Source: a virus. From it: DNA of 64,000 bases. Below are positions 1 to 64,000 of this stretch, one piece after another. The translations under genes and the position numbers were made by a program. The notes under the pieces are model-generated. The model ran no database searches and was not told where the DNA came from. It saw nothing but the letters and a program-made list of their open reading frames with translations. How positions within the stretch are numbered: position 1 is the first letter of the stretch; each line of letters starts with the position of its first letter. Location: the IMG/VR virus record IMGVR_UViG_3300040801_004428, positions 1 to 64,000 of that record; one strand, written 5' to 3'.

Positions 1-90
1 AAGATTGAGAAGATTTACGGTCATTTGCGCAGGGAGGTTTAATTCCTCTGTGATGAATGTATCACATTGTGGTTTGTCTACTTCATACAT
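1..90 (-). CDS. hypothetical protein, first 30 codons only (gene runs off the window start)
   Basis: ATG at 90 (MYEVDKPQCDTF...), open to position 1. Leader GAAAAAAACAAACTAGGTACCACAAC is almost identical to the leader of the CDS starting at 23097. Confidence 0.4.
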   Translation of the reverse strand, partial: MYEVDKPQCDTFITEELNLPAQMTVNLLNL

Positions 91-100
91 GTTGTGGTAC

Positions 101-128
101 CTAGTTTGTTTTTTTCATGCCAACCAAT
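101..128 (-). promoter_or_regulatory. TGn-N6-TG-A7 upstream element (copy m)
   Basis: Minus strand reads TGG-TTGGCA-TG-AAAAAAA-CAAAC, then AGGTACC and the ATG at 90. It overlaps the last codons of the 101..718 CDS. Confidence 0.45.
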
Positions 129-718
129 ATAAGCGGCAATGAGGTGGCGTTCCCCTTGCCAGTTAGGGTCACAACTTGGTGTTGCATCAAATCGTTGAGG
201 GTGCGCCACTCTTGGTGAACAACTACTCCGTCTCCGTAAACAACGATGTAGGTTTCACCCTCCTTGGTGCGAGCCTTACAATCGTCCGTAATACCATGCG
301 CGGCTAACTCGTTGGAGTTTAGTCCTGCGACGAGGTAGCGATTCCCTTGTGGGTATATCTCAATGATGTGGTATTCCTCCGTGCGTGTTAGATCCTCCAG
401 TTGCTCTCCAGTCAAGTAGTACCAGTCTTTCTTAGGTTTAGCATTGGTGTAGTATTCTACCTTGTGGGGGTAGTACTCCGCTCTTGCGTATTTCCCATTA
501 TAGGATAGCTGAACACCTACGAAGCGATTCACACGGCTCCCATCCACATACAGTGTGTTGTGGTATGATTTTAGTTGATGCTTTTGCATGACTTCTATAG
601 GTCCAAAGTTATCATAGAATAGGTTTACAACATTGATTAAGTTATCCCCCCAGATGTAACCATAATGAAGGACTTCAGTGATGAAAGTCATATACTGCTC
701 TTTGGTTACCTTAAACAT
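101..718 (-). CDS. hypothetical protein, HQEW-motif paralogue family
   Basis: 205-aa ORF with GGAG about 8 nt before the ATG. Clearly similar by eye to the adjacent 733..1335 product (shared GETY.h.Y.DGV..HQEW ... LP..LVGMKKT). Confidence 0.75.
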   Translation of the reverse strand: MFKVTKEQYMTFITEVLHYGYIWGDNLINVVNLFYDNFGPIEVMQKHQLKSYHNTLYVDGSRVNRFVGVQLSYNGKYARAEYYPHKVEYYTNAKPKKDWYYLTGEQLEDLTRTEEYHIIEIYPQGNRYLVAGLNSNELAAHGITDDCKARTKEGETYIVVYGDGVVVHQEWRTLNDLMQHQVVTLTGKGNATSLPLILVGMKKTN

Positions 719-726
719 TTAGATTT

Positions 727-756
727 CTCCAACTAGGTTTTTTTCATGCCAACCAG
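727..756 (-). promoter_or_regulatory. TGn-N6-TG-A7 upstream element (copy k)
   Basis: Minus strand reads CTGG-TTGGCA-TG-AAAAAAA-CCTAG-TTGGAG...ATG(718). Confidence 0.5.
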
Positions 757-1335
757 TGTGAGTGGCAACGTGCATTTGAGTCCTTCACGGAAGGCCACAA
801 GCCGCCGGTTGTCTAAATCTTCTTGGGTGTACCACTCTTGGTGGATTGTAACCCCATCGTCGTAGATGATTGCGTAGGTTTCTCCTTCACACGTGTGGGC
901 TAAACTGCCTATGTTTGGTAGTATTTTATCGAGCTGCTCAGATACTAGGTAGCCCTTTTCGTATGGGATCTTTTGCATGGTGAAATAGCCCGGGCGTATT
1001 TGTAGCACCATTTCTAGTATGTCCTTATACTCAGGACCCACTTGATAGTAGGTGGAAACCACTGGCCGCTTGCTGATAAAGTATACCGGATCCCCGCATA
1101 GTTGGAACTCAATTTGTGCGCGGCTCCCATTGGCAGCAAATTGCGCGCCGATTATATCAAAATCGGGAGTTACAGCATAGAGGGTGCTTTCTTCGGGGTA
1201 TAAGTCCTCTTCGTTGATTATCACCCGGCTGTTGATATACTTCATTGCTTCGTGCAATGAGGAAATTTGATCATATCCTAGCTCCTCTCTAAGGAATGTA
1301 TTAAATTCATCCTGGTTAACTTGATGCATGTTCAT
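733..1335 (-). CDS. hypothetical protein, HQEW-motif paralogue family
   Basis: 200-aa ORF with GGAGG before the ATG. Paralogue of the 101..718 product. Confidence 0.75.
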   Translation of the reverse strand: MNMHQVNQDEFNTFLREELGYDQISSLHEAMKYINSRVIINEEDLYPEESTLYAVTPDFDIIGAQFAANGSRAQIEFQLCGDPVYFISKRPVVSTYYQVGPEYKDILEMVLQIRPGYFTMQKIPYEKGYLVSEQLDKILPNIGSLAHTCEGETYAIIYDDGVTIHQEWYTQEDLDNRRLVAFREGLKCTLPLTLVGMKKT

Positions 1336-1338
1336 AAT

Positions 1339-1367
1339 CCTCCGATTAGGTTTTTTTTCAAAAAAAG
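1339..1367 (-). promoter_or_regulatory. A-tract upstream element (copy l) inside a T8-C-A7 palindrome
   Basis: Minus strand reads TTTTTTTGAAAAAAAACCTAATCGGAGG...ATG(1335). It lies in the divergent intergenic region. Confidence 0.4.
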
Positions 1368-1393
1368 AAAAAAGTACTAATTGGGAAATTCAC

Positions 1394-1759
1394 ATGGATA
1401 TGGACTATTCCAAGCTCTCGGCCACCACACTAGTTGAGCTAATGGGTGCTTACCCAAAGCACGAACGTTTAGAGTTCATTAGTGGTATTTATGACCGCGA
1501 ATTGCTCGGCCGCGAGGCTGAACTTGCCGCCGCGCTTTGGGCTGAAACTAGTGTAAGCAGCCAATTGGCTGCGATTAGACCCTCTTATGCCCAATGGCAT
1601 GAGGTGGTCGATGAAATTGATTGGATGATTGTAAAGCCTCGATTCAATAGCAGCGATCATGCTGCAAGGTGCGCATACATGCTGGCTCTACTGCCTAGAA
1701 CACCTAGGCATCAACTGCTGCAATTAGCAGCAATTGACTACATCCGACAGGGGCTATAA
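1394..1759 (+). CDS. hypothetical protein
   Basis: The ORF-track start at 1328 overlaps the divergent gene start. The first ATG is at 1394 (MDMDYSKLSATT...), in frame with the tracked ORF. Confidence 0.6.
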   Translation: MDMDYSKLSATTLVELMGAYPKHERLEFISGIYDRELLGREAELAAALWAETSVSSQLAAIRPSYAQWHEVVDEIDWMIVKPRFNSSDHAARCAYMLALLPRTPRHQLLQLAAIDYIRQGL

Positions 1760-1769
1760 CGCCCTCCAC

Positions 1770-1797
1770 TGGTGTACAAGAAAAAACTCAAATGGAG
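1770..1797 (+). promoter_or_regulatory. TGn-N6-xG-A6 upstream element (copy q)
   Basis: TGG-TGTACA-AG-AAAAAA-CTCAAATGGAGAATGTTA-ATG(1805). The leader is nearly identical to that of the CDS starting at 4914. Confidence 0.5.
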
Positions 1798-1804
1798 AAT
1801 GTTA

Positions 1805-2161
1805 ATGAAATATTACTGCGTGTCAGATGAGATGAAATCGCATTTGGTGGATTATGATAACTACCAATATGTCTGGAAAGGATATATAGATAGAATAATC
1901 ATCAGTGAAGAAACAGCCCGTAGATTTGAAATCCCTGTAACCCCTGATGAGGAGGTCGTACAATACAATGACGGAACTGAGGTTATCGTATTCGACTTAA
2001 ACGAATATATGACCATTAGATTAGGCTTCTATTGTCCTGCTTTACACAAGGACTATGAAGACTTGGTGCTAATCAAGCGAGAGCCGAACGGCCAGTCGGT
2101 TGAGTTATACACAATCGAGCAAAGGCATTTGCCTTTAATTAGCCTAAATTTGCTTAGCTAA
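1805..2161 (+). CDS. hypothetical protein
   Basis: In-frame ATG at 1805 (MKYYCVSDEMK...) preceded by GGAG. The upstream part of the tracked ORF is the leader element. Confidence 0.65.
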   Translation: MKYYCVSDEMKSHLVDYDNYQYVWKGYIDRIIISEETARRFEIPVTPDEEVVQYNDGTEVIVFDLNEYMTIRLGFYCPALHKDYEDLVLIKREPNGQSVELYTIEQRHLPLISLNLLS

Positions 2162-2250
2162 AAGCAAAATAGCTAAGAGCTAGTAAGTAAATAACGAGAG
2201 GGTAGGTGTTATGAGCACTTACCCTCTTACCACTTTGTTATACGTGAAAA
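2161..2250 (+). repeat. inverted-repeat arm L (gene-end block + stem-loop + partial TATACGTGAAAA motif)
   Basis: AAAGCAAAATAGCTAAGAGCTA ... AGAGGGTAGGTGTTATGAGCACTTACCCTCT ... TATACGTGAAAA. Its reverse complement recurs at 3374..3465. Confidence 0.85.
2197..2227. terminator. 12-bp stem-loop between convergent genes (possible bidirectional terminator)
   Basis: AGAGGGTAGGTG / CACTTACCCTCT with one G-T pair and a 7-nt loop. The flanking U-tracts are only moderate. Confidence 0.45.
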
Positions 2251-3005
2251 CTTTCTCGTACAACATTGAGTTGGTGTCTCTCTCCAGTGACCAGGTCCAA
2301 TGTGGTTAAACCCACCCCATCGGGCATAAACACCGATTGATACATGCACGTGGCTATTTTCGCCAACGTGACGTTCTCCACAGATTGTAGGGGCGGAAAC
2401 GCGTACCAATCCTCCTCCGGTGTCGTGAGCACCAACGTTTGTTCTTGACTAAACGCCCAATTAAAGGCGTTGATGAACCCTGGCGACCCGTTCTTGATAA
2501 CGGCGTCTTTTATTGAGCAGTATTGCTCGTAAGTGACAATGGGGTCTTTTCTCCGATTTGTTACCATTGTAAACCATTCACTTTTGGTTTCTTTATAAGC
2601 GTGGATTCCCCACAAGTGGTGTATGGGTTGTACCTCTGCTAGCCTCAACCCGTAGCACCATGCGATGGTATCTACCCATTCCTCCTGAGTTAAAGGTTTG
2701 AGGATTCTAGGCAATCCTGCAGCTTTGTAAGCGATCTTTAAATGATCAGCATCCCACGATGATACGTCTTCATTGGGGCTAATCCACGCTTTCCAGAGGT
2801 AGTCTTGGCGTAGTTTGGGCTCTGATCTGCAATATTCGCATGCAATGGCCTTGAGGTATTCTAATGGGCTGTATGTGTTTGCAAGCATAAGCCTCCAGTA
2901 TTGATTGTTCTGCTGCATTGCGAGTAGGTCATGTACTGGCATTTGCTGTAGATGCTCTAGTGCCTCTTCGTAGCTCATCTTAGATAGGGTGTCTCTCAAA
3001 CTCAT
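2238..3005 (-). CDS. hypothetical protein
   Basis: 255-aa ORF. Its ATG lies immediately after the stop of the 3007..3348 CDS. Confidence 0.75.
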   Translation of the reverse strand: MSLRDTLSKMSYEEALEHLQQMPVHDLLAMQQNNQYWRLMLANTYSPLEYLKAIACEYCRSEPKLRQDYLWKAWISPNEDVSSWDADHLKIAYKAAGLPRILKPLTQEEWVDTIAWCYGLRLAEVQPIHHLWGIHAYKETKSEWFTMVTNRRKDPIVTYEQYCSIKDAVIKNGSPGFINAFNWAFSQEQTLVLTTPEEDWYAFPPLQSVENVTLAKIATCMYQSVFMPDGVGLTTLDLVTGERHQLNVVRESFHV

Positions 3006-3006
3006 T

Positions 3007-3348
3007 TTAGACTTCCTCCATGAAGAATTTTGTAACTGATGGTCCTGTTACTGTAACAGGCCCGCCGGTGAGTTCCAATACCACGCCTGTTTCCTCATTA
3101 TACTTTGTAATCCAGTTTTGGTGGTAGTAGCTACCAAATTCATCCTCTACTAGATAAGAGGTACCAGGAGAAGCTGGGCTTACTTTGCAAGATTCTAGTT
3201 GAACCCAGTCAATCGCCTCAGGATGTTGGTCAATGAGCGTTTCTGGAACCAGCATTATGCTAGTTGTATCTTCAGGTGTGTAGATCTTAAACCGGTTATG
3301 GTAATTGGCGTATTCGCCTTCCTTTAATACTACTAAATAGTAGTCCAC
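3007..3348 (-). CDS. hypothetical protein (distant HQEW-family-like segment SYLVEDEFGSYYHQNW)
   Basis: 113-aa ORF with a GTG start at 3348, preceded by AAGGAG. Confidence 0.7.
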   Translation of the reverse strand: MDYYLVVLKEGEYANYHNRFKIYTPEDTTSIMLVPETLIDQHPEAIDWVQLESCKVSPASPGTSYLVEDEFGSYYHQNWITKYNEETGVVLELTGGPVTVTGPSVTKFFMEEV

Positions 3349-3360
3349 TTCGATTGTCTC

Positions 3361-3392
3361 CTTAATTAGGTTTTTTTCACGTACAGCAATGC
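3361..3392 (-). promoter_or_regulatory. TGn-N6-TG-A7-CCTAA upstream element (copy a, archetype)
   Basis: Minus strand reads GCATTGC-TGTACG-TG-AAAAAAA-CCTAATTAAGGAG...GTG(3348). Confidence 0.55.
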
Positions 3393-3465
3393 GGCAAGAG
3401 GGTAAGTGCTCATAACACCTACCCTCTGCCTAGTCTATATTCTTAGCTCTTAGCTATTTTGCTTT
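3374..3465 (-). repeat. inverted-repeat arm R
   Basis: Reverse complement of the blocks at 2161..2250: the same 22-nt gene-end block (3444..3465), the same stem-loop (3397..3427) and the TACGTGAAAA motif. Confidence 0.85.
3397..3427 (-). terminator. stem-loop downstream of the 3450..3920 CDS
   Basis: Same 12-bp stem as 2197..2227. There is no clear U-tract, so terminator function is uncertain. Confidence 0.35.
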
Positions 3466-3920
3466 TTTATCACAAAGGAAGGATTCCACTCAGGATTCCA
3501 TCCATCTTGTACTTCCAGTTCTAATAGCTCTTCTTGAAGCCTCCTTGGAAGCTTAAAGAAATCCCCATTAACCCCGAGGTCAACCAACCTGCGAGTTTCT
3601 TCCCCAAATCTGTGTTTTACCTCCACCTCGTCGGTGGGCCCTAGTTGGTCTGTATCTTCAGGGTGGAGTAACTCATCATTGGGAAGAAATACAGACAGTT
3701 CTACAACTCCCTCTATGAGGGAAATTGTTATTGAAACAGTACTAGAGTACTTCAATCCTCTTATTAAGTTCTCTAAAACGTTTTCATACTCCCGGTCTGT
3801 ATGTTCCTCAAAGCAGATGGTTATATCAACACCTTCTTGCTCAACCTCGACCGATACTCCGGGCTTCAGAACCTCCGCTAGGAAGTCTCGCACAGGTCCA
3901 CAATACCTACATTTTAGCAT
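3450..3920 (-). CDS. hypothetical protein
   Basis: 156-aa ORF with AGAGG before the ATG. The last codons (..VIKKQNS) fall in the repeated block. Confidence 0.7.
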   Translation of the reverse strand: MLKCRYCGPVRDFLAEVLKPGVSVEVEQEGVDITICFEEHTDREYENVLENLIRGLKYSSTVSITISLIEGVVELSVFLPNDELLHPEDTDQLGPTDEVEVKHRFGEETRRLVDLGVNGDFFKLPRRLQEELLELEVQDGWNPEWNPSFVIKKQNS

Positions 3921-3925
3921 AATTA

Positions 3926-3963
3926 CCTCTAAGTTTTTTTTTTTCTTTCACACACGCCATTGC
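3926..3963 (-). promoter_or_regulatory. TGn-N6-TG-A-tract upstream element (copy g)
   Basis: Minus strand reads GCAATGG-CGTGTG-TG-AAAGAAAAAAAAAAA-CTTAGAGG...ATG(3920). Confidence 0.45.
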
Positions 3964-4471
3964 GGTTCAGTATTATCAACAACGTATCCGGGTCCAACAA
4001 TGCCTGTGGATTTTCCTCCATATAGCAAGCAACTATTAGGCGGTTTATATACTCCCTGGGTTGTTTCAACCCTTGCGGGGTGATAAAATCCGCCCAGTTG
4101 ATATACTTAGCTTCTACTCGCGCCATGTTGGCAGGAAGCGTATTGGTTATTAAATCCTCCTTGATGTATAAACTACGCGGAAATATACGATCAACGTATA
4201 AGTCCGCCCCGGGTTCGTAGTCCTGCATTGCCAGGTCCACCTTCTTCCCGGTGGTGTTAGTTGGTTGATGCCAGTCTGTGGCGTTTAGGTTCAAGTAAAC
4301 CAAAACACTTCTAGACGTGGGCACTTTGTATAGTACAATCCACCGGTTCTCAACCTTCGTGGCGTACAGGTAGTGATTTGGGCCATACCAATGTTTGTGG
4401 CCCGATTTGCCGATTTCTTCGGCTATCGCATTATACTCTCTTTTGAGGAAAAGATCGATGTAGTTACTCAT
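3929..4471 (-). CDS. hypothetical protein
   Basis: 180-aa ORF. The C-terminal ..CERKKKT is encoded by the downstream A-tract element. Confidence 0.7.
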   Translation of the reverse strand: MSNYIDLFLKREYNAIAEEIGKSGHKHWYGPNHYLYATKVENRWIVLYKVPTSRSVLVYLNLNATDWHQPTNTTGKKVDLAMQDYEPGADLYVDRIFPRSLYIKEDLITNTLPANMARVEAKYINWADFITPQGLKQPREYINRLIVACYMEENPQALLDPDTLLIILNRNGVCERKKKT

Positions 4472-4476
4472 TGCGT

Positions 4477-4914
4477 TTAATTACTCTTACTCTTCTTGTG
4501 GAATAGGTAAATCAGTGTGATTAACTCGCGCGCTTCTTTCTCACTAACGAATTCTATGTCTGCTATGGGACGATACGCTGTGGCTCTAATATAAGGCCAG
4601 ATTTCTTTAACCAAGGCTGGAACTTGCTTGATTGTTCTAAATATGTCCAGTAAGCCATCCGCCGAGGGATAGTTTGCGATTTCTGCAATCCTCGATGGGA
4701 GTTCGTTCTCATCCCATTTGTTGTTCAACAGCGCAGTGCGCGCTTCATCATATTTTCCTGCCTTGAAGAGAAGCAATATATACTCCTCAATCAATTCAGC
4801 CTCTCGGTAGTGTTCTTCTAATTCGGAAAGAGGCACGTCCGCCTTTACTAGCAACTCTAGCAGCTCTACTGCTTCTTCCGAGTCAAGTTGATCTAGCTTC
4901 AGTTCAATCTTCAT
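4477..4914 (-). CDS. hypothetical helical protein
   Basis: Start moved to the ATG at 4914 (MKIELKLDQLD...), preceded by GGAG. The upstream part of the tracked ORF covers the leader and promoter region. Confidence 0.65.
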   Translation of the reverse strand: MKIELKLDQLDSEEAVELLELLVKADVPLSELEEHYREAELIEEYILLLFKAGKYDEARTALLNNKWDENELPSRIAEIANYPSADGLLDIFRTIKQVPALVKEIWPYIRATAYRPIADIEFVSEKEARELITLIYLFHKKSKSN

Positions 4915-4920
4915 TAACAT

Positions 4921-4946
4921 TCTCCATTGAGTTTTTTTCTTTGTGG
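4921..4946 (-). promoter_or_regulatory. A7 leader element (copy r)
   Basis: Minus strand reads CCACAAAGAAAAAAACTCAATGGAGAATGTTA-ATG(4914), a near copy of 1770..1804. Confidence 0.45.
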
Positions 4947-4975
4947 TAATAATACCCATAGAGTTAGAAAAACCG
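4927..4975 (+). promoter_or_regulatory. sigma-70-type promoter with shared leader
   Basis: TTGAGT ... TGTGGTAATAAT followed by ACCCATAGAGTTAGAAAAACCG-ATG. The leader is the same as at 15754..15777. Confidence 0.55.
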
Positions 4976-5983
4976 ATGAACGTTAACGCTACATCTGTAG
5001 AAATACATGGGAGTTTAATCTTCCCCTCGAATGGGTTCCTCCAGTCGCTTACCGCCGCGGCGGGATTAACCAGCACGCATAGTATCTATCTCCCCACTTC
5101 TCTGCCCGGTACTAAGCAAATGGTCACGTTGGACCAACTTGGCCAACTTGCAACCGAAGCTATACCCACAAGCGGTGCTTCGGGCACGGTGGAGTCTGTC
5201 AACATCTCTGCACCAGCAATGTTTGACGTCACCGGGGGTCCAATTACAACTACTGGTACAATAGACCTAGCGCTGGTTTCACAAGCAACGAAGACATTTT
5301 TCGCCGCGCCTGATAACGCCTCGGGTGTACCCACCTTTAGGCAGATCACCCAAGCGGATTTATCCCACCTTCCGTTAGACTTCCACGCGCAAAATACCGA
5401 CACACATACAAACGCCCTAGCATTTACCATCGCAGATGGAACACCCACTCAAACGGTTAAGTTCCAAACCGGCGCGTCTAACACTCTAACCTTAGAAGAC
5501 GGATCGGGCGCGCGGGCTAATCTAGCCGTGGCGAATTTAGACATCTCCGGTGAAGTCACCGGAACAATATTTGAAGTCTCAGTAGAGGAAATCAAACTTG
5601 ACGACAACACAATTGAACTCAATTCTAACTACACGGGTTCGACACCTACAGAAAACGCGGGCATTGAGGTCCAACGCGGAACGCTTAGCAATGCACAATT
5701 TCTATGGAATGAAACAGACGACCGCTGGGAAATCGGCACAGTCGCGGCAAGACACTACATCGGCCGAGTCGCAGAATTCGCCGTCATTAACGCAGACCTC
5801 ACCGCAGGCATTTTGGACCTCGTACACGGTTTCAACGACGCGAGAGTCTCAATCCAAGCGTATGACTCTGCCGACAAACCCTATCACATTGGTTTTTCAA
5901 TTATTGACGCGAATACTGTGCGGGCGGACTTCTCCGACCTCGCACCGTTAACTGGTACATGGCACGTAAAAATTAGGGAGTAA
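4976..5983 (+). CDS. tail-fibre-like protein
   Basis: ATG at 4976. Ser/Thr/Gly-rich beta-type sequence (..VTGGPITTTGTIDLALVSQATKTFFAAPDNASGVPTFRQIT..). Adjacent to a second fibre-like gene and to baseplate genes. Confidence 0.55.
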   Translation: MNVNATSVEIHGSLIFPSNGFLQSLTAAAGLTSTHSIYLPTSLPGTKQMVTLDQLGQLATEAIPTSGASGTVESVNISAPAMFDVTGGPITTTGTIDLALVSQATKTFFAAPDNASGVPTFRQITQADLSHLPLDFHAQNTDTHTNALAFTIADGTPTQTVKFQTGASNTLTLEDGSGARANLAVANLDISGEVTGTIFEVSVEEIKLDDNTIELNSNYTGSTPTENAGIEVQRGTLSNAQFLWNETDDRWEIGTVAARHYIGRVAEFAVINADLTAGILDLVHGFNDARVSIQAYDSADKPYHIGFSIIDANTVRADFSDLAPLTGTWHVKIRE

Positions 5984-5988
5984 CCCAA

Positions 5989-6861
5989 ATGACTGTAAAC
6001 ACAACAAGCTTATTGATCGACGGCACGTTGAAGATTGTCACCGACGGAGGAGGGGTAGTTACATTTGAAGTACCTACCGCTACTGTTGGTAATGATTACG
6101 GTATTCAATTTTTCTATCCGGATTTCACAAAAGCTGGTAATGTGGTCCAATCCACCGCGGATGGGTTTGCGCTAACTGATCAGCCCGTAATTGCGTTGAG
6201 TGATGATGCGGCGGAAAAAACGATCAATGGGCCGATTAACATCCATGCTAATGAACTAGTAAATCCGGAGACCTACATTGCTCAATTCTCCCATGGGGAG
6301 AGCCAAAACCCAGTCGATGCTACAGATGATAAGCTGCACATTAAAGCAGACGGTATCGGTTTTAGAATCGATTACACAAATTCACTCAAACTTTCTGGCT
6401 ACGGCGCGGCTGGCAAACCAACCTGGGCACCAGATGGCAGCGAGTTTGTAACCGACTCGGTGTTTCCCCTCTCAATTGCTAACGGCGGGACTGGCGAAAC
6501 AACTAAGGCAGAAACCCAAAAGGCGCTAAACATATCTTATGTTAAAACTGCCAATGTTTCCTCAAACACCGCTTTGGTTGCCGACGACTCTGGCACAACC
6601 TACAGAGCGGGTACCGCATCTAACAACGTGTTTTTTACCCTCCCCCTATTTTCCACCGTCGATGATGGCTTCACCGCAACGTTTGTAAAAGGCGCCGTTG
6701 CCAATCTAATGATTGTGCGCGCAAATCCATCAGATTCAGGCATCTTTATCGATGGACAAACATCCCATTCCTTCAGCCAAATCTACGACGCCATTACAGT
6801 TGTAAAACTCGGCGGCCGGTGGTTTATTACCAGCCGCGTTGATGGAACCTTATTTGATTAG
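5989..6861 (+). CDS. tail-fibre-like protein
   Basis: GGGAG before the ATG. Carries the ..SIANGGTGETTKAETQKALNI.. motif common in phage fibre proteins. Confidence 0.55.
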   Translation: MTVNTTSLLIDGTLKIVTDGGGVVTFEVPTATVGNDYGIQFFYPDFTKAGNVVQSTADGFALTDQPVIALSDDAAEKTINGPINIHANELVNPETYIAQFSHGESQNPVDATDDKLHIKADGIGFRIDYTNSLKLSGYGAAGKPTWAPDGSEFVTDSVFPLSIANGGTGETTKAETQKALNISYVKTANVSSNTALVADDSGTTYRAGTASNNVFFTLPLFSTVDDGFTATFVKGAVANLMIVRANPSDSGIFIDGQTSHSFSQIYDAITVVKLGGRWFITSRVDGTLFD

Positions 6862-8750
6862 TAGTCCACATAGTGGCGGGCCAAGACCCTCTCACTATTA
6901 GTGAAGAATAATAACTCGGCTCTATTGAGATCATTTGTATCATTAGGGCCGCTTTTTACTACCTTCAAGATGAAGGATCGCCAGTTGTCGTTCAACGGCA
7001 GCCAGGTGATATTCGATGCAACGGGTGCAATACCGTTAGGTACTTCAACTGGGAGGAAGGTTCGGGTCTCCGCAACTCTCACAGTTGAGATTTCTCCCTC
7101 AACGCTGTAGTTCATATTCACAATTGTGGCACTATTACAAGGCGCTCCATCACATCGTGCTATTGTTCTAATCCTCACCCACGCAGCATTTGCTACATTC
7201 GGCGCGCCAGTGTTACCAATAATGAATTTTTGCTGCGATCTGTTATTAGTACCCGCAGAGCCGAACCCACCCACGATTTCATCAACAAAACCGGAGTTAT
7301 CAAACTCTACAACTTCCTCATTTACGGCGCCATCTTCATCACCGATGGTAATACGCCGGAAGTCAATCCCCAACTGCATGTGGTCTTCCACAAACCCGCG
7401 CTTGGCGTAATGGGAAGATTCAGAATCCATACATCTCGGATCGCGTGGTACTTTGACCGGATCCTGCGTGGGGGAGTGATTAACTGCTTGGTATTCACCC
7501 GTGTTGCCTACGCATCTTAGGAAACCACCCCTACTAGAGCCATCACACCGCGGGTCTTGAAAATTAATAACTTCATTCCCATCACCTCGGTCATAATACC
7601 CATGACCTCCCTCACACCGTTTGAAGGTTCCTCTCCGGTCGAAGCACTTAACACCCGCGTCTAGTCTATACGCGCAGCGGCAGTTGTTGTCATACTCTGT
7701 GTAGAAGATTTCCCCTGGATTTTTTGACGCATATACACCAAACAATTGTGGAATCATACACTTCTGCAGATTCGTATTCCAGTTAAATGGGGCCACACAA
7801 GCTTCGGGCGAGTCAATCATGGGGTGTGGACCACCACAACCGATGAATGAACCCGGCGCGGGGTCACAATTACCATCGGGCATTTCCTCAAAAAACCAGG
7901 AGCCCTCATTTTCGACATAAACTAATACGATGTATGAATACGGTGTGTTGAAGATCCAGTCTTTTGACTCCTGATTGATGGAGTGAACGGGGGTTGCAAT
8001 CTCCCCAATGACTTGCTTCTTCGCTCCAATGACGGCCGGAAATACGTTCAACGCCCCGCCAACGTCTAACATCGCAACGCGGTCTCCATCCCGTGGGTTT
8101 TCGGGCAATAGGATGGTTAAACTCCCGCCGGAGGTATCTACCGGTACTCTGTCCCACGAATTTGCTTCATAATCCCCAGTGGCGACATTAGTGTTGACTA
8201 ACTGAAGTGGCGTGTCATTATGCGCACCGGCATAAACATGCGGGCGTAAATCTTCAATGGTAGTTAAGTCCCCCGATGCTGAAACAGCTGCAAGAGGGGT
8301 GTGTGGAACCACTCTACTTGGGAGGATGTCGTCTACATTGATCGCTCCCAAGTCATCAACATACACATAGGAGACTTGCCCATCGGTGCACTGCACAGGT
8401 TGGTCCACCCAACAGCGTTTGACTGAATTTGTGTCGATGATACACCCCGCGGCCACATCCACCGTGTGGAAGGGTGGCGTATGAGCGTAGCCACTTGGCT
8501 TGTCGGTAACCTCCCCTCCCCAAGGAGAGACAATATTCCCCTCCCCATTGAGGAATTTCTTATTCTCTCCACTGAAGCCCACTAGGTCTTTTTTAATATG
8601 CACGGAGGGAACAAACAACTGGCCATTTGGCAAGTCCATTTGTTCAAAACCGTCGGGGTAATCAGCTCTTGAGACGAACTGCGGATCTTGCCAGCCATTG
8701 GCGTGTTCTGGACCGACCGGGGTACCGTGCGCGAATTGTGTTTTTGCCAT
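6858..8750 (-). CDS. Cys-rich baseplate/tail structural protein
   Basis: 630-aa ORF whose ATG shares a base with the stop of the baseplate-J-like gene (TAATG). More than 20 Cys are clustered in the central third. The functional call is positional only. Confidence 0.5.
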   Translation of the reverse strand: MAKTQFAHGTPVGPEHANGWQDPQFVSRADYPDGFEQMDLPNGQLFVPSVHIKKDLVGFSGENKKFLNGEGNIVSPWGGEVTDKPSGYAHTPPFHTVDVAAGCIIDTNSVKRCWVDQPVQCTDGQVSYVYVDDLGAINVDDILPSRVVPHTPLAAVSASGDLTTIEDLRPHVYAGAHNDTPLQLVNTNVATGDYEANSWDRVPVDTSGGSLTILLPENPRDGDRVAMLDVGGALNVFPAVIGAKKQVIGEIATPVHSINQESKDWIFNTPYSYIVLVYVENEGSWFFEEMPDGNCDPAPGSFIGCGGPHPMIDSPEACVAPFNWNTNLQKCMIPQLFGVYASKNPGEIFYTEYDNNCRCAYRLDAGVKCFDRRGTFKRCEGGHGYYDRGDGNEVINFQDPRCDGSSRGGFLRCVGNTGEYQAVNHSPTQDPVKVPRDPRCMDSESSHYAKRGFVEDHMQLGIDFRRITIGDEDGAVNEEVVEFDNSGFVDEIVGGFGSAGTNNRSQQKFIIGNTGAPNVANAAWVRIRTIARCDGAPCNSATIVNMNYSVEGEISTVRVAETRTFLPVEVPNGIAPVASNITWLPLNDNWRSFILKVVKSGPNDTNDLNRAELLFFTNSERVLARHYVDY

Positions 8751-10279
8751 TATTGGTTACCTTCTGAACAAATGGGATCGTTTTGGATGATGTTTGTCGT
8801 GCCGTCAAAGTTAGCACGAAATGCTGTTGTTCCTTTACAAGCTAGTAAATCTCCTGCTCTTATTTTATCAGATGGTGTGGATGGAGCCACATTAACTGAG
8901 CGGAGCTTCCATGCGGAGTAAGGATACGCGGGTTGGATTTCACTATCTGTTAAGTAGCGGATAGTATTACCATCCATTGTTTCTTGGAGCACTAATCCGC
9001 GAGAGTTGAGCGCTCTGAGTGGGAGGGATTTTCTTACTTCGGAGGTTAAACCATCGTTTAGGGCCAATATGGAGGTTGAAAAAACGTACGAGGAAACTTG
9101 CGCGTAGCGTCTCAAATATGCGAAGAAATCATTATAGGAGATTGTCGCATTAATGCTTGCCCTATACAAGTAGTCGTTTGCCGCGCGGAGTAGTGTTTGT
9201 CGGATGATGTCAGGCTGGGTGAGATTGTCCACCATGATGGTGAGGTCTACATACTCAGCGCGTGCATTTTCGATATGAATTTCAGAGTTAATCCAAATTG
9301 TTCGATTCGCTGCCTCTCGGACTTTTTCCAAAATCCCTTCTTCAAAAGCCGTATTACGCTCCGATCGCAGGAAGACAAACAAATGCTGGGAGTTTTGCGC
9401 ATTGTGGGTGTCTAAATCCGCTAGGCGGTCAACCAATCGGGATACAAAATTACTATCGTATTCAATGCCCGCGCGGTTTTGATAATCGAGGAGTTTGTCG
9501 AGTAAGTTTTCAACCTGCCCGTTGTAGGGTAGGTCAATTTGCTCCGGAACCAGGCGGTTTACCTCATCGCGGTAAACATACCCCGCGCGAAATGTCCTCG
9601 TTGGGGTTGAACTCTGCGGAACAACTACAACCTGCGTGTTGTCGCCCAACATGTGGCGAAACCAATCAGACCAGTCAACCACTGAGACAGGGTTTCTCCT
9701 CCTTAAGGAGTTAAATGCCCGACCTTTGGTATCTTGCCAGGACTCGCCATTCCGCCCGCCGTATGCAGAAACAGGATTAGTGACAATCAAATTAGGAATC
9801 GATCTCAACAAACGGGTGACGGTCCGCGCGGGTACGTTGCCCACAGTGCCTGGAGTCTCACAAACTGCTACAACTGACACTGTTGACTGGCCCGGTAAAT
9901 AGTCAATCACCTCAGAAGTTTTGAAAATAACTCCGGATTGGGTAGACACGCGTAGGCCTTTATCAATAATGAGGGATTTTTCTGTCTCTGTGCGCGTGAA
10001 TACGAGGCCAACCACCGCGGGCGCACTGGCAATTTGCATAAAACCGAGCGTGCGCAGCCAATTTGCGGTCCAAGCCTCCGGCGCTTTGTTCAACTCATTT
10101 AGAAGTTGTGCCAAGGAGTAGGCTGTACCTTCGGCGATAATAGCCGGCACGGAGCCAGGACTAATATCGGTGAGTCTACCCCCAGAGGACATAAGCATTT
10201 TGCGCTTACTATACTCCGCGAGTTGAAGCTCATTGCGCGGATCTAGGTTAACTGGTAATATAGGTTGGTATAATGGCAT
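8750..10279 (-). CDS. baseplate J-like (P2 gpJ / T4 gp6 family) protein
   Basis: 509 aa. Contains ..VVAVCETPGTVGNVPARTVTRLL.SIPNL.VTNPVSAYGGRNGES.., which matches the gpJ-family signature (A..G..gN ... N...GG.d.Es). Confidence 0.65.
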   Translation of the reverse strand: MPLYQPILPVNLDPRNELQLAEYSKRKMLMSSGGRLTDISPGSVPAIIAEGTAYSLAQLLNELNKAPEAWTANWLRTLGFMQIASAPAVVGLVFTRTETEKSLIIDKGLRVSTQSGVIFKTSEVIDYLPGQSTVSVVAVCETPGTVGNVPARTVTRLLRSIPNLIVTNPVSAYGGRNGESWQDTKGRAFNSLRRRNPVSVVDWSDWFRHMLGDNTQVVVVPQSSTPTRTFRAGYVYRDEVNRLVPEQIDLPYNGQVENLLDKLLDYQNRAGIEYDSNFVSRLVDRLADLDTHNAQNSQHLFVFLRSERNTAFEEGILEKVREAANRTIWINSEIHIENARAEYVDLTIMVDNLTQPDIIRQTLLRAANDYLYRASINATISYNDFFAYLRRYAQVSSYVFSTSILALNDGLTSEVRKSLPLRALNSRGLVLQETMDGNTIRYLTDSEIQPAYPYSAWKLRSVNVAPSTPSDKIRAGDLLACKGTTAFRANFDGTTNIIQNDPICSEGNQ

Positions 10280-10311
10280 AAGAAAAAAACCTAACTGGGA
10301 GGTATTACCAC
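10266..10311 (+). promoter_or_regulatory. extended -10 promoter plus A7-CCTAACT leader (copy o)
   Basis: TGGTATAAT-GGCAT-AAGAAAAAAACCTAACTGGGAGGTATTACCAC-ATG. Positions 10280 onward are a near copy of 57705..57735. Confidence 0.55.
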
Positions 10312-10389
10312 ATGGTAGACTTCATTCTAGTGGATGTAGCAATCCTGGCGATTGTTATATCCCTAATGTACGTAACGGAGGGGAAATGA
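10312..10389 (+). CDS. 25-aa hydrophobic peptide
   Basis: MVDFILVDVAILAIVISLMYVTEGK. GGGAGG lies upstream, and the stop overlaps the next ATG (ATGA). Too short for the ORF track. Confidence 0.4.
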   Translation: MVDFILVDVAILAIVISLMYVTEGK

Positions 10390-10523
10390 ACTTACTACTA
10401 GTTGCTGCATTTGTTGTGGCAATTTATTCAATGGTGGAAGCTCCTCTTTGGGTGCTTCTCACAACCACGGCTGTTACGATGATGTTTATACTATGGAGCG
10501 TGTATGCCAATGAGAAGTCTTAG
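10386..10523 (+). CDS. 45-aa membrane peptide
   Basis: MNLLLVAAFVVAIYSMVEAPLWVLLTTTAVTMMFILWSVYANEKS has two hydrophobic segments. GGAGGGG precedes the ATG. Confidence 0.5.
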   Translation: MNLLLVAAFVVAIYSMVEAPLWVLLTTTAVTMMFILWSVYANEKS

Positions 10524-10770
10524 ATACTGGGTCACAATTGCAATCTTGAGCTTAATGCTCTTGATCTTGCTGCCCCTGTTTCCATTCACCGGCGCGGTGG
10601 CAAAAGTCGCGCTGGGGAGGGAAACCCCGGCGGGATTTGAATCGGCGTTGGATTATTGCCTCGAGGTAATACACCACGAGCCTTCAAATGAAGCCGCGAA
10701 GTCTTTCTGCGGCCCCGACGTATGGGATATAAAGTTCGTCGTAACCCCTAGACATCACAAAACATGGTAG
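10504..10770 (+). CDS. membrane-anchored small protein
   Basis: 88 aa with an N-terminal hydrophobic segment (YWVTIAILSLMLLILLPLFPF). Confidence 0.55.
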   Translation: MPMRSLRYWVTIAILSLMLLILLPLFPFTGAVAKVALGRETPAGFESALDYCLEVIHHEPSNEAAKSFCGPDVWDIKFVVTPRHHKTW

Positions 10771-10928
10771 ATTTGGAAGAATTGGCCAAGCACCTGTACC
10801 AGGCCGATGGGAACAAACTTCCCACAACGTATGAGTTGACATTCTATGGCCATCCAAATCCCCGCATTGGGCGGTATTGGCACATAGCCTACGCAGCGGC
10901 TCAATATATTACCAAAGGAGGTAACTAA
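10764..10928 (+). CDS. hypothetical 54-aa protein
   Basis: The ATG at 10764 overlaps the previous stop. Reads MVDLEELAKHLYQADGNKL...QYITKGGN. Not in the ORF track because it is under 60 aa. Confidence 0.45.
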   Translation: MVDLEELAKHLYQADGNKLPTTYELTFYGHPNPRIGRYWHIAYAAAQYITKGGN

Positions 10929-10932
10929 ACTA

Positions 10933-11376
10933 ATGGCCTTTACGCTTCCCTTAGGGGGCTACTTCAAAGAGCCTACAACATTCACGGAAGTACACACGCG
11001 CTTTGTAGAGTTCCCCGAGAGTCCCTTAATAAACTCTGTGGTACTCTGGAGCGGGGTATACTTCCGCTGGAGTGGCACAGAATGGCAGACCACTCTACCC
11101 ATAGTTGTACATGAATCTGCCGGTTCTGACGGTGGGGTGTTATCCAACCTTGAGAGTATCACCTACATGTTTGACAACAACGCACTAGCAAACGGGCAGT
11201 TTATTGCAATCCATAGTAAAGGCGTTGAAGCTAATTCAATCGAACTTTATAATAACAACAACGAACAAGTTCTCGCCGGCATACAGTCGACAATAAACTC
11301 GATCGTTGTCGATGTTGGTGGGTTTGTGCCAATTCAAGGCTCTTGGCGGTTGGAGGTAATCTTCCCTATAGTTTAA
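10933..11376 (+). CDS. hypothetical protein (fibre-tip-like C-terminus)
   Basis: 147 aa with AAGGAGG before the ATG. The C-terminus ..GGFVPIQGSWRLEVI resembles ..LAPLTGTWHVKIRE of the 4976..5983 product. Confidence 0.6.
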   Translation: MAFTLPLGGYFKEPTTFTEVHTRFVEFPESPLINSVVLWSGVYFRWSGTEWQTTLPIVVHESAGSDGGVLSNLESITYMFDNNALANGQFIAIHSKGVEANSIELYNNNNEQVLAGIQSTINSIVVDVGGFVPIQGSWRLEVIFPIV

Positions 11377-12448
11377 CTAAATCCCAGTCAATATTAGCGA
11401 TGGTGGTATAACTATCGCTGTTTTTGCCTGCAAAGAAGTCATTATGCGTGGAATTTTGCAACATGCTGATGAATTCAGCCAAATCGGTGGATACCCCCGT
11501 TACGAAGTAATTCCCATAAAGGTTGTGCCCTTGCAGCATTTCATTCGCCCGGCGGTAGATGAAGTCAATTGCTTCTGCCTTGCTAATGATGCCATCCAAC
11601 GCTTTGGTGCCGCCAAACACGGAGTCAATAAACGAAATTTCACATTTCACCAAATGATGAAGTGCTTCTCGGAGGGTCTTTTCCTCTTCGCTGGTCCACG
11701 AATACCCACGCTCGCGGCGGATGATTTTACTCAATTCGATACCGCCTTGTGCGTGGAGCGACTCGTCTTGGAGGCTCCACCCAATTACCTTTTTAATCGG
11801 TCGGATTAGGTTCTTCCTATAGGTGAATGCCAACAAGAGGAGAAAGCTAGAATAGAGGCTGATTCCCTCAACGAAGGAGAATAATGCAATTTGGAGCAAA
11901 TCTCCATCTTGGATTGAATTCCAGATGTTGTCAAACCTTTGTCGAGCTACCTCATCTTGGAGGAATTCGTCATGCGTATCCATATCAAGCACATCTTCCA
12001 TTTGGTTGTAAGCACTCGCGTGGACTGTTTCCACGTAGGAGTTTAATGCCGCGAGTTGAATTACCTCCGGGCGGGGGTAATGCTCACCTACTTTTTTCCA
12101 ATGGTCGAGGACTAGCAACTCCGTGATCGTGAAGCCCTTTAGGATTTTCTTAATAAAGTTTTGCTCCTCCTCGGTGAGTTTGGTCTCCCAGTCGGTGACA
12201 AACTCTGAGAAGTTTACTTCATCCTCGGTCCATAAAGACCGGCGACCAATTAAGTACAGTTCCCGAAGCTCGGGGTACTCAATCGGGCGGAGCTTGAACA
12301 CAGTTTGCTCAATAGGAAGCTTTCCGGCAGCTGGCGCATGGTCTTCTCCTATATGCTTGTCGGTTGTATTTGTCGATTTCATACCTGTCGAATTTCCTCC
12401 TTGTAGGTTTCGCATCAAGGTTTTTAAGTAAGAATTTAATCTTATCAT
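11366..12448 (-). CDS. nrdB: ribonucleotide reductase class I beta (R2) subunit
   Basis: Ferritin-like di-iron motifs are present: ..VHASAYNQM.., ..FSFVEGISLYSSF.. and ..QDESLHAQGG.. (E..H pairs). Confidence 0.85.
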   Translation of the reverse strand: MIRLNSYLKTLMRNLQGGNSTGMKSTNTTDKHIGEDHAPAAGKLPIEQTVFKLRPIEYPELRELYLIGRRSLWTEDEVNFSEFVTDWETKLTEEEQNFIKKILKGFTITELLVLDHWKKVGEHYPRPEVIQLAALNSYVETVHASAYNQMEDVLDMDTHDEFLQDEVARQRFDNIWNSIQDGDLLQIALFSFVEGISLYSSFLLLLAFTYRKNLIRPIKKVIGWSLQDESLHAQGGIELSKIIRRERGYSWTSEEEKTLREALHHLVKCEISFIDSVFGGTKALDGIISKAEAIDFIYRRANEMLQGHNLYGNYFVTGVSTDLAEFISMLQNSTHNDFFAGKNSDSYTTIANIDWDLVKL

Positions 12449-12894
12449 GTTTTGCTGCCATTATTCATGTGCTCTTCTTCTTTTTTGAGGTAAATATCCA
12501 TAGCGTGTAGCATGTCCTTAACAGTGGTCATGTCCTGTTCTAAAAGCCATGGAAGAACAGAGTAGGACTTTTTTCCAAAAGCATAGGCTACTTGGAGAAA
12601 ATCAAACCAAGGCATAATGTCACCCACAATTAGGTCTAATACCTTGGTTAGTACTTCCTTATACTCTTCAAACTCCAGTTGCTCATGGAGCTCGTGGAGA
12701 TTATTACCCCTCGACTCAATGAGCAATTTAGACATAAGCTTCATTGATTTACGCACAGTGAAGTGCTCATCATTAATCAGACGCTCCACTTCGCGCAACT
12801 CAGAACCTTTGATGTCCCTAAAATAGAAGGAGTACCCGGAGTCTGTAAAAACCCCGAGTATGTTCTCATCCTCTATGACTTTATACGTCAGCAT
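12445..12894 (-). CDS. hypothetical protein
   Basis: 149-aa ORF overlapping both neighbours by a few nt (ATGA at 12445..12448). Confidence 0.65.
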   Translation of the reverse strand: MLTYKVIEDENILGVFTDSGYSFYFRDIKGSELREVERLINDEHFTVRKSMKLMSKLLIESRGNNLHELHEQLEFEEYKEVLTKVLDLIVGDIMPWFDFLQVAYAFGKKSYSVLPWLLEQDMTTVKDMLHAMDIYLKKEEEHMNNGSKT

Positions 12895-13450
12895 CTTCTG
12901 GTGCGTTGGGCATTAACTTCATCTGAGCAAACATCATATTGTTTGCATCCACCGCTTCGAATTCCTTAAACTGTTCGAAGGAGACCTCCTCACGGGTGAG
13001 AATCAACAGCATTCGGTATCCCGTCAATGTGGACTTATAACTCGTCATTTTTTTACCCTCTCTCACGTCAGCGGAGAGTTCCTCAATTTCCGCCATTTCA
13101 ATCGCGTTTGGACGATACATAGTGACGGTTTTACCCGACGTGAGTAGTACTTCCATATTCCGGCCTGCGGGTTTTACAGCCTCTTGATTGAGTTCATTGA
13201 TTTTATTTTCAAACTCGGTGAGAAACTTCTGGACGGTTTCATACTCCATTTGTCCAATCATCTCCTCGGTGAGATTGCGCTGGTTGTATGCGCCCAACGC
13301 GGCGTATTTACCCTTCAGGAAGCTCTTCGGATATTTGTCCATCAGCTTCGCGATGTTCATCAAATCTTTCACCTTGAAACTCTTGGGTAAGAAATCCGTC
13401 GGTGTCGAAGATGAAGTAGTCTTGTTCGTCGTAGTTGGTTTCACTGCCAT
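12881..13450 (-). CDS. hypothetical protein
   Basis: 189-aa ORF with GAGGAAA 7 nt before the ATG. Confidence 0.7.
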   Translation of the reverse strand: MAVKPTTTNKTTSSSTPTDFLPKSFKVKDLMNIAKLMDKYPKSFLKGKYAALGAYNQRNLTEEMIGQMEYETVQKFLTEFENKINELNQEAVKPAGRNMEVLLTSGKTVTMYRPNAIEMAEIEELSADVREGKKMTSYKSTLTGYRMLLILTREEVSFEQFKEFEAVDANNMMFAQMKLMPNAPEDADV

Positions 13451-13459
13451 TGTTAATTT

Positions 13460-13485
13460 CCTCGTTGACTTTTAGTACGTAGTTG
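13460..13485 (-). promoter_or_regulatory. degenerate TACGT-A-tract element (copy u)
   Basis: Minus strand reads CAACTACGTACTAAAAGTCAACGAGG...ATG(13450). A weak match to the consensus. Confidence 0.25.
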
Positions 13486-13593
13486 TAGAATTCGGGCCCA
13501 GTAGCCCAGATATACAGTTCCACAAGATGTGGGAAGAATGGGTTCAAATCGCAAGGAGTCCAATCGAGTTTGAACTTCTCTTGGAAGTAACAC

Positions 13594-14031
13594 TTATTCG
13601 GGATCTTCTTCCCAAGGGTCAGGAATATCCTCCGCTCGATACTCTGTAGGCGGTTCAATCCCTCTTTGTCGCATAAACTCCTCAACTTTCTCTGCCAAGC
13701 TGGCATTGTCAGCTTTCTTATCCATGAGTTCAGATTCATTGTCTGGATATTCTCCTTTGTTGATTTTTGACATTACTTCGACAACCCTAGAAGGAGCGAC
13801 AAAACCTTCTTCGATGTACACGGGGTTTTGTTTTTCAATGTAGATTAAAGCCGGGAATGCGCTAATTGAATAGCGTTTTTTCACCTCTTGGGATTTTGTC
13901 AACATTACGCGGATTCCCATTGCGTTAAGCAACGGTACCGTTTGAGAATGCATGCGTTTGCACCACGGGCATCCTTCAGTCATTACTACTACAACTGAGA
14001 ATTTTTTAGTCACGTCGGTTAGTTGGTCCAT
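13594..14031 (-). CDS. thioredoxin-fold protein (CPWC active site)
   Basis: ..FSVVVVMTEGCPWCKRM... ..AFPALIYIE.. has the Trx-like layout. The start is uncertain (ATG at 14031 chosen; 14058 also possible). It carries an acidic C-terminal extension. Confidence 0.7.
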   Translation of the reverse strand: MDQLTDVTKKFSVVVVMTEGCPWCKRMHSQTVPLLNAMGIRVMLTKSQEVKKRYSISAFPALIYIEKQNPVYIEEGFVAPSRVVEVMSKINKGEYPDNESELMDKKADNASLAEKVEEFMRQRGIEPPTEYRAEDIPDPWEEDPE

Positions 14032-14044
14032 ATTTCTTGCTGAT

Positions 14045-14707
14045 CTAGTTGGTTCCATTATACAACATCTCGAAGTCATACTGAGTGAAGACCATATTTT
14101 TTAATTGGTCTCTCACTTCTTGTTCTTGCTTACGGGCACGATTACACTGGCGGAGGTTTTTACCACCCTCGCAGATGGTCCTATCGTTGGTGTAACTAAT
14201 CAAGAAGTTTAGATCTCTATCGGAAAGATCTGTTCCAATGGTTGGCACCCCTGAAGGAGTATAATCACTCTGAACTTCATGCGTGTCGTCAAACAAAGGC
14301 CCGGGTTCCATAACCCCTACTTTTAACGTCTCCTCGAGTTTATCCATGGTAATACTTAACATCTCACAGACCTTCTCCTTCGGTACGTTTTTACTCGTCT
14401 GTTCGATAATCTTATAATAGAGGGTTTGCTCTGCTCGGGGAATTCTAATCGCGCGAGTTTTATCACGATAAAAATGCCCAATGTAAGCTACCACCCTCTG
14501 CCAGGCATAAGTAGACAGTTTCATCCCCTTATTGGGGTTATAATCATGCACCGCCACACAAGCAGCATACCAAGCCACTTGGGTTATATCATCCAAAGTG
14601 GCAGCATTCCCCGAATGCTTTTTAGCATACGCGCGCCTGGCAAGGGTCTCTACAACCCATTTTAACTTTAGCACATCTTTTTGTTGTTTTCTGGTAAGTT
14701 TTCTCAT
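14045..14707 (-). CDS. sigma-70 family RNA polymerase sigma factor
   Basis: Regions 2-3 are recognisable: ..LDDITQVAWYAACVAVHDYNPNKGMKLSTYAWQRVVAYIGHFYRDKTRAIRIPRAEQ.. . The C-terminal region is divergent. Start taken at the ATG at 14707, with AAGAGG upstream. Confidence 0.8.
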   Translation of the reverse strand: MRKLTRKQQKDVLKLKWVVETLARRAYAKKHSGNAATLDDITQVAWYAACVAVHDYNPNKGMKLSTYAWQRVVAYIGHFYRDKTRAIRIPRAEQTLYYKIIEQTSKNVPKEKVCEMLSITMDKLEETLKVGVMEPGPLFDDTHEVQSDYTPSGVPTIGTDLSDRDLNFLISYTNDRTICEGGKNLRQCNRARKQEQEVRDQLKNMVFTQYDFEMLYNGTN

Positions 14708-15518
14708 GACCTCTTTTGTTTGTAAAAATCCTAATACAGGCCTAACCTTAAAGGAATTCAATCTAAATACAATATCCCGCCAAAAGGCGATCAACCAATG
14801 CGTCCAGCTTCAACTTGAAGTGTCTACCTCCACCGAGCAGGGACAATCCGCCCAGCGGGCCACCGGAGATCCGGCAATAATCGAAGGAAGGTGGAAAGAC
14901 ATCGATGGTGTAGTAAACGATGTGTATAAATCAGAGCCAGAAAGCAGGCAAAAGATTCATTACAAACCATTTGATGACCGTCACGCCCATGATAGGATTG
15001 TTGAATCCTTCACAGAGCGGTTGGATTATGTATTCCAACGAGCGGCTGAACTTGACGGGGATGATAAAACTCGCGCAATGGAGATGATCTTTAGGGATAT
15101 TACCTCCGTCGTTAGAGCTCTTTACGGAGACATCTTCGACCTCCAAGAAAGGCTAGGCGAAGCCATGGTGAGATTAGATGCGTTGGAAGATTGGAACGGC
15201 GCGGCGTATAATGATGGGTTTGACCTACCCGGGCATGATATACCCCACCATGATCAGTATGACCCACATCCGCCGTATCCTCACTTCCATGGGCGTCATT
15301 TGATTCTAGATAGAGAACAGGATCTCCGCTATCATCAGGGTAGAATGACTTTGTATGATCCATTATACCAGAAATCCCCGGGAATGAAGCGCTACTTGGC
15401 AGCACAACAACAGGCGGGAGTTTCCAAGCCTGAGAATTCTCCCCATAGGGAAGAAAAAGGCTATAGATTTGACCAATCTAAGCTTAAGGGGGACGGCTCT
15501 TCACGTACACCAGTGTAG
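14706..15518 (+). CDS. hypothetical His/Pro/Tyr-rich protein (start uncertain)
   Basis: Long ORF. Its ATG at 14706 shares the tetranucleotide CATG with the divergent sigma start, and no good SD is present. The true start may be an internal GTG. Confidence 0.45.
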   Translation: MTSFVCKNPNTGLTLKEFNLNTISRQKAINQCVQLQLEVSTSTEQGQSAQRATGDPAIIEGRWKDIDGVVNDVYKSEPESRQKIHYKPFDDRHAHDRIVESFTERLDYVFQRAAELDGDDKTRAMEMIFRDITSVVRALYGDIFDLQERLGEAMVRLDALEDWNGAAYNDGFDLPGHDIPHHDQYDPHPPYPHFHGRHLILDREQDLRYHQGRMTLYDPLYQKSPGMKRYLAAQQQAGVSKPENSPHREEKGYRFDQSKLKGDGSSRTPV

Positions 15519-15521
15519 CAA

Positions 15522-15547
15522 AGAGGACAGGTTTTACCCTGCCCTCT
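15522..15547. terminator. stem-loop between convergent genes
   Basis: AGAGGACAGG-TTTTAC-CCTGCCCTCT (one mismatch). No clear U-tract. Confidence 0.35.
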
Positions 15548-15554
15548 GGTCTTC

Positions 15555-15704
15555 CTAGCTGTTGCTAGACGACATCTTCAGCGCAATGCTGAACAACACC
15601 ACGCCGGCCGTTAGGCCCACGGTGGCGGCAACTGTAGGGTCAATGGGCTTGTCTGTATCACCCATTGCAGCTGAGGCGGTTGGATTCTTCTTGAGATTCT
15701 TCAT
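15555..15704 (-). CDS. 49-aa membrane protein
   Basis: MKNLKKNPTASAAMGDTDKPIDPTVAATVGLTAGVVLFSIALKMSSSNS, with GAGGGAA upstream. Below the ORF-track length cut-off. Confidence 0.45.
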   Translation of the reverse strand: MKNLKKNPTASAAMGDTDKPIDPTVAATVGLTAGVVLFSIALKMSSSNS

Positions 15705-15721
15705 AATGTTCCCTCATTAGG

Positions 15722-15777
15722 TCTTAAGTTCTTTTTCTTTTTTATGGTATAATATACCTATAGAGTTAGAAAAACCG
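15722..15777 (+). promoter_or_regulatory. extended -10 sigma-70-type promoter with shared leader
   Basis: TGGTATAAT (15745..15753), then ATACCTATAGAGTTAGAAAAACCG-ATG. Confidence 0.6.
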
Positions 15778-16443
15778 ATGATCAATCTCACCAAAGAAGC
15801 GATCTTCATCGGGGACTTACACGGTAACTTAGACGCGCTGGAGCAAATCCTAACAAGATATGAATCCCACCATAAAGTTTTTCTCGGTGATTTTTTCAAC
15901 GACAAAGCTGAACTTTGCACCGTGCCCGAAGTAGACAAAATTGTAGAAACAATCCACAACCTGCCCGATACCACCATTGTACACAGCAACCACAATCAAT
16001 TGGTGATTCAAGCCTTAGAGGCTAGAAAACCGCTGGATGTAAATGTGCGCGGGTGGAATATCACCCAGCAGTATATCAACACCTTAGGATTTTCACGCCA
16101 GGAGAGGCTAAAACACTGGTTGAGTTCACACCCCGTGTGGGAGGAATTCCGCACTGTTAATGGCCTAACAATTGCCGCAGCTCACGCGTATCCAAACACC
16201 GCGGCGGAAAAATACCGCAAGGGGAAGTACCTCACCGAGGAGCAAAAGTCCTGCGTGGGGATCAAAACCCCTCATAGGTGGTGGTCTAATAGGAATCTCA
16301 AAGGTGTGTTGTTAAACTGGGACGCCGCAGTTATCGGCCACTATGCACACATTTCTATTAAAGAACGGTTGGTTATTGCCGACCTGGGTGGTTATCAAAT
16401 CCCTGTGTGGGACCCACAAATGGGAAAAATCAAAGTGTTTTGA
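15778..16443 (+). CDS. calcineurin-like metallophosphoesterase (Ser/Thr phosphatase-like)
   Basis: Motifs IGDLHGN, FLGDFFND and HSNHN match the GDxHG / GDxxDR / GNHE pattern. Confidence 0.75.
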   Translation: MINLTKEAIFIGDLHGNLDALEQILTRYESHHKVFLGDFFNDKAELCTVPEVDKIVETIHNLPDTTIVHSNHNQLVIQALEARKPLDVNVRGWNITQQYINTLGFSRQERLKHWLSSHPVWEEFRTVNGLTIAAAHAYPNTAAEKYRKGKYLTEEQKSCVGIKTPHRWWSNRNLKGVLLNWDAAVIGHYAHISIKERLVIADLGGYQIPVWDPQMGKIKVF

Positions 16444-17074
16444 GTTCACGTTTGCCATTGGCAAATGCGACCCAGCGTACATACGCTTGGACAATTAGTG
16501 CTTCATGGTAAGCATCATCCAATGCATTATGTTTTGTACCTTCAAACTTAGGCAAAAGCTTAATCTCCTCTCTGGGGAGTGAACTTTTCGCTGTTCGAAC
16601 ACACCGGTTGCCCCAATACTTGGGAAGGCCAATCCCACCCAAGCCGGGTATAGCCTGTTTGCAGGCATACTCAACGCGGTCAATTAGCACCCGGTCAAAG
16701 CTGGGATCGTTTGCCCACATAGTTGTGTTGTATATACCAATCCCTGAGGTTATCTTTGAAAACCACGAGGTTAATTGGACCATCAAAGTCATCAAATCCC
16801 TGGAAGGTAGACCCTCAACCCAGGAGGTTAGATTCATTTGATCGTACCATTTCGCGGTGTCCGCATCCATTGGGTTTTGTGTTAATGCGTGGACCTTTCC
16901 TTCAAAGTAGAAGGCCATGTCTTTGCGTATGCGCAATTCAGACAGCATTCCCATTCTATCATACACCGCAAAGATTGGCACAATCCCGATTGAGTAAATC
17001 GGGCAGTCGTATGACCGGGTCCCGCCTGTTTCACAGTCAATTACGAAGCCGCAGTCACCAAGAAGCTCTTTCAT
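16430..17074 (-). CDS. DEDDh 3'-5' exonuclease (DnaQ/RNase T-like)
   Basis: Exo I VIDCETGG, Exo II WANDPSFD, Exo III HNALDDAYH. Confidence 0.7.
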   Translation of the reverse strand: MKELLGDCGFVIDCETGGTRSYDCPIYSIGIVPIFAVYDRMGMLSELRIRKDMAFYFEGKVHALTQNPMDADTAKWYDQMNLTSWVEGLPSRDLMTLMVQLTSWFSKITSGIGIYNTTMWANDPSFDRVLIDRVEYACKQAIPGLGGIGLPKYWGNRCVRTAKSSLPREEIKLLPKFEGTKHNALDDAYHEALIVQAYVRWVAFANGKRELKTL

Positions 17075-17874
17075 GGGTTATATCCACTAAGGTTTTTTTC
17101 TTCACGTATAGCATCGGCAACCAAGTTTAGTTTGCGCAAATCGCGAGATGCCGAACGTCGGTCTTGTGCCAACACACCCCATTCTTGCGCCGCGCGGGTG
17201 AGGTAGTACGTTAGTTTGCAATACACCTCCGCGTCGTTAGCCAATCCGGGTTGGACCGCTTGGTCGGCGTGCTCTTCCGCGACTTCCAAGTAGGTTTGGT
17301 ATTTTCGACTTTCTTTGTAGTCTTCGCCGAAGATTGCCTCGTACATCCGCTCCTCTAGAGAGTTGGATTTACTAAGGTTGTGAAGCCGCACGGTGTCGTC
17401 ATTCACCTGGGTGACTAATCGCTCGCGGAGCTTATTCCACTGGGCGGATAGTTCCACTTCGTGAGTTTTACGATGCGCAATTGGGACGTCTAGTTTATTC
17501 GCTAACGTGCTCAGTGCGTTTGAGCAATACACCTGAAAGGTTGTGAACCCCACACGCGTGCTACCACCGCCGCGGTAGTCAAGCATGGTTAGGTAAGCCC
17601 CAATGGTTGCATTTTGAAAGCTTTCGATTACTTTCGCGTTTACGTATGCTACTGCACCGTTGTTGTAGTGAGCGATTTCTGGCTTTTCGATAAACCCCTC
17701 TAAGTGGAGAGGTTCAAAATACTTGAGCATCTCCTGATCGTTGAGAAACGAGTACGTGGGGGAAACAATAGATAGGATTTTCCCCTCATCGTTGTAGATG
17801 GCATCCTTAGGGATGGATAGCTCAGTTCCATCTTCTAATAGAATTTGACTAATCCGTCCACGTGATACTTTCAT
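17071..17874 (-). CDS. DUF932-like protein
   Basis: ..GGGSTRVGFTTFQVYCSNAL.. resembles the DUF932 ..R.vCsNg. core. Recognised by eye only. Confidence 0.4.
   Translation of the reverse strand: MKVSRGRISQILLEDGTELSIPKDAIYNDEGKILSIVSPTYSFLNDQEMLKYFEPLHLEGFIEKPEIAHYNNGAVAYVNAKVIESFQNATIGAYLTMLDYRGGGSTRVGFTTFQVYCSNALSTLANKLDVPIAHRKTHEVELSAQWNKLRERLVTQVNDDTVRLHNLSKSNSLEERMYEAIFGEDYKESRKYQTYLEVAEEHADQAVQPGLANDAEVYCKLTYYLTRAAQEWGVLAQDRRSASRDLRKLNLVADAIREEKNLSGYNP
17084..17115 (-). promoter_or_regulatory. TGn-N6-TG-A-tract upstream element (copy d)
   Basis: Minus strand reads GATGC-TATACG-TG-AAGAAAAAAA-CCTTAGTGG...ATG(17074). It lies inside the end of the upstream CDS. Confidence 0.5.
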
Positions 17875-17879
17875 ACAGT

Positions 17880-17918
17880 CTCCTTAAGACTTAGTTTTTT
17901 TTTCATGTATGACATTGC
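17880..17918 (-). promoter_or_regulatory. TGn-N6-TG-A9 upstream element (copy e)
   Basis: Minus strand reads GCAATGT-CATACA-TG-AAAAAAAAA-CTAAGTCTTAAGGAGAC...ATG(17874). The leader is identical to copy h. Confidence 0.55.
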
Positions 17919-17920
17919 AT

Positions 17921-17949
17921 ATAAAAAGAGGGGAGTGTTAATCCCCTCT
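17921..17949 (-). terminator. rho-independent terminator
   Basis: Minus strand reads AGAGGGGA-TTAACAC-TCCCCTCT followed by TTTTTAT, directly after the 17970..19238 CDS. Confidence 0.7.
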
Positions 17950-17969
17950 GTGTTTATACTAACTCAACG

Positions 17970-19238
17970 CTACAGCGATTGTAGGCTGACCTGTTTGTAA
18001 TTAAGGCCCATAATTTGACTTCCTGTCAGTTGTTGGTTACCTTTAGCGTTACGTTGAAGGCTTGAAATTTCCAAAGTTGCATACTTATCAATGTATGCGT
18101 TCTCTTGATACGTGCGCGCATTACGTGCAGGAATCTGAGCAACGTGGAATTCATCATCTTCATCTGTAAACGCAGCAATTACTGACGGATATTTGCCTGA
18201 CGTTTCTCGGTATAGACCTAAAATTGTTAGAGTCTCTCCGTATTCGTCTAACTCTCCTAGGACTTCGATCAACTTAGGGGCAAATCGTCCCTTGTGAGAC
18301 ACACTAATACATTGTGGGCCGTGCTCGGAAGCCTCATGATCGTGGAGAGTGTACTCGAACGTGTGGTTCTTATACATTTTGGTTCCATCTTTTGATGCGG
18401 TTTCCTCGAACCCTTTATAAGTGATCTCTAAATCCGTCTTCGTGTTATTTGCAGCATCGGCAATGGCATGAATGACTGTACTCGGTGCAAAGAAGCTAAT
18501 CTTAGCTCCTGTACTGTCTACCGCCTCAATAATCGAGTATGGATTCCCCTTCTTGGAGATTCCAGTCTTTAGGGTTACTTCCGTAAAGGTGTCACCCACG
18601 GCCATGTCGTCGATCTCAATTGTTTTACTCGAAGATCGCATGGCCAGAACGTCAGGAAATCCTTCCAAAGGTAGGAGGAGATCATGAAGTTGGCGAGTTT
18701 CCGCTAGTACTGGAATCTCCGCTGCTTTGACAGACACATCATCTTTGTAGACCTCCGGCTTCCACTTAAGTGAACCGTCGAAGGAGTATGTCACCGCGCG
18801 AGATTTGTCCGGATGGCGGAAGGTGATATTCGCCTGTGGTCGGACTAAGTTCTTGCTGGGAACTTCGTAGTCCGTGAGGGTGATTCTAATCGTCGTGCCT
18901 TTGATTGTGAAGAAGTCATATTCTTCGTTATATTCTAACGGCAGAGTGTGTTCTCCCCACATCATGGCAAATTCACCGTCGGAGTCTAACCCAAGTTGGA
19001 GCGTGACTACTCGTTTTGGCACAGGTTGGGTGCCTTCCATATCGAGTTGTAATGCTGCGTACTTGTTATCCAGCGGCAGGCCGAGAATTTTGTTCGGCAT
19101 TTCAAAATCGCTGGGGTTATCTTCATCCCGATCGCCGGGAATGTTGATTTGCAAATAGCGAGGTACTTCAGTTGGTTCCATCTGGGTTGCGAGAGAAATC
19201 CCATAACCAAAGATTTGTTGAGTTAGAGCTTCAGACAT
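17970..19238 (-). CDS. hypothetical protein, possible OB-fold ssDNA-binding protein
   Basis: 422-aa monocistronic unit between its own TGGTAAAAT promoter and a strong terminator. Two OB-like segments (..TFTEVTLKTGISKKGNPYSIIEAVDSTGAKISFFA.., ..TLTILGLYRETSGKYPSVIAAFTDEDDEF..). The functional call is speculative. Confidence 0.3.
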   Translation of the reverse strand: MSEALTQQIFGYGISLATQMEPTEVPRYLQINIPGDRDEDNPSDFEMPNKILGLPLDNKYAALQLDMEGTQPVPKRVVTLQLGLDSDGEFAMMWGEHTLPLEYNEEYDFFTIKGTTIRITLTDYEVPSKNLVRPQANITFRHPDKSRAVTYSFDGSLKWKPEVYKDDVSVKAAEIPVLAETRQLHDLLLPLEGFPDVLAMRSSSKTIEIDDMAVGDTFTEVTLKTGISKKGNPYSIIEAVDSTGAKISFFAPSTVIHAIADAANNTKTDLEITYKGFEETASKDGTKMYKNHTFEYTLHDHEASEHGPQCISVSHKGRFAPKLIEVLGELDEYGETLTILGLYRETSGKYPSVIAAFTDEDDEFHVAQIPARNARTYQENAYIDKYATLEISSLQRNAKGNQQLTGSQIMGLNYKQVSLQSL

Positions 19239-19293
19239 ATGTTACGGCCTCCAAAGGCTATTTTGTATTTTTTCTTACATCTATATTTTACCA
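19239..19293 (-). promoter_or_regulatory. extended -10 promoter plus A-tract leader
   Basis: Minus strand reads TGGTAAAAT-ATAGATGT-AAGAAAAAATAC...GGAGG...ATG(19238). Confidence 0.55.
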
Positions 19294-19310
19294 CTAAGTG
19301 TACTTAGAAT

Positions 19311-19369
19311 AAAATTAGGGGTATTTTTCAAACTTTTTCTATTCTCCGAGTCCTACCCCCGGCTAGGAG
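19311..19369 (+). repeat. 58-bp direct repeat, copy 1 (diverged)
   Basis: AAAATTAGGGGTATTTTTCAAACTTTTTCTATTCTCCGAGTCCTACCCCCGGCTAGGAG. Confidence 0.8.
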
Positions 19370-19389
19370 AACAACAATATATGAAAAAT

Positions 19390-19449
19390 AAAATTAGTAG
19401 TATTTTTTGAACTTTTTTCTATTCCCCGAGTCCTACCCCGGACTGGGAG
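19390..19449 (+). repeat. 58-bp direct repeat, copy 2
   Basis: AAAATTAGTAGTATTTTTTGAACTTTTTTCTATTCCCCGAGTCCTACCCCGGACTGGGAG. Confidence 0.85.
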
Positions 19450-19452
19450 TAT

Positions 19453-19486
19453 GCAAAAAAGAAAAAATAGACCTATGCTAGGTCTA
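19453..19486 (-). terminator. rho-independent terminator
   Basis: Minus strand has a perfect 8-bp stem, TAGACCTA-GCA-TAGGTCTA, followed by TTTTTTCTTTTTT, just after the 19499..19774 CDS. Confidence 0.75.
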
Positions 19487-19498
19487 CCTCTACAAGGG

Positions 19499-19774
19499 TT
19501 ATGCTAACTTTTTGCGCGTAGTGGAAAGACCTACGGCCACTGGTGCACGTGAAAGACTTTCTTGTATACCAGTGAGAGGGTCAGGAACTTCCTCTCCCTT
19601 ATGAAACCATTTGAAAACTCCGGAGTTCCAATTATAAACTCCGATCGTTGATGTCAACTGTCCAGGCTCACGGACAGTTAGAATGGACCCATTAATGTCT
19701 ATAATGAGTCCCTTATCTTCCGCCTTCTGCTTGTATGCAGAAATTAGAAGCATTAAATCCTCTTGGCTATGCAT
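19499..19774 (-). CDS. hypothetical protein
   Basis: 91-aa ORF. The ATG directly follows repeat copy 3, with no obvious SD. Confidence 0.55.
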   Translation of the reverse strand: MHSQEDLMLLISAYKQKAEDKGLIIDINGSILTVREPGQLTSTIGVYNWNSGVFKWFHKGEEVPDPLTGIQESLSRAPVAVGLSTTRKKLA

Positions 19775-19777
19775 AAT

Positions 19778-19835
19778 AAATTAGTAGTAATTTTTGAACT
19801 TTTTTCTATTCCCCGAGTCCTACCCCGGACTGGGA
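19778..19835 (+). repeat. 58-bp direct repeat, copy 3
   Basis: Differs from copy 2 at only a couple of positions: AAATTAGTAGTAATTTTTGAACTTTTTTCTATTCCCCGAGTCCTACCCCGGACTGGGA. Confidence 0.85.
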
Positions 19836-19862
19836 TTTTTCAAAGATCACGTACACCTGTGG
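19835..19862 (-). promoter_or_regulatory. TGTACGTGA-type element (copy t)
   Basis: Minus strand reads CCACAGG-TGTACG-TG-ATCTTTGAAAAAT immediately upstream of repeat copy 3. Resembles copy c (TGTACGTGATTGAAAAAAA). Confidence 0.4.
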
Positions 19863-20210
19863 CTAAATCTGCTCTTGCACCTCATATATTGTGGCCGTTG
19901 TTGACATGGCAGAGCAATTTGCTCGTGCGATTAGTGCCAACACGTCTGACGTACCGTTGTTTCGAGCCGCCGTTAACGAAGTATAGAATAAACTAAACTC
20001 GCGCCGGCGGCCGTTTTGACACGTTGCTTCCATTACAGCTTCGTATCCGACCGTAATGTAGAGTTGTTTGCTCTGGTAGTCCAAGATCTCAAACCGCCGG
20101 GTTCCGCGACACCCAGATCCCTCGCACTCATATCGTGCCTCTGCGGAAGGGGTGGTGATTGACACCGCGGTGAGAATAAGGATTGTATAGACAAGTATTT
20201 GTTTGATCAT
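19863..20210 (-). CDS. small secreted protein (signal peptide)
   Basis: The ATG at 20210 overlaps the upstream stop (ATGA). N-terminus MIKQILVYTILILTAVSITTPSAEA. The mature part has 4 Cys. Confidence 0.6.
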   Translation of the reverse strand: MIKQILVYTILILTAVSITTPSAEARYECEGSGCRGTRRFEILDYQSKQLYITVGYEAVMEATCQNGRRREFSLFYTSLTAARNNGTSDVLALIARANCSAMSTTATIYEVQEQI

Positions 20211-20449
20211 GATTCTATGATTGGTGTTACTGTAATAGGAGCATCTTCCCACATCAGACAGTTGTTTCTAACCCCTGTTGAAAACAACTCCAAGTGCATC
20301 GCACTCGAGTGAACGAAGTCATAAACTGCTTGGTACTGCCCAGAGGGTACTATTACCTCCATTTGAACCGTACACGGTTCGGCGTATCCGTCCAAACTTT
20401 GGCCCGGGGCCGAAACAATAAACGCTACAACTGATGCCAGTAAATCCAT
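20207..20449 (-). CDS. small protein with hydrophobic N-terminus
   Basis: 80 aa, MDLLASVVAFIVSAPGQ.., with AGAGG before the ATG. Follows tRNA-Met. Confidence 0.55.
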   Translation of the reverse strand: MDLLASVVAFIVSAPGQSLDGYAEPCTVQMEVIVPSGQYQAVYDFVHSSAMHLELFSTGVRNNCLMWEDAPITVTPIIES

Positions 20450-20478
20450 ATCTACCTCTTAGTGTGTTTTTTTCCCAA

Positions 20479-20551
20479 TGCGAGTTACAGGAGTTGAACC
20501 TGTCTGAGCCCAATTATGAGTTGGGTGCCTTATCCGCTCGGCCAAACTCGC
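20479..20551 (-). tRNA. tRNA-Met (anticodon CAT; an Ile-lysidine type cannot be excluded)
   Basis: Folded by hand into a 73-nt cloverleaf: acceptor GCGAGTT/AACTCGC, anticodon stem CCCAA/TTGGG, loop CTCATAA, T-arm ACAGG-TTCAACT-CCTGT. No encoded CCA. Confidence 0.85.
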
Positions 20552-20574
20552 GTGGTTCATGTTCACCAAAGAGA

Positions 20575-21009
20575 CTAACTTATGTTGTTCATAAACTCCT
20601 CCGCTGCCTTTTCGGAGGAAAACACAAACGGGGAAAACTGATTCCCAGCTACGTGGACGTAGCATTGACCATCTAACTTATCAATGAAGATCTTTCGACC
20701 GTCGTGGTCGAACCGGCCAGTTTCTGCCGGAAACCAGCTTAGACAAAATAGGTTTGCCGCCGGGTAGGAGTTTGCAACCTCCTTTGTTAGCATTCCTAGG
20801 TCGGTTCTATCGTTGCTGATTATCCAGTCTAGGACTTCCTCCTTGGTCGTAAACTCCTCCTTTAATAGTTTCCTATCAATTCGGATATTGCCAATATCTT
20901 CTGTATTGGCTGGATACGTAGCATTAGAGGTAACTACGTACCTCTTACCTAGGTGCATTTCGACCTTATCTTCTACAAATTCCCACCACGCCTCAAATAT
21001 TAATCTCAT
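20575..21009 (-). CDS. hypothetical protein
   Basis: ATG at 21009 (MRLIFEAWWEF..), preceded by GAGG. The tracked TTG start lies inside the leader. Confidence 0.65.
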   Translation of the reverse strand: MRLIFEAWWEFVEDKVEMHLGKRYVVTSNATYPANTEDIGNIRIDRKLLKEEFTTKEEVLDWIISNDRTDLGMLTKEVANSYPAANLFCLSWFPAETGRFDHDGRKIFIDKLDGQCYVHVAGNQFSPFVFSSEKAAEEFMNNIS

Positions 21010-21038
21010 TTTACACCTCAATTAGGTTTTTTCTCCAA

Positions 21039-21111
21039 CGCCCCGTGTAGGATTCGAACCTACGACCCACGGTTTAGAAGACCGTTGCTCTATCCGCTGA
21101 GCTAACGAGGC
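21039..21111 (-). tRNA. tRNA-Arg (anticodon TCT)
   Basis: Hand-folded 73-nt cloverleaf: acceptor GCCTCGT/ACGGGGC (one G-T pair), D-stem GCTC/GAGC, anticodon stem ACGGT/ACCGT, loop CTTCTAA, T-arm GTAGG-TTCGAAT-CCTAC. Confidence 0.9.
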
Positions 21112-21121
21112 AGATGTGTTT

Positions 21122-21130
21122 ATTATACCA
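21122..21130 (-). promoter_or_regulatory. extended -10 box upstream of tRNA-Arg
   Basis: Minus strand has TGGTATAAT, 10 nt before tRNA position 1. Confidence 0.6.
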
Positions 21131-21149
21131 TTTCATGTACTACAGAGGG

Positions 21150-21491
21150 TTAGTACGCCGGGTTGGTGTATGTAGCCCTATAAGTTCCTGGCACCAATCG
21201 GTGCGTTTCCGCGTATCGAATCCCATAGGTGTATGAATCACATAGTAAATCGCCATGTGTTGAGACTAGAAACGACACCTCTAGATGGGCCACATCTAGC
21301 GAATGCACTACACCAGATGAATCGTAAAACGGACCAGTTGCATTTACGTAACCTACGCCTTCTACATAGACTCTTCTCACAATGCAATTGGTGTAATTGA
21401 CAAAAGCATAGTATCCCGCATATGCCTCTGCGGCGGGGCCCAATACTACTGCGGCGATAGTTGCGATGGCTGATGTTAATAGTTTCATCAT
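21150..21491 (-). CDS. small secreted protein (signal peptide)
   Basis: 113 aa, MMKLLTSAIATIAAVVLGPAAEAYA.. . Confidence 0.65.
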   Translation of the reverse strand: MMKLLTSAIATIAAVVLGPAAEAYAGYYAFVNYTNCIVRRVYVEGVGYVNATGPFYDSSGVVHSLDVAHLEVSFLVSTHGDLLCDSYTYGIRYAETHRLVPGTYRATYTNPAY

Positions 21492-21502
21492 CTTGGTTCC
21501 TC

Positions 21503-21844
21503 TTAGAGTTGTACTCGTGTTCCGGTGGCTTCTGCGCCAGTTCTATAGTCGTAAATTGCAATATAGCCAATGCAATTCTGCATTTGGTATGCCGTTACCG
21601 TTTCAGCTAAGCCTCTCCTAGCGTCATTGTAAGTGTAGAAAACCCGGCTAAACTCATCAGCATTGATGGTGTTATATTCCACCTGTTCTCTTCTTGATCC
21701 GTCAAAAGGATCCGTTACGATGTAAATGATCGGGCATTGAATCCACCCATCGGTGTAAAACCGCTGAGCCATTGCCGGGAGGGTAGATATTACCCAGGTG
21801 GATGCAACCACCACAGCTCCGCCAATCACGTGTTTCCACTTCAT
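21503..21844 (-). CDS. small secreted protein (signal peptide)
   Basis: 113 aa, MKWKHVIGGAVVVASTWVISTLPAMA.. . Confidence 0.65.
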   Translation of the reverse strand: MKWKHVIGGAVVVASTWVISTLPAMAQRFYTDGWIQCPIIYIVTDPFDGSRREQVEYNTINADEFSRVFYTYNDARRGLAETVTAYQMQNCIGYIAIYDYRTGAEATGTRVQL

Positions 21845-21850
21845 ATCTTG

Positions 21851-21881
21851 CTCCTAAGCTTTTTTTCTCGTACGACATTGA
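21851..21881 (-). promoter_or_regulatory. TGn-N6-xG-A7 upstream element (copy f)
   Basis: Minus strand reads TCAATGT-CGTACG-AG-AAAAAAA-GCTTAGGAG...ATG(21844). Confidence 0.5.
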
Positions 21882-21884
21882 TCA

Positions 21885-22127
21885 TCACTCAATGGTTAAT
21901 CGCACATTGCGACAATCAGACAAAATAAGATTGCCAATTGTATGGCCATTCTGCAAACTTATTTTGTAATGATCTTGGAGAAATTCAAAGTCTCGCAGAT
22001 TCTGACGAACTGGGACTTGCCCGAGTTGAATATCTCTCACTGTTTGGTATTGTGAGCGGTTGGTCTCTACATCATAGACATTGCAATGTGCAGAGTCCAA
22101 CACAATGGTAGCTAACACAGTTAGCAT
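21885..22127 (-). CDS. small protein with hydrophobic N-terminus
   Basis: 80 aa, MLTVLATIVLDSAHC.. . Confidence 0.5.
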   Translation of the reverse strand: MLTVLATIVLDSAHCNVYDVETNRSQYQTVRDIQLGQVPVRQNLRDFEFLQDHYKISLQNGHTIGNLILSDCRNVRLTIE

Positions 22128-22789
22128 TTGATCGCCTCCATGGGAAAGTACGCATTGCGTAGTATGATCCGCGTATCATCCTTAGGATAAAAGGTTTCCC
22201 ACTCGGAGATTACCTCCCTCCCTAGGTTGAAATCCGGATTTACATACAATATCAAACTCTTCTGAATCGGCAAATTGATCTTCTCATACTCTGGCTGCAA
22301 TTCAATTGTCCGTTCCATATGCTTAAGTTGATAATAAGCACTCATGGAATGTTCCAATGCTCCAGTATTATGCGGATTAATCAACAACTTACATTCAACC
22401 AAATGCAAGCGATTATCCGACACATAGAGTAAATCAGGCACCTTAGGCTTACTCCTAAACCCTTGAATTTTCCACCTCATGGGAATTCTAATCATGTTTA
22501 GGTTGTACACCTTGTCGTAGATTTCAACCAGATGGGAGTTTAACATCGTCTCACGCGCGCCGATTTCAATACCCGGCGTTACGATGTTGAACCTCTCTAG
22601 GAGGGCTTGCCTCTTTACTGTCCAATGAGCCGCGGGGTTCATTGGATTCCTATACATCAAGTACTCAATTTCGGGGTCTTGATGTAGCTTCTTCTTCGGA
22701 GGATTGAGCCAATTATACTCGCGTCTACTCAGTCCACGTCGTGGTAACCTAGGGTAGACATAACTCGTGACTGTGGAATTGCCAGCCAT
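22121..22789 (-). CDS. putative PD-(D/E)xK nuclease
   Basis: ..PDLLYVSDNRLHLVECKL.. fits D-x(n)-E-x-K. Strong AAGGAG before the ATG. Confidence 0.4.
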   Translation of the reverse strand: MAGNSTVTSYVYPRLPRRGLSRREYNWLNPPKKKLHQDPEIEYLMYRNPMNPAAHWTVKRQALLERFNIVTPGIEIGARETMLNSHLVEIYDKVYNLNMIRIPMRWKIQGFRSKPKVPDLLYVSDNRLHLVECKLLINPHNTGALEHSMSAYYQLKHMERTIELQPEYEKINLPIQKSLILYVNPDFNLGREVISEWETFYPKDDTRIILRNAYFPMEAIKC

Positions 22790-23097
22790 TTTGAAGCTCC
22801 TTCTGTTAATCTAAGCACGGATTTTTTGTACATGGCGAGGAGTTCCTCCGTCAGGTCAGCAGCCTCTTCGGGTGTTAGCCGCTCCGCTGTTTTGTTATAA
22901 AGCTTATCCATGTAAGCCTTGTCTAGAGCGGCGCCCATGGTTGACAGGTCTCTCCCATTTTCCTGCAACCCAGTTTCTGGACTACATTCCATGAGAACCA
23001 ACCCATCGAGAGCTTCAATCGCTTGGCGTAGACCTTCAGCTACTTTGGTAGGACCCATTTCAATCGCTTCTTTGATAAATTTGTCTCTATCATACAT
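22729..23097 (-). CDS. hypothetical protein
   Basis: ATG at 23097 (MYDRDKFIKEAIE..). Its leader matches that of the CDS at 90. The 3' end overlaps the next gene by about 60 nt. Confidence 0.55.
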   Translation of the reverse strand: MYDRDKFIKEAIEMGPTKVAEGLRQAIEALDGLVLMECSPETGLQENGRDLSTMGAALDKAYMDKLYNKTAERLTPEEAADLTEELLAMYKKSVLRLTEGASKWLAIPQSRVMSTLGYHDVD

Positions 23098-23800
23098 AGT
23101 GTGGTACCTCGTTTGTTTTTTCAAACTCAATTAGGAGTTTTTCCACATAGGTGTCGAATCTCCTCTTGTCGTAGTATGCAGCAAGTGAGTGCTCAAACGC
23201 ACCGTTGGTCTCATTTTCAATTGCCTCCAACATTTTTTGCGCAACTTGGCGGATTTCAACCTGCGCGTGGGGAGAATTCCGCAAATTGCAAAAATGCATA
23301 AATGAGCGGAAATTAAACGAAACATCTAGAGTTATCATGGAATTATAACCTAGGTAGTACCGGCACGCTTCTTTAGCACGCTTACGGCCTAACTCCAACT
23401 CTGTGTTGTTAATACACTTGTGGTACTGTTCAACTCCCATTACGCCCGCGGTGGCTAGGACCATCTCCTCGTAGCCTTCAAAATCTGCAGGGGTGTAGAT
23501 GTAGTTGTCCTTGATTTCTTTGTACCGCGCGGATTCGCCATTAACCGAGACGCCAATCCTATGTTTTAGTAGATGTATATGGGTAGCCTGATCCACCTTG
23601 ATTAAGAATTGCAAGTATGATTTCTCAAACGGGGTGTGATGCCCATGTAGCATCAACATCCTCAAAAATGCTGGAATCCGCGCGCGTTTTTTCTCCGTTA
23701 GTTCTCGCGACGTGGATGTCCAACCACTACACGCGTGGGATTCATCCCCACCGGCATAGCGGATTAATTCAACATCCTGTGATCTTTTCTCGTACATCAT
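23090..23800 (-). CDS. thyX: FAD-dependent thymidylate synthase ThyX
   Basis: ThyX signature ..LLKHRIGVSVNGESARY.. (RHR..S....S.R type). Start taken at the ATG that overlaps the helicase stop (ATGA). Confidence 0.85.
   Translation of the reverse strand: MMYEKRSQDVELIRYAGGDESHACSGWTSTSRELTEKKRARIPAFLRMLMLHGHHTPFEKSYLQFLIKVDQATHIHLLKHRIGVSVNGESARYKEIKDNYIYTPADFEGYEEMVLATAGVMGVEQYHKCINNTELELGRKRAKEACRYYLGYNSMITLDVSFNFRSFMHFCNLRNSPHAQVEIRQVAQKMLEAIENETNGAFEHSLAAYYDKRRFDTYVEKLLIEFEKTNEVPHYV
23103..23150 (-). promoter_or_regulatory. A-tract leader element (copy n)
   Basis: Minus strand reads ..GGAAAAACTCCTAATTGAGTTTGAAAAAACAAACGAGGTACC.., inside the 3' end of thyX. Confidence 0.4.
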
Positions 23801-25413
23801 AGTGAGTATTCCTTGCTCAAAATTGCTTGGACCGCAGGTGTAAGGTCTTGACTCCTCAATTGAGGTTTCAACCCCATGAATCGCTGCGCATGTGGAGAGT
23901 TCCACCCATCGTGTGATTTACTGCTCGGTCCTAGGTCCATTTTACCATGGAAGTCAGCACACTGCGTACGCATTGCCTCGACGAATTTCTGCCTCGACAT
24001 GCATGTGGCCCCCGGATTGTTGTCCACCAACCATGCGCGGTACGTCTCGTATACTGTACGTACAGTGGGATTTTGATACGGATCGTTGGGGTCATACAAC
24101 TTGTCGGGGATAACATCCCAGAGGGAGTCAACAAACAGGGCGATGTTACTCGATTGGCCTGTAACCTCGAGTGCGAATGCATTAAAGGTTAGAGTGTCCT
24201 TTGCGTCTCGGAACACCCCGGAGGCTTCCTCCACTGAAGAGAATTGACTCAACAGGTAGCCAATAATCTGAGGAGTTTCTTCCTCAAGTTTGGTTCCCAT
24301 ATTAAAGTCTTTCTTCCCAGTGATGGGTGGTACCACGATGACTAAGGCCCTCCGGTTGAGTCCCGAATCAGTGGGTGGTAACACCGCAGTGTTTGAAGCC
24401 ATGATGATCATTGCCCTACAGCGGAATGAATACGGCGTGCGGGCATACGCCACCCGGCCGGTTATTTCATCCGCTGTCGCCATTTTGAGCAGAATGCCGC
24501 CATGTTTCGACACGACGAGGGGTTCTCTCTCATCGGGGAATACCACCAGTGAGGATGATCTAATCGGGTAGATTGAACTCGCGTCTGTTAGCTCCTTAAT
24601 TGTCAGGGTGCTGGTTCTGGTCTGCCCCGCAATGCTATTTAGACAATCAATGTATGTTGATTTCCCCGTTCCTCCTTGTGAGGAGTATAGATGCAAAATT
24701 GATGTCTGCTGCGATCTATGACGCCCTGACATTGATATCAGCGCCGCTGCGAGGAGTACTCGCTTGACTTCGGGCTTACCTCCGGAGAGGTTATCAATCA
24801 TTTGGAGGAAGTTAACTGGCGGGTTTTCCTCACTAGGTGGGACATAATCATGCTTGATTTTGGAAATCAGGTGCCAGTCCTTCTCGTGGGGGACTAGCTC
24901 CTTTGTGGAGAATACATACACTCCGTTATTGAACGGAATGTAACCTTTACTAAGGTCGTATTTCTCCCTGATTGATTTCTCCGGGTTGGGGTAGAACTTC
25001 CTAGCTCCGTTGTAACAGGCGATCTTAGTCACAAGGTGTTCTAATTGGCGGGAAGTTAGTGACTGTAGGTCGTCGAACGACTGGCCTTGTAACTGAGCGT
25101 GTAGGATACTTGCTTTTATTTTGAATTCATCGTATGGAACGTCTTCCCAAGTTCCATAAGCAGCATCAGAATCATCACCGGCATCAGAAGGATCCCTAAA
25201 GTTATAAACAGTAAACTCTTTCCCGTCTCTAGGAAAGCATCCAGCCTGGGCGATTGTGACTGCGGTTCTCGTGATAGGGGAGAATTGTTCCCCGTCTGCC
25301 GGTTTGAGTTCTCCGAGTTGAGAGGGATTAAGCTCAATTCCTCCTCCTCCTTCTCCTCGATTTCGGTAGTCTCCTGTAATGTTGGCAAGAATATCTGATA
25401 GTCCAGACTCCAT
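23797..25413 (-). CDS. SF3 (D5/P4-type) replicative helicase
   Basis: Walker A SSQGGTGKST, Walker B LVVFPDERE, motif C IIMASNTA. GAGGA lies 7 nt before the ATG. Confidence 0.75.
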   Translation of the reverse strand: MESGLSDILANITGDYRNRGEGGGGIELNPSQLGELKPADGEQFSPITRTAVTIAQAGCFPRDGKEFTVYNFRDPSDAGDDSDAAYGTWEDVPYDEFKIKASILHAQLQGQSFDDLQSLTSRQLEHLVTKIACYNGARKFYPNPEKSIREKYDLSKGYIPFNNGVYVFSTKELVPHEKDWHLISKIKHDYVPPSEENPPVNFLQMIDNLSGGKPEVKRVLLAAALISMSGRHRSQQTSILHLYSSQGGTGKSTYIDCLNSIAGQTRTSTLTIKELTDASSIYPIRSSSLVVFPDEREPLVVSKHGGILLKMATADEITGRVAYARTPYSFRCRAMIIMASNTAVLPPTDSGLNRRALVIVVPPITGKKDFNMGTKLEEETPQIIGYLLSQFSSVEEASGVFRDAKDTLTFNAFALEVTGQSSNIALFVDSLWDVIPDKLYDPNDPYQNPTVRTVYETYRAWLVDNNPGATCMSRQKFVEAMRTQCADFHGKMDLGPSSKSHDGWNSPHAQRFMGLKPQLRSQDLTPAVQAILSKEYSL

Positions 25414-25652
25414 AGGTAGTCCTCAGTAAGGGTTAGTGAGCTAATTTGACCTTCTTGTTCCATGACAACTAATGTGGTCGGCATTTCGTTGTTTGGGAGA
25501 TTTGTTTGTAGGATATGCTCAACGTATGGGCCTTTTGTAAAGCCCGTTGGTTGGAGCATAATTGCCGCGTCGTCGATTAGAATAAATTCCATAGGTACGT
25601 CTTTCATTAGATACACGTATACCACTGGAATTGCAATTTGTTCTTCAATCAT
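25116..25652 (-). CDS. hypothetical protein; 3' 300 nt overlaps the helicase gene out of frame
   Basis: The ATG at 25652 overlaps the stop of the ThyA-like gene (ATGA). The first ~80 codons fill the 25414..25652 gap. The rest is an alternative frame of the helicase N-terminus (acidic run plus a hydrophobic segment). Confidence 0.4.
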   Translation of the reverse strand: MIEEQIAIPVVYVYLMKDVPMEFILIDDAAIMLQPTGFTKGPYVEHILQTNLPNNEMPTTLVVMEQEGQISSLTLTEDYLWSLDYQIFLPTLQETTEIEEKEEEELSLIPLNSENSNRQTGNNSPLSREPQSQSPRLDAFLETGKSLLFITLGILLMPVMILMLLMELGKTFHTMNSK

Positions 25653-26491
25653 GTTATGGGTTTGAACCTCTCTTTTGGTAGGTCTAGTTTGTAATAGTTC
25701 CCCACGTTGAAGTGCCTCGGCTTGAGCGCGAGCATATCTTCAAAGCTTTGCAATGGGGGAATTACCACATTCTCGTGGGATGGGTATTCGAGTGTTGGAA
25801 ACTCCTTAGATTGTATTACCTTGTGTGCGTACTTCGAATGCGGTTGGTACACATGTGAATTGGAAACAGTCCAGTGTAGCTTCCAAGGTTTTACTTCTAA
25901 CAATTTAGAAAACATTTGAAGCAATGCCCAATAGCGGATTACATCACCCGGGAATCCCACGATCAAGTCTTGCGACCTACCGACTACGTGCAACTCCAAC
26001 CAATTGCTCTTAGTCGCGTGGAATATCAACGTCGGGTGGCAAGGCGGGACGCGGTCGATACCCAAATCCGATGGGCCCGGCTGATTGGTGGGATCAAACA
26101 GTTGGATGACTGCCCGTCGGGTGAGTATATTCTCTTTGAGTAGTACATAAGTATTGTAGAGCTGATCTACCTGTCCAGCGAAGTTTCGAAAGCTCGCTCC
26201 GTAGGTGTTTGGCAACGACCCGTCGCGATTAGCCCAAGTTTGCCACAAATACGAGGCTTTACCCAACTTATTTACATTCGTATTCCCATTGAGGTCCCAC
26301 ATCAATTCTTGCAAATAATGTTTGACCGGATGGCGACGGTCCGTCAAATATGGGGCCGGTTCCCCATACTCCCAAACAGTAACGGTTGGTTGAAACGTAG
26401 CTTTTGTAGAAGCACCTCTGGAGAAGATAGTCGTGCCTGTAAGGAGAGCCCTAGTAAGCATCTCCTTATATATTTCCATTATTGGTTGCAT
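25649..26491 (-). CDS. ThyA-fold pyrimidine C5 (hydroxy)methylase, predicted dCMP-specific
   Basis: ThyA landmarks ELMWDLNGNTN, RRAVIQLFDP, PPCH (catalytic Cys), GRSQDLIVGFPGD and SNSHVY. Asp replaces the Asn177 equivalent. Confidence 0.7.
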   Translation of the reverse strand: MQPIMEIYKEMLTRALLTGTTIFSRGASTKATFQPTVTVWEYGEPAPYLTDRRHPVKHYLQELMWDLNGNTNVNKLGKASYLWQTWANRDGSLPNTYGASFRNFAGQVDQLYNTYVLLKENILTRRAVIQLFDPTNQPGPSDLGIDRVPPCHPTLIFHATKSNWLELHVVGRSQDLIVGFPGDVIRYWALLQMFSKLLEVKPWKLHWTVSNSHVYQPHSKYAHKVIQSKEFPTLEYPSHENVVIPPLQSFEDMLALKPRHFNVGNYYKLDLPKERFKPIT

Positions 26492-26495
26492 ATTT

Positions 26496-26525
26496 CCTCC
26501 TTAGTTTTTTTCAATCACGTACAGC
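26496..26525 (-). promoter_or_regulatory. TGTACGTGA-A7 upstream element (copy c)
   Basis: Minus strand reads GC-TGTACG-TG-ATTGAAAAAAA-CTAAGGAGG...ATG(26491). Confidence 0.5.
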
Positions 26526-29291
26526 TTAGTAGGAGAACAACTCCTCCGGTTGTAGGGACTCAGATACAATTTGTCCCTCCCAACTAGGGGTTTTAATACT
26601 CCCTCCTTCTTTTGCAAATCGATCCATGATTTCAATAGATTCTGGAAATGCCAGCACGGTTGGTATTTCAAACACCAACCCTAGCGCTTCGATTAACATC
26701 GCCCATGAGAGTAAGTGCGCGACTGCTGCATTTTGAGCGACTTTATACGCATCAGATTTTGCCACCAACCAACCGTATTCATCATGGTAGGGGATCAAGA
26801 ACTTTGCGTCGAGACCCATATGGTTGTTGAAATAATCTGTGAGGGTAATCATTGTGTGCATAAAATCCGCACCGGATCCTTGAATAAAGGCGTTAAATCG
26901 CGATGTTAGTTCTGCATTTGGGCGAGGCAAGTATCTCGTCTGAATTGGCAGGGGTAGTCTAACCCCCAGCAATGGAGTTGCGGGCGTTGGATCTTCCATC
27001 AGGGATAGAACCCCATTAAAGAATTCAGTATGAGTTCCTGACTGCTCCTCGTAGTAGCTAGAACGCAGCTTCTTAGTCCCCCTCATGTATTGTAAGGTCT
27101 CTACAGCGGCAGATTTTGCAAGAGCTTGGTCTGGAATGTGTGCTGCCATTTCTTTCCAGATGGTTTTCGTGGCGGCGGTAACCCCACAGAAGTAGTTTAA
27201 CGCATAGTTGAGCTGCTTCCCGCTGTCACGAGAGTAGTTTGGTAGACCAATCAACGCTCCCAACTTCCGAGCGGTGTTACTATGCGCGTCGGTTTTGTCA
27301 TGTTTGTTACCTGCAAATTGCATGTAGCCAAACGGCGTTATGCCTAGCACTGGAATTGTTGCAAACTTTGAGGCAATTAGCGCAGCAATGAATGCCTCCT
27401 GTGCTGTTACGTCAAAACATACGATTCTCTGCTCTTCGGGTGGAGCAATAAGCATGAGTCGAACTTCATTCCCGATCTTCTTGTCATTTGGGCCCGGAGA
27501 TGGGACCGTTGATAAGACAGGTGATCCAGCCCGGCCTGTGATTGTTTGGTGCGGGACATGGTCGGTTACAATCTTTCCGTTGTAGATGATAGTTCCGTCA
27601 ATCCGGCCGCGCATCGAAGTCCAATAACAGACTTTAATTGCCAGGTCTAGTAGCTCCTGACCTTGTGCAATTTGAGACTTGATAGCCCCGGTCTCGAAGA
27701 ACTCAACGTAGGATTGGTTCAACACTCCTCCTACATTAGCACCAAGGTTCTTCATATGAGGGATTTTAATAACCTCACCTGTGTCATCAACAATGTGGTA
27801 CTTAACCTCCGAGTTGTATAACACCGGATAGTCTTTATACGTCAATCGGGCTAACACATGCGCGAGTTGTGTCTTCGCACCGTAGGCGTCTTTCTTATCT
27901 GCGGTGATATACCAACGGGGTTTACCATAAAGTTCGGGATACTGCGGTACTTTGTATGTCCGCTTGGCGATGATTGGTTTGCCCGTGCGTGGGCTTGGTT
28001 CTTTCTCCCACTTGCCGGGAGTTGCCGCGCACCGGATTTCGTAATTCTTCAGTTTGGTGTTCATTGACCAATCGAGTTGCGACAACCAAGGGTCTGATTC
28101 AGGATCAACGTCCCCACTGAGAAATGCTTTGTACACATTCTTTGCCTCGGCTTTGATGATTTCTTCGAATTGGTGGTTTGCTTCGTGGTAGAGTTTCTCA
28201 CATTTGTGATACCACTCAATGATGTTATCGTCCGCTTTGACTGAGTTGAACGATACTGCTAACATCCCATAGAGGGAGATCATATTGTCTTGCCCAATCT
28301 GCTCGAAGTACTTCATAAGCAAGATTTGGGTGAGTGGGATTAGATCCGCCGCGTCTTGTAGCGAGTATTTGATAATCTCCGCAAAGTGGTCTAACATCTC
28401 ATTGATGTTGCACTTCACGAAATATTCTCGCGTATCTTTAGCATCCTTAGTTCGATTGACCCTATCCGCCAGATGATGCTCTAACAATGAGATTAAGTCC
28501 CCCCGGCAGCCATGCTTAGGCTTGTTGGGGGATTTCATTTGGTTGGAGGTCATTCCCGAAACTTTCTGGTGAAGGGAGAAGGTATCAATGACGAGAATGT
28601 CACACTTGTCTTGGTAGAATTCCTCAGTGCGGATGACGTCAAATCTTGCGTTGTGGGCGATTAGGATCTTGACATGTGGTCCGATGGGTAGTAGTTTAGG
28701 CTGGTAGGGTTCATCAGGTTGGAACCATACCTCATGGAGGTGGATGTACAACTCACCGGTGGCAGTTGCGGCGGTTCCGATAATCGGTGTGTTTGCCATT
28801 GGAAATTCGGATCCCAAGACGTAGGTTTCAGTATCGTAGAAGAGTACTGATTCGGTGGGGTACTCCACTCGGATTGGAGAGCCTAATTTGTCAAGTTTGT
28901 ACCAACCTTCTCCGTCAAACTCATCGATGGAGTATGAGCCCTTGATTTTGTACTTCGGAGTTGGAGGTATCAACGTCGAGAGTAGGCGAATTCGTTTGAG
29001 GTTATCTTCTCCGATTAGTTTACGCGCGGCGGTGTTGGCCCGCTCGCGGAGAGTACTCCCTTGGGGGAGACCTTTAATGATGGTGTCAACCTTATCGATT
29101 AGACTATCAGAAAAAGGTTCTCCAGGCTCGGGTAGTACATCAGTACCAATTTGCTCATTCCATCGTTGCTTAGCATTAGCCACCATCGTCTTAGTAAATT
29201 CAGACATGGCGGGTGGCTCGTACTCGGGTGCAATAGCACGCAGCACTTTGGGGTCTACTGCTGGGTAGCCCATCAATGTTTTATTACTCAT
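26526..29291 (-). CDS. family A DNA polymerase with 3'-5' exonuclease domain
   Basis: Exo motifs FYDTETY and HNARFDV. Pol motif A FDVTAQEAFIAA, motif B RDSGKQLNYALNYFCG, motif C PYHDEYGW. Confidence 0.85.
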   Translation of the reverse strand: MSNKTLMGYPAVDPKVLRAIAPEYEPPAMSEFTKTMVANAKQRWNEQIGTDVLPEPGEPFSDSLIDKVDTIIKGLPQGSTLRERANTAARKLIGEDNLKRIRLLSTLIPPTPKYKIKGSYSIDEFDGEGWYKLDKLGSPIRVEYPTESVLFYDTETYVLGSEFPMANTPIIGTAATATGELYIHLHEVWFQPDEPYQPKLLPIGPHVKILIAHNARFDVIRTEEFYQDKCDILVIDTFSLHQKVSGMTSNQMKSPNKPKHGCRGDLISLLEHHLADRVNRTKDAKDTREYFVKCNINEMLDHFAEIIKYSLQDAADLIPLTQILLMKYFEQIGQDNMISLYGMLAVSFNSVKADDNIIEWYHKCEKLYHEANHQFEEIIKAEAKNVYKAFLSGDVDPESDPWLSQLDWSMNTKLKNYEIRCAATPGKWEKEPSPRTGKPIIAKRTYKVPQYPELYGKPRWYITADKKDAYGAKTQLAHVLARLTYKDYPVLYNSEVKYHIVDDTGEVIKIPHMKNLGANVGGVLNQSYVEFFETGAIKSQIAQGQELLDLAIKVCYWTSMRGRIDGTIIYNGKIVTDHVPHQTITGRAGSPVLSTVPSPGPNDKKIGNEVRLMLIAPPEEQRIVCFDVTAQEAFIAALIASKFATIPVLGITPFGYMQFAGNKHDKTDAHSNTARKLGALIGLPNYSRDSGKQLNYALNYFCGVTAATKTIWKEMAAHIPDQALAKSAAVETLQYMRGTKKLRSSYYEEQSGTHTEFFNGVLSLMEDPTPATPLLGVRLPLPIQTRYLPRPNAELTSRFNAFIQGSGADFMHTMITLTDYFNNHMGLDAKFLIPYHDEYGWLVAKSDAYKVAQNAAVAHLLSWAMLIEALGLVFEIPTVLAFPESIEIMDRFAKEGGSIKTPSWEGQIVSESLQPEELFSY

Positions 29292-29296
29292 CTTTA

Positions 29297-29332
29297 CCTC
29301 TTAGGTCTTTTTTCTATTATACCCTTTCACGC
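29297..29332 (-). promoter_or_regulatory. -10 box plus A-tract leader upstream of the polymerase gene
   Basis: Minus strand reads GCGTGAAAGGGTATAAT-AGAAAAAAGACCTAAGAGG...ATG(29291). Confidence 0.5.
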
Positions 29333-29345
29333 TCGCCAAAGCAAA

Positions 29346-29771
29346 TTACCACCTAAATGTGCGAAAGTTGGAATGGCGAAGCAAGGGTTTCCAGTCCTGC
29401 GCAACATAGTGGTCATATACCACTTGTAAGAAGCGGTAGAACTGACACTCCGAAACTTGCCGGCGGTTTAGCTCCTCTTGTTTGATTAAATCCTTGCAGA
29501 TCCAGTTCTCCAAGGAGACAATCTTCCCTTCGAAGGAGACTCCCATGAATGCCATAGTGGTGTGTTCTTTAACCTCATTGGCGAGAGTCACGGTGGCTAG
29601 GTCCACCTCAAGTTTGAAATTACCTTGGAAGATTATTTTCACCTTTAGTGAAGACTTAGCTTTTGGTTCAAAACTAATGTAGTTCAACCCTTTGAATACT
29701 TCCTCATAAGAAGGATGAGCATTCAATATGTTAGTTGTCTCCTCGACAATTACCCTCTGATCTAGTTTCAT
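29346..29771 (-). CDS. hypothetical protein
   Basis: 141-aa ORF with AGAGG before the ATG. Confidence 0.7.
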   Translation of the reverse strand: MKLDQRVIVEETTNILNAHPSYEEVFKGLNYISFEPKAKSSLKVKIIFQGNFKLEVDLATVTLANEVKEHTTMAFMGVSFEGKIVSLENWICKDLIKQEELNRRQVSECQFYRFLQVVYDHYVAQDWKPLLRHSNFRTFRW

Positions 29772-29776
29772 AAGTA

Positions 29777-29807
29777 CCTCTTAAGTTTTTTTCACGTATA
29801 ACATTGC
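29777..29807 (-). promoter_or_regulatory. TGn-N6-TG-A7 upstream element (copy b)
   Basis: Minus strand reads GCAATGT-TATACG-TG-AAAAAAA-CTTAAGAGG...ATG(29771). Confidence 0.55.
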
Positions 29808-29863
29808 GGCTGGAGTCTGCCTCCTCCGATTTGACCTCAATAGCCTCCTGTCGAATATTATCG

Positions 29864-30400
29864 TTAATAATCTTCAGTAGGCTGAGAGCCGTGCCGGTCA
29901 GCTTCTGGCTGTTGGCTACCAGGTAGTTGGTAGCTTGGGTCATTAATTGCATTCTTTACAATGTCCTCCACGAAGTGTTTGCAATTGTAGCGCACAAGAT
30001 GGTATCGCTTGTGTTTACCACTAACCATCTGGAGCGATTTGTACGTCATGTATTCCAGAATCTTCTGGTTTATCTCAGTGTTCCAAGCTAAACCTGGTAC
30101 TGGCAATACAGTATTTGGATCCCAGGGTTCGTAAGCTGGATGACAGAAGTAGTATCCAGCTGATAATTCGGGATCTTGTAGTTCAGGTCCTGTATAAAGT
30201 CCTAACAACAACGGCCCCGAACTTGTTCCGTGAATTAACACGAAGTAGTGCGGGACCGGTATGTAATAACCATCTGCTGTTTGGATTAGCCCTAATTTGT
30301 ACCACACTAGTGGTGTTTCATCAGGGCTTATCTTTGACTGACTTTCAGGACCCTTAGTGAGGATTTTTAACAAATCTTCATTCAGGATCTTTGGGATCAT
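29864..30400 (-). CDS. H-box/NC thiol hydrolase (LRAT/H-rev107-like, NlpC/P60 superfamily; PPPDE-like is the alternative)
   Basis: ..PHYFVLIHG.. (H-box) and ..YHLVRYNCKHFVEDIV.. (NC motif; compare NCEHFV). The ATG shares a base with the stop of the RHH gene. Confidence 0.5.
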   Translation of the reverse strand: MIPKILNEDLLKILTKGPESQSKISPDETPLVWYKLGLIQTADGYYIPVPHYFVLIHGTSSGPLLLGLYTGPELQDPELSAGYYFCHPAYEPWDPNTVLPVPGLAWNTEINQKILEYMTYKSLQMVSGKHKRYHLVRYNCKHFVEDIVKNAINDPSYQLPGSQQPEADRHGSQPTEDY

Positions 30401-30726
30401 TATTCTGCGGCAACCGCCTCCTTAACAGGTGCAACTGGCTCGAATTGTTGATCTACCGCGAATTGGTACAACTGCGTGGTAACATTATTCATCGGAAGAG
30501 AAAGATTCTGCGCAATGTCTTTAATCGCAGCTTTTACGTCCGTTGAAATTGTAACCGAGGTAGATTCCTCACCCAGTTCAGCCTCGGGGCTAACCGGTGC
30601 GCTGTTTTGTAGTGCATAGTTGAGCATCTGATCGAGATATTCTCGACGACTCATACTTGCTGCGTTTGCTTCAGCGTTGATTGTTTCGCGGTCTACTTTG
30701 ATTTGTACAGAAGCAGTATTAGCCAT
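30400..30726 (-). CDS. ribbon-helix-helix DNA-binding protein (two RHH-like units)
   Basis: ATG at 30726 (MANTASVQIKVDRETINAEANAASMSRREYLDQML..), with a second unit ..VTISTDVKAAIKDIAQNLSL.. . AAGGAG lies upstream. Confidence 0.45.
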   Translation of the reverse strand: MANTASVQIKVDRETINAEANAASMSRREYLDQMLNYALQNSAPVSPEAELGEESTSVTISTDVKAAIKDIAQNLSLPMNNVTTQLYQFAVDQQFEPVAPVKEAVAAE

Positions 30727-30735
30727 TATTTGTGT

Positions 30736-30770
30736 CTCCTTAAGACTTAGTTTTTTTCTTTGGTCGACCC
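30736..30770 (-). promoter_or_regulatory. A7 leader element (copy h)
   Basis: Minus strand reads GGTCGACCAAAGAAAAAAACTAAGTCTTAAGGAGAC. The leader is identical to copy e. Confidence 0.45.
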
Positions 30771-30850
30771 CCTTTGGGATATCTCCATTATATAAGTATA
30801 CGCACTCGGTTTGGGTAATATTATATGAATTACAGGAAAAATTTTTTCTC

Positions 30851-31738
30851 ATGGATTATCGCCAAAAAGCAATTGATCTCATCACAACACGCTGGCAACG
30901 AGAGAATCTCATCAACCATGAGAATGAGATTGATGGCATTCTACGCTCAATTGTGGGACAACCTCCTCGGCCTGCTAACCGCAAACCGTTTGAAGGCCTG
31001 TATGGAATTCGTCCCATGGCAGAATACTACCGCCTGGCTTGGGGAACCATTAAAGCAAATTTGCCCCAAATCTCAGACGAAATTTTAGACTCACTCCTCC
31101 GTGTGTTGGTCAACCAACCGCCAAGGCCAGAAGGCGATGAACCATACATAGGCCTGTTTGGAAAACGACCGCCGGAGGAGGTACAACCTCTCCAGGTTAA
31201 GATCGATAAGAATGTACTACTCCAAGTGCCATATTACTCCCAACGGGATAATAAAAACCAACCATGGAGAGAGTGTTGTAGTAGCTCGGCCGCAATGGTA
31301 GCTGAAGCGCTAAAACCGGGATGTATTAACGGCTCTGATGATTTGTACGTATCAAAGTATGTAAACAAATATGGCGACACTACTAGCCATAGAGTGCATA
31401 CTCTCGCCCTCAAGGAGTTAGGTATTGACTCTCATTGGATCTACAATGGGGATTTTAGAGACATTGATGAGCAATTAGAAAAAGGTTATCCGGTAATGTT
31501 TGCGTACCTCCACCGAGGGTCGGACTCCCACCCCGTTGGTGGCCATTGCGCTGTGATCATCGGAAAGGAAAAAGACGGGTATAAGATCAACGACCCATGG
31601 GGTTCTTACGCGCCGGATTTCTACGACCCATACTGGGGCGCGGGGATTTACTACCCCAAATCGTTTTTCAAATCCCGGTGGTTGGTAAATCAACGTAAGT
31701 CAGGCTGGATGAGAGTAATAGACAATGTTAAAGTGTAA
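30851..31738 (+). CDS. peptidase C39-like (C39_2) cysteine peptidase, candidate endolysin
   Basis: ATG at 30851. ..VPYYSQRDNKNQPWRECCSSSAAM.. (Cys), ..GGHCAVIIG.. (His), ..INDPWG.. (Asp). The N-terminus holds two copies of a 26-aa QPPRP...GL(Y/F)G.RP repeat. Confidence 0.55.
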   Translation: MDYRQKAIDLITTRWQRENLINHENEIDGILRSIVGQPPRPANRKPFEGLYGIRPMAEYYRLAWGTIKANLPQISDEILDSLLRVLVNQPPRPEGDEPYIGLFGKRPPEEVQPLQVKIDKNVLLQVPYYSQRDNKNQPWRECCSSSAAMVAEALKPGCINGSDDLYVSKYVNKYGDTTSHRVHTLALKELGIDSHWIYNGDFRDIDEQLEKGYPVMFAYLHRGSDSHPVGGHCAVIIGKEKDGYKINDPWGSYAPDFYDPYWGAGIYYPKSFFKSRWLVNQRKSGWMRVIDNVKV

Positions 31739-32504
31739 AGGCAATACTAAGCTATGCAAAAAGAAATGCATCCCCCAATGGCAGGAATGTATCGAACCGG
31801 CTGAAAAACCAGCCCCATTAGAAGAACCCGATACATCTTCCTACGACCGATTGTTGGATGACTTCCGATTTTCTTTAGACCTCCGCAGGGATGTACTAAA
31901 ACGCGCGTTTAATACTCCCCTTGAGTCTTCTAAAATCGCAATGCAAAAGATCGAAGAGGGTAACACCTTCATTAGGAGACAAATCTCCCATAATGAGGTA
32001 AACTTCCGCCCTACTTTGAATGAATATGCCATATCGAGAATCAACCGAGCAATTGTAGAATCTTCAAACTCCGCCTGGCAAGCAGTGGAAAAGGCTGCAA
32101 ATATGCTTACCCACTCCCTTGTAGCCCTCCTATGGCAGGAGACAACCCACGAGAAAGTCTACTACCAACAAGTTGTAGCTTCCCTAAATAGACCTGCAGG
32201 CGGGGTTGGTAATACTCTATCAGAGATATGGAACAATGATCTTGACCTTTCTACGTTGAAGGAAACATACGTGAGGTATGTAAAAATAGGCAGAGAAAAC
32301 ATGCTTAGAGATCAAGAAAGCGAATCAGGCTCACCAACTAGGAATGCCATTCACTTTTTTGAAGACTTCAAAGGAGCTGTAACCTTCAGCCTTTCAGAAG
32401 CCTTAATTGGCACGGGGGTTGAATGGAAAGAACCATTTAGCAAAACGTTCCATCTATTCGCAACAATCTACGGAGAGCCAACTAACAGCAATGTCACAAA
32501 TTAA
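31725..32504 (+). CDS. hypothetical protein with N-terminal C-x6-C-x3-C-x6-C motif
   Basis: 259 aa, MLKCKGNTKLCKKKCIPQWQEC.. . Confidence 0.65.
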   Translation: MLKCKGNTKLCKKKCIPQWQECIEPAEKPAPLEEPDTSSYDRLLDDFRFSLDLRRDVLKRAFNTPLESSKIAMQKIEEGNTFIRRQISHNEVNFRPTLNEYAISRINRAIVESSNSAWQAVEKAANMLTHSLVALLWQETTHEKVYYQQVVASLNRPAGGVGNTLSEIWNNDLDLSTLKETYVRYVKIGRENMLRDQESESGSPTRNAIHFFEDFKGAVTFSLSEALIGTGVEWKEPFSKTFHLFATIYGEPTNSNVTN

Positions 32505-34185
32505 ATGCGGACCGGGCAACAAAGCATGCGGTAAGCGCTGCATTCCACAAAAGCATAAATGCGCACTCCGCGGTGAAAAAGACGCCGAGGAGATGAAGCC
32601 CGATAAGGCTAAAAAACAAGAAGATCCTAGAAAACAAAAGAAGGAAAAAGCCGCTCCTGAAGAAAAACCCGAGAAGAAAAAAGGCTCTAAGCTTAAAACC
32701 GCCGCTATTGTAGGCGCGTCTGTGCTTGGTGCTGCCGGTGTTGCGTTTGTCGCGGCGGGTGTTGCTACAGGGAAGGTTAAACTCCCTGGGCAGGATCAAG
32801 CAGTGTCGGCGTTTCAAACAACTAAGGGAGTTGTCACAGACCCTGAACAGCGCAAGGCTGCCATACAACAAGGTCGTCAGCAACTTTCCACGATGACTCA
32901 AACGGTTTCGGAACAAGCCTCCGCGCAGTACGGAAAGGTTTCTGAAGGGTTTAAAGGTATCCAAAAGGCTATACAAAACCCGGGTCAGACCATCAACGCA
33001 ACTTTTTCAAACTCCACGTTGGAAAACATGGGCCAGACTATAGCCCTCGGGTCTAAGTCCGCTTTAGAGGGAGTTTCTTCTTCTGTGAAAGGCTCCGCGA
33101 CTATTATGGCAGCGGCGGGTAAAGACTTATTCGAAAAAGCCGGCGCGGATATGAAAGCAGTGTCAGAAGCCACTACAAATAGCATTCGCGGCGCTGGGGA
33201 TGACATGAAGCAGTATTGGGCAACTATGAAAGATGCCTCACCTTCAGAAATGAAGGCTGCTACTCTAGACCTCGCCGGTAAATACATGGAAGGCGGTCGC
33301 GAAGGTGCAAAAGCTTTCATGCAAGGAGCCGGCGCAAGTGCTAAAGGTGCTGGAGAGACGCTAGGCGCGGCAGGCTCTCTAATCAAAGGTGAAATGGCAG
33401 CCGGAGCTCAAAAGGTCGGAGAATCCGCAGCTTTCATGAAAGAAGGCCTATCATCCTACGCCCCTGAACTCAAAGACCAAGTAGTTGGCGCAGCCCAAGG
33501 TGCTAAAGACATGGCAGGCAATGCAGTCCAAGGTGCCAAAAACATGGCGGGCAATGCTGTCCAAGGCGCACAAAACGCCGCGGGTAGTGCCGTCCAAGGG
33601 GTTAAAGACGCCGCCGGTGCAACAGTCTCCGAAGCGCAACGCGTTGGAGGAGAACTCGGCGCATTTGCAAAAGACGTCGGTGCGGCGGGGCAAGCTATAG
33701 GTGATGCGACCAATCAGGCTGCGCGTCAAGCTGGCGCTGCAGTGACACGAGCCGGCACAGATGTGGCTAGCAGAACTGGTGCGTCGTTTGAAAACGCGGC
33801 GGGGAATATTGCCAGCAGTGCGGAGCAAAACATGCAGGCGGTAGACATTGCCAGAGAAGAGTTGGGGAATAATATCCGCGGTGCTTTGGATGCTCCTGAT
33901 GCTGCAGCTTCTGAAAAGTTGGTCAGCCAAGCGAATGACCTCTACGGTAATGCGCAAGCTGAGGCTGGAAAAAACATCGTGAATACAGCCACCGAGAATG
34001 CCAAAGCATTTATGGGTGATTTCAAAGGTGCCGTTGAGGATAACATGACGGAGATGGTGCAAAAACTAACGGGCGCTGGTCAAACTTGGCAAACGGCCGT
34101 GGCATCCGCTTTTGGATCCCTAAATTCAATGCACGGCGACGGAGCTAGTGGCATTGGTGGGGAAATTGATGATCCTTGGGATTAA
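32491..34185 (+). CDS. membrane-anchored Ala/Gly-rich repeat protein with N-terminal C-x6-C-x3-C-x6-C motif
   Basis: ATG at 32491 (MSQIKCGPGNKACGKRCIPQKHKC..), a Lys/Glu-rich linker, a hydrophobic segment AAIVGASVLGAAGVAFVAAGVATG, then 11-residue amphipathic repeats. Confidence 0.65.
   Translation: MSQIKCGPGNKACGKRCIPQKHKCALRGEKDAEEMKPDKAKKQEDPRKQKKEKAAPEEKPEKKKGSKLKTAAIVGASVLGAAGVAFVAAGVATGKVKLPGQDQAVSAFQTTKGVVTDPEQRKAAIQQGRQQLSTMTQTVSEQASAQYGKVSEGFKGIQKAIQNPGQTINATFSNSTLENMGQTIALGSKSALEGVSSSVKGSATIMAAAGKDLFEKAGADMKAVSEATTNSIRGAGDDMKQYWATMKDASPSEMKAATLDLAGKYMEGGREGAKAFMQGAGASAKGAGETLGAAGSLIKGEMAAGAQKVGESAAFMKEGLSSYAPELKDQVVGAAQGAKDMAGNAVQGAKNMAGNAVQGAQNAAGSAVQGVKDAAGATVSEAQRVGGELGAFAKDVGAAGQAIGDATNQAARQAGAAVTRAGTDVASRTGASFENAAGNIASSAEQNMQAVDIAREELGNNIRGALDAPDAAASEKLVSQANDLYGNAQAEAGKNIVNTATENAKAFMGDFKGAVEDNMTEMVQKLTGAGQTWQTAVASAFGSLNSMHGDGASGIGGEIDDPWD
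33490..33621 (+). repeat. four tandem 33-nt (11-codon) repeats within the CDS
   Basis: Encodes AAQGAKDMAGN / AVQGAKNMAGN / AVQGAQNAAGS / AVQGVKDAAGA. Confidence 0.8.
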
Positions 34186-35937
34186 TCACGTACAACATAG
34201 TGGCTCAAAGAACAGACCAGGATCTCCGGTTTCTTTATACCGGCTCTTGATCTGTTTTGCCATGCGAGCAGCTGAGTTTGGATTATCTTTAGTTGCTCGG
34301 CTGGGATGGCCGAGGTCAATTAGATGTTGTTTCAGCTGCTTGTCGTTAAACAAGCCGAGTTTACCAACCTCAATTAGTTGCTTAAAACTTGCGGCTATAT
34401 CGGACCCTTTGTAGTTGCGCCGCCAGTAGTTATACCACAGGGAGGTAATTCCCGCCTCTGCGGCTTGCTCTTTGTGAGGATCCGTCTGCCGTTTCTTAGT
34501 TTGAGCTTTCTTAGCCGGTGGGGTGTAATCATCCACTGGGAGGATTTCAACCGAGTTGATGGTTAGAGCCTGAAGTTCGGATCTATAATAGTTGCGCGTG
34601 TCATTGTAGCGATCATTCCATAGGTCGTGTTCTCCCCGGGTGGTTTCAATATCCCGTTCGACTTTGCCCTTATCGGATTTTGTAATCCGTTTGATTGATT
34701 GCTTCATAAGCCAGGGCAAATGTTCTGGATATGGCACAATTTTGGCCAGTTCCTCTTCGGGTAGGTCTGTAACCTGGGTCGAATGCTCTCGCGCGTATTT
34801 CAACAACAGAAGTTGGTGCAATTTAATTTGTGTGTCCGCGCGGCGGTTGTATGCAAATTTGCGCAAATAATCGAGGGTAGTTTCCACATAGTAGGTTAGG
34901 TAGTCTCCCTCATTTGTGAATTCAATTGGGCGTGAGGTCTTTGGATCATAGTATTTGAACTTTTCAACGGTGGTTTTGCGCAAGCCCGCGGTATAGAGTA
35001 AGGGTAAGACATCCTTTTCAGTTCTTCCCCGCTTAAGTTGAATCTTAATATGGATTCCAATCTTACCTGATGACAGGTCTTGAACGGATTTGATAGGCAC
35101 ATTGGTGGCCTTCTTCAACTTCTTGACCTTATCGGCCAAGTTTGTGCAGAATTTTGCAGCTGACACATTGGGCGGCAGCGATCGGATGTTGATTACAGAC
35201 CCGTTGGTGTTCCACTCACCGGTGACCACATACGACAATTCGTCTTTCTGCGCAATGCGCCCACCCGTCGGTGGAGTTGGTACCATGCGGTCGGCCGTCC
35301 GACCACGGAGAATTTCCAAAATTTGGTCTTTCAACTGCTGTGGTGTGCGCGCCATAGTTGTATGACTATAGCCAACCGCAATGCCGGTCATGTTCCACAG
35401 TAGGGATAGGGGTAACAGACTGGGTAGATACGTCGGTTCGTAACCTTGCCCGTCGTAGGTTGGCACCATTTGGAGTAATTCCTTATCGATGTAAGGTTTC
35501 ACCATTTGGAACAACAAGTCTGATCCACGGACCTCGGTGTATCGTTCTGCGGCTGGTGGATCCTCACTGATGAGTGCTACGTACTCGCTTCCTTCGGGCG
35601 CTGTGTACATCCACGGGCCATTACCATGCCCGGTGATCATTGGCGCGTGGGAGTTTGACCGATCTGCGAGGTAGCACACTGATCCGTATGAGCCACTATG
35701 TGGGTGGATAGCCATCACCTGGCCTACCAACTTTGCGGATTTCATCAACTTATTGATGTTCTGCGACAAGATTGTCCACAAAATGCGTCGGTAGACTTCC
35801 GATAGTCCGTCGTCCGATGATGGCAAGGCTCTCGACATGACAGAAATCGCATACTCAAAGTATGAATCCTGCATTTCTTTGATTAAAGGTGTGGTTACGA
35901 TCTCACTCGCCTTTCCTATCGTCTGGCGGTTCGTCAT
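34186..35937 (-). CDS. type II topoisomerase A-subunit homologue (GyrA/ParC/T4 gp52-like)
   Basis: ..EYAISVMSRALPSSDDGLSEVYRRILW.. , ..AIHPHSGSYG.. , ..AAERYTEVR.. (active-site Tyr context). Confidence 0.75.
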   Translation of the reverse strand: MTNRQTIGKASEIVTTPLIKEMQDSYFEYAISVMSRALPSSDDGLSEVYRRILWTILSQNINKLMKSAKLVGQVMAIHPHSGSYGSVCYLADRSNSHAPMITGHGNGPWMYTAPEGSEYVALISEDPPAAERYTEVRGSDLLFQMVKPYIDKELLQMVPTYDGQGYEPTYLPSLLPLSLLWNMTGIAVGYSHTTMARTPQQLKDQILEILRGRTADRMVPTPPTGGRIAQKDELSYVVTGEWNTNGSVINIRSLPPNVSAAKFCTNLADKVKKLKKATNVPIKSVQDLSSGKIGIHIKIQLKRGRTEKDVLPLLYTAGLRKTTVEKFKYYDPKTSRPIEFTNEGDYLTYYVETTLDYLRKFAYNRRADTQIKLHQLLLLKYAREHSTQVTDLPEEELAKIVPYPEHLPWLMKQSIKRITKSDKGKVERDIETTRGEHDLWNDRYNDTRNYYRSELQALTINSVEILPVDDYTPPAKKAQTKKRQTDPHKEQAAEAGITSLWYNYWRRNYKGSDIAASFKQLIEVGKLGLFNDKQLKQHLIDLGHPSRATKDNPNSAARMAKQIKSRYKETGDPGLFFEPLCCT

Positions 35938-36355
35938 AGTTTCCTTCCTCCATTAGTATTTTTTCTAACGTTTCGTGGATAAACGCCACGTCGGATTTAT
36001 TCAACCCTGGAGGTGTAAAAGCAACCGTGGCTTTCCAAGCAAGTTTTTTCTTATTAAGAAGGTCGCTCGCGTGGAGGAAGTAGGCCGCTTGTGAGGGCGC
36101 CCACTCAGGGTGTGAGATAATCAACTTGAATCCATCATACAAGGAGTCGTAATGCTCTTCGACCAGCTGATTAGCTTCTGTCACCCTATCAGTGATGTCG
36201 GCCCCAAAGGTGCTGAAAAAATAATGGAGGAGAGTTACTAGGAATTTTACATACTCCGTTCGACCAGACCGCACGAAGGCTTCTAACTCTATGTGAGTAT
36301 TCAAACCATGCAATCTGGACGCCCAGGTTTTATATCTATGAGATTGGTCTAACAT
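35903..36355 (-). CDS. hypothetical protein
   Basis: Start taken at the ATG at 36355, overlapping the upstream stop. Confidence 0.55.
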   Translation of the reverse strand: MLDQSHRYKTWASRLHGLNTHIELEAFVRSGRTEYVKFLVTLLHYFFSTFGADITDRVTEANQLVEEHYDSLYDGFKLIISHPEWAPSQAAYFLHASDLLNKKKLAWKATVAFTPPGLNKSDVAFIHETLEKILMEEGNYDEPPDDRKGE

Positions 36356-36603
36356 GGTAGTACATCCACAATGAGGGTTGGGTACACGCCCGTGTGACAT
36401 CCGCCGGATTTTGGATTATTTAGGATCTTAATCGGCTTGCCAAATCTACCTGGTAGGTTTCTATCCAAATAGAGGTTGCGCGGAATGGGGTATAACATAT
36501 CCGCAGTGGCAATTCCAACAGGTAGAGCTCCCTCCCTGAGGTAGCAAACTCCAACTGCTCCGGGCAATGTTTTTAGTAACGAAAGTGTTCGGGTATTAAT
36601 CAT
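36349..36603 (-). CDS. hypothetical protein
   Basis: Start taken at the ATG at 36603 (ATGATTAA overlap with the upstream stop). Confidence 0.5.
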   Translation of the reverse strand: MINTRTLSLLKTLPGAVGVCYLREGALPVGIATADMLYPIPRNLYLDRNLPGRFGKPIKILNNPKSGGCHTGVYPTLIVDVLPC

Positions 36604-37210
36604 TTTGGTAGTAATCTTCAATTGGATTGGACAACTCTAGGGCTATCACCCTCACTGTGTTGGGGTTTGCATTGCCGTAGCCACGCACATACCCAACAAG
36701 CAGTGAACCGGCAGTGATTGGGCAGTAAGTACTGCTTCCATTGCCGGTTGTGCATTGATGGAGAGCGAGGTCCAAGTAGACGTTAATAAACTCAGAGGTT
36801 ATTGATGAACTTCTTCGGCCTTCTCCTGGTATGATTCTACCATAAACTAGGGAAGAACTAATAGAGGGGTTCTTAGAAAGGTCGAATAACCACACCTGGA
36901 TGTCATCCCTAGGAAAGTTGTACTCTGAAATTATATCGCTAATCTCTTCTTCATCTATCGTAATCTCTAGCCTCAACGCGCGCAGTTGTTCTTGTCTACT
37001 TTCGGCTTTAGTTACAATGAATTCAAAATTCTGAACGAAGGTAAATATAAGCGCAGCAAAAATTGCCACCACGCTATACATAGCCGCCTTGGACCAGGAC
37101 AGACTACTTAGGAGTCTATAAATTAGGGCAGCAATTGTCTCCGGCTGCTCTTCGGCTTGTGTAGGTCTTCGCAGCTGGTCGTTAAGTTGCTTGTGGGGAT
37201 TCTGATCCAT
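36596..37210 (-). CDS. membrane protein
   Basis: 204 aa with a hydrophobic segment (AAMYSVVAIFAALIFTFV). Confidence 0.6.
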   Translation of the reverse strand: MDQNPHKQLNDQLRRPTQAEEQPETIAALIYRLLSSLSWSKAAMYSVVAIFAALIFTFVQNFEFIVTKAESRQEQLRALRLEITIDEEEISDIISEYNFPRDDIQVWLFDLSKNPSISSSLVYGRIIPGEGRRSSSITSEFINVYLDLALHQCTTGNGSSTYCPITAGSLLVGYVRGYGNANPNTVRVIALELSNPIEDYYQND

Positions 37211-37538
37211 ACAGCAGTTCTGAGTTATCTAAGAGGTCATCAAGCTGCTCGGGGGTAAACGCAGCGCTGCTTTGGGGAGGAGCAGGTAGTATTACCTCTT
37301 CGGTTTTAGCGGGCTTGCTGTATTTCAACTCTAGGAGGTTTATTTCATATTCGAGGATTGCCAATGCGCGATCATACACATCGGGGTACGTCTCTTTTAG
37401 GGAGTTTAACCACGGCGCGGAGTATGTTTCTTTGCAGAAGTCTTCAAATGTGTCTAGTTCCACATAGGTTTTTTTCAAATGCCGTTCGTTTGAAAAAATT
37501 TTGTGCAGTCTGCGAAAGGTGGGTAGGGATCTCTTCAT
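37182..37538 (-). CDS. hypothetical protein
   Basis: 118-aa ORF, first gene of the leftward unit that starts at the divergent promoter pair. Confidence 0.6.
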   Translation of the reverse strand: MKRSLPTFRRLHKIFSNERHLKKTYVELDTFEDFCKETYSAPWLNSLKETYPDVYDRALAILEYEINLLELKYSKPAKTEEVILPAPPQSSAAFTPEQLDDLLDNSELLYGSESPQAT

Positions 37539-37554
37539 GGTTAAGTGTCTATTA

Positions 37555-37574
37555 TGCTATAATGATTATATCAG
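37555..37574. promoter_or_regulatory. back-to-back divergent extended -10 boxes
   Basis: Plus strand TGCTATAAT (37555..37563) and minus strand TGATATAAT (37574..37566). The two hexamers are 1 bp apart. Confidence 0.55.
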
Positions 37575-37599
37575 AAAAAAGTGATTAGAGGAAACTTGT

Positions 37600-38421
37600 G
37601 TGAGTAACAAAGACTTGCGTGTAAAGAGAGATCAGTTGAAAATCCTCCGAGATGAGAATTTCCAATTCGGATCTTACTACCTATTACCCAGTGGAGACCC
37701 TGGGCAATACATTGCCATTGAGGGTCTTAGTCCCTCGCGGGCAAGTCGGGTTTTAGATGAGTTTGACCCGCATTGGTACCATCTTTCAATCGTCAACAAA
37801 CTAAAAGACTCATTTATGGAAGCGTATCCGCAAATTGGACCTGAGTTTGTTGAAGATCTAGCTCCAGAAATTGCCCAGAGGTTGAACAAAGTCGCCCAAG
37901 ATAAGGGCAAGCGAGTGCATGAAGCTCTAGAAGAGCCGGAGCAAATGTACATGTTGGATGAAATGGAGACCTTAGTCTACCAGCAGATTCTAAAAGCACT
38001 GAATAAGCTAAACATTGAAGAGTTCATCTACCCAGAACTGTTTATGTTCGGGCATCTAAACACCCAAGATGGGAAGAACAAGATCCCAATCATCTGCTTT
38101 GCTGACTTGGTCACAAAAGATTTGGATGGCAACTGGCGACTAATTGACTTCAAAACCAAGATGAAGTACAATTGTGCAAAACCATCAAAGGAAAACTACC
38201 TCATTCAGGCGTTATTCAACGCTGTTTGTTTTAAGAACCTGTTTGGAGTTTCACTACCGAAGGGTATGGACTTCATTGTAGGAACTCCAGAAAAGTACTG
38301 GATCTTCAACTTCACAATTGAAGAACTGCAAGAATTTGCAACAAAATCAGGAGTAATTCGCAAAATTGAAGAACAATTTACGCCAGAATATGCAGATGCA
38401 GTATCAAATCTGCTTGGATAG
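37600..38421 (+). CDS. PD-(D/E)xK (RecB-like) nuclease
   Basis: GTG start after AGAGGAAA. ..CFADLVTKDLDGNWRLIDFKTK.. followed by ..YLIQALFNAV.. (D ... D/E-x-K ... Q pattern). Confidence 0.55.
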   Translation: MSNKDLRVKRDQLKILRDENFQFGSYYLLPSGDPGQYIAIEGLSPSRASRVLDEFDPHWYHLSIVNKLKDSFMEAYPQIGPEFVEDLAPEIAQRLNKVAQDKGKRVHEALEEPEQMYMLDEMETLVYQQILKALNKLNIEEFIYPELFMFGHLNTQDGKNKIPIICFADLVTKDLDGNWRLIDFKTKMKYNCAKPSKENYLIQALFNAVCFKNLFGVSLPKGMDFIVGTPEKYWIFNFTIEELQEFATKSGVIRKIEEQFTPEYADAVSNLLG

Positions 38422-39370
38422 TATTGCGTACAAATCCAAGCCAAGCTCAAAGACGGATGTGATAACCAACTCCGGTTATGTAACATCCCAAATTGCCCAA
38501 CTATCCGCAAGGATAACGAACAAAACAGTTTCCATTGGCCAACATGAACTCGAACTAGCAATTGCGCAAGGTAAGACATTTACCCTCGGCCAGTTTGGAG
38601 TTTGCCCAACGGCGAAGAGACCGCGTAGGGTGATTGACCTCTTGGAGGTTTTATCAATCATTACGGTGGACTTCGATAATGGCAAACACGAGTTGAGGGA
38701 AATCATTGATTCGGGACTATTTGGCACGGTGTATACCACTTTTAGTAGTACGGCTCTCGAGCCTAAATACAGAGCGATTGGATACCTCCGAGAGCCTATA
38801 TACAACACCGAATCAGCAATCAGACTGTGCAAAGCCGCCTATGCGCAATTCCCCCACGCAGATGCAATCTGCGCTGATGTGACTAGGCTCAACTTTGGTG
38901 GGAGGGAAATCCTCCACTCTGATTCGACCAAAATAGAACCAGAAACAGTCATGGATTTAGTTTCCTCCCAACCGCAGGTTAAATGGAAGTCGGGCAAAGT
39001 GCCAGATATCGACTTTCCGGATTTAACCGACGCCCAACAGCAAAGACTGATTAAGTCAGTCCCACCAAGGGCGCGAAACTACACGGTGGCTGCCTTGCAT
39101 GGGATTGTAAACGAAGTGGTACAATATGACCATAAGATGAAATCCCGATATCAAACTGTCTGGTATGCAGCAATGCAAATTGGTAAACTCACCATCATTG
39201 CGCCAAACATAGCAAGGAAGCTCATCACAGCGGCGATTGAACAAAACCCAGTGTTCGCCGACTGGGACAAAGACCCCGAGTGGGTCATCGACATGGGCTA
39301 TGCCTACGGTCGGAAAGTAATAGACGCAGAACTTATGGAGGATTTGGGAATTGATCTACAGAATGATTGA
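38366..39370 (+). CDS. possible archaeo-eukaryotic-type primase (VirE_N/Prim-Pol-like); start uncertain
   Basis: ..LSIITVDFDNGKHEL.. (DxD-like) and ..TTFSST..PKYRAIGYL.. . TTG at 38366 or ATG at 38390. A weak call made by eye. Confidence 0.3.
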   Translation: MKNNLRQNMQMQYQICLDSIAYKSKPSSKTDVITNSGYVTSQIAQLSARITNKTVSIGQHELELAIAQGKTFTLGQFGVCPTAKRPRRVIDLLEVLSIITVDFDNGKHELREIIDSGLFGTVYTTFSSTALEPKYRAIGYLREPIYNTESAIRLCKAAYAQFPHADAICADVTRLNFGGREILHSDSTKIEPETVMDLVSSQPQVKWKSGKVPDIDFPDLTDAQQQRLIKSVPPRARNYTVAALHGIVNEVVQYDHKMKSRYQTVWYAAMQIGKLTIIAPNIARKLITAAIEQNPVFADWDKDPEWVIDMGYAYGRKVIDAELMEDLGIDLQND

Positions 39371-39863
39371 ACTAGGTGGATGGTGGTCTGATCGGTTGAC
39401 GGATGCCAATGGAGTAATTTGGAAAGCGTTATTAGGTATCAAAGTGGAACAACCAACATCGGAGGTATTTACCCCCACAATGTACGACACTATTAGTGAA
39501 TACCAATCACTGCACAATGACGGTGTCAGACTACAAGACACAGACTACCACCCGAAAGAAATCCAAGAAGCGATTTTCTTCATCATGGAAGAACTCCACG
39601 AAGCAGCACAAGAACTGCCCGATAATCGCAAACCATGGAAAGATGCCTTAGAAGGCTGGTCCGACTGGTTTGAAACCAACGAACAAGCATTCATGGAAGA
39701 AATGATCGACGTGATGTTTATGATCTATAGACTATTCCTAATGATGGGTTGGACCCCTGAACAGGTCAACCAAGCATTTGAGAACAAGCTCAATAAGAAC
39801 ATGAAACGACCCGATCACCGCTTTGTTGCACGTGAATTAGGGGGTAATACTCTTAAACAATAG
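39351..39863 (+). CDS. mazG: MazG-like all-alpha NTP pyrophosphohydrolase
   Basis: ..FFIMEELHEAAQEL.. (E-E-x-x-E) and ..FMEEMIDVMFM.. (E-x-x-D), then ..KLNKNMKR.. . TTG start with GGAGGA 8 nt upstream (alternative ATG at 39363). Confidence 0.65.
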   Translation: MIYRMIELGGWWSDRLTDANGVIWKALLGIKVEQPTSEVFTPTMYDTISEYQSLHNDGVRLQDTDYHPKEIQEAIFFIMEELHEAAQELPDNRKPWKDALEGWSDWFETNEQAFMEEMIDVMFMIYRLFLMMGWTPEQVNQAFENKLNKNMKRPDHRFVARELGGNTLKQ

Positions 39864-39877
39864 AGACTTTTTGAAAT

Positions 39878-40357
39878 ATGAGAGTGTCACTAAACATAGG
39901 TCTCCTAGACCTTGAGTTTATCTATGATGCTATATGTAAATCCACAGGTGTAGAGGAATTCATTGATAAGCTCCTTGAGTTAGTATCTGACCCAAACGAA
40001 ACTTCAACAATGGATACTTTCGCCTGGCGTGGTTTTTTTCGCCAGTTGAGGGCAATCCCTTTAACAGATTATCAACGGCGAATGGTGTACTCCAAACTTC
40101 TTGTGGAAGTATCCCTGCCTGCTGAAATAATGTGGCCTCTTATAATTGAATACCCTTCACTGTTGACAGACGCTCTTACGGGGATTAACGAACGTGCGTT
40201 GAGGGAATACGGCAAATTGGATCGCAAATCTTATGATTTGCTACTCCATGGGATTCTGGACCTCACGAGGTCATACATCAATAAGAAAAAAAGACCTGAT
40301 GTGGCAAACTACATTAGGACGATAAAAACGTATTTGGAGGCAAAACATGCAGAGTAA
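39878..40357 (+). CDS. hypothetical helical protein
   Basis: 159-aa ORF. Confidence 0.65.
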   Translation: MRVSLNIGLLDLEFIYDAICKSTGVEEFIDKLLELVSDPNETSTMDTFAWRGFFRQLRAIPLTDYQRRMVYSKLLVEVSLPAEIMWPLIIEYPSLLTDALTGINERALREYGKLDRKSYDLLLHGILDLTRSYINKKKRPDVANYIRTIKTYLEAKHAE

Positions 40358-40964
40358 AATATTCTGTGTAATTGGACCAGATAGAGTTGGTAAGTCCACT
40401 CTAATTAATGAAATGGTCCACAATTTGGAGACTGAATATGGGGTGGCAAATCTACACTTCTCAGGGCCCTTGCGTGGAGACTTAACCCCTATTGATCAGT
40501 ATTTAGTCCCACTTCAGTCGTACTACCCCTATAACAACGTTGATTTCTTCATCCTCGACCGAGGACCGCAAGAAGTACTGTTTTATGAAAAGAGCAGGCG
40601 GGCTGCAAACATTCCGGGCTATTACTACCATGTGATGGAAGATGTGATGTTGAAGCTTGGCCAGCCGTTTGTTGTCCTAGTGGAGCAAAGCTGGGATGCT
40701 GTAAAACCAAGACACGAAGAAGAACTAGCTGGACCAAACCCAGGCGAGCCTTTTACGCTTGAAGAACGGAGAAGAGAGCATGAGTCATATTATGACTTTA
40801 TGTATCAGCTGCAAAAGCAGTCACGGATACATTGGATCACGGTGGACAAAGCTGCTTATGAGCAGAATCCAGAGTGGGAACTATCAAAAGATATAATCTA
40901 CACTTATGGATTTAACTACCGTAATGAAGATAGCATAAGCTATCTACCTCCCTCTCAACGTTAA
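40347..40964 (+). CDS. P-loop nucleotide kinase-like protein
   Basis: N-terminal Walker A (IGPDRVGKST), about 200 aa, with the size and layout of (d)NMP kinases. Substrate unknown. Confidence 0.45.
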   Translation: MQSKIFCVIGPDRVGKSTLINEMVHNLETEYGVANLHFSGPLRGDLTPIDQYLVPLQSYYPYNNVDFFILDRGPQEVLFYEKSRRAANIPGYYYHVMEDVMLKLGQPFVVLVEQSWDAVKPRHEEELAGPNPGEPFTLEERRREHESYYDFMYQLQKQSRIHWITVDKAAYEQNPEWELSKDIIYTYGFNYRNEDSISYLPPSQR

Positions 40965-40987
40965 ACCGCTATGGAATACATGAAACC

Positions 40988-41233
40988 ATGGTTGATACAA
41001 TCGTACGACAGTTTTACGGAAAACGTCCTATAGGTTTGGAAGAAATGTTCTTGCTTGATCTACACTACGTGTTGGATCATCCCCAATTGGAAGTTGAAGA
41101 CATTATTAGACTCGAACTAGCATGTTCCAAATGCACAGAGTCTATTCGAGATTTGGCCCTATCCATAATAAGAAAAAAATACTTGGATCTTATGTATGGC
41201 AGAGCATCTCTGCGGCGCTCAAGTTTCGCTTGA
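40988..41233 (+). CDS. hypothetical protein
   Basis: 81-aa ORF. Confidence 0.55.
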   Translation: MVDTIVRQFYGKRPIGLEEMFLLDLHYVLDHPQLEVEDIIRLELACSKCTESIRDLALSIIRKKYLDLMYGRASLRRSSFA

Positions 41234-41789
41234 AGGCGGCCGCTGGTACATAGAGTACCCTAATAGCAAAGATGAAGCGCAATCTTTATTAGAAGCAGCG
41301 TATAAAATCGCGCTGCATAAATACCTCGAAACCTCCCATTGGGGGGATAAGAGGCAAGTCATTGGTCTACAAGCCGCAATGGGCAGAATAGACCCACAGC
41401 TTAACCTCTTTTCTGCCACAGCAGCAATGTTGAGGCTAATCGAAGTATCGGCACTATACCGATATAAGATCAATAAACTTAGTTCAACCGAGGTAGAGGT
41501 TGAATTTAAGTCGTATAGAATCTCCCTTTGGGGACCCGCATGGACAGAGGTTCCCACCTACGTGTACGGTTTCCCCACGGAGGACTACCTCCAAGAGAGG
41601 GGATACCAATTTCTGGTCAGACCAGGAGTGTTTAGTCTGTCCAGAATTTTGCCAAAATCTAAATCGGTAAAAGTTTGGTGGAAGGTAGTCCCCGACCTGG
41701 GGACGGAGCTACGCGAGTTAAGCTTAGATCGAGATTTGCTTACCACTGGTGTACATGAGAAAAATCAGGGGATAACACTAACGTGGTAA
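41196..41789 (+). CDS. hypothetical protein
   Basis: 197-aa ORF overlapping the previous gene by 38 nt. Confidence 0.55.
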   Translation: MAEHLCGAQVSLEGGRWYIEYPNSKDEAQSLLEAAYKIALHKYLETSHWGDKRQVIGLQAAMGRIDPQLNLFSATAAMLRLIEVSALYRYKINKLSSTEVEVEFKSYRISLWGPAWTEVPTYVYGFPTEDYLQERGYQFLVRPGVFSLSRILPKSKSVKVWWKVVPDLGTELRELSLDRDLLTTGVHEKNQGITLTW

Positions 41790-41814
41790 TATAACCCAGT
41801 GAAGGGTTTTTACA

Positions 41815-43659
41815 ATGGCAGATTTAGTGAAAGGGATCGACCTAGATGATATTTTTATCGTAGGTGAAGATCCAACCGATGATATTTTAACCCCCTTTGA
41901 AGAGTTAGAACCTTCTTCTGATCCCTACCGATCTTGGGGTTGGGCCGAGATAGACGACCTACCTTGGCCAATTGAAGAAGACCTGCTTGTGCAACTTGGC
42001 GGTGATTCGTCCGTTGCTTTAATGGTCTGGAAAAGGTTGATGGACGACCAGGCCGTCAGCTCCACCTATACAAAAGTACTGCAGAATATTATCTCCCGTG
42101 AGTTAGTAGTCGAGCCGTCGATTGAAGAAGGATCAGAGCCAACGCCCGAAGCATTGGAAGTTGCGGCGTTTATTAAAAAAGAACTTAAGAAGAATAAATT
42201 TGATGCACTCACCTCCACATTGTTAGAAGCCTACATTGTGGGCATCTGCAATGTGCAACTCGACTGGAGACCAGACCCAACAACCGGAGAGTTGAAATGG
42301 GAAGGGCATGAATACATATTTCCAAGACGAATTGTGTACTCTAAAAAAGGCGAGGGCAGAATTTTAACCAAAGAAGATCCTGTCCGCGGAGCACCTTTGA
42401 GTGAATTTCCGCGGCGGATTATTACTTTTAAGTATTATCACGTGCCGACCGATCACCCCTATGGGAGAGGCCTAGGTGTGGAGCTATACCACCCCGTGCT
42501 TTTTCTCCGCCGGAGTTTTGAATCCTGGAATGTGGCAGGTGACCGACACGCCACACCGCTCGGCGTTGCTACTGTAACCCCTGATGCAACTAAGACTGAA
42601 AAAAGGCTGTTGATGAAGCAGCTGATGAATTTATCACGCCAGAAAGGGGTAGTCCTCCCTCAAGGATGGACCATCCAATTTGCACAAGGTAAGGTAGACT
42701 CCCAATTCTACGCCCAGCAAGTTAATATGTACCAAATGATTATTAACAAACTGATTGCGGGAGAAACAACCACGGGGGAACAGACCACCAGCGCGGGATC
42801 ATACTCACGCGATCGTGTTTCCATGGATCTACTAACCCAAAGAAGTAAAATGCTTTCGGATTTACTCTCCGAGACATTAAACAACACATTAATTCGCTGG
42901 ATGGTGGATCTAAAATTCGGGCCAGAGGTACCCTCCCCGCATGTGTATAGATCCTTCCCTGAACAGACAGCCTCCATTGATGTCCAATCTATGACTACCT
43001 TGGTTGCTGCTGGGTTTGAAATTGATCCAGAATGGGTTGCAGAAACCTACAATGTTAAAATCAAAGCCGCAGAGGATCCCGCCGCTGGAGGTGGTGGTGA
43101 GGCTCCACCTGATATTGGTGATGATATTGGCGAAGGTGGTGAGGTTGAAGAAGAAGAAGCACCTCCTGAAGAGGAAGAAGCCTTACCAGATGGAGACGCA
43201 ACCGGCGAAGCAGAAGACTTTTTTGGGGAACTTAACCAAGGGCCCGAAGAAGATGAAGAAGACCCCGAAGGGGAAGGAGCTACAGATGGTGAAGATCAAC
43301 CGCAGATGGAAGACTTTTTTACGGAGGTTGACCCTGCGCAAGCTACAGAAGGAAATGACCAGGCTGCTGAGGAAGAAAAAGGAGAAGAACTAACCACTGA
43401 AGAATTAATGGAAAGTCCAGAACTTAGCGGGATGGAGGTTGAAGAAACACCTCCACCCGTTGAGCCTGAGGCTGAGCCTGAGCCTGAGCCTGTCACTCCC
43501 GTTGAAGCTGAAGATATTATGCAAGCACCACCAGAAGAGGTGGACCCTGATAGTGCGGAACAGATTATGCAAACCCCACCGGAGGAGGAAGAAACAGAAA
43601 ATCTAGATTCCTTCATGGAGTTTGCAGAACTGCCGTATTCGAAAAACTTATTTAGATAA
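41815..43659 (+). CDS. portal protein (DUF935/Mu gp29-like) with acidic low-complexity C-terminal tail
   Basis: 614 aa. ..HPYGRGLGVELYHPVLFLRRSFESWNVAGDRHATPLGVATV.. resembles the portal core motif (gl...l.w.y.fk....W..f.e.fG.P). The C-terminal ~190 aa are Glu/Asp/Pro-rich. Confidence 0.55.
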   Translation: MADLVKGIDLDDIFIVGEDPTDDILTPFEELEPSSDPYRSWGWAEIDDLPWPIEEDLLVQLGGDSSVALMVWKRLMDDQAVSSTYTKVLQNIISRELVVEPSIEEGSEPTPEALEVAAFIKKELKKNKFDALTSTLLEAYIVGICNVQLDWRPDPTTGELKWEGHEYIFPRRIVYSKKGEGRILTKEDPVRGAPLSEFPRRIITFKYYHVPTDHPYGRGLGVELYHPVLFLRRSFESWNVAGDRHATPLGVATVTPDATKTEKRLLMKQLMNLSRQKGVVLPQGWTIQFAQGKVDSQFYAQQVNMYQMIINKLIAGETTTGEQTTSAGSYSRDRVSMDLLTQRSKMLSDLLSETLNNTLIRWMVDLKFGPEVPSPHVYRSFPEQTASIDVQSMTTLVAAGFEIDPEWVAETYNVKIKAAEDPAAGGGGEAPPDIGDDIGEGGEVEEEEAPPEEEEALPDGDATGEAEDFFGELNQGPEEDEEDPEGEGATDGEDQPQMEDFFTEVDPAQATEGNDQAAEEEKGEELTTEELMESPELSGMEVEETPPPVEPEAEPEPEPVTPVEAEDIMQAPPEEVDPDSAEQIMQTPPEEEETENLDSFMEFAELPYSKNLFR

Positions 43660-43662
43660 ATC

Positions 43663-46600
43663 ATGCTAGGACAAAACCGCGCCAGCGATCACAATAGCAA
43701 TATAGAATCAGCCGAGGCTCAGTCTTCAAATGATGCAAGACTAGCCTTCTGGCAACGATTAAACGAACAAATTGGGCGAGTAAACACCGGCTTAGAGATT
43801 TCCTCTGAGCTTATGAAGGAGAACTACGGCTCCGCGGCAACCCAAGTTGGTGCGTTGCTAACCCCCATGCAGTTTCTCAACTCAAAGTTGCTAGAAGTTA
43901 ATAGTAACTACAAAGCATTGGGAGTTACTGTCGAAGATGTTGCCGCATCGACGCAGTTTCATGCCGCACAGCTTACTTCCATTTTTGATCGGGCCAGAGG
44001 GTTTATACTATCCTTCCCTAATATGCTCAAGCAGGGCTTATACCGCGGGATGGATATGGAATCAACCGCAATCTCCGGCGCGGCAGGTATCGTCAGATCT
44101 GAGTTCACCAACTCAATTGACGAAGGTAAGATGATTATCTCCCAGGTGAAAGACATCGTACGTAGGGAATCAGCCCCTCTGCCTGGTGACACGCAAACTC
44201 ACATGCTGGTGGCTGAAAACACCGTGGATGATTCCTTCCGCTTGGCCAAACTAGCCGGCGTGGAGATGGAGGAAGCAAAAGACTTCGCCGCTTGGACTGC
44301 TGGTCAAATTGGTGCCATTGGTGGTGTGCAGGGCGCGAATAGTTCTGACACATTGAGATTTGCCAACGCATTGATGTCCGGTACTCTGTCGGCTAAGTCT
44401 CAGCTTAATATCGTCGAACGAAATCCAGCACTAAAATCCGCCATCACCGACACATTGAAAGAATACGGCGCGACACAATTCTACCAAATTTCCAAAGACA
44501 AGCAGATGGAAGCTATGCGCACCTTGTTGGAAAAAGCATTTCCCAAGGATCAGCTTGAGGCTTCTGCTAATACTTTAGACGGTGCGATGCAAGGCATGCA
44601 AACGGGTCTAAAATCGCTGCAAGACATGACCCGCGTGCTTGAGAAAAAGTACGATATCGAAATCTCAGTGTATTCTGAGATGAGAGAATTAGCGATGCGA
44701 GTTTTGCTACCCGCCTCGGCTGTATTGGAAAAATTCTCAGCTCCGGATTTTGAATACGACCCAATGAAGTTGCTTCAAAAAGGCCTGTCGCAACTTTATC
44801 CCTTACTCGGCGGGACTGCCAAAGATGACAGTGATTTAGTCGACATGTCAGCTAAGGAGGCCATGGGTTCATTAGGCGGATTTGATACCCTCCAGTGGTT
44901 TAATGCAAAAATGAACCGGGGTGATGAATTCTCCGAAGTGTTTGAAGATCCCGAACAAGCATTGCGTATATTCAAATCAACGCTTAATTCGTTCCAAATG
45001 GGCTGGGACGAAGCTATGTCAAGATTCACCGGGTGGTTAAAATTCACGGAGATTATACCCACCAGAAGTATTGCTAACCTCGCGGGTGAGATTCTCGCCT
45101 CGATTGTCAACTCCGTTGCGCGAGCTAAATCAAGCTTGATTCCCGTGATTAGGGACTTCATGGTTGAGTTATTCGCCTCTGTTAAGGAGAATCTCGACAT
45201 AGCTTCCATATTTAGCTTTCTGCGGGAGTTTCATTCCATCACTCAGCTATTCGACCGGTTGAAAGGAAACATAGCTAATATTCAAAAACTGCCTAGTTTG
45301 TTCTCCGGAATGGGCAAGGCACTAATCACATTGACGGGATTAATCAGCTCAGCAAGTTTTGCCTTCGGGATATTGATCCCCCTCTTGAAGTCTAAACCCC
45401 TAGCAAATAATATGCTCGGGAATGTAGCGGCTGCTCCGTTGGGCCTCGTTGCTGGGATTCAAAAAGGCTTTGGCGGAAACTACCAAGGCACGTTAAACGC
45501 CGCTAATGCAGTCCGCGGTGGTATTGGTGGCGCCCAGAACTATCTTGTCAATGAACATGACAGAATGAATGCAATGTCCGGGCAAATTGCTGGGCTTAAT
45601 CCGCTAAGTTGGTTGTTCCCTAATAAAGGGAAGGATTACAAAAATCCATTATCTCCCGGACAGGCGAGAATCCAACAAGGTTTGGCCTCCAGCGCGGGTG
45701 CTATGGGCAAGATGGCGATGATCCTCCCGGCTTTGTCAGCCATACCGGGCATTTCCGATATTCCTGTGTTGAACCAAATTGCTTCTCCCATGGGAGGAGT
45801 TGGTGCAGCTTTGCTTGGAGGCGGGTTGCAGTTGGGAAGCATGAGTGTGGGACTAGCCGCGCAGGCGGGCGGTGGAGCGGAGAAGTTAACTTCCATGTTG
45901 GGGAAGAAAAATCCACTGTTTGAGCGTCTTTCTAAGTCTCTCGGTAAGTTTGGTGAAGCTATTACGGGGATTCTTACATCTCCGGGTAAACTCATGGCTA
46001 TTGGTAAAGCCTTGACTATGTTTATGATGTGGTTCACTGTCTTTGCGGGATTCATATTTGCGATTTATAAACAATCGCCGGAGTTACAATCCGCAGTGAA
46101 GAGATTCATTAATGGTATTATGGATCTGTTTACATACCTTGATGATAGACTGCGCGTGTTTTTCAAACCTTTGGAGAGGATATTCCGCGCGGTGGGTAAA
46201 GTCCTGGCTTGGATTCTCAACAAAGTGTCAGATCTCCTCGGATTTGCAAAAGTTGATAGAGTTGACACCACTGAAGTGCAAGACCGCCTGTTGAGGGGAC
46301 AATCTCGCGCGCAGCAAGAACGCATTGATGATGCAAACGCCGCGGCGGATTCCTCCTATATGGGGTCTGCGCCTGCGCTGATTTACACAGCGGCGAATGG
46401 CTTTGTGGGTAATTTAGTCTCCGCGGCAAAGCGAGAGTCTCAGAATATGCCCACGGGATCAAATTTGGTCCTGGCTAACAGCTCGGAGACAATTCGCACG
46501 GCTGAGCAAGAAGAAGCTTTGCGACTGAAGATGGGTTACAGAGGGCAGTCTATTAACATAGAAACTATAAATATCAACGTGCATGGGATTCAATCCGAGG

Positions 46601-46680
46601 AAGGTCCACTCGGTGTGGGGAATGAAATTGCGCGGGTATTACTCACCCGGTTGAGAGAAGCATCAGAGGATCCTAGATAG
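43663..46680 (+). CDS. large virion-associated protein (tape-measure-like or ejection protein) with Gly-rich and transmembrane segments
   Basis: 1005 aa, helical N-terminal half, hydrophobic segments (LITLTGLISSASFAFGILIPLL, ALTMFMMWFTVFAGFIFAIY), Gly/Ala-rich stretches. Lies directly after the portal gene. Confidence 0.4.
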   Translation: MLGQNRASDHNSNIESAEAQSSNDARLAFWQRLNEQIGRVNTGLEISSELMKENYGSAATQVGALLTPMQFLNSKLLEVNSNYKALGVTVEDVAASTQFHAAQLTSIFDRARGFILSFPNMLKQGLYRGMDMESTAISGAAGIVRSEFTNSIDEGKMIISQVKDIVRRESAPLPGDTQTHMLVAENTVDDSFRLAKLAGVEMEEAKDFAAWTAGQIGAIGGVQGANSSDTLRFANALMSGTLSAKSQLNIVERNPALKSAITDTLKEYGATQFYQISKDKQMEAMRTLLEKAFPKDQLEASANTLDGAMQGMQTGLKSLQDMTRVLEKKYDIEISVYSEMRELAMRVLLPASAVLEKFSAPDFEYDPMKLLQKGLSQLYPLLGGTAKDDSDLVDMSAKEAMGSLGGFDTLQWFNAKMNRGDEFSEVFEDPEQALRIFKSTLNSFQMGWDEAMSRFTGWLKFTEIIPTRSIANLAGEILASIVNSVARAKSSLIPVIRDFMVELFASVKENLDIASIFSFLREFHSITQLFDRLKGNIANIQKLPSLFSGMGKALITLTGLISSASFAFGILIPLLKSKPLANNMLGNVAAAPLGLVAGIQKGFGGNYQGTLNAANAVRGGIGGAQNYLVNEHDRMNAMSGQIAGLNPLSWLFPNKGKDYKNPLSPGQARIQQGLASSAGAMGKMAMILPALSAIPGISDIPVLNQIASPMGGVGAALLGGGLQLGSMSVGLAAQAGGGAEKLTSMLGKKNPLFERLSKSLGKFGEAITGILTSPGKLMAIGKALTMFMMWFTVFAGFIFAIYKQSPELQSAVKRFINGIMDLFTYLDDRLRVFFKPLERIFRAVGKVLAWILNKVSDLLGFAKVDRVDTTEVQDRLLRGQSRAQQERIDDANAAADSSYMGSAPALIYTAANGFVGNLVSAAKRESQNMPTGSNLVLANSSETIRTAEQEEALRLKMGYRGQSINIETININVHGIQSEEGPLGVGNEIARVLLTRLREASEDPR

Positions 46681-47203
46681 GTTCATGTGTACCTCTGAGA
46701 ATAATTTCCTCGTACTTTTCCATCGGCCAGTTGTATTGGCACAGATGGTATGGAATATGGTAGTAATCAAAAGATGCAGCTATTCTACTATGTATGTGTT
46801 TTGCTTGCTCTCTATTTTGTGATCTTCCTATTTGCTGATAGAAGCAATGCTCTTCTCTCTCCACAACAAAGCATAGGTTGTTAAACCTATGGAATAGCTC
46901 CATAATGTAGTCCTCTTCAGCATTTGAGTATTCATTGTAGAATAGTGAACTAAACAGGACTGAATCCGTAATAGCTAAGTCTACTCCATGTCTTTCTAAT
47001 CTTTTTAGTTTGTTATATTGCTTCCCCGTCACAAAAGGAGTGCTAGAAATACCCCGATGTTCATTCCAAGTCAATGACTTGGCCGCCTCCTCTACATACT
47101 CCACCACTATTTCCGGGTGATGGCGCTTCATATACCCGGCAAGTTCAAGAGCTATTGTGGATTTACCAATCCCTGGTCCGCCAACTAAATTAGCTACTAT
47201 CAT
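46673..47203 (-). CDS. P-loop NTPase (kinase-like)
   Basis: ATG at 47203. Walker A NLVGGPGIGKST at the N-terminus. About 176 aa. Confidence 0.5.
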   Translation of the reverse strand: MIVANLVGGPGIGKSTIALELAGYMKRHHPEIVVEYVEEAAKSLTWNEHRGISSTPFVTGKQYNKLKRLERHGVDLAITDSVLFSSLFYNEYSNAEEDYIMELFHRFNNLCFVVEREEHCFYQQIGRSQNREQAKHIHSRIAASFDYYHIPYHLCQYNWPMEKYEEIILRGTHEPI

Positions 47204-47212
47204 AATTAAGAT

Positions 47213-47243
47213 CTCCAATTAGATTTTTTCATGCATGCCATTG
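47213..47243 (-). promoter_or_regulatory. TGn-N6-TG-A6 upstream element (copy s)
   Basis: Minus strand reads CAATGG-CATGCA-TG-AAAAAA-TCTAATTGGAG...ATG(47203). Confidence 0.45.
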
Positions 47244-47866
47244 ACCCGAATCCCAAACGAAGCGTAGAAGTCCACAATGTCTTCTACGTTTTCGGCCAAG
47301 AGGGACGTTGCGCGGATTACCGCGCCGGCGTATTCCAGTCCCGCAGCGGCCACGGCTGGGACGTAGCCTTGGACTTCGTATCTGCTCATTGGTCCGATGG
47401 TGTTGTCCAATTTGCAGGGCCATTCGTTTGCCCTGCAGTTTTCAACCAGCATTTGAGCCTCGTCACCTCGGGCGAGTACGTGAGTGTACTCCACCTTGAT
47501 CCAATCCAATGTGGGGAACAGTGGCTTCATCGAGGCCCCACCTATAAGTTCGATTAGCACTCTATCATCGATCCTCCATGCACGTAGCATAGAGGAGTCT
47601 TTATTTACCCAGATAAACTCCATTATCGAAGAGGATTTGGCAAAACCGTACCAGTCCTCCTCGTTGGATTTGCCGTCTGGCCTGATCAGCTCCGTATCTG
47701 GCCAGTGATAATCCTCCTCTCCGTACCGGCGGATGTAAGAGGCTTGATGGCCCTCGGGATACTTAGGGGCCGGCAACCACACTAGATCATCGGTTGGTTC
47801 TGCACCCTTTGTGTAAAGGTGCGAAAACTCGCACAGTTGGGCCCACAGGCATGATGAAACTAACAT
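47219..47866 (-). CDS. hypothetical protein, C.W..LC.FS paralogue family
   Basis: ATG at 47866 (MLVSSCLWAQLCEFS..). Shares the N-terminal Cys motif, W..V.Y, EWP and GY.PA landmarks with the 47908..48501 product. Confidence 0.65.
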   Translation of the reverse strand: MLVSSCLWAQLCEFSHLYTKGAEPTDDLVWLPAPKYPEGHQASYIRRYGEEDYHWPDTELIRPDGKSNEEDWYGFAKSSSIMEFIWVNKDSSMLRAWRIDDRVLIELIGGASMKPLFPTLDWIKVEYTHVLARGDEAQMLVENCRANEWPCKLDNTIGPMSRYEVQGYVPAVAAAGLEYAGAVIRATSLLAENVEDIVDFYASFGIRVNGMHEKI

Positions 47867-47871
47867 AGCTT

Positions 47872-47899
47872 CTCCAATTTGGTTTTTTTCATGCCCACC
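47872..47899 (-). promoter_or_regulatory. N6-TG-A7 upstream element (copy i)
   Basis: Minus strand reads GGTGGGCA-TG-AAAAAAA-CCAAATTGGAG...ATG(47866). Confidence 0.45.
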
Positions 47900-47907
47900 T
47901 TTGGGTG

Positions 47908-48501
47908 TTAGTAAAGAAGCTTTCTTACTATCTCCCACACTTTACTAGCCCGCGCCCTGATTATTTCATCTTCAATGTCTTCTTCAGGTATAAACGCCGC
48001 GGGTATATAGCCAGTAAGTTCGATGTTTCCCCCATTGCAGGAAACATTCGCGTTAAGTGGCCATTCAAGAGCGGGTATTCCCTCAAGCACTGTTTTAGCA
48101 AGGTCGTCGTGGAGGGTAGTCTTTACGTAGTCTACTTGAGTCCAGGCTATGTTATCATCAAAGTATTGTATATACTCATGATTGCCCGAACTTTCTAGAT
48201 AGTGGCGACCTTTTGCGTATTTCCAGGTCTTTAGTACTGACCCGGAGGTGGACTCCCACATACATTCGCAAGTTTCTTCGAATTCAAAGATCTCACTGTT
48301 GAAATCTAGCTTTCCTGTGTGCATGGCAATTGCCATATCCGCAGACATGAGCTTTCCCTTATAAAGAATCTGTCTTTTCCCCGGTGTGAGGTTTGACCTC
48401 ATGTAGAGGTGTTCCTCACTAGAGGGGGTAAAACCCTTGCCTACTACTTTCGCAGAAAATTTGCACAACTCTTTCCACGAACATTCTGAAACTTTTATCA
48501 T
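47908..48501 (-). CDS. hypothetical protein, C.W..LC.FS paralogue family
   Basis: 197 aa, MIKVSECSWKELCKFS.. . Confidence 0.65.
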   Translation of the reverse strand: MIKVSECSWKELCKFSAKVVGKGFTPSSEEHLYMRSNLTPGKRQILYKGKLMSADMAIAMHTGKLDFNSEIFEFEETCECMWESTSGSVLKTWKYAKGRHYLESSGNHEYIQYFDDNIAWTQVDYVKTTLHDDLAKTVLEGIPALEWPLNANVSCNGGNIELTGYIPAAFIPEEDIEDEIIRARASKVWEIVRKLLY

Positions 48502-48507
48502 AGGTTT

Positions 48508-48536
48508 CTCCTACGGCTTTTTTTCATGCACGCCAG
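48508..48536 (-). promoter_or_regulatory. TGn-N6-TG-A7 upstream element (copy j)
   Basis: Minus strand reads CTGG-CGTGCA-TG-AAAAAAA-GCCGTAGGAG...ATG(48501). Confidence 0.5.
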
Positions 48537-48868
48537 TGTAGCCAGGTTAGGCTGATGACCCGACTAGCGGGTCTAGTCGCCACAGCCTGTATTCTGGCCA
48601 CCTTCACCTGATCGCTATATAGGTAATTCCTCTTGGCGTTCAGGCCAAAGAAAGTTGCCATATGAGGCGCAATTGCCTCCGTAAAACTTTGCCTCGTTTG
48701 AAGGCGTAAAGTTTTGCACCCATTACGCAGGATAATCTGCGCGGCGGGGCGTGAGCTCTCAGAGAGCTCGTCTAGTGCCATCACTTCAATTGAAGTGCCC
48801 CACGGGGTACTCCCACATTCGAGTATGCTTTCAGCCACTTGGCGAAGGATTTCTTGCGAAATATACAT
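48524..48868 (-). CDS. hypothetical protein
   Basis: 114-aa ORF. Confidence 0.6.
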   Translation of the reverse strand: MYISQEILRQVAESILECGSTPWGTSIEVMALDELSESSRPAAQIILRNGCKTLRLQTRQSFTEAIAPHMATFFGLNAKRNYLYSDQVKVARIQAVATRPASRVISLTWLHWRA

Positions 48869-48897
48869 ACACTTACCTAAAGATTACTTTTTCTTTT

Positions 48898-50805
48898 TTA
48901 CCCATCACAGGCCGAGCAATCTCCGGTAATTTCTCCCCCTGTGAGTTGATCATACCCACCTATAAACACGCCATTTTTCCAAATCTGCGGGAACGTCACC
49001 CCACTTTTTACTCTATCCACTGAGTCATCTCGATCCCCACTAGTGAAGGGCAAATTCCGCTCCTCCAACCACGCGAGTGCTTTCTCACACCACGGGCAGC
49101 CCCGTTTTGTGATTACATGATAATTCACCGACTCCTCCCTGTAGGATCTGATTTTTTGTTTTGTTGCCGCATCGCTGTAGACGTAATACAAAGTTGGCAG
49201 GCCTAGTCTCCAAGCTTGCATATGGACATCATGAATAACCTGCGGGTGAGTATTCTCATCCATGAATAGGTTAATCGACTGAGTTTGTTCCAAATAAGGT
49301 TGCCGATCCGCGGCGAGGGTTACAATCACCATTTGGTCTAACTCCCTTGCGGTACGAAACACTTCGCGATCCAATGTCGACATCCAGGTTAACCCCTGAA
49401 CAGAGCCATTATGTTGTAGGACTTGCTCCCATGCGGAGCCTACCTCAACATCGGAGAGTTTATACGAATTACGCCAGCACTCTTCGAGGTACTTATTCTT
49501 CCGTTTGAATACACCCTTTGCGCCGTCACTAACGTAGTAGTTAGTCGCAATGGGGGTTACACCCGCTGAGACTGCTCCACAAATGGCGGAATTAGACACA
49601 GTGGGAGCAATTGCCGTGGTTTGTATATTCCTCCGACTAGTACTCTTGCACCATACAGGCACGCCTAATATTGAACCTAGTTTATAGCTCGCCAACCGGG
49701 TTTTTTCACCAATGAATTGGAAGATCTCTTTGTTATAAGCCCTCGCAACTGGAGAAGAAAACGCAACTCCTCTACGCATGAAGAACCCATGCAGGCCAAA
49801 AGCTCCCAACCCGAGAGGTCTACCCTTAATGGCATAAGTACGCGCTCTTTGCATTTCAGGCTCATTGGCGGTTTTGTCAATAAATTCCTGCATTACTGCA
49901 TCGAGAAAATAAACCCCCAACTCAGGCAGGGTAAGCCCTGACTCACCAACCCAATTTCTCCAATCATCATATAGTTCTAAATTAACAGATGCTAAGCAGC
50001 AAACCATCGAACGTTCATCAGTCGCAGCGGAGCTAATCTCTGTGCATATATTAGTCCCCGTGATGTACATCCCCTCATTTACTAAAGCCTCAGCGCGAGT
50101 CCTATTATGATTGTCAATAAAATGCAAGTATGGTACACCTGTCTCAATTCTCGTTTGCAGGATTTCAAACCACAAATCTGCGGCTTCCTTATCGTGGGGA
50201 ATCTTCTCCATGAAGGAATCACTAACATGGAGGCCAATATTCTGATAAATGTGCCTCCGATGATCGCCCACCGCGTGGTTTTTACTCCTCAATAGGTCGC
50301 GCACATCCGGGTGGTCAATATCCAAAAACATTGAAAACGCGCCGCGGCGTGTACCACCCTGAGAAACTTCATCCGCTGTGCGGTCATAAACCGTCATGAA
50401 TGAAACAGGCCCCGAGGCAATACCCCCACCGGCAATTTCAGACCCCCGAGCGCGCGCATTAAAGCCAATACCAACCCCACCGCCGCGTTGTGCCATTTTT
50501 GCAACTTCCGGCAAGTGGCCAAAAATCGAAGAAATGGTATCATCCGTATGCACAACAAAGCAAGAGATTGGCAGCGCCGCTGTGCCGCTGTTGAAATTTG
50601 CCGCGACAGGTGTTGCAGCACCCAACCAGGAGTTGAAAAAAGCCGTGCGGAGATCCTCTTCTAAGTGGGGGACTTTTCCATTGTAGTAGGTGACGGTGCC
50701 TTGGATTAGCCTCTCTAGGAGGTCTTCAGGCTCTTCGCCAGGTTGTAAGTAGCCGGATTTTAGAATTCGTCTGGATTCGTCGGTTAGATTAAGCTGTGCG
50801 TTCAT
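48898..50805 (-). CDS. nrdA: ribonucleotide reductase class I alpha subunit with C-terminal glutaredoxin-like domain
   Basis: Catalytic ..TNICTEIS.. (N-x-C-x-E), ..ISCFVV.., ..MVCCLASVNL.., and the radical-transfer ..PTLYYVY.. . These are followed by ..VITKRGCPWCEKALAWL...FPQIWKNGVFIGGYDQL.. and a terminal ..CSACDG. No ATP-cone. Confidence 0.85.
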   Translation of the reverse strand: MNAQLNLTDESRRILKSGYLQPGEEPEDLLERLIQGTVTYYNGKVPHLEEDLRTAFFNSWLGAATPVAANFNSGTAALPISCFVVHTDDTISSIFGHLPEVAKMAQRGGGVGIGFNARARGSEIAGGGIASGPVSFMTVYDRTADEVSQGGTRRGAFSMFLDIDHPDVRDLLRSKNHAVGDHRRHIYQNIGLHVSDSFMEKIPHDKEAADLWFEILQTRIETGVPYLHFIDNHNRTRAEALVNEGMYITGTNICTEISSAATDERSMVCCLASVNLELYDDWRNWVGESGLTLPELGVYFLDAVMQEFIDKTANEPEMQRARTYAIKGRPLGLGAFGLHGFFMRRGVAFSSPVARAYNKEIFQFIGEKTRLASYKLGSILGVPVWCKSTSRRNIQTTAIAPTVSNSAICGAVSAGVTPIATNYYVSDGAKGVFKRKNKYLEECWRNSYKLSDVEVGSAWEQVLQHNGSVQGLTWMSTLDREVFRTARELDQMVIVTLAADRQPYLEQTQSINLFMDENTHPQVIHDVHMQAWRLGLPTLYYVYSDAATKQKIRSYREESVNYHVITKRGCPWCEKALAWLEERNLPFTSGDRDDSVDRVKSGVTFPQIWKNGVFIGGYDQLTGGEITGDCSACDG

Positions 50806-52000
50806 AGGATAATTGTAGGGTTAGATACTTAACGGAGGGGATATTTCCAGTCACAGTTGCGCGGGCGTAGATTGCTCCATAGTTTGTAACAATAGGGTCG
50901 AGTATTGCCTGGATGGGGAATACTTCTACAATGGACTCTGCAGGATCGGAGATAATCACAGAATGGAGGGGACCATCTGCGGTGAAAATCTCCACGGTGA
51001 GGTAGTTACTCCCGTCGAAGAACGTCGTGGTTAGGTTGGGATCTTCGACGTCATACATCACGTGGAAGCTTACAATATTGTATTTGTACTCACTAGAGAG
51101 GGCTAACATGGCGGTGTCGGCTCCATCAGGGGTTATATCCCTAACAATGTCTCTAATCCCCGAACGGTAGTTCGAATCTGAGTACCAATAAACTTCTTTG
51201 GATTTCAACCACGGGGAGGTAACATCCGCCACGAGTGGAGGTACAATGTCGTCTACTACTGGCGCGTCGACAAACGTCGAGGTGTCTAAATCCCCAATGT
51301 CCGCCTGCACAATAGTAAGTCCGACATCCGAGGGAACAAACCCTCCTGTTGGTATGTGTCCCCCAGCGCCGGAAAGTGCCGCGTGGGAGGTAACATCTTC
51401 GCCCGTAACGGGCAACCAGGACGGTGCACCTGATTTGTCCAAATACTTGAGTTGATATGGACTGGTGGTTGAATCAAACCAGAGGTAGCCCTCAGGTAGG
51501 TCAGCGGTTCCTGGTGCGATGTTACCAATCTCGGCTTCGCCTTGGAGATAGATGGTTCCACCGGCAACTCGCCGGAAGGTTAGGTCCTCTATCTCTACTA
51601 TTGTACCACCGGAGGTACTTAAATCTAAGGAGGCGATAGAATCTGTGTCATCCACATAGTAGAGAATATTACCCACTTGTACTAACTCACCGGGGATCAT
51701 TGACACCGGCGCAACATCACGTGAGTGTAGGATAGCATTAACCGATCCATCAATTGTGAATCCAGCCAACGGCGCGGAATTTTGCCCAAGGAGGCTTCCT
51801 CCATCGAGGATAGTTAGCGCATTTTGGGAAATCCCCACTGTGGAGTGAACCCCATCGCCGGAACCCAACACCTTGGAGGTTACTTCCAAAATGCCAACGT
51901 TGCCTGGCGGAGATGCGGTAGCCGGAAAAGCGAACAGAACTGACCCGTAGGAGTCCTGTGGCGTGTAGCCGGCCATATTATGTTCGGGAACTAAAGTCAT
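50789..52000 (-). CDS. tail-fibre-like protein
   Basis: ATG at 52000 after GGAG (ATGA overlap with the upstream stop). Gly/Ser/Thr-rich beta-type sequence. The 3' end overlaps the RNR alpha start by 17 nt. Confidence 0.5.
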   Translation of the reverse strand: MTLVPEHNMAGYTPQDSYGSVLFAFPATASPPGNVGILEVTSKVLGSGDGVHSTVGISQNALTILDGGSLLGQNSAPLAGFTIDGSVNAILHSRDVAPVSMIPGELVQVGNILYYVDDTDSIASLDLSTSGGTIVEIEDLTFRRVAGGTIYLQGEAEIGNIAPGTADLPEGYLWFDSTTSPYQLKYLDKSGAPSWLPVTGEDVTSHAALSGAGGHIPTGGFVPSDVGLTIVQADIGDLDTSTFVDAPVVDDIVPPLVADVTSPWLKSKEVYWYSDSNYRSGIRDIVRDITPDGADTAMLALSSEYKYNIVSFHVMYDVEDPNLTTTFFDGSNYLTVEIFTADGPLHSVIISDPAESIVEVFPIQAILDPIVTNYGAIYARATVTGNIPSVKYLTLQLSYERTA

Positions 52001-52908
52001 AGTGTATCTCCTGGTTCGTAGCAATCCTTATAGGTGAGTAAAACCGACACGGTATTAGCCGCGGGCGGGGATCCGACCGGTTGGACGGCAATCCTAATTT
52101 GAGCGTAGTCAGTTCCGAGGTTTGTCAACAGGAGGTGGTCATTCCTTGAAGATTTAGACGGTAGAGCTGTGGTCCACGCTTGGGTGTTCAAATCATAGTT
52201 GGGGTCAATAATTGTAATTGAATCAAACTCGGTTAGTTCCACCCAGATGTTGTAATAATTCGTAGTGTTGAAAAACGACCCAGTTGCATACCCCGTGGCT
52301 TTTAGACCCGTAAGGAGGAGCTTATCCGTTGTGAATTCACCCACCGCGTCAGTCACCACATACTCAGTACTCAACGGGTTGAGAGAACTCACCGTTGTTT
52401 TGAGCACATAATCTCGTTCACTCATCCACACGGAGGTAGTTGCGTCCCAGATGTACCTCTCATGGTTTGGACCCACCCAGAGGAACCTCTGATTAGGGCC
52501 GAGAGTCCCACTTGGAGCTGCTGGAGCAGTGAGGCCATCCCCAGCGATGAAGTAATAAGGCGTGTATAGGTCTACATCCAATTCTAGCCACTCCGCACCG
52601 GTGGAAACAAACACGCGGTTTTCATCATTGGAGAGGTAGAGTACTCCTTTGTTGGTTGGTGTAGCTGCGGGTCTTAACGCTGTTGTGCCGTCCAACAACC
52701 GGTTGTATTGCGACTGTACGAAGGAGATCAGTGCGTTTGTTTCCTCAAATTTGGCATTGAGTTGGCGACGGGTGTATACAGACCCAATATTTGCTTTGAC
52801 GGAGAGTCCTCGCGCAACGTCTTCACAACTTGGGACACATTTTGCGCGATTGTCACCACAACAGGGTTTTAGAAACCCGTCTTCGAAATTCGGACTAGGT
52901 GGTTGCAT
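51997..52908 (-). CDS. tail-fibre-like protein with N-terminal CC-x6-C-x3-C motif
   Basis: 303 aa, ..KPCCGDNRAKCVPSCED.. then a coiled segment and a beta-rich C-terminus. Confidence 0.5.
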   Translation of the reverse strand: MQPPSPNFEDGFLKPCCGDNRAKCVPSCEDVARGLSVKANIGSVYTRRQLNAKFEETNALISFVQSQYNRLLDGTTALRPAATPTNKGVLYLSNDENRVFVSTGAEWLELDVDLYTPYYFIAGDGLTAPAAPSGTLGPNQRFLWVGPNHERYIWDATTSVWMSERDYVLKTTVSSLNPLSTEYVVTDAVGEFTTDKLLLTGLKATGYATGSFFNTTNYYNIWVELTEFDSITIIDPNYDLNTQAWTTALPSKSSRNDHLLLTNLGTDYAQIRIAVQPVGSPPAANTVSVLLTYKDCYEPGDTL

Positions 52909-53515
52909 TACGTTTGTTCCTCATCGGATGGTATAGGGTCTCACTTGGGTTGGTAAGACTAAGAGTTTTGTCCACAAATGCGCGAATATTCATCTCGCGG
53001 CAAAGATATGCGAGCATAAGATCCTGCGAATGGCGGTGCACGCCGAATTTTAGATACTCATCGTTAGGAGCGTGGGCTAGATCGCGCGCTGCGGGAACTG
53101 TAAAATTTAGGTATCCACCCATGGGGAGGTACAAACCCTCTCGGTCGTAGGTCCAATGAGCGAGGACAGACCTACTGAGGGTGTTAAAACTCGGAGGTAG
53201 TTTAGCATAACCGTTAATTCTAGTATCTGGGTCAATTTTCGTAATGACGGTTGGCCTATGTGTTAGAGCCTTCTTCAAGTAGTTTTGCGTCCAGGCGAAA
53301 CCCAACGTGGGTTGTTTCAACCTCATGGGGTTGTAATAAATTTTGAGGAATCGATCCTCGTTGTGGCACAACCGTGTGAGGTTCTTATCCCTATGATTGT
53401 CGTCTGAAATTGCGATAATCAAATCCTCGTTGCTTAGTGCGAGCAGGTTTAGTACATTAGTTACAGCTAAATCTGCATCTTGTTTTACAAAATTGATGAC
53501 CCAAACTCTTACCAT
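52895..53515 (-). CDS. possible GT-A-fold glycosyltransferase
   Basis: N-terminal beta-alpha-beta pattern ..VWVINFVKQDADLAVTNVLNLL...LIIAISDDNH.. (DxD-like). Start at ATG 53515 or GTG 53524. A weak call. Confidence 0.3.
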   Translation of the reverse strand: MVRVWVINFVKQDADLAVTNVLNLLALSNEDLIIAISDDNHRDKNLTRLCHNEDRFLKIYYNPMRLKQPTLGFAWTQNYLKKALTHRPTVITKIDPDTRINGYAKLPPSFNTLSRSVLAHWTYDREGLYLPMGGYLNFTVPAARDLAHAPNDEYLKFGVHRHSQDLMLAYLCREMNIRAFVDKTLSLTNPSETLYHPMRNKRNATT

Positions 53516-53991
53516 GTCATCCACACCTCGTTGTCGCTCACACTAGGGGCAAACTCTGCATTGAATAAATAACCCCCGGAGCCCGAGCCAGATACTTCAT
53601 AATGAACTTGGAATACATGATCGGGGAGTAAACTACCCCAAGCATAAGTATTCGCCCAAGAAAATCCCGACCAAAATTCCCACGCGGAGCCGTTCCACAC
53701 ATACATGAAGCTTTTCCCCGGAGTTGCGATATCTGGAAATGGTTCAGCTATTGGCATGTTGCGATAATAATAAACCCCGCTTGATCCGGTGGGAGTTGTG
53801 CCGGCGGTGAATGGGTCCACGGTGGAGTAAAACACTTCGGTGTCTCCACCCCCACCGCCACCTTCCGCTTGGGGGAAGATGCTCGCCGGCGCGCGATAAG
53901 TTACTCCTGATAAGGACATTGGGATCATGCCTCCCGAGGGGAGAGCGCTACCTCCGAAGAGAGGTAATTCGGTAATTCTTCTATCTGCCAT
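53509..53991 (-). CDS. tail-fibre/collar-like protein
   Basis: The N-terminus MADRRITELPLFGG.. is typical of fibre N-termini. Contains a Gly6 run. Confidence 0.45.
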   Translation of the reverse strand: MADRRITELPLFGGSALPSGGMIPMSLSGVTYRAPASIFPQAEGGGGGGDTEVFYSTVDPFTAGTTPTGSSGVYYYRNMPIAEPFPDIATPGKSFMYVWNGSAWEFWSGFSWANTYAWGSLLPDHVFQVHYEVSGSGSGGYLFNAEFAPSVSDNEVWMTW

Positions 53992-54812
53992 TATGCTGCT
54001 TGGTTTAAGGACAAAATTTTATTCAATCTAAAGGTGAAGGTGGTCCCATCGGTAATAAGCCCACCGTTGGGATTCTTCGCATATGCGAGTACATAACTAT
54101 CTTGGGCAACCATGAGCCCTAAAATAGGCAGGCCTGATTCAATCAAGAGATTGTCCCAAGTGAATAGGTCAACAGTTGGGACTAAAGAAACTTCCGCGTC
54201 TTCAACCACCAGGGTGACTTCCCCAATCGGTTTAGCCAAACCTTCTTCAACAAACCACTCCGAGCGGTCGGATGCAAGATGTGTTCCACCCGCGGGTTCG
54301 CCCGTAACTATGTACAGAGTAAGAGGATCAGTAGTAGGATTAAATCCCACCCCAGGACCGATAGTACCAGCAGAGAGGAAAGCCAAACTCGGTGAGTCGT
54401 TAAAGATAAATCGTGTAAATACTCCACTGTCCACGACAACGGTGTAATCAGCTCCATTGGGAACATAAGCATCAAATTGGTCAACAACTAGGATTTTATC
54501 ACCCGCGCAGATGGCGTACCCTACAATGGTTTCGCCACCCGTGTCAAGTGACGGGAATAGGAGGTCGAGCCCATTTGAGTCCACAATATCAAAGGTGTCA
54601 GTTATGTAGGAGATAACTTCACCAATAGGAGGGAGCGCAAGCGGTGCATATGTACCACCCGTGGGGGTTAACAAATCACCACGATTCTCAAGCTGCGCAA
54701 TTTGCAACCGATCGTAAGTCGCGGTGAGAAGTTCTACTTCGAGTAAATAGTTGCTCCAACTATCACCTTGGAGGATTAGAGCTTTTGAGTAGTTTGTTAA
54801 ACCTGTGGCCAT
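53991..54812 (-). CDS. tail/baseplate structural protein
   Basis: 273-aa ORF inside the structural operon. TAATG junction with the next gene. Confidence 0.45.
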   Translation of the reverse strand: MATGLTNYSKALILQGDSWSNYLLEVELLTATYDRLQIAQLENRGDLLTPTGGTYAPLALPPIGEVISYITDTFDIVDSNGLDLLFPSLDTGGETIVGYAICAGDKILVVDQFDAYVPNGADYTVVVDSGVFTRFIFNDSPSLAFLSAGTIGPGVGFNPTTDPLTLYIVTGEPAGGTHLASDRSEWFVEEGLAKPIGEVTLVVEDAEVSLVPTVDLFTWDNLLIESGLPILGLMVAQDSYVLAYAKNPNGGLITDGTTFTFRLNKILSLNQAA

Positions 54813-55777
54813 GTAATGCCCTCGTATATTGTGGATGGGATTTCGACAATTTGCCTATCTAATATTATATTACCATTGACCGTGTAGGTAATTTTCGCAT
54901 AGTTGTTGGGTAGCGCAAATCCGTCGTGATCCATGCCTTCGTAATTAATTGGAGAGCGCGCAACCGTGAAGGTGAATCCAGACTCGTTGGTCGTAGTACA
55001 CCAGATGATGCGATCCCCACCTTCGGTAATAAGAGTGTCATCATCATCTGTGAGAATAGCACACGATGATTGGCAACTATAAGTTGTGACTAACCCACAG
55101 GGGTTAAATCCCCCACAGTTTGAGGGATCCGCGCGGGTTATTGCCACAACGTCATCTTCAGGCCCAACACATGGACCCTGTGGAACAACATCCTTAAATC
55201 GTGGTCGAGCTCCCGGCGAATAGTACGTATCTACTACAACCCATGAGTTGCCACATATATCATCCATATACGAACTTGCGCAATTCATCGCCGCGCCAAA
55301 TGGGGTTGAAATATCTCCCCATTGGATTGTTAAATTCTCGTATGTGTCCTCCGAGCAGGAGGCTACTGGCGCGACGGATTGAAACGGTCCTTGGCACTTC
55401 TCCGACCAGCCTTGATTATAAAGGCCTTGAATACCTGTTTTGATCAACGCGGCGCCGAATCTATCCAAACAGCGGTATACCTCCCCACGGGTTGGCTTCT
55501 TCGGTGGGCAAACTCCACCCATTTCATCCGAATAGCGGAGATAATCAGCCCCTAGTTCAAACTTATTGATGCAACCTTCGCGCGTGTCAACTCGCAAACG
55601 GTATGTGCCATCAAGGAGTAGTTCCCACCCAAGAGAGACGCAATCCCCTGCATTAACAACCGGCAGTCCGGCTTGAAATGAGCCGGGATACCACCTATCA
55701 ACTCGCGGTCGGGCGTAGCAAGTCATCGAGCGTGTGGTACCCGAACAGGAGATTGAAGTAAGTCGTTTGTTATACAT
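54797..55777 (-). CDS. Cys-rich tail/baseplate structural protein
   Basis: 326 aa with about 18 Cys. Embedded in the structural operon. Confidence 0.45.
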   Translation of the reverse strand: MYNKRLTSISCSGTTRSMTCYARPRVDRWYPGSFQAGLPVVNAGDCVSLGWELLLDGTYRLRVDTREGCINKFELGADYLRYSDEMGGVCPPKKPTRGEVYRCLDRFGAALIKTGIQGLYNQGWSEKCQGPFQSVAPVASCSEDTYENLTIQWGDISTPFGAAMNCASSYMDDICGNSWVVVDTYYSPGARPRFKDVVPQGPCVGPEDDVVAITRADPSNCGGFNPCGLVTTYSCQSSCAILTDDDDTLITEGGDRIIWCTTTNESGFTFTVARSPINYEGMDHDGFALPNNYAKITYTVNGNIILDRQIVEIPSTIYEGITWPQV

Positions 55778-57704
55778 CTGACGTTAGCTCCAAAAATATG
55801 GTTTCTCTAATTGAGGGGTTACGCTCGCAGATTATTTCAACCCTAAAGGTGGTAGAACCCCTGATGGGAGTAAATTCCACAATGCCATTGCCAAGAATTT
55901 GTATATCAAACGTTTCAATCTCTGGATGGATGTTGATAACCCTTATTTTGGTATCCTCTACAGGTGCGCTAATACCTCCGAGAGCAAAAAGATCCAAACT
56001 AGTAGCTTCACTAAGGGTCTGCTGGATGACTTTATTAACGGCCACATAGTCTTGCGGATCCACCGTCTCATCGTAGCCAGATCCCGTTTCGTCCCATAAT
56101 CCATAGATTGGTTCTCCAATTGTGGATATTCCCGTCATGAAGTAAAAATACCCTGTTTTTATAGTCCTCGGGGAGCTATAAACATACACTGATTCCATGA
56201 CTCGGTTATATGCTTCTGAGTTCCTCTCATAATATGTGGGAATTCGCAGCTGAGGTCTAACATCAGGGGTTGACACCCTATCAATTCCCACCCTCAGTGG
56301 GGTTACATCCCCCACTTCGTCAGAAACCGCCGGGCGGGAGAACTTCCTCAAGCGCAGTGGCATGGTGAATTCACCCACATCGGGGGTTAGATGATCCGCG
56401 CGATGTCTCATCCCATTGAGGTTGAGCACATCAAAAAAGAAGTGCAAACACATGTAGGTGCCCTTCATGCGTTGGATTCCCTTCCAGCGGTCATAGCTAT
56501 GATAATAAGGAGCTCCCCAGTTTGAATTATACTGGTATCCGCCGTGGATGTAGGCATTGAAGGGGTATAAGTCTTTACGACCGGAGGTAAATCCGTTGTG
56601 GAGAATATGCCTTTTTTCAGTAATAGACAAGCTTACATAACTGCCGGTGAGATTATGCCAGTTTTTGTACAAAGGCGGGTCGCGGTCAGAATCAATGAAG
56701 CCGAAATGCTGCGCGAGCCAGTCTAAGACCATATGAGTTTTGGTCTTAAAATGTTCTAGTTCGATATATTCCGCGGAATTTAATCCGGGGATGGAGAGAT
56801 TCGATTCTGCGGCTAGCACTGTTTCGATGAAGTTCTCCCTCCGGCGAATACGCGCAGAGCAGGGGATAAACTGATAGCCCGCGCTCAATGGGTTTAGGTA
56901 ATCAGTGAAAAAATTGTCAATTGTTTCTTTGCCGACCTGGAGGGTTTCGTCTCCCGGTTCGGTCAAGTACTTCATGATGGGAGGTTCATAGGTTGTGTCA
57001 ACCTTACGCAGATCCTCAATATCAATGACTCTTCCCTCACGGGTTGTCATCCTATAAAGGGGAAACACCTTGGTTAGGTATTCCTCATCACAAGAGGCAG
57101 CCAACACACGTTCTTCACAAACTGGGAGAGTTTGCGTGTAGTCTCTAACCGCCCTTGCGGCGTAATCCTCATCACAGAAGAAAGTCGATATTCGGCTATT
57201 AACCCTATCGGGTAGCTCCCCACTGATTTGTAATACCCCTAAGTAGTCAACCCACACATGGAAGTTAGCATCACTTGGGAGTTCCACACTAAGGCCGGGG
57301 AAATTCACTTCATCGCCTTCTCTCCATTTGATGGTTGCTGATCGGAGGACTACCTTCTCCGAGACGTCCGTCCCCTCTTGGACGATATCCCCATTTGTGG
57401 TTAACATCACTCCGGAGCCCGCGCCCACGTAGGACCCCAGCGAATCGTATTCAACCCTCAACCAGGGGAATCTACTAATAAAGTAACCATCAACTTGGGT
57501 GATTTTATACTCTAAGATGATGCGTGCTTCGTCGTAATACTGCTCAACTTCTGGCCTCAACCAAATTGGGAGAGAATGATATGTGGGTCTGCCAACAAGT
57601 CCTGGTTCGCAGCATGTGTAGCGATGTACTAACGCGGACTTGCCACTCGGTCTGGAACCACGCCGGGGTGCCCATGGATCTGTTTGTAGTCGATTATTGA
57701 CCAT
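55770..57704 (-). CDS. large baseplate/tail structural protein
   Basis: 644-aa first gene of the leftward structural operon. The functional call is positional only. Confidence 0.4.
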   Translation of the reverse strand: MVNNRLQTDPWAPRRGSRPSGKSALVHRYTCCEPGLVGRPTYHSLPIWLRPEVEQYYDEARIILEYKITQVDGYFISRFPWLRVEYDSLGSYVGAGSGVMLTTNGDIVQEGTDVSEKVVLRSATIKWREGDEVNFPGLSVELPSDANFHVWVDYLGVLQISGELPDRVNSRISTFFCDEDYAARAVRDYTQTLPVCEERVLAASCDEEYLTKVFPLYRMTTREGRVIDIEDLRKVDTTYEPPIMKYLTEPGDETLQVGKETIDNFFTDYLNPLSAGYQFIPCSARIRRRENFIETVLAAESNLSIPGLNSAEYIELEHFKTKTHMVLDWLAQHFGFIDSDRDPPLYKNWHNLTGSYVSLSITEKRHILHNGFTSGRKDLYPFNAYIHGGYQYNSNWGAPYYHSYDRWKGIQRMKGTYMCLHFFFDVLNLNGMRHRADHLTPDVGEFTMPLRLRKFSRPAVSDEVGDVTPLRVGIDRVSTPDVRPQLRIPTYYERNSEAYNRVMESVYVYSSPRTIKTGYFYFMTGISTIGEPIYGLWDETGSGYDETVDPQDYVAVNKVIQQTLSEATSLDLFALGGISAPVEDTKIRVINIHPEIETFDIQILGNGIVEFTPIRGSTTFRVEIICERNPSIRETIFLELTSDV

Positions 57705-57735
57705 AAGAAAAAAACCTAACTAGGAGAGTATTACC
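57705..57735 (+). promoter_or_regulatory. A7-CCTAACT leader element (copy p)
   Basis: AAGAAAAAAACCTAACTAGGAGAGTATTACC-ATG(57736), a near copy of 10280..10311. Confidence 0.5.
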
Positions 57736-58197
57736 ATGGATCTCAACAAAGTCGTACGCGATAACAGCGCGCCAGTTGCTGCAAAGTTTATCTACGATTG
57801 TGTAATGGTAGCAAGCTTTGAGCTGAACTTAGCAAGAATGGCAGAGCTCCACCGGGAGGTGGCTAACGAACTGCTTATTCTGATCTTAGAGAACTACGAT
57901 GAATGTAAAGATCGGTTTCCCAACGCGGAAGCGTTAGTTCCAACCGAGCGGTTTGAAGGTATATCGTATAGAACCTTAATGCAGGAGTTCGACCCCGCAT
58001 ACGGGACTGCTCTCACGAATGAGGGACTGGCTATGGTGGTCAACCTCACAGAGATCGTCAGCCCCGGTCATCCAATCCTTCATGAAATTTTCCGCCTTTG
58101 GATAGGGAGACAAACAGAAATAAAGTATAACGAAACTGCACTTCGAAATACTCTGTTACGAATGTTGGCTGACTCTGGCGCACGAGAAAAAAGCTAG
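57736..58197 (+). CDS. hypothetical helical protein
   Basis: 153-aa ORF with AGGAG upstream. Confidence 0.65.
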   Translation: MDLNKVVRDNSAPVAAKFIYDCVMVASFELNLARMAELHREVANELLILILENYDECKDRFPNAEALVPTERFEGISYRTLMQEFDPAYGTALTNEGLAMVVNLTEIVSPGHPILHEIFRLWIGRQTEIKYNETALRNTLLRMLADSGAREKS

Positions 58198-58213
58198 TCT
58201 TAAGGAGACAACA

Positions 58214-58696
58214 ATGAAAGCAACAATTGACTTAGAACAACTGATTAACGAAGCACCGCCCGAGATTATGGCCTACGTTCTGGAGTCAATAGACCCGGTA
58301 GAGAATCAAAATGTATGCAGCTGGCTGCATGAGAACTTCTGCCGCAATGGGCAACTTGACACCTTTTATAAGGTCTCTGAAAGCCGGCGGAAGCTACTTC
58401 ATCAAATGTATGAAAATAGCCCCCGCTCAAGGTGGGTGTTAATCAACCTTATAGGGGGTGAAACCACCACTGTTAAAGCCATAGCTCTATTAGAGGAAGC
58501 TTGCAAATCTGGGCAAATTTCCCTCATAGCTTATGTCTTAACAGTGGCAGACTACCACAACTACATTAACGCGCGCAAGGTGATAGACGCCTTGCCTCGG
58601 GAGTTTGCATGGGCGACGAGCCCATCTGCGGGTGTTATAATCGACGTAGTACGGAAATACGCCGATGGCTTACATGAATTACACGGACGTACTTAA
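58214..58696 (+). CDS. hypothetical helical protein
   Basis: 160-aa ORF with AAGGAG upstream. Confidence 0.65.
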   Translation: MKATIDLEQLINEAPPEIMAYVLESIDPVENQNVCSWLHENFCRNGQLDTFYKVSESRRKLLHQMYENSPRSRWVLINLIGGETTTVKAIALLEEACKSGQISLIAYVLTVADYHNYINARKVIDALPREFAWATSPSAGVIIDVVRKYADGLHELHGRT

Positions 58697-59191
58697 TTGC
58701 GTTGAAGCTGCAGCCGCAGATTGGCCTTTGGACCAGTTGTCGACGGAGAATGTTAGGGTGATTCTAGACACGTCGTTACCATCCCTATTAGCTTCTGCAA
58801 ATCGGCAGCCAACCCACAAACAGCCTGTTAAAATAATAGGCTCTCCAATAGGGTTTTCTTCCTCACTACCGCGAGCACCACACGCAATTGGTTGCACTTC
58901 AATTTGGAGTTCCTCACATTGGTAGGCGAACCAAGCATCGAGGATTACCTGATGTTCGTTTACCTTATAAGGGGCCATTAACGTAATGTCTTGAATCTCC
59001 CGCGCGCCCATAGTTTTACGCTTTTTCTGCCGGGTGGGGTCGGCATACGGGACTGCCTGTGATTGGTCTTGGATGCCTGAAAAGCTAGTAAAGTAGATGT
59101 CGGTAAGATCAGGCATTTGACCTCCACCCATGGCGGAAATTCTAATTCGGAACTGTGATTGAGAGATGGGTCTCTCCATTGATTTTTTCAT
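58679..59191 (-). CDS. tail tube-like protein (T4 gp19 / TIGR02241-type pattern)
   Basis: ..FRIRISAMGGG....IYFTSFSGIQDQSQAVPYADP....KTMGAREIQDITLMAPY.. follows the pattern F.V.I ... F..vSGl ... eY ... k.pG ... itL. Ends ..ITLTFSVDNW.. . Confidence 0.5.
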   Translation of the reverse strand: MKKSMERPISQSQFRIRISAMGGGQMPDLTDIYFTSFSGIQDQSQAVPYADPTRQKKRKTMGAREIQDITLMAPYKVNEHQVILDAWFAYQCEELQIEVQPIACGARGSEEENPIGEPIILTGCLWVGCRFAEANRDGNDVSRITLTFSVDNWSKGQSAAAASTQLSTSV

Positions 59192-59214
59192 ATTTATTCC
59201 TAAATCCTGTATGG

Positions 59215-59240
59215 ATTATTACCACGCCAACTGGTATAAT
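59215..59240. promoter_or_regulatory. back-to-back divergent extended -10 boxes
   Basis: Minus strand TGGTAATAAT (59224..59215) and plus strand TGGTATAAT (59232..59240). The plus leader CTCCTATGTAGAGTTAGAG resembles the leaders at 4954 and 15754. Confidence 0.55.
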
Positions 59241-59266
59241 ACTCCTATGTAGAGTTAGAGTAAATT

Positions 59267-59596
59267 ATGGCCGATATATTTTTAGGGGACATTATACGAT
59301 CGTGGGCTCTCCGTTTGATAAGAGATTCCGCACCTGAGGATTTCAAAAACAACAACCGATTGGAGAGGGTAAAAACACTCATAGAAAACACCCGGTTGGA
59401 GAATCTCCGCGCAGTGTCTACCTTCCACAAGATGGAGCTCCACTATAGTGTGTTCTCCTTCATTATGGCATTAAACCGCGCGGAGCAGCTTACCAAACTG
59501 TGGGCGCAGTTTCCGTTGAATATGTCTGAATATCCAGACACCTTCTTATTTGGCACAAACAACATATTGTACATCTACATTAATGAGGATCAATAA
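59267..59596 (+). CDS. hypothetical protein
   Basis: 109-aa ORF. Confidence 0.6.
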   Translation: MADIFLGDIIRSWALRLIRDSAPEDFKNNNRLERVKTLIENTRLENLRAVSTFHKMELHYSVFSFIMALNRAEQLTKLWAQFPLNMSEYPDTFLFGTNNILYIYINEDQ

Positions 59597-60045
59597 TGAC
59601 CGATTTCAGCATACGGGCAGTGCTCGACTTGTCCTTTCAAAACTATGATGAGTTGCACCCCGAGGGGCGTGAATACACACAACAAGAACGCGAATTGATT
59701 ATCACAATGGCGATAGAGCAACCTTCTATTGTGACAATCACTCCTTTGAGTTCAGGCTTAAGGTCTTATGAATCCGGGGATTTTGGCGGACGGAAGAGGG
59801 CTTATCTCGAATATCACGTAACCAATGCGTTATCAATTCCCAAGTTGAGAATCTACCGCCGCTGGAAGACGTTCTTATTTGATCTCTCTGTTAATAAGGA
59901 CCTCGACGTATTTCACGAATACTGCAGATTGCAAGAATATGGTAGTAAAAAAGACCCGGCTGTATTTGCCGGATCTTACCTTTATGCATATCTGCCCCGC
60001 AATAAGGCCACTAAAAAACCCAGTGGATTTTCTACTGAACCTTAA
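59596..60045 (+). CDS. hypothetical protein
   Basis: 149-aa ORF with a TAATG junction to the previous gene. Confidence 0.6.
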   Translation: MTDFSIRAVLDLSFQNYDELHPEGREYTQQERELIITMAIEQPSIVTITPLSSGLRSYESGDFGGRKRAYLEYHVTNALSIPKLRIYRRWKTFLFDLSVNKDLDVFHEYCRLQEYGSKKDPAVFAGSYLYAYLPRNKATKKPSGFSTEP

Positions 60046-61048
60046 CTAGCAATGCCGAAGTAGGTCCAGTGACTTTTACTTTCCGCTCGGCGATGATTTG
60101 CGCATGATAGAAGCGCCGATCTTCGTCGAACTTTTCTTTAGTCATCACAGGGTATCCTTTCAACTGGAAAGTATACGCAAACGAAGGAGTTCCCATGTTG
60201 GCGGATACATCCGGCATTACACCAGAGGTTCTAGTGCCTTCCGGCGCATAAAACATCAAAATCGAATCAGGATCAAAGATGTACTTAAGCGTGTTATCAG
60301 TACCCAATGCTTGTTTATTAGCCACTTTTACATTGTCGCTAGAGAAGCCCATCTCCCGAAGGATTTGATCTCTACCCGGTTGGCCATAATTGTACGAGTT
60401 CGTACGCTCTGGGTCCATACCATAAGTTGCTAGTGAAATATTCACATTGGATCCAATAATCAGTCGATTAGGCTCAGAGCCGATTTGGTCCGCAATCCGC
60501 TGTTTCCAAGTCAAGCTTTGCTTAACTGGGAAGGACTTAGAACTAGACCAACGATCATCTCCCGCCAACACGTTGTTCGAAGTACCTGCGAGGAAAGTCG
60601 CCCAGGTGTTATTTAACACCGTTGCGTCCAACTCCCTCAATGCGGAACTAAACGTGCGAATTTCGTGCGCTCGCTGAAAGCGCTCCATCATATCTCCAAT
60701 GTACAATTCGCGTAAGGAAAATTTCGCCTCACCGGATTTAGCTTCCTGCTCAATTTCTTCCACAATACGATACGCCAGCGCATGTTGCTCCAACGTATAA
60801 GTACCGTGCGAGAATGAGCTTTCCACAAACGGTGCGGTGGTCATCGGAGCTCGCAGGGTATCAACCGCCGCGAATGCTTCTTTGCCAAATTTCAGGTAAC
60901 GACCTGATCTACGATCTACCGACACAACAGGTGCGACAAAATTGCCCAAGTATTCGCCCCGGTCGTGGTGACCTTGAGCGAGGCGGGTAAGCAGAGCGTC
61001 GTAACCTGCGGCCGAGTTGTGAGTTCCTGGTGCCCATGTAAGAGCCAT
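60032..61048 (-). CDS. major capsid protein (HK97-fold, lambda gpE-like size and context)
   Basis: 338 aa with GAGGA before the ATG. Lies downstream of scaffold/protease-like and small decoration-like genes. Not verified by search. Confidence 0.55.
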   Translation of the reverse strand: MALTWAPGTHNSAAGYDALLTRLAQGHHDRGEYLGNFVAPVVSVDRRSGRYLKFGKEAFAAVDTLRAPMTTAPFVESSFSHGTYTLEQHALAYRIVEEIEQEAKSGEAKFSLRELYIGDMMERFQRAHEIRTFSSALRELDATVLNNTWATFLAGTSNNVLAGDDRWSSSKSFPVKQSLTWKQRIADQIGSEPNRLIIGSNVNISLATYGMDPERTNSYNYGQPGRDQILREMGFSSDNVKVANKQALGTDNTLKYIFDPDSILMFYAPEGTRTSGVMPDVSANMGTPSFAYTFQLKGYPVMTKEKFDEDRRFYHAQIIAERKVKVTGPTSALLVKVQ

Positions 61049-61091
61049 GATTTATATCCTCAATCTTTCTGTTGTTTAGTATTACCCTGTC

Positions 61092-61658
61092 CTACGCAGC
61101 AACTACGCCGGAGAGGTCAAGTCTCACCGTGACGTAATAAGTTGCGACGGTTTCTTGCACGCCGTTGAACGGTAGCATGCCAATTAGGCCTTCTCCGTTA
61201 TTGCCGGGCGTTCCATTTTCGTCAGTCCAACCATAGGCGGCAGTCGCAATAGAGCGAGTGTAACCTACTACAGTCTGACCAGTAGTTGCAATTACAGCTT
61301 GGCCGTTTTCGTTAGTCGCAACTGGAAGATCAATGGCATTGAAGTCACCCTCTGCACCAGGAGCAATTTCCACACCCATTGCGCGGGCTTTATCGACAAC
61401 AGTTGCCGCTTGGCCTGCAATTACATCGTAGCGGTTAACACCCGCGACGCGAACTCCAGCGCTGCCTGGAAGGGCTACAACTAAGGCTTGAGAGTATGTC
61501 TGCAAGCCGGTGTTCATCCCCATGGGAGGAGTTCCACCATAAGGTCCGGGAGTGTCAACTCCGGTATAAGACACGAATCTGTTTGCTGGGAGAGCTTCAA
61601 ACGCTTCTCCGGTGACCGCGGAACAAATATCCTGGGCCAAAGTAGTCAAAGTTTTCAT
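61092..61658 (-). CDS. small capsid-associated (decoration/cement-like) protein
   Basis: ATG at 61658 after GGAG. 188 aa, Gly/Ala/Val/Thr-rich, between the scaffold-like and capsid genes. Confidence 0.4.
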   Translation of the reverse strand: MKTLTTLAQDICSAVTGEAFEALPANRFVSYTGVDTPGPYGGTPPMGMNTGLQTYSQALVVALPGSAGVRVAGVNRYDVIAGQAATVVDKARAMGVEIAPGAEGDFNAIDLPVATNENGQAVIATTGQTVVGYTRSIATAAYGWTDENGTPGNNGEGLIGMLPFNGVQETVATYYVTVRLDLSGVVAA

Positions 61659-61689
61659 AAGAAACTCCAAATTTTTGTTCTGGGGAGTA

Positions 61690-64000
61690 TTACCCCAAGG
61701 ATAAGCGGTTTCTCGCGGAAATTTTCGCCGACGCTTGTTCGTAAGCTTTTGCCATCGACAAGTTGGAGTTACTAGCCATGAGGTTTTCAATCTCAAAGAT
61801 TAGTAGCTGCGAGTCGGGGGTGAAACTCTCCGAGAATTGCAAAGAAGTGGTGTCAGCCGCGACGGCATTTACCGACTCCGAGAAGTCAGCCACTTCAATT
61901 TTTTCAGCAACGGCTCGTTCATTATGATGGAGGAGGCCCAAAATAACATCGACTGGATTGGCTTGTTTGCCAGACCCTTCGGAGAAGTTAATTGCGCCGG
62001 ACTTTGCACCTGTGTCGATTTCCACCAACATGGTGACTAGCTCCTCTTTGGAGATTTTCCCAGGGAGGATTTTAGTCTCTGAGAAGAGGAGCCCCACTTG
62101 GTTGTCGATCCATGCGCGGGATTGCTTCTCCTCAATTTCGGCTATCTGCCGTTGGAGCTCCTCATTGCGATCAATAATTGCTTGAGTGTTAGGATCAACA
62201 TTGCTTCCTTCAACCTCGTGAATGTCTTCAGGAATAGTTTCTGACTTTTCAGAGTATTCGACAGTTTTGGTGTCTTCTTCCCCGAGGACTTCGGGCGCGT
62301 CATTAGCCTGGTCTTGTGATACATAGAGCTCATCTAGGTTGGTTTCGCCAAAGTCGTACACCACGGAATTGACGTCAGAAAAGAAGGTTTCTGCTTCAAT
62401 TGTTGGGCGGTCGTCATCAGGTTCTTCGAAGTCCAAACTTGAGATTAGCCCGTCTGGGTTGCGTTCAACTACTGTGGTGGAATTCTTTGTCATGTCAAAT
62501 TCACTAAAGTCAAAAAAGCTTTCAGCTTCAAGGGCGGCGGGTTCGGAGAATTCTCTCGGCTGTTCTCTGTCTAAGTACTGAGCCAAGCGGAGGTAGATCG
62601 GCACGGAGAGGAAGCTCTGAGCCTTTCTTAACTCTTCGGGGGTTAAATCATTAGGGTCTTTGGTAAGCACGTCAGACAACATATTGGATAGTTGGTCTGC
62701 GTCCATACCTTCTAAGTCTTTGTCTAAACCCATAAGAACTTGCTGCAGGCGGTTTGTATCCCTACGGACAAACTGAACCTGTTGTTTGATCGAATCAGTT
62801 TGTTTGTTACTCATCCGATTCTGCGCAGCGAGGACTTCTCCAAGCTCTTGTTTGGTAACAAAATCTTTGTCTTCCTCCGGTGGGGTTTTTCCACTCCCTT
62901 CGGCGTAAACCTTATAGCCTGTTGTCAGCGCAAAGTCGAAAGAATTCGCAACAGCCGCAGCACTGCCGTCGATTTTCCCACTGAAGAGGATATCTCCCAC
63001 CGAGGTATTAATCGCTCGCGTTGCAGCACCACTGAAGATTTCTGCCGTGCGAGGGTTGATATTCGGCTCATCGGCTAATGCATAGTTGATGCCAGACTCA
63101 AGGCTGGTGGTCAACCCATCGTAGAGGGCTTTTGAAATGCGCGTTTTAGCGTCCGCTTGTTCTTCATCTAAGGTGATTTGACCCATGATGATACCCGACG
63201 CAACGTTGGCGGCTGCTTCGGTCATTGGACTCCCATCGCCTAGTTCTTCCGCGGCGATTTTAATCCCCACGGAGAGTGCGGCGGCGCCGATGCCTTTAGC
63301 AACGGACATGTATTTTGCGGATTGCACTCTGTCGGCCTTTTTATCCTCAAAGGCTTTTTCTTTCTCAGGGTCTTTTTTACAATATTCTTTGAATGGAATG
63401 CATTCACCATTACAAATTTTCATCCCATCTGGGCATGAGGCGTACCCGCGTTTTGAAATCTCGGGTTCTTTATTACCCGTGGGTTTTTCTTCCCCCGTGG
63501 CTTTGTCCACCGAGCATTCCCAATCCTGATCTATGCAGCGACCTCCGCAGCGTTTGTGTCCCGGTTTGCAATTAAACACCCGGCCAAATCGCTTTGCGGT
63601 GGAGAAATCATACGTTTCATGAGGAAGGATGATGCTGGCTTCGGAGAAATAGAATAGTTTAGAAAGGTCTACCTCCTCATCAAAGTGCGCAACCAGTTCT
63701 TCGTCCTCAATTTCGGAGTAATCCATCACAACTTCGAGAATCGGGTCGAGATCTTTCAACGCAGGAGGTTCTGCCCCTAGCGCGGCAATATGCCTCAAAG
63801 ACCATTTACCTGGCACTGGGTTTGCCACATAGTTGGGTGGATACAACGAAGCGGAGATATTCTCATAATATCCCCCATCAATTAGTGCTTGACCTGCCTT
63901 TGTTGCTTTAACAACAGAGTACAGGTTTCCTTTTTCGTAGAGTGTATCTTTTACCCACCCTAGAGAAGGCATATGACCGGCGGGTTTGTGGCCCAAAGTC
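61690..64000 (-). CDS. capsid scaffold/protease-like protein (GPO/DUF2213-like N-terminal domain), 5' end outside the window
   Basis: Open to the window edge. ..LYSVVKATKAGQALIDGGYYENISASLYPP...GKWSLRHIAALGAEPPALKDL.. resembles the GPO-type scaffold/protease pattern. It is followed by two C-x6-C-x3-C-x6-C motifs, a hydrophobic segment and a long acidic helical region. Confidence 0.45.
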   Translation of the reverse strand, partial: TLGHKPAGHMPSLGWVKDTLYEKGNLYSVVKATKAGQALIDGGYYENISASLYPPNYVANPVPGKWSLRHIAALGAEPPALKDLDPILEVVMDYSEIEDEELVAHFDEEVDLSKLFYFSEASIILPHETYDFSTAKRFGRVFNCKPGHKRCGGRCIDQDWECSVDKATGEEKPTGNKEPEISKRGYASCPDGMKICNGECIPFKEYCKKDPEKEKAFEDKKADRVQSAKYMSVAKGIGAAALSVGIKIAAEELGDGSPMTEAAANVASGIIMGQITLDEEQADAKTRISKALYDGLTTSLESGINYALADEPNINPRTAEIFSGAATRAINTSVGDILFSGKIDGSAAAVANSFDFALTTGYKVYAEGSGKTPPEEDKDFVTKQELGEVLAAQNRMSNKQTDSIKQQVQFVRRDTNRLQQVLMGLDKDLEGMDADQLSNMLSDVLTKDPNDLTPEELRKAQSFLSVPIYLRLAQYLDREQPREFSEPAALEAESFFDFSEFDMTKNSTTVVERNPDGLISSLDFEEPDDDRPTIEAETFFSDVNSVVYDFGETNLDELYVSQDQANDAPEVLGEEDTKTVEYSEKSETIPEDIHEVEGSNVDPNTQAIIDRNEELQRQIAEIEEKQSRAWIDNQVGLLFSETKILPGKISKEELVTMLVEIDTGAKSGAINFSEGSGKQANPVDVILGLLHHNERAVAEKIEVADFSESVNAVAADTTSLQFSESFTPDSQLLIFEIENLMASNSNLSMAKAYEQASAKISARNRLSLG

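Follow-up and report, generated by a model that had tools for sequence, protein, structure and literature searches.

About 29 genes in the 64,000-nucleotide window, the whole stretch of DNA analyzed here from an uncultured phage whose nearest relatives are still-distant cyanophages, are preceded by an A-rich leader (module L), and roughly half of these leaders (14 of about 29) also bear a 14-base box (module B). The sequence-only reading had described about twenty copies of a single promoter element immediately upstream of ribosome-binding sites. All of the copies it listed were present at their coordinates and on their strands, and what it noticed is a real pattern, much too strong to be due to chance. 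The element is two modules instead of one, found together in 14 cases, as L alone in 15 and as B alone in 8, so that the box lies upstream of only 14 of the leaders. Leader and box together are a fairly ordinary kind of regulatory signal, and the box has the look of a promoter specific to the phage, with no −35 element. The promoter reading of the original element is only partly supported. No motif-bearing relatives were retrieved in a comparison with other phages.

In module L, (A/T)G is followed by A6-11, C(C/T)TAA, about 2 nt, GGAG, and, 6 to 10 nt later, the start codon. As had been proposed, the element is strand specific and tied to gene starts. A tract was counted as start linked if a called start followed it on the sense strand at a distance of 45 nt or less. 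Of the 82 A6+ tracts in the window, 27 were start linked, all 13 to 38 nt 5' of the start, compared to 2.4 expected (binomial P of about 2e-21); of the 23 A7+ tracts, 16 were start linked. The leader 13-mer WGAAAAAAHYYWA had 12 matches versus 0.24 in dinucleotide-preserving shuffles, and the degenerate box 15-mer CAHTGBYRYRCRWGA had 12 versus 0.06; these ratios are inflated because the patterns were derived from the same data, but the margin is still very large. The G preceding the A-run was nearly invariant (24 of 26). Downstream genes were mostly unrelated, with only two paralogous pairs.

Leaders without a box occurred in divergent control regions, 3' of TATAAT-type boxes, and 5 to 6 nt past two tRNAs. 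All six divergent control regions carried a leader, and none carried the box, even though promoters must exist there. For example, the region at 1336 to 1393 has two leaders back to back, TTG-A8-CCTAATCGGAGG (1346-1372, minus strand) and AAG-A6-GTACTAATTGGGA (1354-1378, plus). The other divergent regions contain AAG-A7-CTCAATGGAG (4927-4952, minus), with a GGTAATAA box on the opposite strand; a leader 8 nt past a TGGTATAAT box (10269-10294, plus); AAG-A7-CTAAGTCTTAAGGAGAC (30746-30771, minus); a leader past a TATAAT / TATATC box (37561-37585, plus); and, in only 31 nt, CATAAG-A7-CCTAACTAGGAG (57694-57719, plus), which is nearly identical to the copy at 10269. Behind the tRNAs, TTGGG-A7-CACACTAAGAGG (20462-20487, minus) lies 5 nt past the 3' end of tRNA-Met and TTGGAG-A6-CCTAATTGAGG (21022-21046, minus) 5 nt past that of tRNA-Arg, which has its own TGGTATAAT box at 21122-21129. 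The remaining minus-strand copies are a leader 11 nt past a TGGTAAAAT box ahead of gene 17970-19238 (19263-19287), GGGTATAAT-AG-A6-GACCTAAGAGG in register with a TATAAT box ahead of the DNA polymerase gene (29303-29327), TAG-A6-TACTAATGGAGG ahead of a GyrA-like gene (35954-35978), TTG-A6-CAAACGAGG within the 3' end of gene 23090-23800 (23111-23135), and the leader-like TATACC-AT-A6-GAAAAAG ahead of the small open reading frame (ORF) 15555-15704 (15733-15757). The weakest copy, the leader-like AAG-A7-TACTTGG on the plus strand (41159-41184), lies within gene 40988-41233 and lacks a clear Shine-Dalgarno sequence (SD). Near-identical leaders recurred at unrelated loci, the CTAAGTCTTAAGGAGAC ribosome-binding leader three times and CATAAG-A7-CCTAACT twice.

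Because L-only copies sit in divergent regions, behind TATAAT-type boxes, and behind tRNAs, the A-tract is a general 5' leader or initiation region specific to no single promoter class. Since it also follows tRNAs within a longer transcript, the A-run leader alone cannot mark initiation. Past TATAAT-type hexamers other than the one at 29316, the A-run starts 7 to 11 nt 3', at or just past the expected start site. The spacing of 5 to 9 nt originally given for such boxes did not hold, the gaps being 8, 11, and 2 nt at 10267, 19285, and 29316.

Module B is CA(A/C)TG(G/T)-YRTRCR-(A/T)G and directly adjoins the A-run. With positions numbered from the G preceding the A-run, the best-conserved bases were C-13, A-12, T-10, G-9, C-3, and G0, and the box holds about 18 bits across 14 contiguous bases, a value inflated by pattern selection. 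Conservation is thus strongest at CAnTG plus C..G and not in the hexamer alone. Nothing was conserved from −50 to −14, in agreement with the reported absence of a −35 element.

The box was found only behind a co-oriented upstream gene, and several box-plus-leader copies run into the last codons of that gene, encoding the recurrent C termini noticed earlier. On the minus strand, TATTGGTTGGCATG-A7-CAAAC (104-129) overlaps the last codons of gene 101-718 (GMKKTN*), CACTGGTTGGCATG-A7-CCTAG (733-758) the end of gene 733-1335 (GMKKT*) ahead of gene 101-718, CAATGGCGTGTGTG-AAAG-A11-CTTAG (3929-3962) the end of gene 3929-4471 (CERKKKT*), and CAATGGCATGCATG-A6-TCTAA (47219-47243) the end of gene 47219-47866 (GMHEKI*) ahead of the dTMP kinase gene. 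Also on this strand are CATTGCTGTACGTG-A7-CCTAA (3366-3391), 5 nt past a hairpin and ahead of gene 3007-3348; CGATGCTATACGTG-AAG-A7-CCTTA (17088-17116), within the 3' end of gene 17071-17874 and ahead of the exonuclease gene 16430-17074; CAATGTCATACATG-A9-CTAAG (17890-17917), 9 nt past an intrinsic terminator; CAATGTCGTACGAG-A7-GCTTA (21855-21880), 5 nt past the stop of gene 21885-22127; (TAA)GCTGTACGTG-ATTG-A7-CTAAG (26500-26529), which starts at the DNA polymerase stop codon ahead of thymidylate synthase; CAATGTTATACGTG-A7-CTTAA (29781-29806), ahead of gene 29346-29771; CAAAGGTGGGCATG-A7-CCAAA (47878-47903); and CACTGGCGTGCATG-A7-GCCGT (48513-48538). Two copies are on the plus strand, CACTGGTGTACAAG-A6-CTCAA (1767-1791), ahead of gene 1805-2161, and the variant CTCTGGCGCACGAG-A6-GCTAG (58173-58197), overlapping the end of gene 57736-58197. 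Genes behind boxes encode thymidylate synthase, exonuclease, dTMP kinase, and small ORFs; no late structural operon follows a box, save for the copy at 41744, 60 nt before the portal gene. Copies cover the final codons of genes that are unrelated to each other, and the two embedded copies that were compared directly (2247-2268 and 19553-19574) are in different reading frames, so that box conservation is not at the protein level.

Eight further box copies, missed in the sequence-only reading, have no A6+ run. Six have no same-strand gene start within about 40 nt, and the other two, the box-like CACAGGTGTACGTG (19843-19861, minus), upstream of repeat D1 and gene 19499-19753, and a box with the interrupted A-run TG-AG-A5 (41744-41769, plus), 27 nt upstream of the portal gene's GGTAATAT box, are followed by genes at about 90 and 60 nt. 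Four copies lie in two imperfect palindromes of 37 to 40 bp in coding sequence, where paired boxes face each other around GAAAG-N2-CTTTC (2233-2268 and 19538-19574). In the first, the plus-strand box (2233-2255) follows a hairpin (2197-2227), has no same-strand gene downstream, and belongs to a 54-nt inverted duplicate of 3374-3427, and the minus-strand box (2247-2268) covers the last codons of gene 2238-3005; in the second, 37 bp long, the plus (19538-19559) and minus (19553-19574) arms both lie in ORF 19499-19753. The last two, both located where convergent genes end, are a minus-strand box at 15497-15515, antisense to the end of gene 14706-15518, and the box-like CTATGTTGTACGTGA (34182-34200, minus), whose last bases belong to the GyrA-like gene's stop codon. 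Five copies in all (2233, 2247, 15497, and 34182, at three convergent gene ends, plus one arm of the 19538/19553 palindrome, whose arm at 19553 is within coding sequence) aim into antisense or nongenic DNA.

Four box copies come after a stable AGAGGG..CCCTCT hairpin. One is a canonical intrinsic terminator, AGAGGGGA..TCCCCTCT followed by UUUUUAUAU (17927-17949, minus; −13.3 kcal/mol, z −5.2), with its box 9 nt later. The other three stand 3 to 6 nt ahead of boxes: AGAGGGTAGGTG..CACTTACCCTCT (3397-3427, minus; z −6.6), its inverted copy between convergent genes 1805-2161 and 2238-3005 (2197-2227, plus; z −6.5), and AGAGGGCAGG..CCTGTCCTCT (15522-15547, minus; z −3.5), 6 nt before the box at 15497.

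Our leading reading, held tentatively at somewhat under even chances, takes B for a promoter of the extended −10 type that has no −35 element, in which T-10 and G-9 would be the TG at −15/−14, YRTRCR the −10 hexamer, and the invariant G two bases past the hexamer a discriminator G. The modular gene-start cassette would then combine L, as the standard 5' end of the early and middle mRNAs of this phage, its A-rich stretch, which is the first part transcribed or is uncovered by processing, presenting the ribosome-binding site, with B as an internal promoter. With B in front of them, DNA-metabolism genes and small genes of unknown function could be transcribed anew past an upstream gene or a terminator hairpin. 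The transcript would begin with the A-run or within it, and A would probably be added reiteratively there; in Escherichia coli, productive reiterative initiation is promoted by AAA/TTT tracts located at start sites (PMC12709180). Proposed earlier for the hexamer alone, the −10 analogy draws support from the spacing (TG, one base, hexamer), which is that of TGnTATAAT; from the copy at 29303-29327, where TATAAT-AG-A6 stands in exactly the register of TATACG-TG-A7; and from the terminator hairpin and U-run at 17927-17949 with a box directly behind it. Between TG(G/T)TRTACR and the TGGTATAAT boxes of the phage, most differences are in the final two positions of the hexamer. The box is about as long as the stretch (about −18 to −5) that would be contacted by a sigma factor making no −35 contacts. 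Against the analogy are boxes that would fire antisense at three convergent gene ends and in two palindromes within coding sequence. In addition, not all copies have A at hexamer position 2 and none has T at position 6, two bases that every known sigma-70-type −10 element needs.

A less probable alternative, which we consider unlikely, is that the box is an RNA recognition site at which a sequence-specific host or phage endoribonuclease cuts polycistronic RNA at (A/T)G|A-run, leaving an upstream mRNA that ends near a protective hairpin and a downstream mRNA that starts with the A-rich leader already typical of promoter- or tRNA-proximal genes. The constant presence of a co-oriented gene before the box, the missing box in divergent regions, the boxes at or near the ends of three partnerless genes (2247, 15497, and 34182), the leaders behind tRNAs, where 3' processing must occur, and the order of hairpin, box, and A-run, which would leave a hairpin-protected 3' end, all fit this scheme. 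The near-invariant G also recalls RNase Y, which has a reported preference for cutting after G. However, a 14-nt, roughly 18-bit box far exceeds what known degradative RNases need, a specificity beyond that of the endoribonucleases considered here and in favor of the promoter reading; little substrate would exist directly past a good terminator (17927-17949), box-only copies 2233, 15497, and 19538 are antisense to the local gene and would be idle as RNA signals, and the window yielded no nuclease candidate.

Slightly less probable again is a DNA binding site for a phage-encoded activator or repressor near weak promoters, with the 37- to 40-bp palindromes as full dimer sites and single boxes as half-sites. 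Two independent facing-box palindromes in different frames of unrelated genes, and boxes on either strand where a downstream gene is lacking, argue for such a site. Against it, 14 of the 22 boxes are single, strictly co-oriented with the downstream gene, and at a fixed zero distance from the A-run, an arrangement not usually seen in operators; no candidate for a DNA-binding protein turned up; and RNA hairpins (−15 kcal/mol) or recombination scars could account for the palindromes equally well. The cassette at 2197-2250, which includes the plus-strand arm of the first palindrome, is a 91% inverted duplicate of 3374-3427.

A translational device, in which the ATG, GTG, or TTG at the box end and the A-run form a mini-ORF (MKKT* and variants), possibly with a leaderless 5' AUG, and termination and reinitiation feed the main start, is very improbable. 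Among 11 copies with NTG before the A-run, nine were evaluated and give peptides starting with MKK; stops fall between 17 nt ahead of the main start and 13 nt past it, with three ATGA overlaps; ACC-TAA and ACT-TAA are synonymous variants; and 8 of the 11 share a frame offset to the main ORF while other copies are uniform. However, this bias rests on 11 cases (P of about 0.01 to 0.03), more than half of the leaders have AAG, GAG, TAG, or CAG and no start codon, the mini-ORF has no preceding SD, and several NTG codons are plain in-frame codons of the upstream gene. Equally remote is spread of a neutral hairpin-box-leader cassette by duplication or recombination, with similarity through common descent only: a 54-nt (91% identity) plus 23-nt (100% identity) inverted duplicate flanks genes 2238-3348 and several ribosome-binding leaders are nearly identical at unrelated loci, but in most copies likeness ends at the motif edges, with −50 to −14 unconserved, downstream genes are unrelated, copies are kept inside coding sequence in differing frames where compared, and copies are strictly sense oriented and keep a fixed distance from start codons, which indicates selection.

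The sigma-70-family gene in the window (14045-14707, minus; 220 amino acids), earlier suggested as the reader, has detectable regions 2 to 3.1 and no detectable region 4, and it is a candidate only, its link to the box being unsupported. A separate GGTAATAC/TGGTATAAT class of boxes fits a group-3 sigma factor at least as well as box B does. The GGTAATAC motif lies 23 to 31 nt ahead of structural genes and is similar to GGTAA, the −12 element that a group-3 sigma factor recognizes (PMC2532724). In S-CBWM1, the nearest sigma-carrying isolate, related GGTA(A/T)A(A/T)(T/C) boxes recur, mostly as GGTAAAA(T/C).

The A-tract element of this phage resolves into two modules: a leader composed of (A/T)G, an A-run of 6 to 11 nt, C(C/T)TAA, GGAG, and the start codon (about 29 copies), and a 14-nt box, CA(A/C)TG(G/T)-YRTRCR-(A/T)G, that adjoins the A-run (22 copies, 14 with a leader and 8 without). 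On the two strands together there are 82 tracts of at least six A's, 27 of which lie in sense orientation no more than 45 nt upstream of a called start, compared with an expectation of 2.4 (p ~2e-21); the same is true of 16 of the 23 tracts of seven or more. When 26 copies were aligned on the A-run, a G directly preceded the run in 24, and A or T preceded that G in 25. On the 3' side come C(C/T)TAA and a GGAG-type SD, with 13 to 24 nt separating run and start codon in most copies. Apart from two paralogous pairs, the genes downstream are for the most part unrelated. A degenerate 13-mer of the leader had 12 exact matches versus 0.24 in shuffles, and a degenerate 15-mer of the box had 12 versus 0.06; both patterns were derived from the same data, so these ratios are flattered, but the excess is beyond doubt. 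The observation made in the sequence-only reading is real: the copies it listed, as well as the C-terminal peptides GMKKT, CERKKKT, and GMHEKI that it read in upstream genes, were all found as described.

The window belongs to a JGI metagenome contig of 118.6 kb and encodes a gamma-like family-A DNA polymerase (26526-29291), a D5-like primase/helicase, both subunits of ribonucleotide reductase, thymidylate synthase, dTMP kinase, a GyrA-like protein, a Mu-type portal protein, baseplate and tail-fibre proteins, two tRNAs, and one sigma-70-family protein. The nearest isolates are S-TIM5-like cyanophages and S-CBWM1, at protein identities of 25 to 31%. The DNA polymerase had zero matches in phage genomes (megablast) and in IMG/VR, and among 5.8 billion proteins it retrieved the contig itself and otherwise sequences of at most 31% identity. 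An exact 15-mer of the motif occurred at 68 loci in IMG/VR, once at each, with leader clustering at none. A-run leaders and boxes were absent from three distant DNA polymerase relatives (L069, L070, and L071) and from 50 kb of S-CBWM1. Relatives of the sigma protein at 64% and 42% identity are found only on 2.4- and 1.5-kb contigs that end before any box, and a sigma alignment searched against IMG/VR and GTDB genomes gave no match or high-GC bacteria only. Because no close relative was retrieved, all conclusions are drawn from these 64 kb. In the distant polymerase relative L070 (a JGI 3300042953 contig from an unrelated phage), many genes are preceded by a different repeated motif, in which GGATCC(C/T) is frequent.

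Leaders accompanied by a box stand before thymidylate synthase, exonuclease, and dTMP kinase, and before many small ORFs without an assigned function. The 15 leaders that lack one are found in divergent regions, at promoter-proximal genes behind TGGTATAAT/TGGTAAAAT-type boxes, and at the genes that immediately follow tRNA-Met and tRNA-Arg; all six divergent control regions (1336-1393, 4915-4975, 10280-10312, 30727-30850, 37539-37599, and 57705-57735) belong to this group. Behind TATAAT-type boxes the A-run starts 2 to 11 nt after the hexamer, and thus overlaps or directly follows the expected start site. It also starts 5 to 6 nt beyond the 3' ends of tRNA-Met and tRNA-Arg, and since tRNA-Arg is preceded at 9 nt by a TGGTATAAT box of its own, the post-tRNA leaders sit within a longer transcript. 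Occurrence both behind TATAAT-type boxes and after tRNAs makes the leader a general 5' leader or initiation region rather than the mark of one promoter class. The earlier proposal that the A-tract forms the initiation region or 5' leader of a single promoter class therefore survives as to the leader, whereas its class specificity is contradicted by the leader-only and tRNA-adjacent copies, which is the chief amendment to that proposal. Predicted folding of RBS regions was slightly weaker for motif genes than for others, though not significantly so (−4.75 versus −6.28 kcal/mol; p = 0.12).

Several leaders have further features. Identical RBS leaders of 17 to 24 nt (A-run-CTAAGTCTTAAGGAGAC) precede three unrelated genes (17878-17901, 30734-30757, and 58187-58209), and GTCT..AGAC within them could pair as a 4-bp stem around the SD. 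Near-identical leaders of the form ATACC(C/T)ATAGAGTTAGA(A/G)..ATG, none with a recognisable SD, lie right behind GGTAATAA/TGGTATAAT boxes at 4952-4979, 15754-15781, and 59243-59269. A 49-codon ORF on the minus strand (15555-15704), which falls below the default 60-aa cutoff and encodes a hydrophobic peptide, carries an A6 leader of its own, and a hairpin and a box come after it. Another short ORF, of 25 codons and membrane-like (10313-10390), is coupled to the next small ORF through ATGA.

Upstream of the A-run, a further signal is common to only about half of the copies. Counting from the G just before the run (G0), the conserved positions of this box are C-13 A-12 (A/C) T-10 G-9 (G/T) Y R T R C-3 R (A/T) G0, amounting to about 18 bits across 14 contiguous bases, a value inflated by the selection of copies by pattern. 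From −50 to −14 upstream of the box, no column exceeded 0.6 bit and no conserved −35 element was present. Among 18 copies, the TG dinucleotide one base before the YRTRCR hexamer retained its T in 16 and its G in all 18. At hexamer position 2, 11 copies had G, 5 had A, and 2 had T, and position 6 was A or G in every copy and never T; at positions 3 and 4 the hexamer retains a T and a purine. Boxes were found only where a co-oriented gene lies upstream, and many overlap the last codons of that gene. Direct comparison of two embedded boxes (2247-2268 and 19553-19574) placed them in different reading frames, so conservation is at the nucleotide level. With Rfam covariance models, only the two tRNAs reached gathering score in the window.

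Of the eight boxes without an A6+ run, six have no gene start nearby downstream. One (2233-2255) is within a 54-nt inverted duplicate, 91% identical to the cassette at 3374-3427, and two (15497-15515 and 34182-34200) lie at convergent gene ends. The pairs 2233/2247 and 19538/19553 face each other in imperfect palindromes of 37 to 40 bp within coding sequence. The box at 41744-41769 is just upstream of the portal gene's GGTAATAT box, about 60 nt from the gene, and that at 19843-19861 is ahead of a triple 67-nt repeat, with a gene about 90 nt away. In both palindromes (2233-2268 and 19538-19574) the boxes are arranged around GAAAG-N2-CTTTC, in the 3' parts of unrelated ORFs and in different frames; as RNA, they would fold at about −15 kcal/mol.

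With TG one base before the hexamer, G two bases after it, and no conserved element upstream, the box resembles extended −10 (TGnTATAAT) promoters, and the layout would include a favourable discriminator. The phage's own TGGTATAAT boxes share its frame, and at 29303-29327 a TATAAT hexamer occupies the exact position of the box hexamer relative to the A-run. A sigma factor touching about −18 to −5 would read a 14-nt, high-information, strictly oriented signal of this kind without a −35 element. Initiation would then fall within the A-run, 6 to 8 nt past the hexamer corresponding to the fourth to sixth A; in Escherichia coli, reiterative initiation is more often productive where the start site coincides with an AAA/TTT tract (PMC12709180). 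This arrangement suggests, with slightly less than even confidence on our part, that box and leader form a promoter cassette of the extended −10 type lacking a −35 element.

The objections to a promoter are real. Five box copies would fire into antisense or nongenic DNA, and the divergent regions, where promoters are indispensable, have no box. In addition, hexamer position 6 is never T, and position 2 is often not A. Unlike extended −10 promoters, the box has C-purine rather than A-T at hexamer positions 5 and 6, A or G at position 2, an additional conserved CA(A/C) before the TG, and a start that would fall in a homopolymeric A-run; membership in that family fails on the hexamer rule (A at position 2, T at position 6). 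The suggestion that the hexamer is a −10 analogue lacking the final T fits the TG spacing but not the −10 rule itself.

An RNA-processing signal at gene junctions, which we consider unlikely, would explain why boxes require an upstream gene and why some leaders adjoin tRNAs. It does not account for the antisense copies or for the box that follows a terminator: the hairpin at 17927-17949 and the UUUUUAUAU after it make a textbook intrinsic terminator, so the gene behind needs a new start, and the box is the only conserved sequence in the 50-nt gap. Degradative RNases are not known to need as much sequence specificity as the box shows, and among processing sites the box would be unusual in its specificity. 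There is a striking formal likeness between (C/T)ATG-A7-C(C/T)-TAA between consecutive genes and the junctions of nonsegmented negative-strand RNA viruses, for which the vesicular stomatitis virus signal is TATG-A7 / CT / AACAG. The likeness is one of form only; the present phage has a double-stranded DNA genome, which encodes a DNA polymerase, a portal protein, and tRNAs.

The palindromes prompted consideration of a regulator binding site, which seems quite improbable as the function of the box. A translational device is very hard to credit: NTG-AAA-AAA-AC(C/T)-TAA encodes MKKT*, with one frame offset common to 8 of the 11 copies whose box ends in ATG, GTG, or TTG, but the start codon is missing in more than half of all copies. 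Neutral repeats can be given hardly any weight.

Other known signals were considered and rejected. For a sigma-54 promoter the GG-to-GC spacing is wrong, an ECF-type promoter with TGAAAC as −35 would place its −10 in the RBS, and pairing CAMTGK as −35 with CCTAAT as −10 would set a start site that removes the SD. Likeness to NtcA or CRP half-sites is only partial, the T-run of an opposite-strand intrinsic terminator would come before the hairpin instead of after it, and the frame is incompatible with the X XXY YYZ of a −1 ribosomal frameshift site. The box consensus bears no relation to TATAAATA, the −10 element of T4-type late (gp55) promoters.

Four of the 22 boxes lie 3 to 9 nt downstream of a very stable hairpin of the form AGAGGG...CCCTCT (z, −3.5 to −6.6). 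Hairpin and box are both contained in inverted repeats at 2160-2250 and 3374-3466, which match over 54 nt (91%) and 23 nt (100%) and bracket two genes without known function (2238-3005 and 3007-3348). Neither gene has a match in Pfam, nor does 3007-3348 in PHROG. The arrangement resembles the outcome of a cassette-mediated inversion or insertion. Promoter-early stem-loop (PeSL) cassettes of T4-type phages (PMC2839356, PMC4122927) are likewise composites of a small stem-loop and a promoter-like element, much repeated, with many copies among small genes of unknown function, and the inverted pair around a two-gene module is as expected of recombination points. Unlike PeSL cassettes, the element has no host sigma-70 early promoter (−35/−10), its hexamer is noncanonical, and a stem-loop is adjacent at only those four boxes; recombination is suggested by a single inverted duplicate and not by genome comparison, and the phage is not T4-like. 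PeSL membership fails on promoter type. The element works like the extended −10 and PeSL families while belonging to neither; it is a solid and clearly delimited regulatory cassette of a hitherto unstudied phage lineage, and not a categorically new system. Some of its features are unusual, namely, the A7 tract at the presumed start, the noncanonical hexamer, and the embedding in C-terminal codons.

The sigma gene (14045-14707, minus strand) had been put forward as a plausible reader of the box, but nothing links the two, and another sequence class is at least as good a candidate. In the 220-aa product, regions 2 to 3.1 can be recognised, and its best scores are with SigB/F/G-type models; region 4 is undetectable by sequence, and a structure model (pLDDT 65) is too poor to settle its presence. 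A promoter-like (T/G)GGTAATA(C/T) sequence sits 23 to 31 nt before the portal, baseplate-wedge, and other genes of the structural-gene regions (4945, 10303, 30814, 39843, 41785, 54868, 57729, 61080, and 61688), a placement seen for 9 of its 29 occurrences versus about 0.75 expected by our own estimate. It includes GGTAA, which cyanobacterial SigF reads at −12 (PMC2532724), and this makes it a candidate sigma target at least as good as the box. The sigma protein of S-CBWM1 is 30% identical to that of the window, and S-CBWM1 carries GGTA(A/T)A(A/T)(T/C) boxes, mostly GGTAAAA(T/C), on the gene strand in 16 cases versus 3 on the other, mostly 20 to 35 nt before starts or tRNAs. No A6 tract was found in 50 kb of that genome. 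Bacillus SigB promoters have GGGTAT as their element. As with group 3 sigma promoters, the window's sigma, which matches SigB/F/G models best, would act on a class distinct from TATAAT, but the box has neither GGTAA nor GGGTAT, the signature instead residing in the separate GGTAATAC class before structural genes. TGGTATAAT boxes precede early-type genes, the DNA polymerase gene, and tRNA-Arg, with GGTATAAT at 10267, 15746, 21122, 29316, and 59233. Three forms of an extended −10 theme thus appear to coexist in the window: TGGTATAAT, TGGTAATAC, and TGK-YRTRCR.

The sigma gene and a plus-strand ORF with a good coding score (14706-15518) are arranged head to head with overlapping start codons (TCATGA, 14705-14708), so each gene's promoter must lie inside the other gene; the arrangement is also kept in the relative L072. 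Two of the divergent control regions (10280-10312 and 57705-57735) are near identical and extremely compact, with start codons only about 31 nt apart. In both, the SD-to-ATG spacer of the plus-strand gene, read on the opposite strand, is the GGTAATAC box of the minus-strand gene, and a single tract serves as A7 in one leader and T7 in the other. The minus-strand genes (baseplate wedge, 8750-10279, and 55770-57704) lack an SD.

As a promoter, the box would be the middle-gene transcription signal of a phage lineage without a cultured close relative, a testable case of −10-region specificity that has departed from the universal A(−11)/T(−7) rule, and one with start sites set in a slippage-prone A-run. 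A bolder version, to which we assign a small probability, is that a phage sigma or a sigma-modifying factor has a new specificity, reading TGn-YRTRCR-nG without a −35 element and starting inside A7 to make early and middle mRNAs with reiterative 5' oligo(A) heads. Poxvirus late mRNAs carry 5' poly(A) heads and are a functional analogue; A7-start promoters would be the bacterial-virus counterpart of those leaders, and copies ending in NTG could then yield leaderless MKKT mini-ORFs that pass ribosomes to the main gene. As in promoters whose homopolymeric start sites allow reiterative (slippage) initiation (PMC8812562, PMC12709180), an A6-11 run lies at the predicted start, behind TATAAT-type boxes and the box alike; unlike in those promoters, it is also found at read-through positions after tRNAs. 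Taken with the GGTAATAC/TGGTATAAT boxes, the two modules offer a map of probable transcription units for genome annotation and a search key for metagenomic relatives. The hairpin-box cassettes and the inverted pair would be a non-T4 example of regulatory cassettes with a possible second role in gene shuffling.

Two further repeats occur in the window. The first, of 67 nt, is present in three copies (19311-19377, 19391-19457, and 19778-19844; 70 to 94% identity) between the gene at 17970-19238 and upstream small genes, each with a small hairpin (AGTCCGGGGTAGGACT), AATAG-A6, and an AT-rich tail; these could be strong promoters, iterons, or an origin. The second is a 12-mer, (G)TAACCCCTGATG, that is about 17-fold overrepresented, lying in one common frame (V-T-P-D) in four unrelated genes (1939, 42576, 51126, and 56263) and antisense at 49391 and 55856.

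Follow-up and report, generated by a model that had tools for sequence, protein, structure and literature searches.

The window analysed here, a 64-kb stretch of a virus record, has its largest non-coding gap within a block of replication and nucleotide-metabolism genes (exonuclease, ThyX, ThyA, D5-type primase, and DNA polymerase), and three direct copies of a repeat lie in this region, all oriented with the genes on the minus strand. From its sequence, the virus appears to be a deeply branching, cyanophage-like phage whose DNA polymerase is of the gamma type and for which public data hold no close relatives; the polymerase shares no more than 31% identity with any other sequence. In the direction of the gene strand, the locus contains the following features.

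19847..19855, minus strand: class-1 gene-start motif TGTACGTGA (CCAC upstream), directly upstream of copy 3
19766..19836, minus strand: copy 3, with its hairpin at 19835-19812 (CCCAGTCC-GGGGTA-GGACTCGGG), then AATAGAAAAAAGTTCAAAAATTACTACTAATTTATT
19499..19753, minus strand: orphan ORF between copies 3 and 2, 84 aa from the ATG at 19753 (91 aa if from 19774)
19453..19491, minus strand: 13-pair stem and then TTTTTTCTTTTTT, the intrinsic terminator that ends the orphan ORF's transcription unit
19379..19450, minus strand: copy 2, with its hairpin at 19449-19424, beginning 6 nt past the terminator T-run
19300..19371, minus strand: copy 1, with its hairpin at 19371-19342, its 3' end abutting the -35 position of the TGGTAAAAT promoter
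19285..19293, minus strand: TGGTAAAAT, candidate extended -10 promoter for the 422-aa gene, ahead of the TAAGAAAAAAT leader and an SD, GGAGG (19252-19248)
17970..19238, minus strand: 422-aa gene, downstream of copies 2 and 1

The three direct copies, on the gene strand at 19300-19371, 19379-19450, and 19766-19836, are genuine. A whole-window scan ranks them as the longest direct-repeat family of the 64 kb, confined to this one locus, and a repeat search returned a single family of three direct copies at 19311-19377, 19391-19457 (the reference), and 19778-19844, spaced 80 and 387 nt apart. Relative to copy 2, copy 3 is 94% and copy 1 70% identical; copies 3 and 2 show only one or two differences over about 57 nt, and copy 1 is about 70-78% identical to the two of them. 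A 27-nt hairpin core, allowed up to 3 mismatches, matches copies 2 and 3 only (0 expected by chance), and a 21-nt AT-rich part matches the three copies only (0.01 expected); likewise, an nhmmer profile built from the three copies recovers those alone, with E-values of 1e-22 to 1e-24 and a next best hit at 0.25. The earlier note had given the unit as ~58 bp. The repeat itself stands, but the homologous unit is longer, ~70 nt when aligned with its flanks, and runs on the minus strand from TCCCAGTCC through ...CTAATTT(T)ATT..CATA. The AT-rich setting also holds: whether scanned in steps of 60, 100, 200, or 300 bp window size, the AT maximum of the 64 kb is 19203-19502.

In each unit, an imperfect GC-rich hairpin of 9 bp precedes AATAGAAAAA(A)GTT..AAAAA..CTAATTT(T)ATT, and the hairpins, terminator, and flanking motifs of the region are as the earlier note described them. 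Gene-strand folding energies of the hairpins are -13.3 (copy 3), -13.8 (copy 2), and -10.8 kcal/mol (copy 1), and the minus-strand RNA folds slightly better than the plus-strand RNA. Copy 1 keeps the register with a weaker hairpin, in which one G-to-A arm change converts a U.G into a U-A pair on the gene strand. The strand preference and this arm change count for the cassette reading developed below; against it, fold z-scores are modest for copy 3 (-2.3) and copy 2 (-2.7), and that of copy 1 is 0.08.

The symmetry of these hairpins raises the possibility that the units are operator sites, at which a dimeric phage regulator would bind the imperfect palindrome and control the orphan ORF and the 422-aa gene together, three sites permitting cooperative binding or looping. 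Copies 2 and 3 carry a perfect 5+5 bp inverted repeat with a 6-bp spacer (AGTCC-N6-GGACT, within CCCAGTCC..GGACTCGGG), the sites overlie the spacer/-35 region of a -10-like hexamer and lie 45-100 bp upstream of both genes' starts, and the phage has one or more transcription factors of its own, such as the sigma-70 region-2 protein encoded at 14045-14794. In copy 1, though, the palindrome is broken (AGCC-N7-GGACT), yet the non-palindromic A-rich 35 nt are equally or better conserved, and the conserved ~60-70 nt far exceed the length of an operator. No candidate binding protein was identified adjacent to the sites, and the model of the 84-aa product is poor and matches no DNA-binding fold. We regard operator sites as an unlikely explanation.

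The A-rich half of the unit resembles, in the same register, the gene-start module found at no fewer than 20 genes of this phage. That standard upstream module reads [T(G/A)TACG or TATAAT-like]-(T/A)GA-A6-8-(C)CTAA-N-(A)GGAG-N5-9-ATG in at least 20 genes and falls into two classes, the first with T(G/A)TACGTGA and an A-run and the second with TATAAT, AGA, and an A-run; written in the same register, the unit is GGGAAT/GAGAAT-AGA-A5-6-G..AAAAA..CTAA. The unit and the modules thus share the order hexamer, NGA, A-run, and CTAA, but the unit adds an upstream 26-nt hairpin and an extra A-run of ~30 nt, and its hexamer, GGGAAT or GAGAAT, is degenerate. A 12-mer, AATAGAAAAAAG, is common to the unit and the TATAAT promoter/leader of the DNA polymerase gene, and AATAGAAAAA occurs four times in the window against 0.23 expected, namely in the three units and in that same promoter/leader (gggTATAATAGAAAAAAGacctaagagg). 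The TGTACGTGA element upstream of copy 3, confirmed at 19855-19847, recurs upstream of many genes and in the remote relative L002, and is a candidate for a phage-specific promoter or -10-like element. Other duplicated regulatory modules are abundant in the genome (D2, D4, D5, D7, D8, and D9), including 54-nt and 23-nt inverted copies.

The earlier note listed several possible roles without choosing among them. The likeness of the A-rich half to the standard gene-start module had been overlooked in it, as had the bracketing of the ORFan and its terminator and the genome-wide occurrence of duplicated regulatory modules.

Copy 3 had been described as running straight into the ATG of an orphan ORF without an SD. 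An in-frame ATG at 19753 is, however, preceded by AAGAGG (19764-19759) at the SD spacing seen at other genes, and the leader of copy 3 runs on to this AAGAGG-5 nt-ATG in a match to those genes. The start codon was probably mis-set, with 19753 the better choice, and since this is the likelier start, copy 3 would lie ~20-90 nt upstream of it rather than adjoining it. The coding score of the ORF is positive in that frame alone, with a codon bias weaker than in core genes. Its product has no homologue among 5.8 billion proteins (the 91-aa form matches only itself in a k-mer index) and no Pfam or PHROG match, and a structure model of the 84-aa form (pLDDT 61) has no significant fold match in the PDB. 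The strong terminator downstream is confirmed at 19491-19463, with 13 pairs and a T-run.

The two near-identical direct repeats, copies 3 and 2, bracket exactly this ORF and its terminator. Given this bracketing, the locus is most likely explained by duplication of a regulatory cassette for gene starts, a commonplace sort of feature in phages. More specifically, we tentatively propose, as a possibility that we hold somewhat short of probable, that the three units are one cis-regulatory cassette, similar to the PeSLs (promoter-early stem-loops) of T4-type phages, duplicated by recombination upon insertion of an ORFan module. The cassette would be a GC-rich stem-loop, or palindrome, fused to the usual promoter-proximal leader of -10-like hexamer, AGA, A-run, and CTAA, and would act in cis on transcription or on the mRNA. 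Homologous recombination at a unit already present upstream of the 422-aa gene may have brought in the orphan-ORF module and duplicated that unit, and the module could be lost by the same route. Several findings weigh against the cassette: a promoter scan detected no canonical sigma-70 promoter on the gene strand in any unit, the second position of the GGGAAT hexamer in copies 2 and 3 is not the critical A, and no -35 element accompanies this hexamer.

The extra copies could instead be neutral scars, with one functional unit or none, and copy 2 and/or copy 1 left over from recombination or duplication and not yet decayed. The near-identity of copies 3 and 2 extends to non-structural positions, which indicates a recent event and not site-by-site selection; copy 2 has neither an ORF nor a good -10 element after it; copy 1 is decaying, with its weaker hairpin and fold z-score near zero; and the repeat is absent from the sole relative. 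Against this, copy 1, old enough to be ~25% diverged, still has its hairpin in register and both the GGACTCGG-GAATAGAAAAAG and the CTAATTTTATT blocks; phage genomes are also compact, and this locus is the largest non-coding gap of the window. On balance, neutral scars are a rather unlikely account, if a slightly better one than operator sites.

Returning to the duplicated cassette, its copies need not act alike. The units are sense-oriented with the genes, the -10 element of the 422-aa gene being downstream of copies 2 and 1. The earlier suggestion of a structured 5' UTR is reasonable for copy 3, given its position between the TGTACGTGA motif and the ORF; transcription would place its hairpin only a few nt from the 5' end of the mRNA, where the hairpin, together with the A/U-rich tract, may stabilize the message or tune its translation. 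Copies 2 and 1 are situated just past a strong terminator and ahead of the best promoter candidate of the 422-aa gene, and are therefore perhaps untranscribed, which counts against the cassette and would leave a role as 5' stabilizer to copy 3 only. At the 422-aa gene they may serve as an upstream A-tract of the UP type and/or as weak tandem promoters; the palindrome fills their spacer and is possibly also a regulator's site. The TGGTAAAAT element itself is present at 19293-19285, and its surroundings keep the register of a -10, then NGA, then an A-run seen at other genes.

The 422-aa protein had been labeled a candidate SSB, a label that finds no support: it matches nothing in Pfam, PHROG, or the PDB (the last also searched by sequence profile), its structure model is poor (pLDDT 33), and it contains no recognizable nucleic-acid-binding domain. 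In a k-mer indexed protein database it matches only itself, and a full HMMER scan adds a single remote homologue of 29% identity, in L002.

The absence of such a domain bears on the idea that the units are some other cis-acting RNA signal, either a nut/put-like antitermination site, by which RNA polymerase would read through the terminator at 19491-19463 into the 422-aa gene, or a translational operator to which a phage protein would bind. The layout, in which an extended, unstructured A/U-rich stretch leads from a hairpin to the RBS, resembles that of the T4 gene 32 operator; copy 3 is also promoter-proximal and upstream of a strong terminator, and the gene-strand fold is slightly favored. 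The units nonetheless match no Rfam family and appear to have neither a boxA-like element nor a two-stem put architecture, copies 2 and 1 lie past the terminator where they would be useless for antitermination, and the 422-aa protein has, as noted, no recognizable domain for binding nucleic acid. An RNA signal of this kind seems to us highly improbable.

A replication origin is likewise suggested by the setting, either with iteron-like initiator sites or with tandem priming promoters beside a DNA-unwinding element, as modeled on the T7 primary origin or T4 oriF/oriG. The stretch 19203-19502 is the most AT-rich of the window and the longest intergenic gap of the replication and nucleotide-metabolism block, and the direct repeats contain palindromes. 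Of the iteron or origin idea put forward earlier, the AT-rich setting is borne out. Against it, the copies are spaced irregularly (80 and 387 bp), one of them beyond a gene and its terminator; neither a cluster of DnaA boxes nor an initiator gene nearby was identified; and the cumulative GC-skew minimum lies at 24,032, 4.5 kb away. The units are, moreover, strand-asymmetric and resemble gene leaders, and the remote relative lacks such repeats upstream of its homologue. We consider an origin very doubtful. A broader formulation, in which the units are more than duplicated leaders and form a dedicated cis-acting element of an orphan phage lineage, either an origin firing from tandem hairpin-containing priming promoters or an RNA operator/antitermination signal recognized by the 422-aa or 84-aa protein, is distinctly unlikely even with both forms taken jointly; if true, either form would tie an ORFan cassette to the expression of an abundant early protein.

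Searches for related loci returned little. The 5 kb of the locus gave only a tRNA match by megablast against 50,697 phages, and only chance matches by distant blastn. Neither the 21-mer core CTATTCYCCGAGTCCTACCCC (241 M metagenome records and 185,579 genomes) nor the 24-mer hairpin core CCCCGAGTCCTACCCCGGACTGGG (IMG/VR) had an exact match. Nothing was found in related-locus searches with the 422-aa protein, the 91-aa protein, or a two-sequence profile, exact-protein look-ups with neighboring ORFs added no contigs, and no homologous repeat copies were found outside the window for covariation. The gene-start motif was rejected as a lineage marker in IMG/VR, where it identified more than 119 single-hit contigs of another phage family and not relatives. 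The remote relative L002, a 3.8-kb contig, does not carry the repeat unit, including upstream of its homologue of the 422-aa gene. The interval between the 222-aa and 422-aa genes is variable, with different and shorter content in L002 (27-29% aa identity), which has a hairpin between the same gene-start motif and the A-run at another gene.

Several other identities were tried for the units and rejected. A canonical promoter within the unit was dismissed, as a consensus scan found none on the gene strand. An intrinsic terminator was set aside because the hairpin is followed on the gene strand by GGGGAATAGAAAAAAG, with no U-run, whereas genuine terminators of this phage have the form AGAGGG...CCCTCT plus a T-run; a terminator scan of the units flagged copy 3 alone, on the opposite strand. 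A MITE- or REP-like mobile repeat was rejected: the unit ends carry no inverted repeat, the rest of the window has no further copy, and the core patterns had 0 exact matches in the databases. Also rejected were a CRISPR-like array, a tRNA or att fragment, and a coding small ORF. An N4-type hairpin promoter was dropped, the window having no ORF for a giant virion RNA polymerase and the loop being 6 nt. In a search of 18500-21500 against Rfam 15, only tRNAs reached threshold, and the best match over the repeat was to a vertebrate lncRNA model (E 0.7).

Among known systems, phage origins of the iteron or promoter type, such as lambda ori, the T7 primary origin, and T4 oriF/G, likewise combine dyad-containing direct repeats with the most AT-rich DNA and a neighborhood of replication genes; the units differ in their irregular spacing, in a copy placed across a gene, and in having no initiator gene, DnaA boxes, or skew signal. 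With lambda nut or HK022 put sites, the position of copy 3 alone fits, and copies 2 and 1 follow the terminator. In halovirus HF2 (Russ et al. 2021; PMC8707807), class I intergenic repeats are 58 bp long and carry promoters; these are archaeal promoters present in many copies, conserved genus-wide, and reporter-tested. The units resemble them as intergenic sequences of ~58 bp with AT-rich motifs upstream of viral genes, and differ in their three copies, bacterial-type context, and lack of relatives.

The closest comparison is with the PeSLs of T4-type phages, described by Arbiol et al. (2010; PMC2839356) and Comeau et al. (2014; PMC4122927). These are stem-loops in or beside early promoters, with AT-rich upstream regions, that precede ORFans in hyperplastic regions, and recombination between their copies gives rise to indels and mini-circles (PMC2839356; PMC4122927). 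Both PeSLs and our units are short (~50-70 bp), repeated intergenic cassettes of a GC-rich stem-loop and an AT-rich promoter-proximal region, ending in the SD and start codon of the downstream gene and found in variable regions before ORFans; in both, copies flank ORFan modules, an arrangement from which indels by recombination would be predicted here as well. The 9-pair imperfect hairpin is present in all three copies and ends at a -10-like hexamer. The near-consensus sigma-70 promoter of PeSLs (-35, 17 bp, -10) was not found, only GGGAAT or GAGAAT standing in the -10 register with no consensus -35/-10. Also counting against the likeness, the hairpin has no T-run after it on the gene strand and is therefore unlikely to act as a terminator, unlike PeSLs. 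PeSLs, moreover, number ~50 per genome and are spread genome-wide, compared with three copies at one locus in 64 kb, and our units belong to an unrelated host and phage lineage with a gamma-like DNA polymerase and a cyanophage-like character. The promoters of this phage appear to be non-canonical, and the three defined sites, together with the recurrent T(G/A)TACGTGA/A-run module, offer a handle for mapping its transcription signals; the repeat, ordinary in kind, is of value chiefly for its place in the regulatory grammar of a hitherto unexplored phage. In a PeSL-type mechanism, small regulatory cassettes serve both as expression signals and as recombination substrates that move ORFans, and if the duplicated cassette is what we propose, genome plasticity of this type would extend beyond the T4 superfamily into a deeply branching, cyanophage-like lineage.

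A repeat search bore out the three direct copies described in the earlier note, which form the longest direct-repeat family in the window, with no fourth copy elsewhere in the 64 kb. Aligned with their flanks, the copies define a homologous unit of ~70 nt on the gene strand, a stem-loop followed by an A-rich element: TCCCAGTCC-GGGGTA-GGACTCGGGG-AATAGAAAAAAGTTCAAAAA(T/A)TACTACTAATTT(T)ATT..CATA. Over its first ~57 nt, only one or two positions distinguish copy 3 from copy 2; the identity of copy 1 to both is 70-78%. Genes surrounding the repeat are all encoded on the minus strand, in the order listed here.

Features of the repeat locus, in minus-strand 5' to 3' order
20252-19863, minus strand: 129-aa ORF, first in order
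19855-19847, minus strand: TGTACGTGA motif, between the 129-aa ORF and copy 3
19836-19766, minus strand: copy 3
19774 or 19753 to 19499, minus strand: orphan ORF, after copy 3
19491-19453, minus strand: strong terminator, between the orphan ORF and copy 2
19450-19379 and 19371-19300, minus strand: copy 2 then copy 1, between this terminator and TGGTAAAAT
19293-19285, minus strand: TGGTAAAAT, after copy 1 and followed by a leader with the Shine-Dalgarno (SD) sequence GGAGG
19238-17970, minus strand: 422-aa gene, 3' of that leader
3' of the 422-aa gene, minus strand: a terminator, then the DUF932 gene

At each scale examined, AT content in the window peaks at intergenic positions 19203-19502. 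This maximum and the neighborhood of replication genes would suit a replication origin, but we regard that reading as improbable given that the copies are irregularly spaced across a gene, no DnaA-box cluster was found, the cumulative GC-skew minimum falls at 24,032, and the unit is leader-like and strand-asymmetric.

The hairpin stem consists of 5 bp plus 3-4 bp, interrupted once by a bulge or mismatch, and is closed by a loop of 6-7 nt. Folded on the gene strand, copies 3, 2, and 1 give -13.3, -13.8, and -10.8 kcal/mol, against -12.4, -12.4, and -11.2 kcal/mol on the opposite strand; their fold z-scores (flanks included) are -2.3, -2.7, and 0.08. Copy 1 carries three changes in the 5' arm with the register preserved, and a G-to-A change in the 3' arm converts a U.G to a U-A pair in gene-strand RNA, a single weak hint that the structure may act at the RNA level on the gene strand. 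Operators for a dimeric regulator are an unlikely reading of the units: the AGTCC-N6-GGACT dyad is attractive, yet it is disrupted in copy 1, whereas the asymmetric A-rich part is preserved. Small RNA genes, N4-type hairpin promoters (the window has no giant virion RNA polymerase ORF), terminators (the stem-loop lacks a T-run behind it on the gene strand), and MITEs (no further copy in the window) were rejected.

Upstream regions of all likely genes were compared and then analyzed by motif searches, revealing a stereotyped gene-start module at at least 20 genes of the phage. In it, a hexamer and (T/A)GA precede 6-8 A residues and (C)CTAA; a short spacer then leads to (A)GGAG, with ATG 5-9 bases further on. 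Hexamers fall into two classes. Class 1, T(G/A)TACG, seen as ..CC(A/G)C..TGG(y)GT(R)C(R)TGA, often stands right behind a terminator hairpin in the orientation of the downstream gene, and leads directly into the A-run, CTAA, SD, and ATG. Class 2 is TATAAT-like, as at the DNA polymerase gene (TTGCTT-17-TATAAT-AGAAAAAAGacctaagagg). A near-universal 5' leader, GAAAAAAA(C)CTAA-N-(A)GGAG, lies upstream of at least 20 genes, and the leaders of several gene pairs are 96-100% identical across 24-28 nt.

Gene-start elements
3377-3385, 15501-15509, 17102-17110, 19847-19855, 26515-26523, 29792-29800, 34186-34194, minus strand: class-1 motif
119, 748, 17907, 21872, 47233, 47893, 48528, minus strand: class-1 motif variants
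1777, 2239, 41754, 58183, plus strand: class-1 motif
2291-2315 and 3175-3199 of L002, the 3.8-kb contig of a remote relative: class-1 motif
718, 1335, 3348, 17874, 26491, 29291, 29771, 48501, 57736, 58214: example genes with the near-universal leader
17878-17901 with 30734-30757; 4952-4979 with 15754-15781; 10277-10301 with 57702-57726: paired near-identical leaders

In L002, the class-1 motif stands behind stop codons as TATACGTGAAG and TGTACGTGAAG, and its presence in this remote relative marks it as a lineage-level signal. It is a plausible promoter for the sigma factor that the phage itself encodes, the sigma-70 region-2 protein (14045-14794), or alternatively may be a processing site. The sigma-factor ORF (minus strand, TTG start) overlaps a 306-aa plus-strand ORF with a positive coding score (14598-15518) by ~200 nt, and the assigned start of one of the two is only putative. 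Separately, the 19-mer TGBTRTACGTGAARAAAAA has a single match in each of >119 IMG/VR contigs (L003-L121); most of these contigs carry a homologue (~24%) of the 635-aa protein that the window encodes at 48898-50805, so what the pattern identifies is a site conserved within a different phage family rather than relatives of this phage. This stereotyped gene-start grammar is a more informative by-product than the repeat itself.

The repeat unit stands in exact register with the module: copies 2 and 3 read GGGAAT and copy 1 reads GAGAAT, each followed by AGA, an A-run, and later CTAA. Against an expectation of 0.23, the window has just four occurrences of the 10-mer AATAGAAAAA, in the three units and the DNA polymerase module. 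A consensus scan found no canonical promoter in the units, and their degenerate hexamers are only candidate promoters; GAGAAT retains the critical A2 and T6, GGGAAT does not. On the 3' side of copy 3, the sequence runs AGCCAAGAGG-ATTTA-ATG (19753), with the SD AAGAGG at 19764-19759. As this SD and its spacing resemble those of other genes, ATG 19753 (84 aa) is the most likely start of the orphan ORF, in place of 19774 (91 aa), and this would remove the puzzle of a small ORF said to have no SD. The ORF scores as coding in that frame only, with a bias weaker than that of core genes.

We tentatively read the units as a cis-regulatory gene-start cassette. At copy 3, judging from the motif's position at other genes, transcription would begin a few bases after TGTACGTGA, placing the hairpin ~6-8 nt from the mRNA 5' end, with an unstructured A/U-rich leader of ~45 nt between it and the SD and ATG. 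Given how bacterial mRNAs decay and how S1 assists initiation, a hairpin near the 5' end together with such an A/U tract would be expected to stabilize the message and favor its translation. Counted from the start that TGGTAAAAT predicts, copy 1 would have its A-tract at ~-36 to -65 and its hairpin at ~-66 to -92, positions that would suit an UP-like element or the binding site of an activator or repressor; copy 2 could be a second such element or an insertion by-product. Antitermination or translational-operator RNA is very improbable, as the units resemble such signals in position alone, match no Rfam family, and, in the case of copies 2 and 1, are located past the terminator.

The window is a portion of a tailed phage genome, encoding a baseplate J-like protein, RNR small subunit, ThyX, ThyA, D5-type primase, topoisomerase subunit, Rv2179c-like exonuclease, DUF932, sigma-70 region-2 protein, and two tRNAs. 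Its gamma-like DNA polymerase (26526-29291; PF18136 and PF00476) is at most 31% identical to any of 5.8 billion proteins, its closest relatives being the cyanophages of the S-TIM5 group, S-CBWM1, Mic1, and A-HIS1 (25-31%). No DNA-level similarity to phage collection records was found beyond a tRNA stretch, nor a close relative of the lineage in any collection searched. Flavin-dependent ThyX (23090-23905, PF02511) and a classical ThyA-type thymidylate synthase (25649-26491, PF00303) are encoded 3 kb apart or less, with the primase gene between them. The tRNA-Arg(TCT) gene (21038-21112) is 92-94% identical over 64 nt to those of Klebsiella, Shigella, and Citrobacter T5-like phages.

The near-identical copies 3 and 2 enclose exactly one orphan ORF and its terminator, with a period of 387 bp. 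No homologue of this ORF was found among the 5.8 billion proteins, it matches neither Pfam nor PHROG families, and fold comparison gave nothing informative. The 422-aa gene has one remote homologue only (29% identity), on L002, with synteny preserved on both flanks: upstream lie a homologue of the 222-aa protein and tRNA-Arg(TCT) (518-589, syntenic in both phages), and downstream a 256-aa gene without a Pfam match, behind a near-identical leader. The L002 segment ahead of the homologue has different content and lacks the repeat, indicating that sequence content ahead of the 422-aa gene is variable. At L002 2300-2382, a TATACGTGA motif is directly followed by a strong hairpin with a T-run, a 24-A run, and the next gene's leader; motif, hairpin, and A-run stand in the same order at copy 3. 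Other duplicated regulatory modules in the genome include leader/promoter repeats of 24-39 nt, and inverted pairs of 54 nt (91%) and 23 nt (100%) flank the two-gene block 2238-3348, which may be an inverted or shuffled module. These inverted repeats (2160-2250 and 3374-3466) each contain the 3' end of a gene, a hairpin that is a bidirectional terminator, and the T(G/A)TACGTGA motif. Neutral scars of duplication would be consistent with copies 3 and 2 being nearly identical but are less compatible with the patterned conservation in copy 1, and we think this account rather unlikely. For the gene-start cassette, Campbell-type insertion of a unit-ORF-terminator circle at a resident unit would yield precisely copy 3-ORF-terminator-copy 2.

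The closest described system is the promoter-early stem-loop (PeSL) of T4-type phages, a small cassette combining a stem-loop with a promoter, AT-rich in its upstream part and sited ahead of ORFans in hyperplastic regions, where recombination yields indels and mini-circles (PMC2839356; PMC4122927). The unit is alike in layout and probable evolutionary role, but lacks two defining PeSL features, a consensus sigma-70 promoter and, probably, a terminator-type stem-loop, and its copies are few, as counted in 64 kb of a 118.6-kb contig; we therefore class it as a variant and not as a PeSL member. The 58-bp promoter repeats of halovirus HF2 are a looser analogue (PMC8707807).
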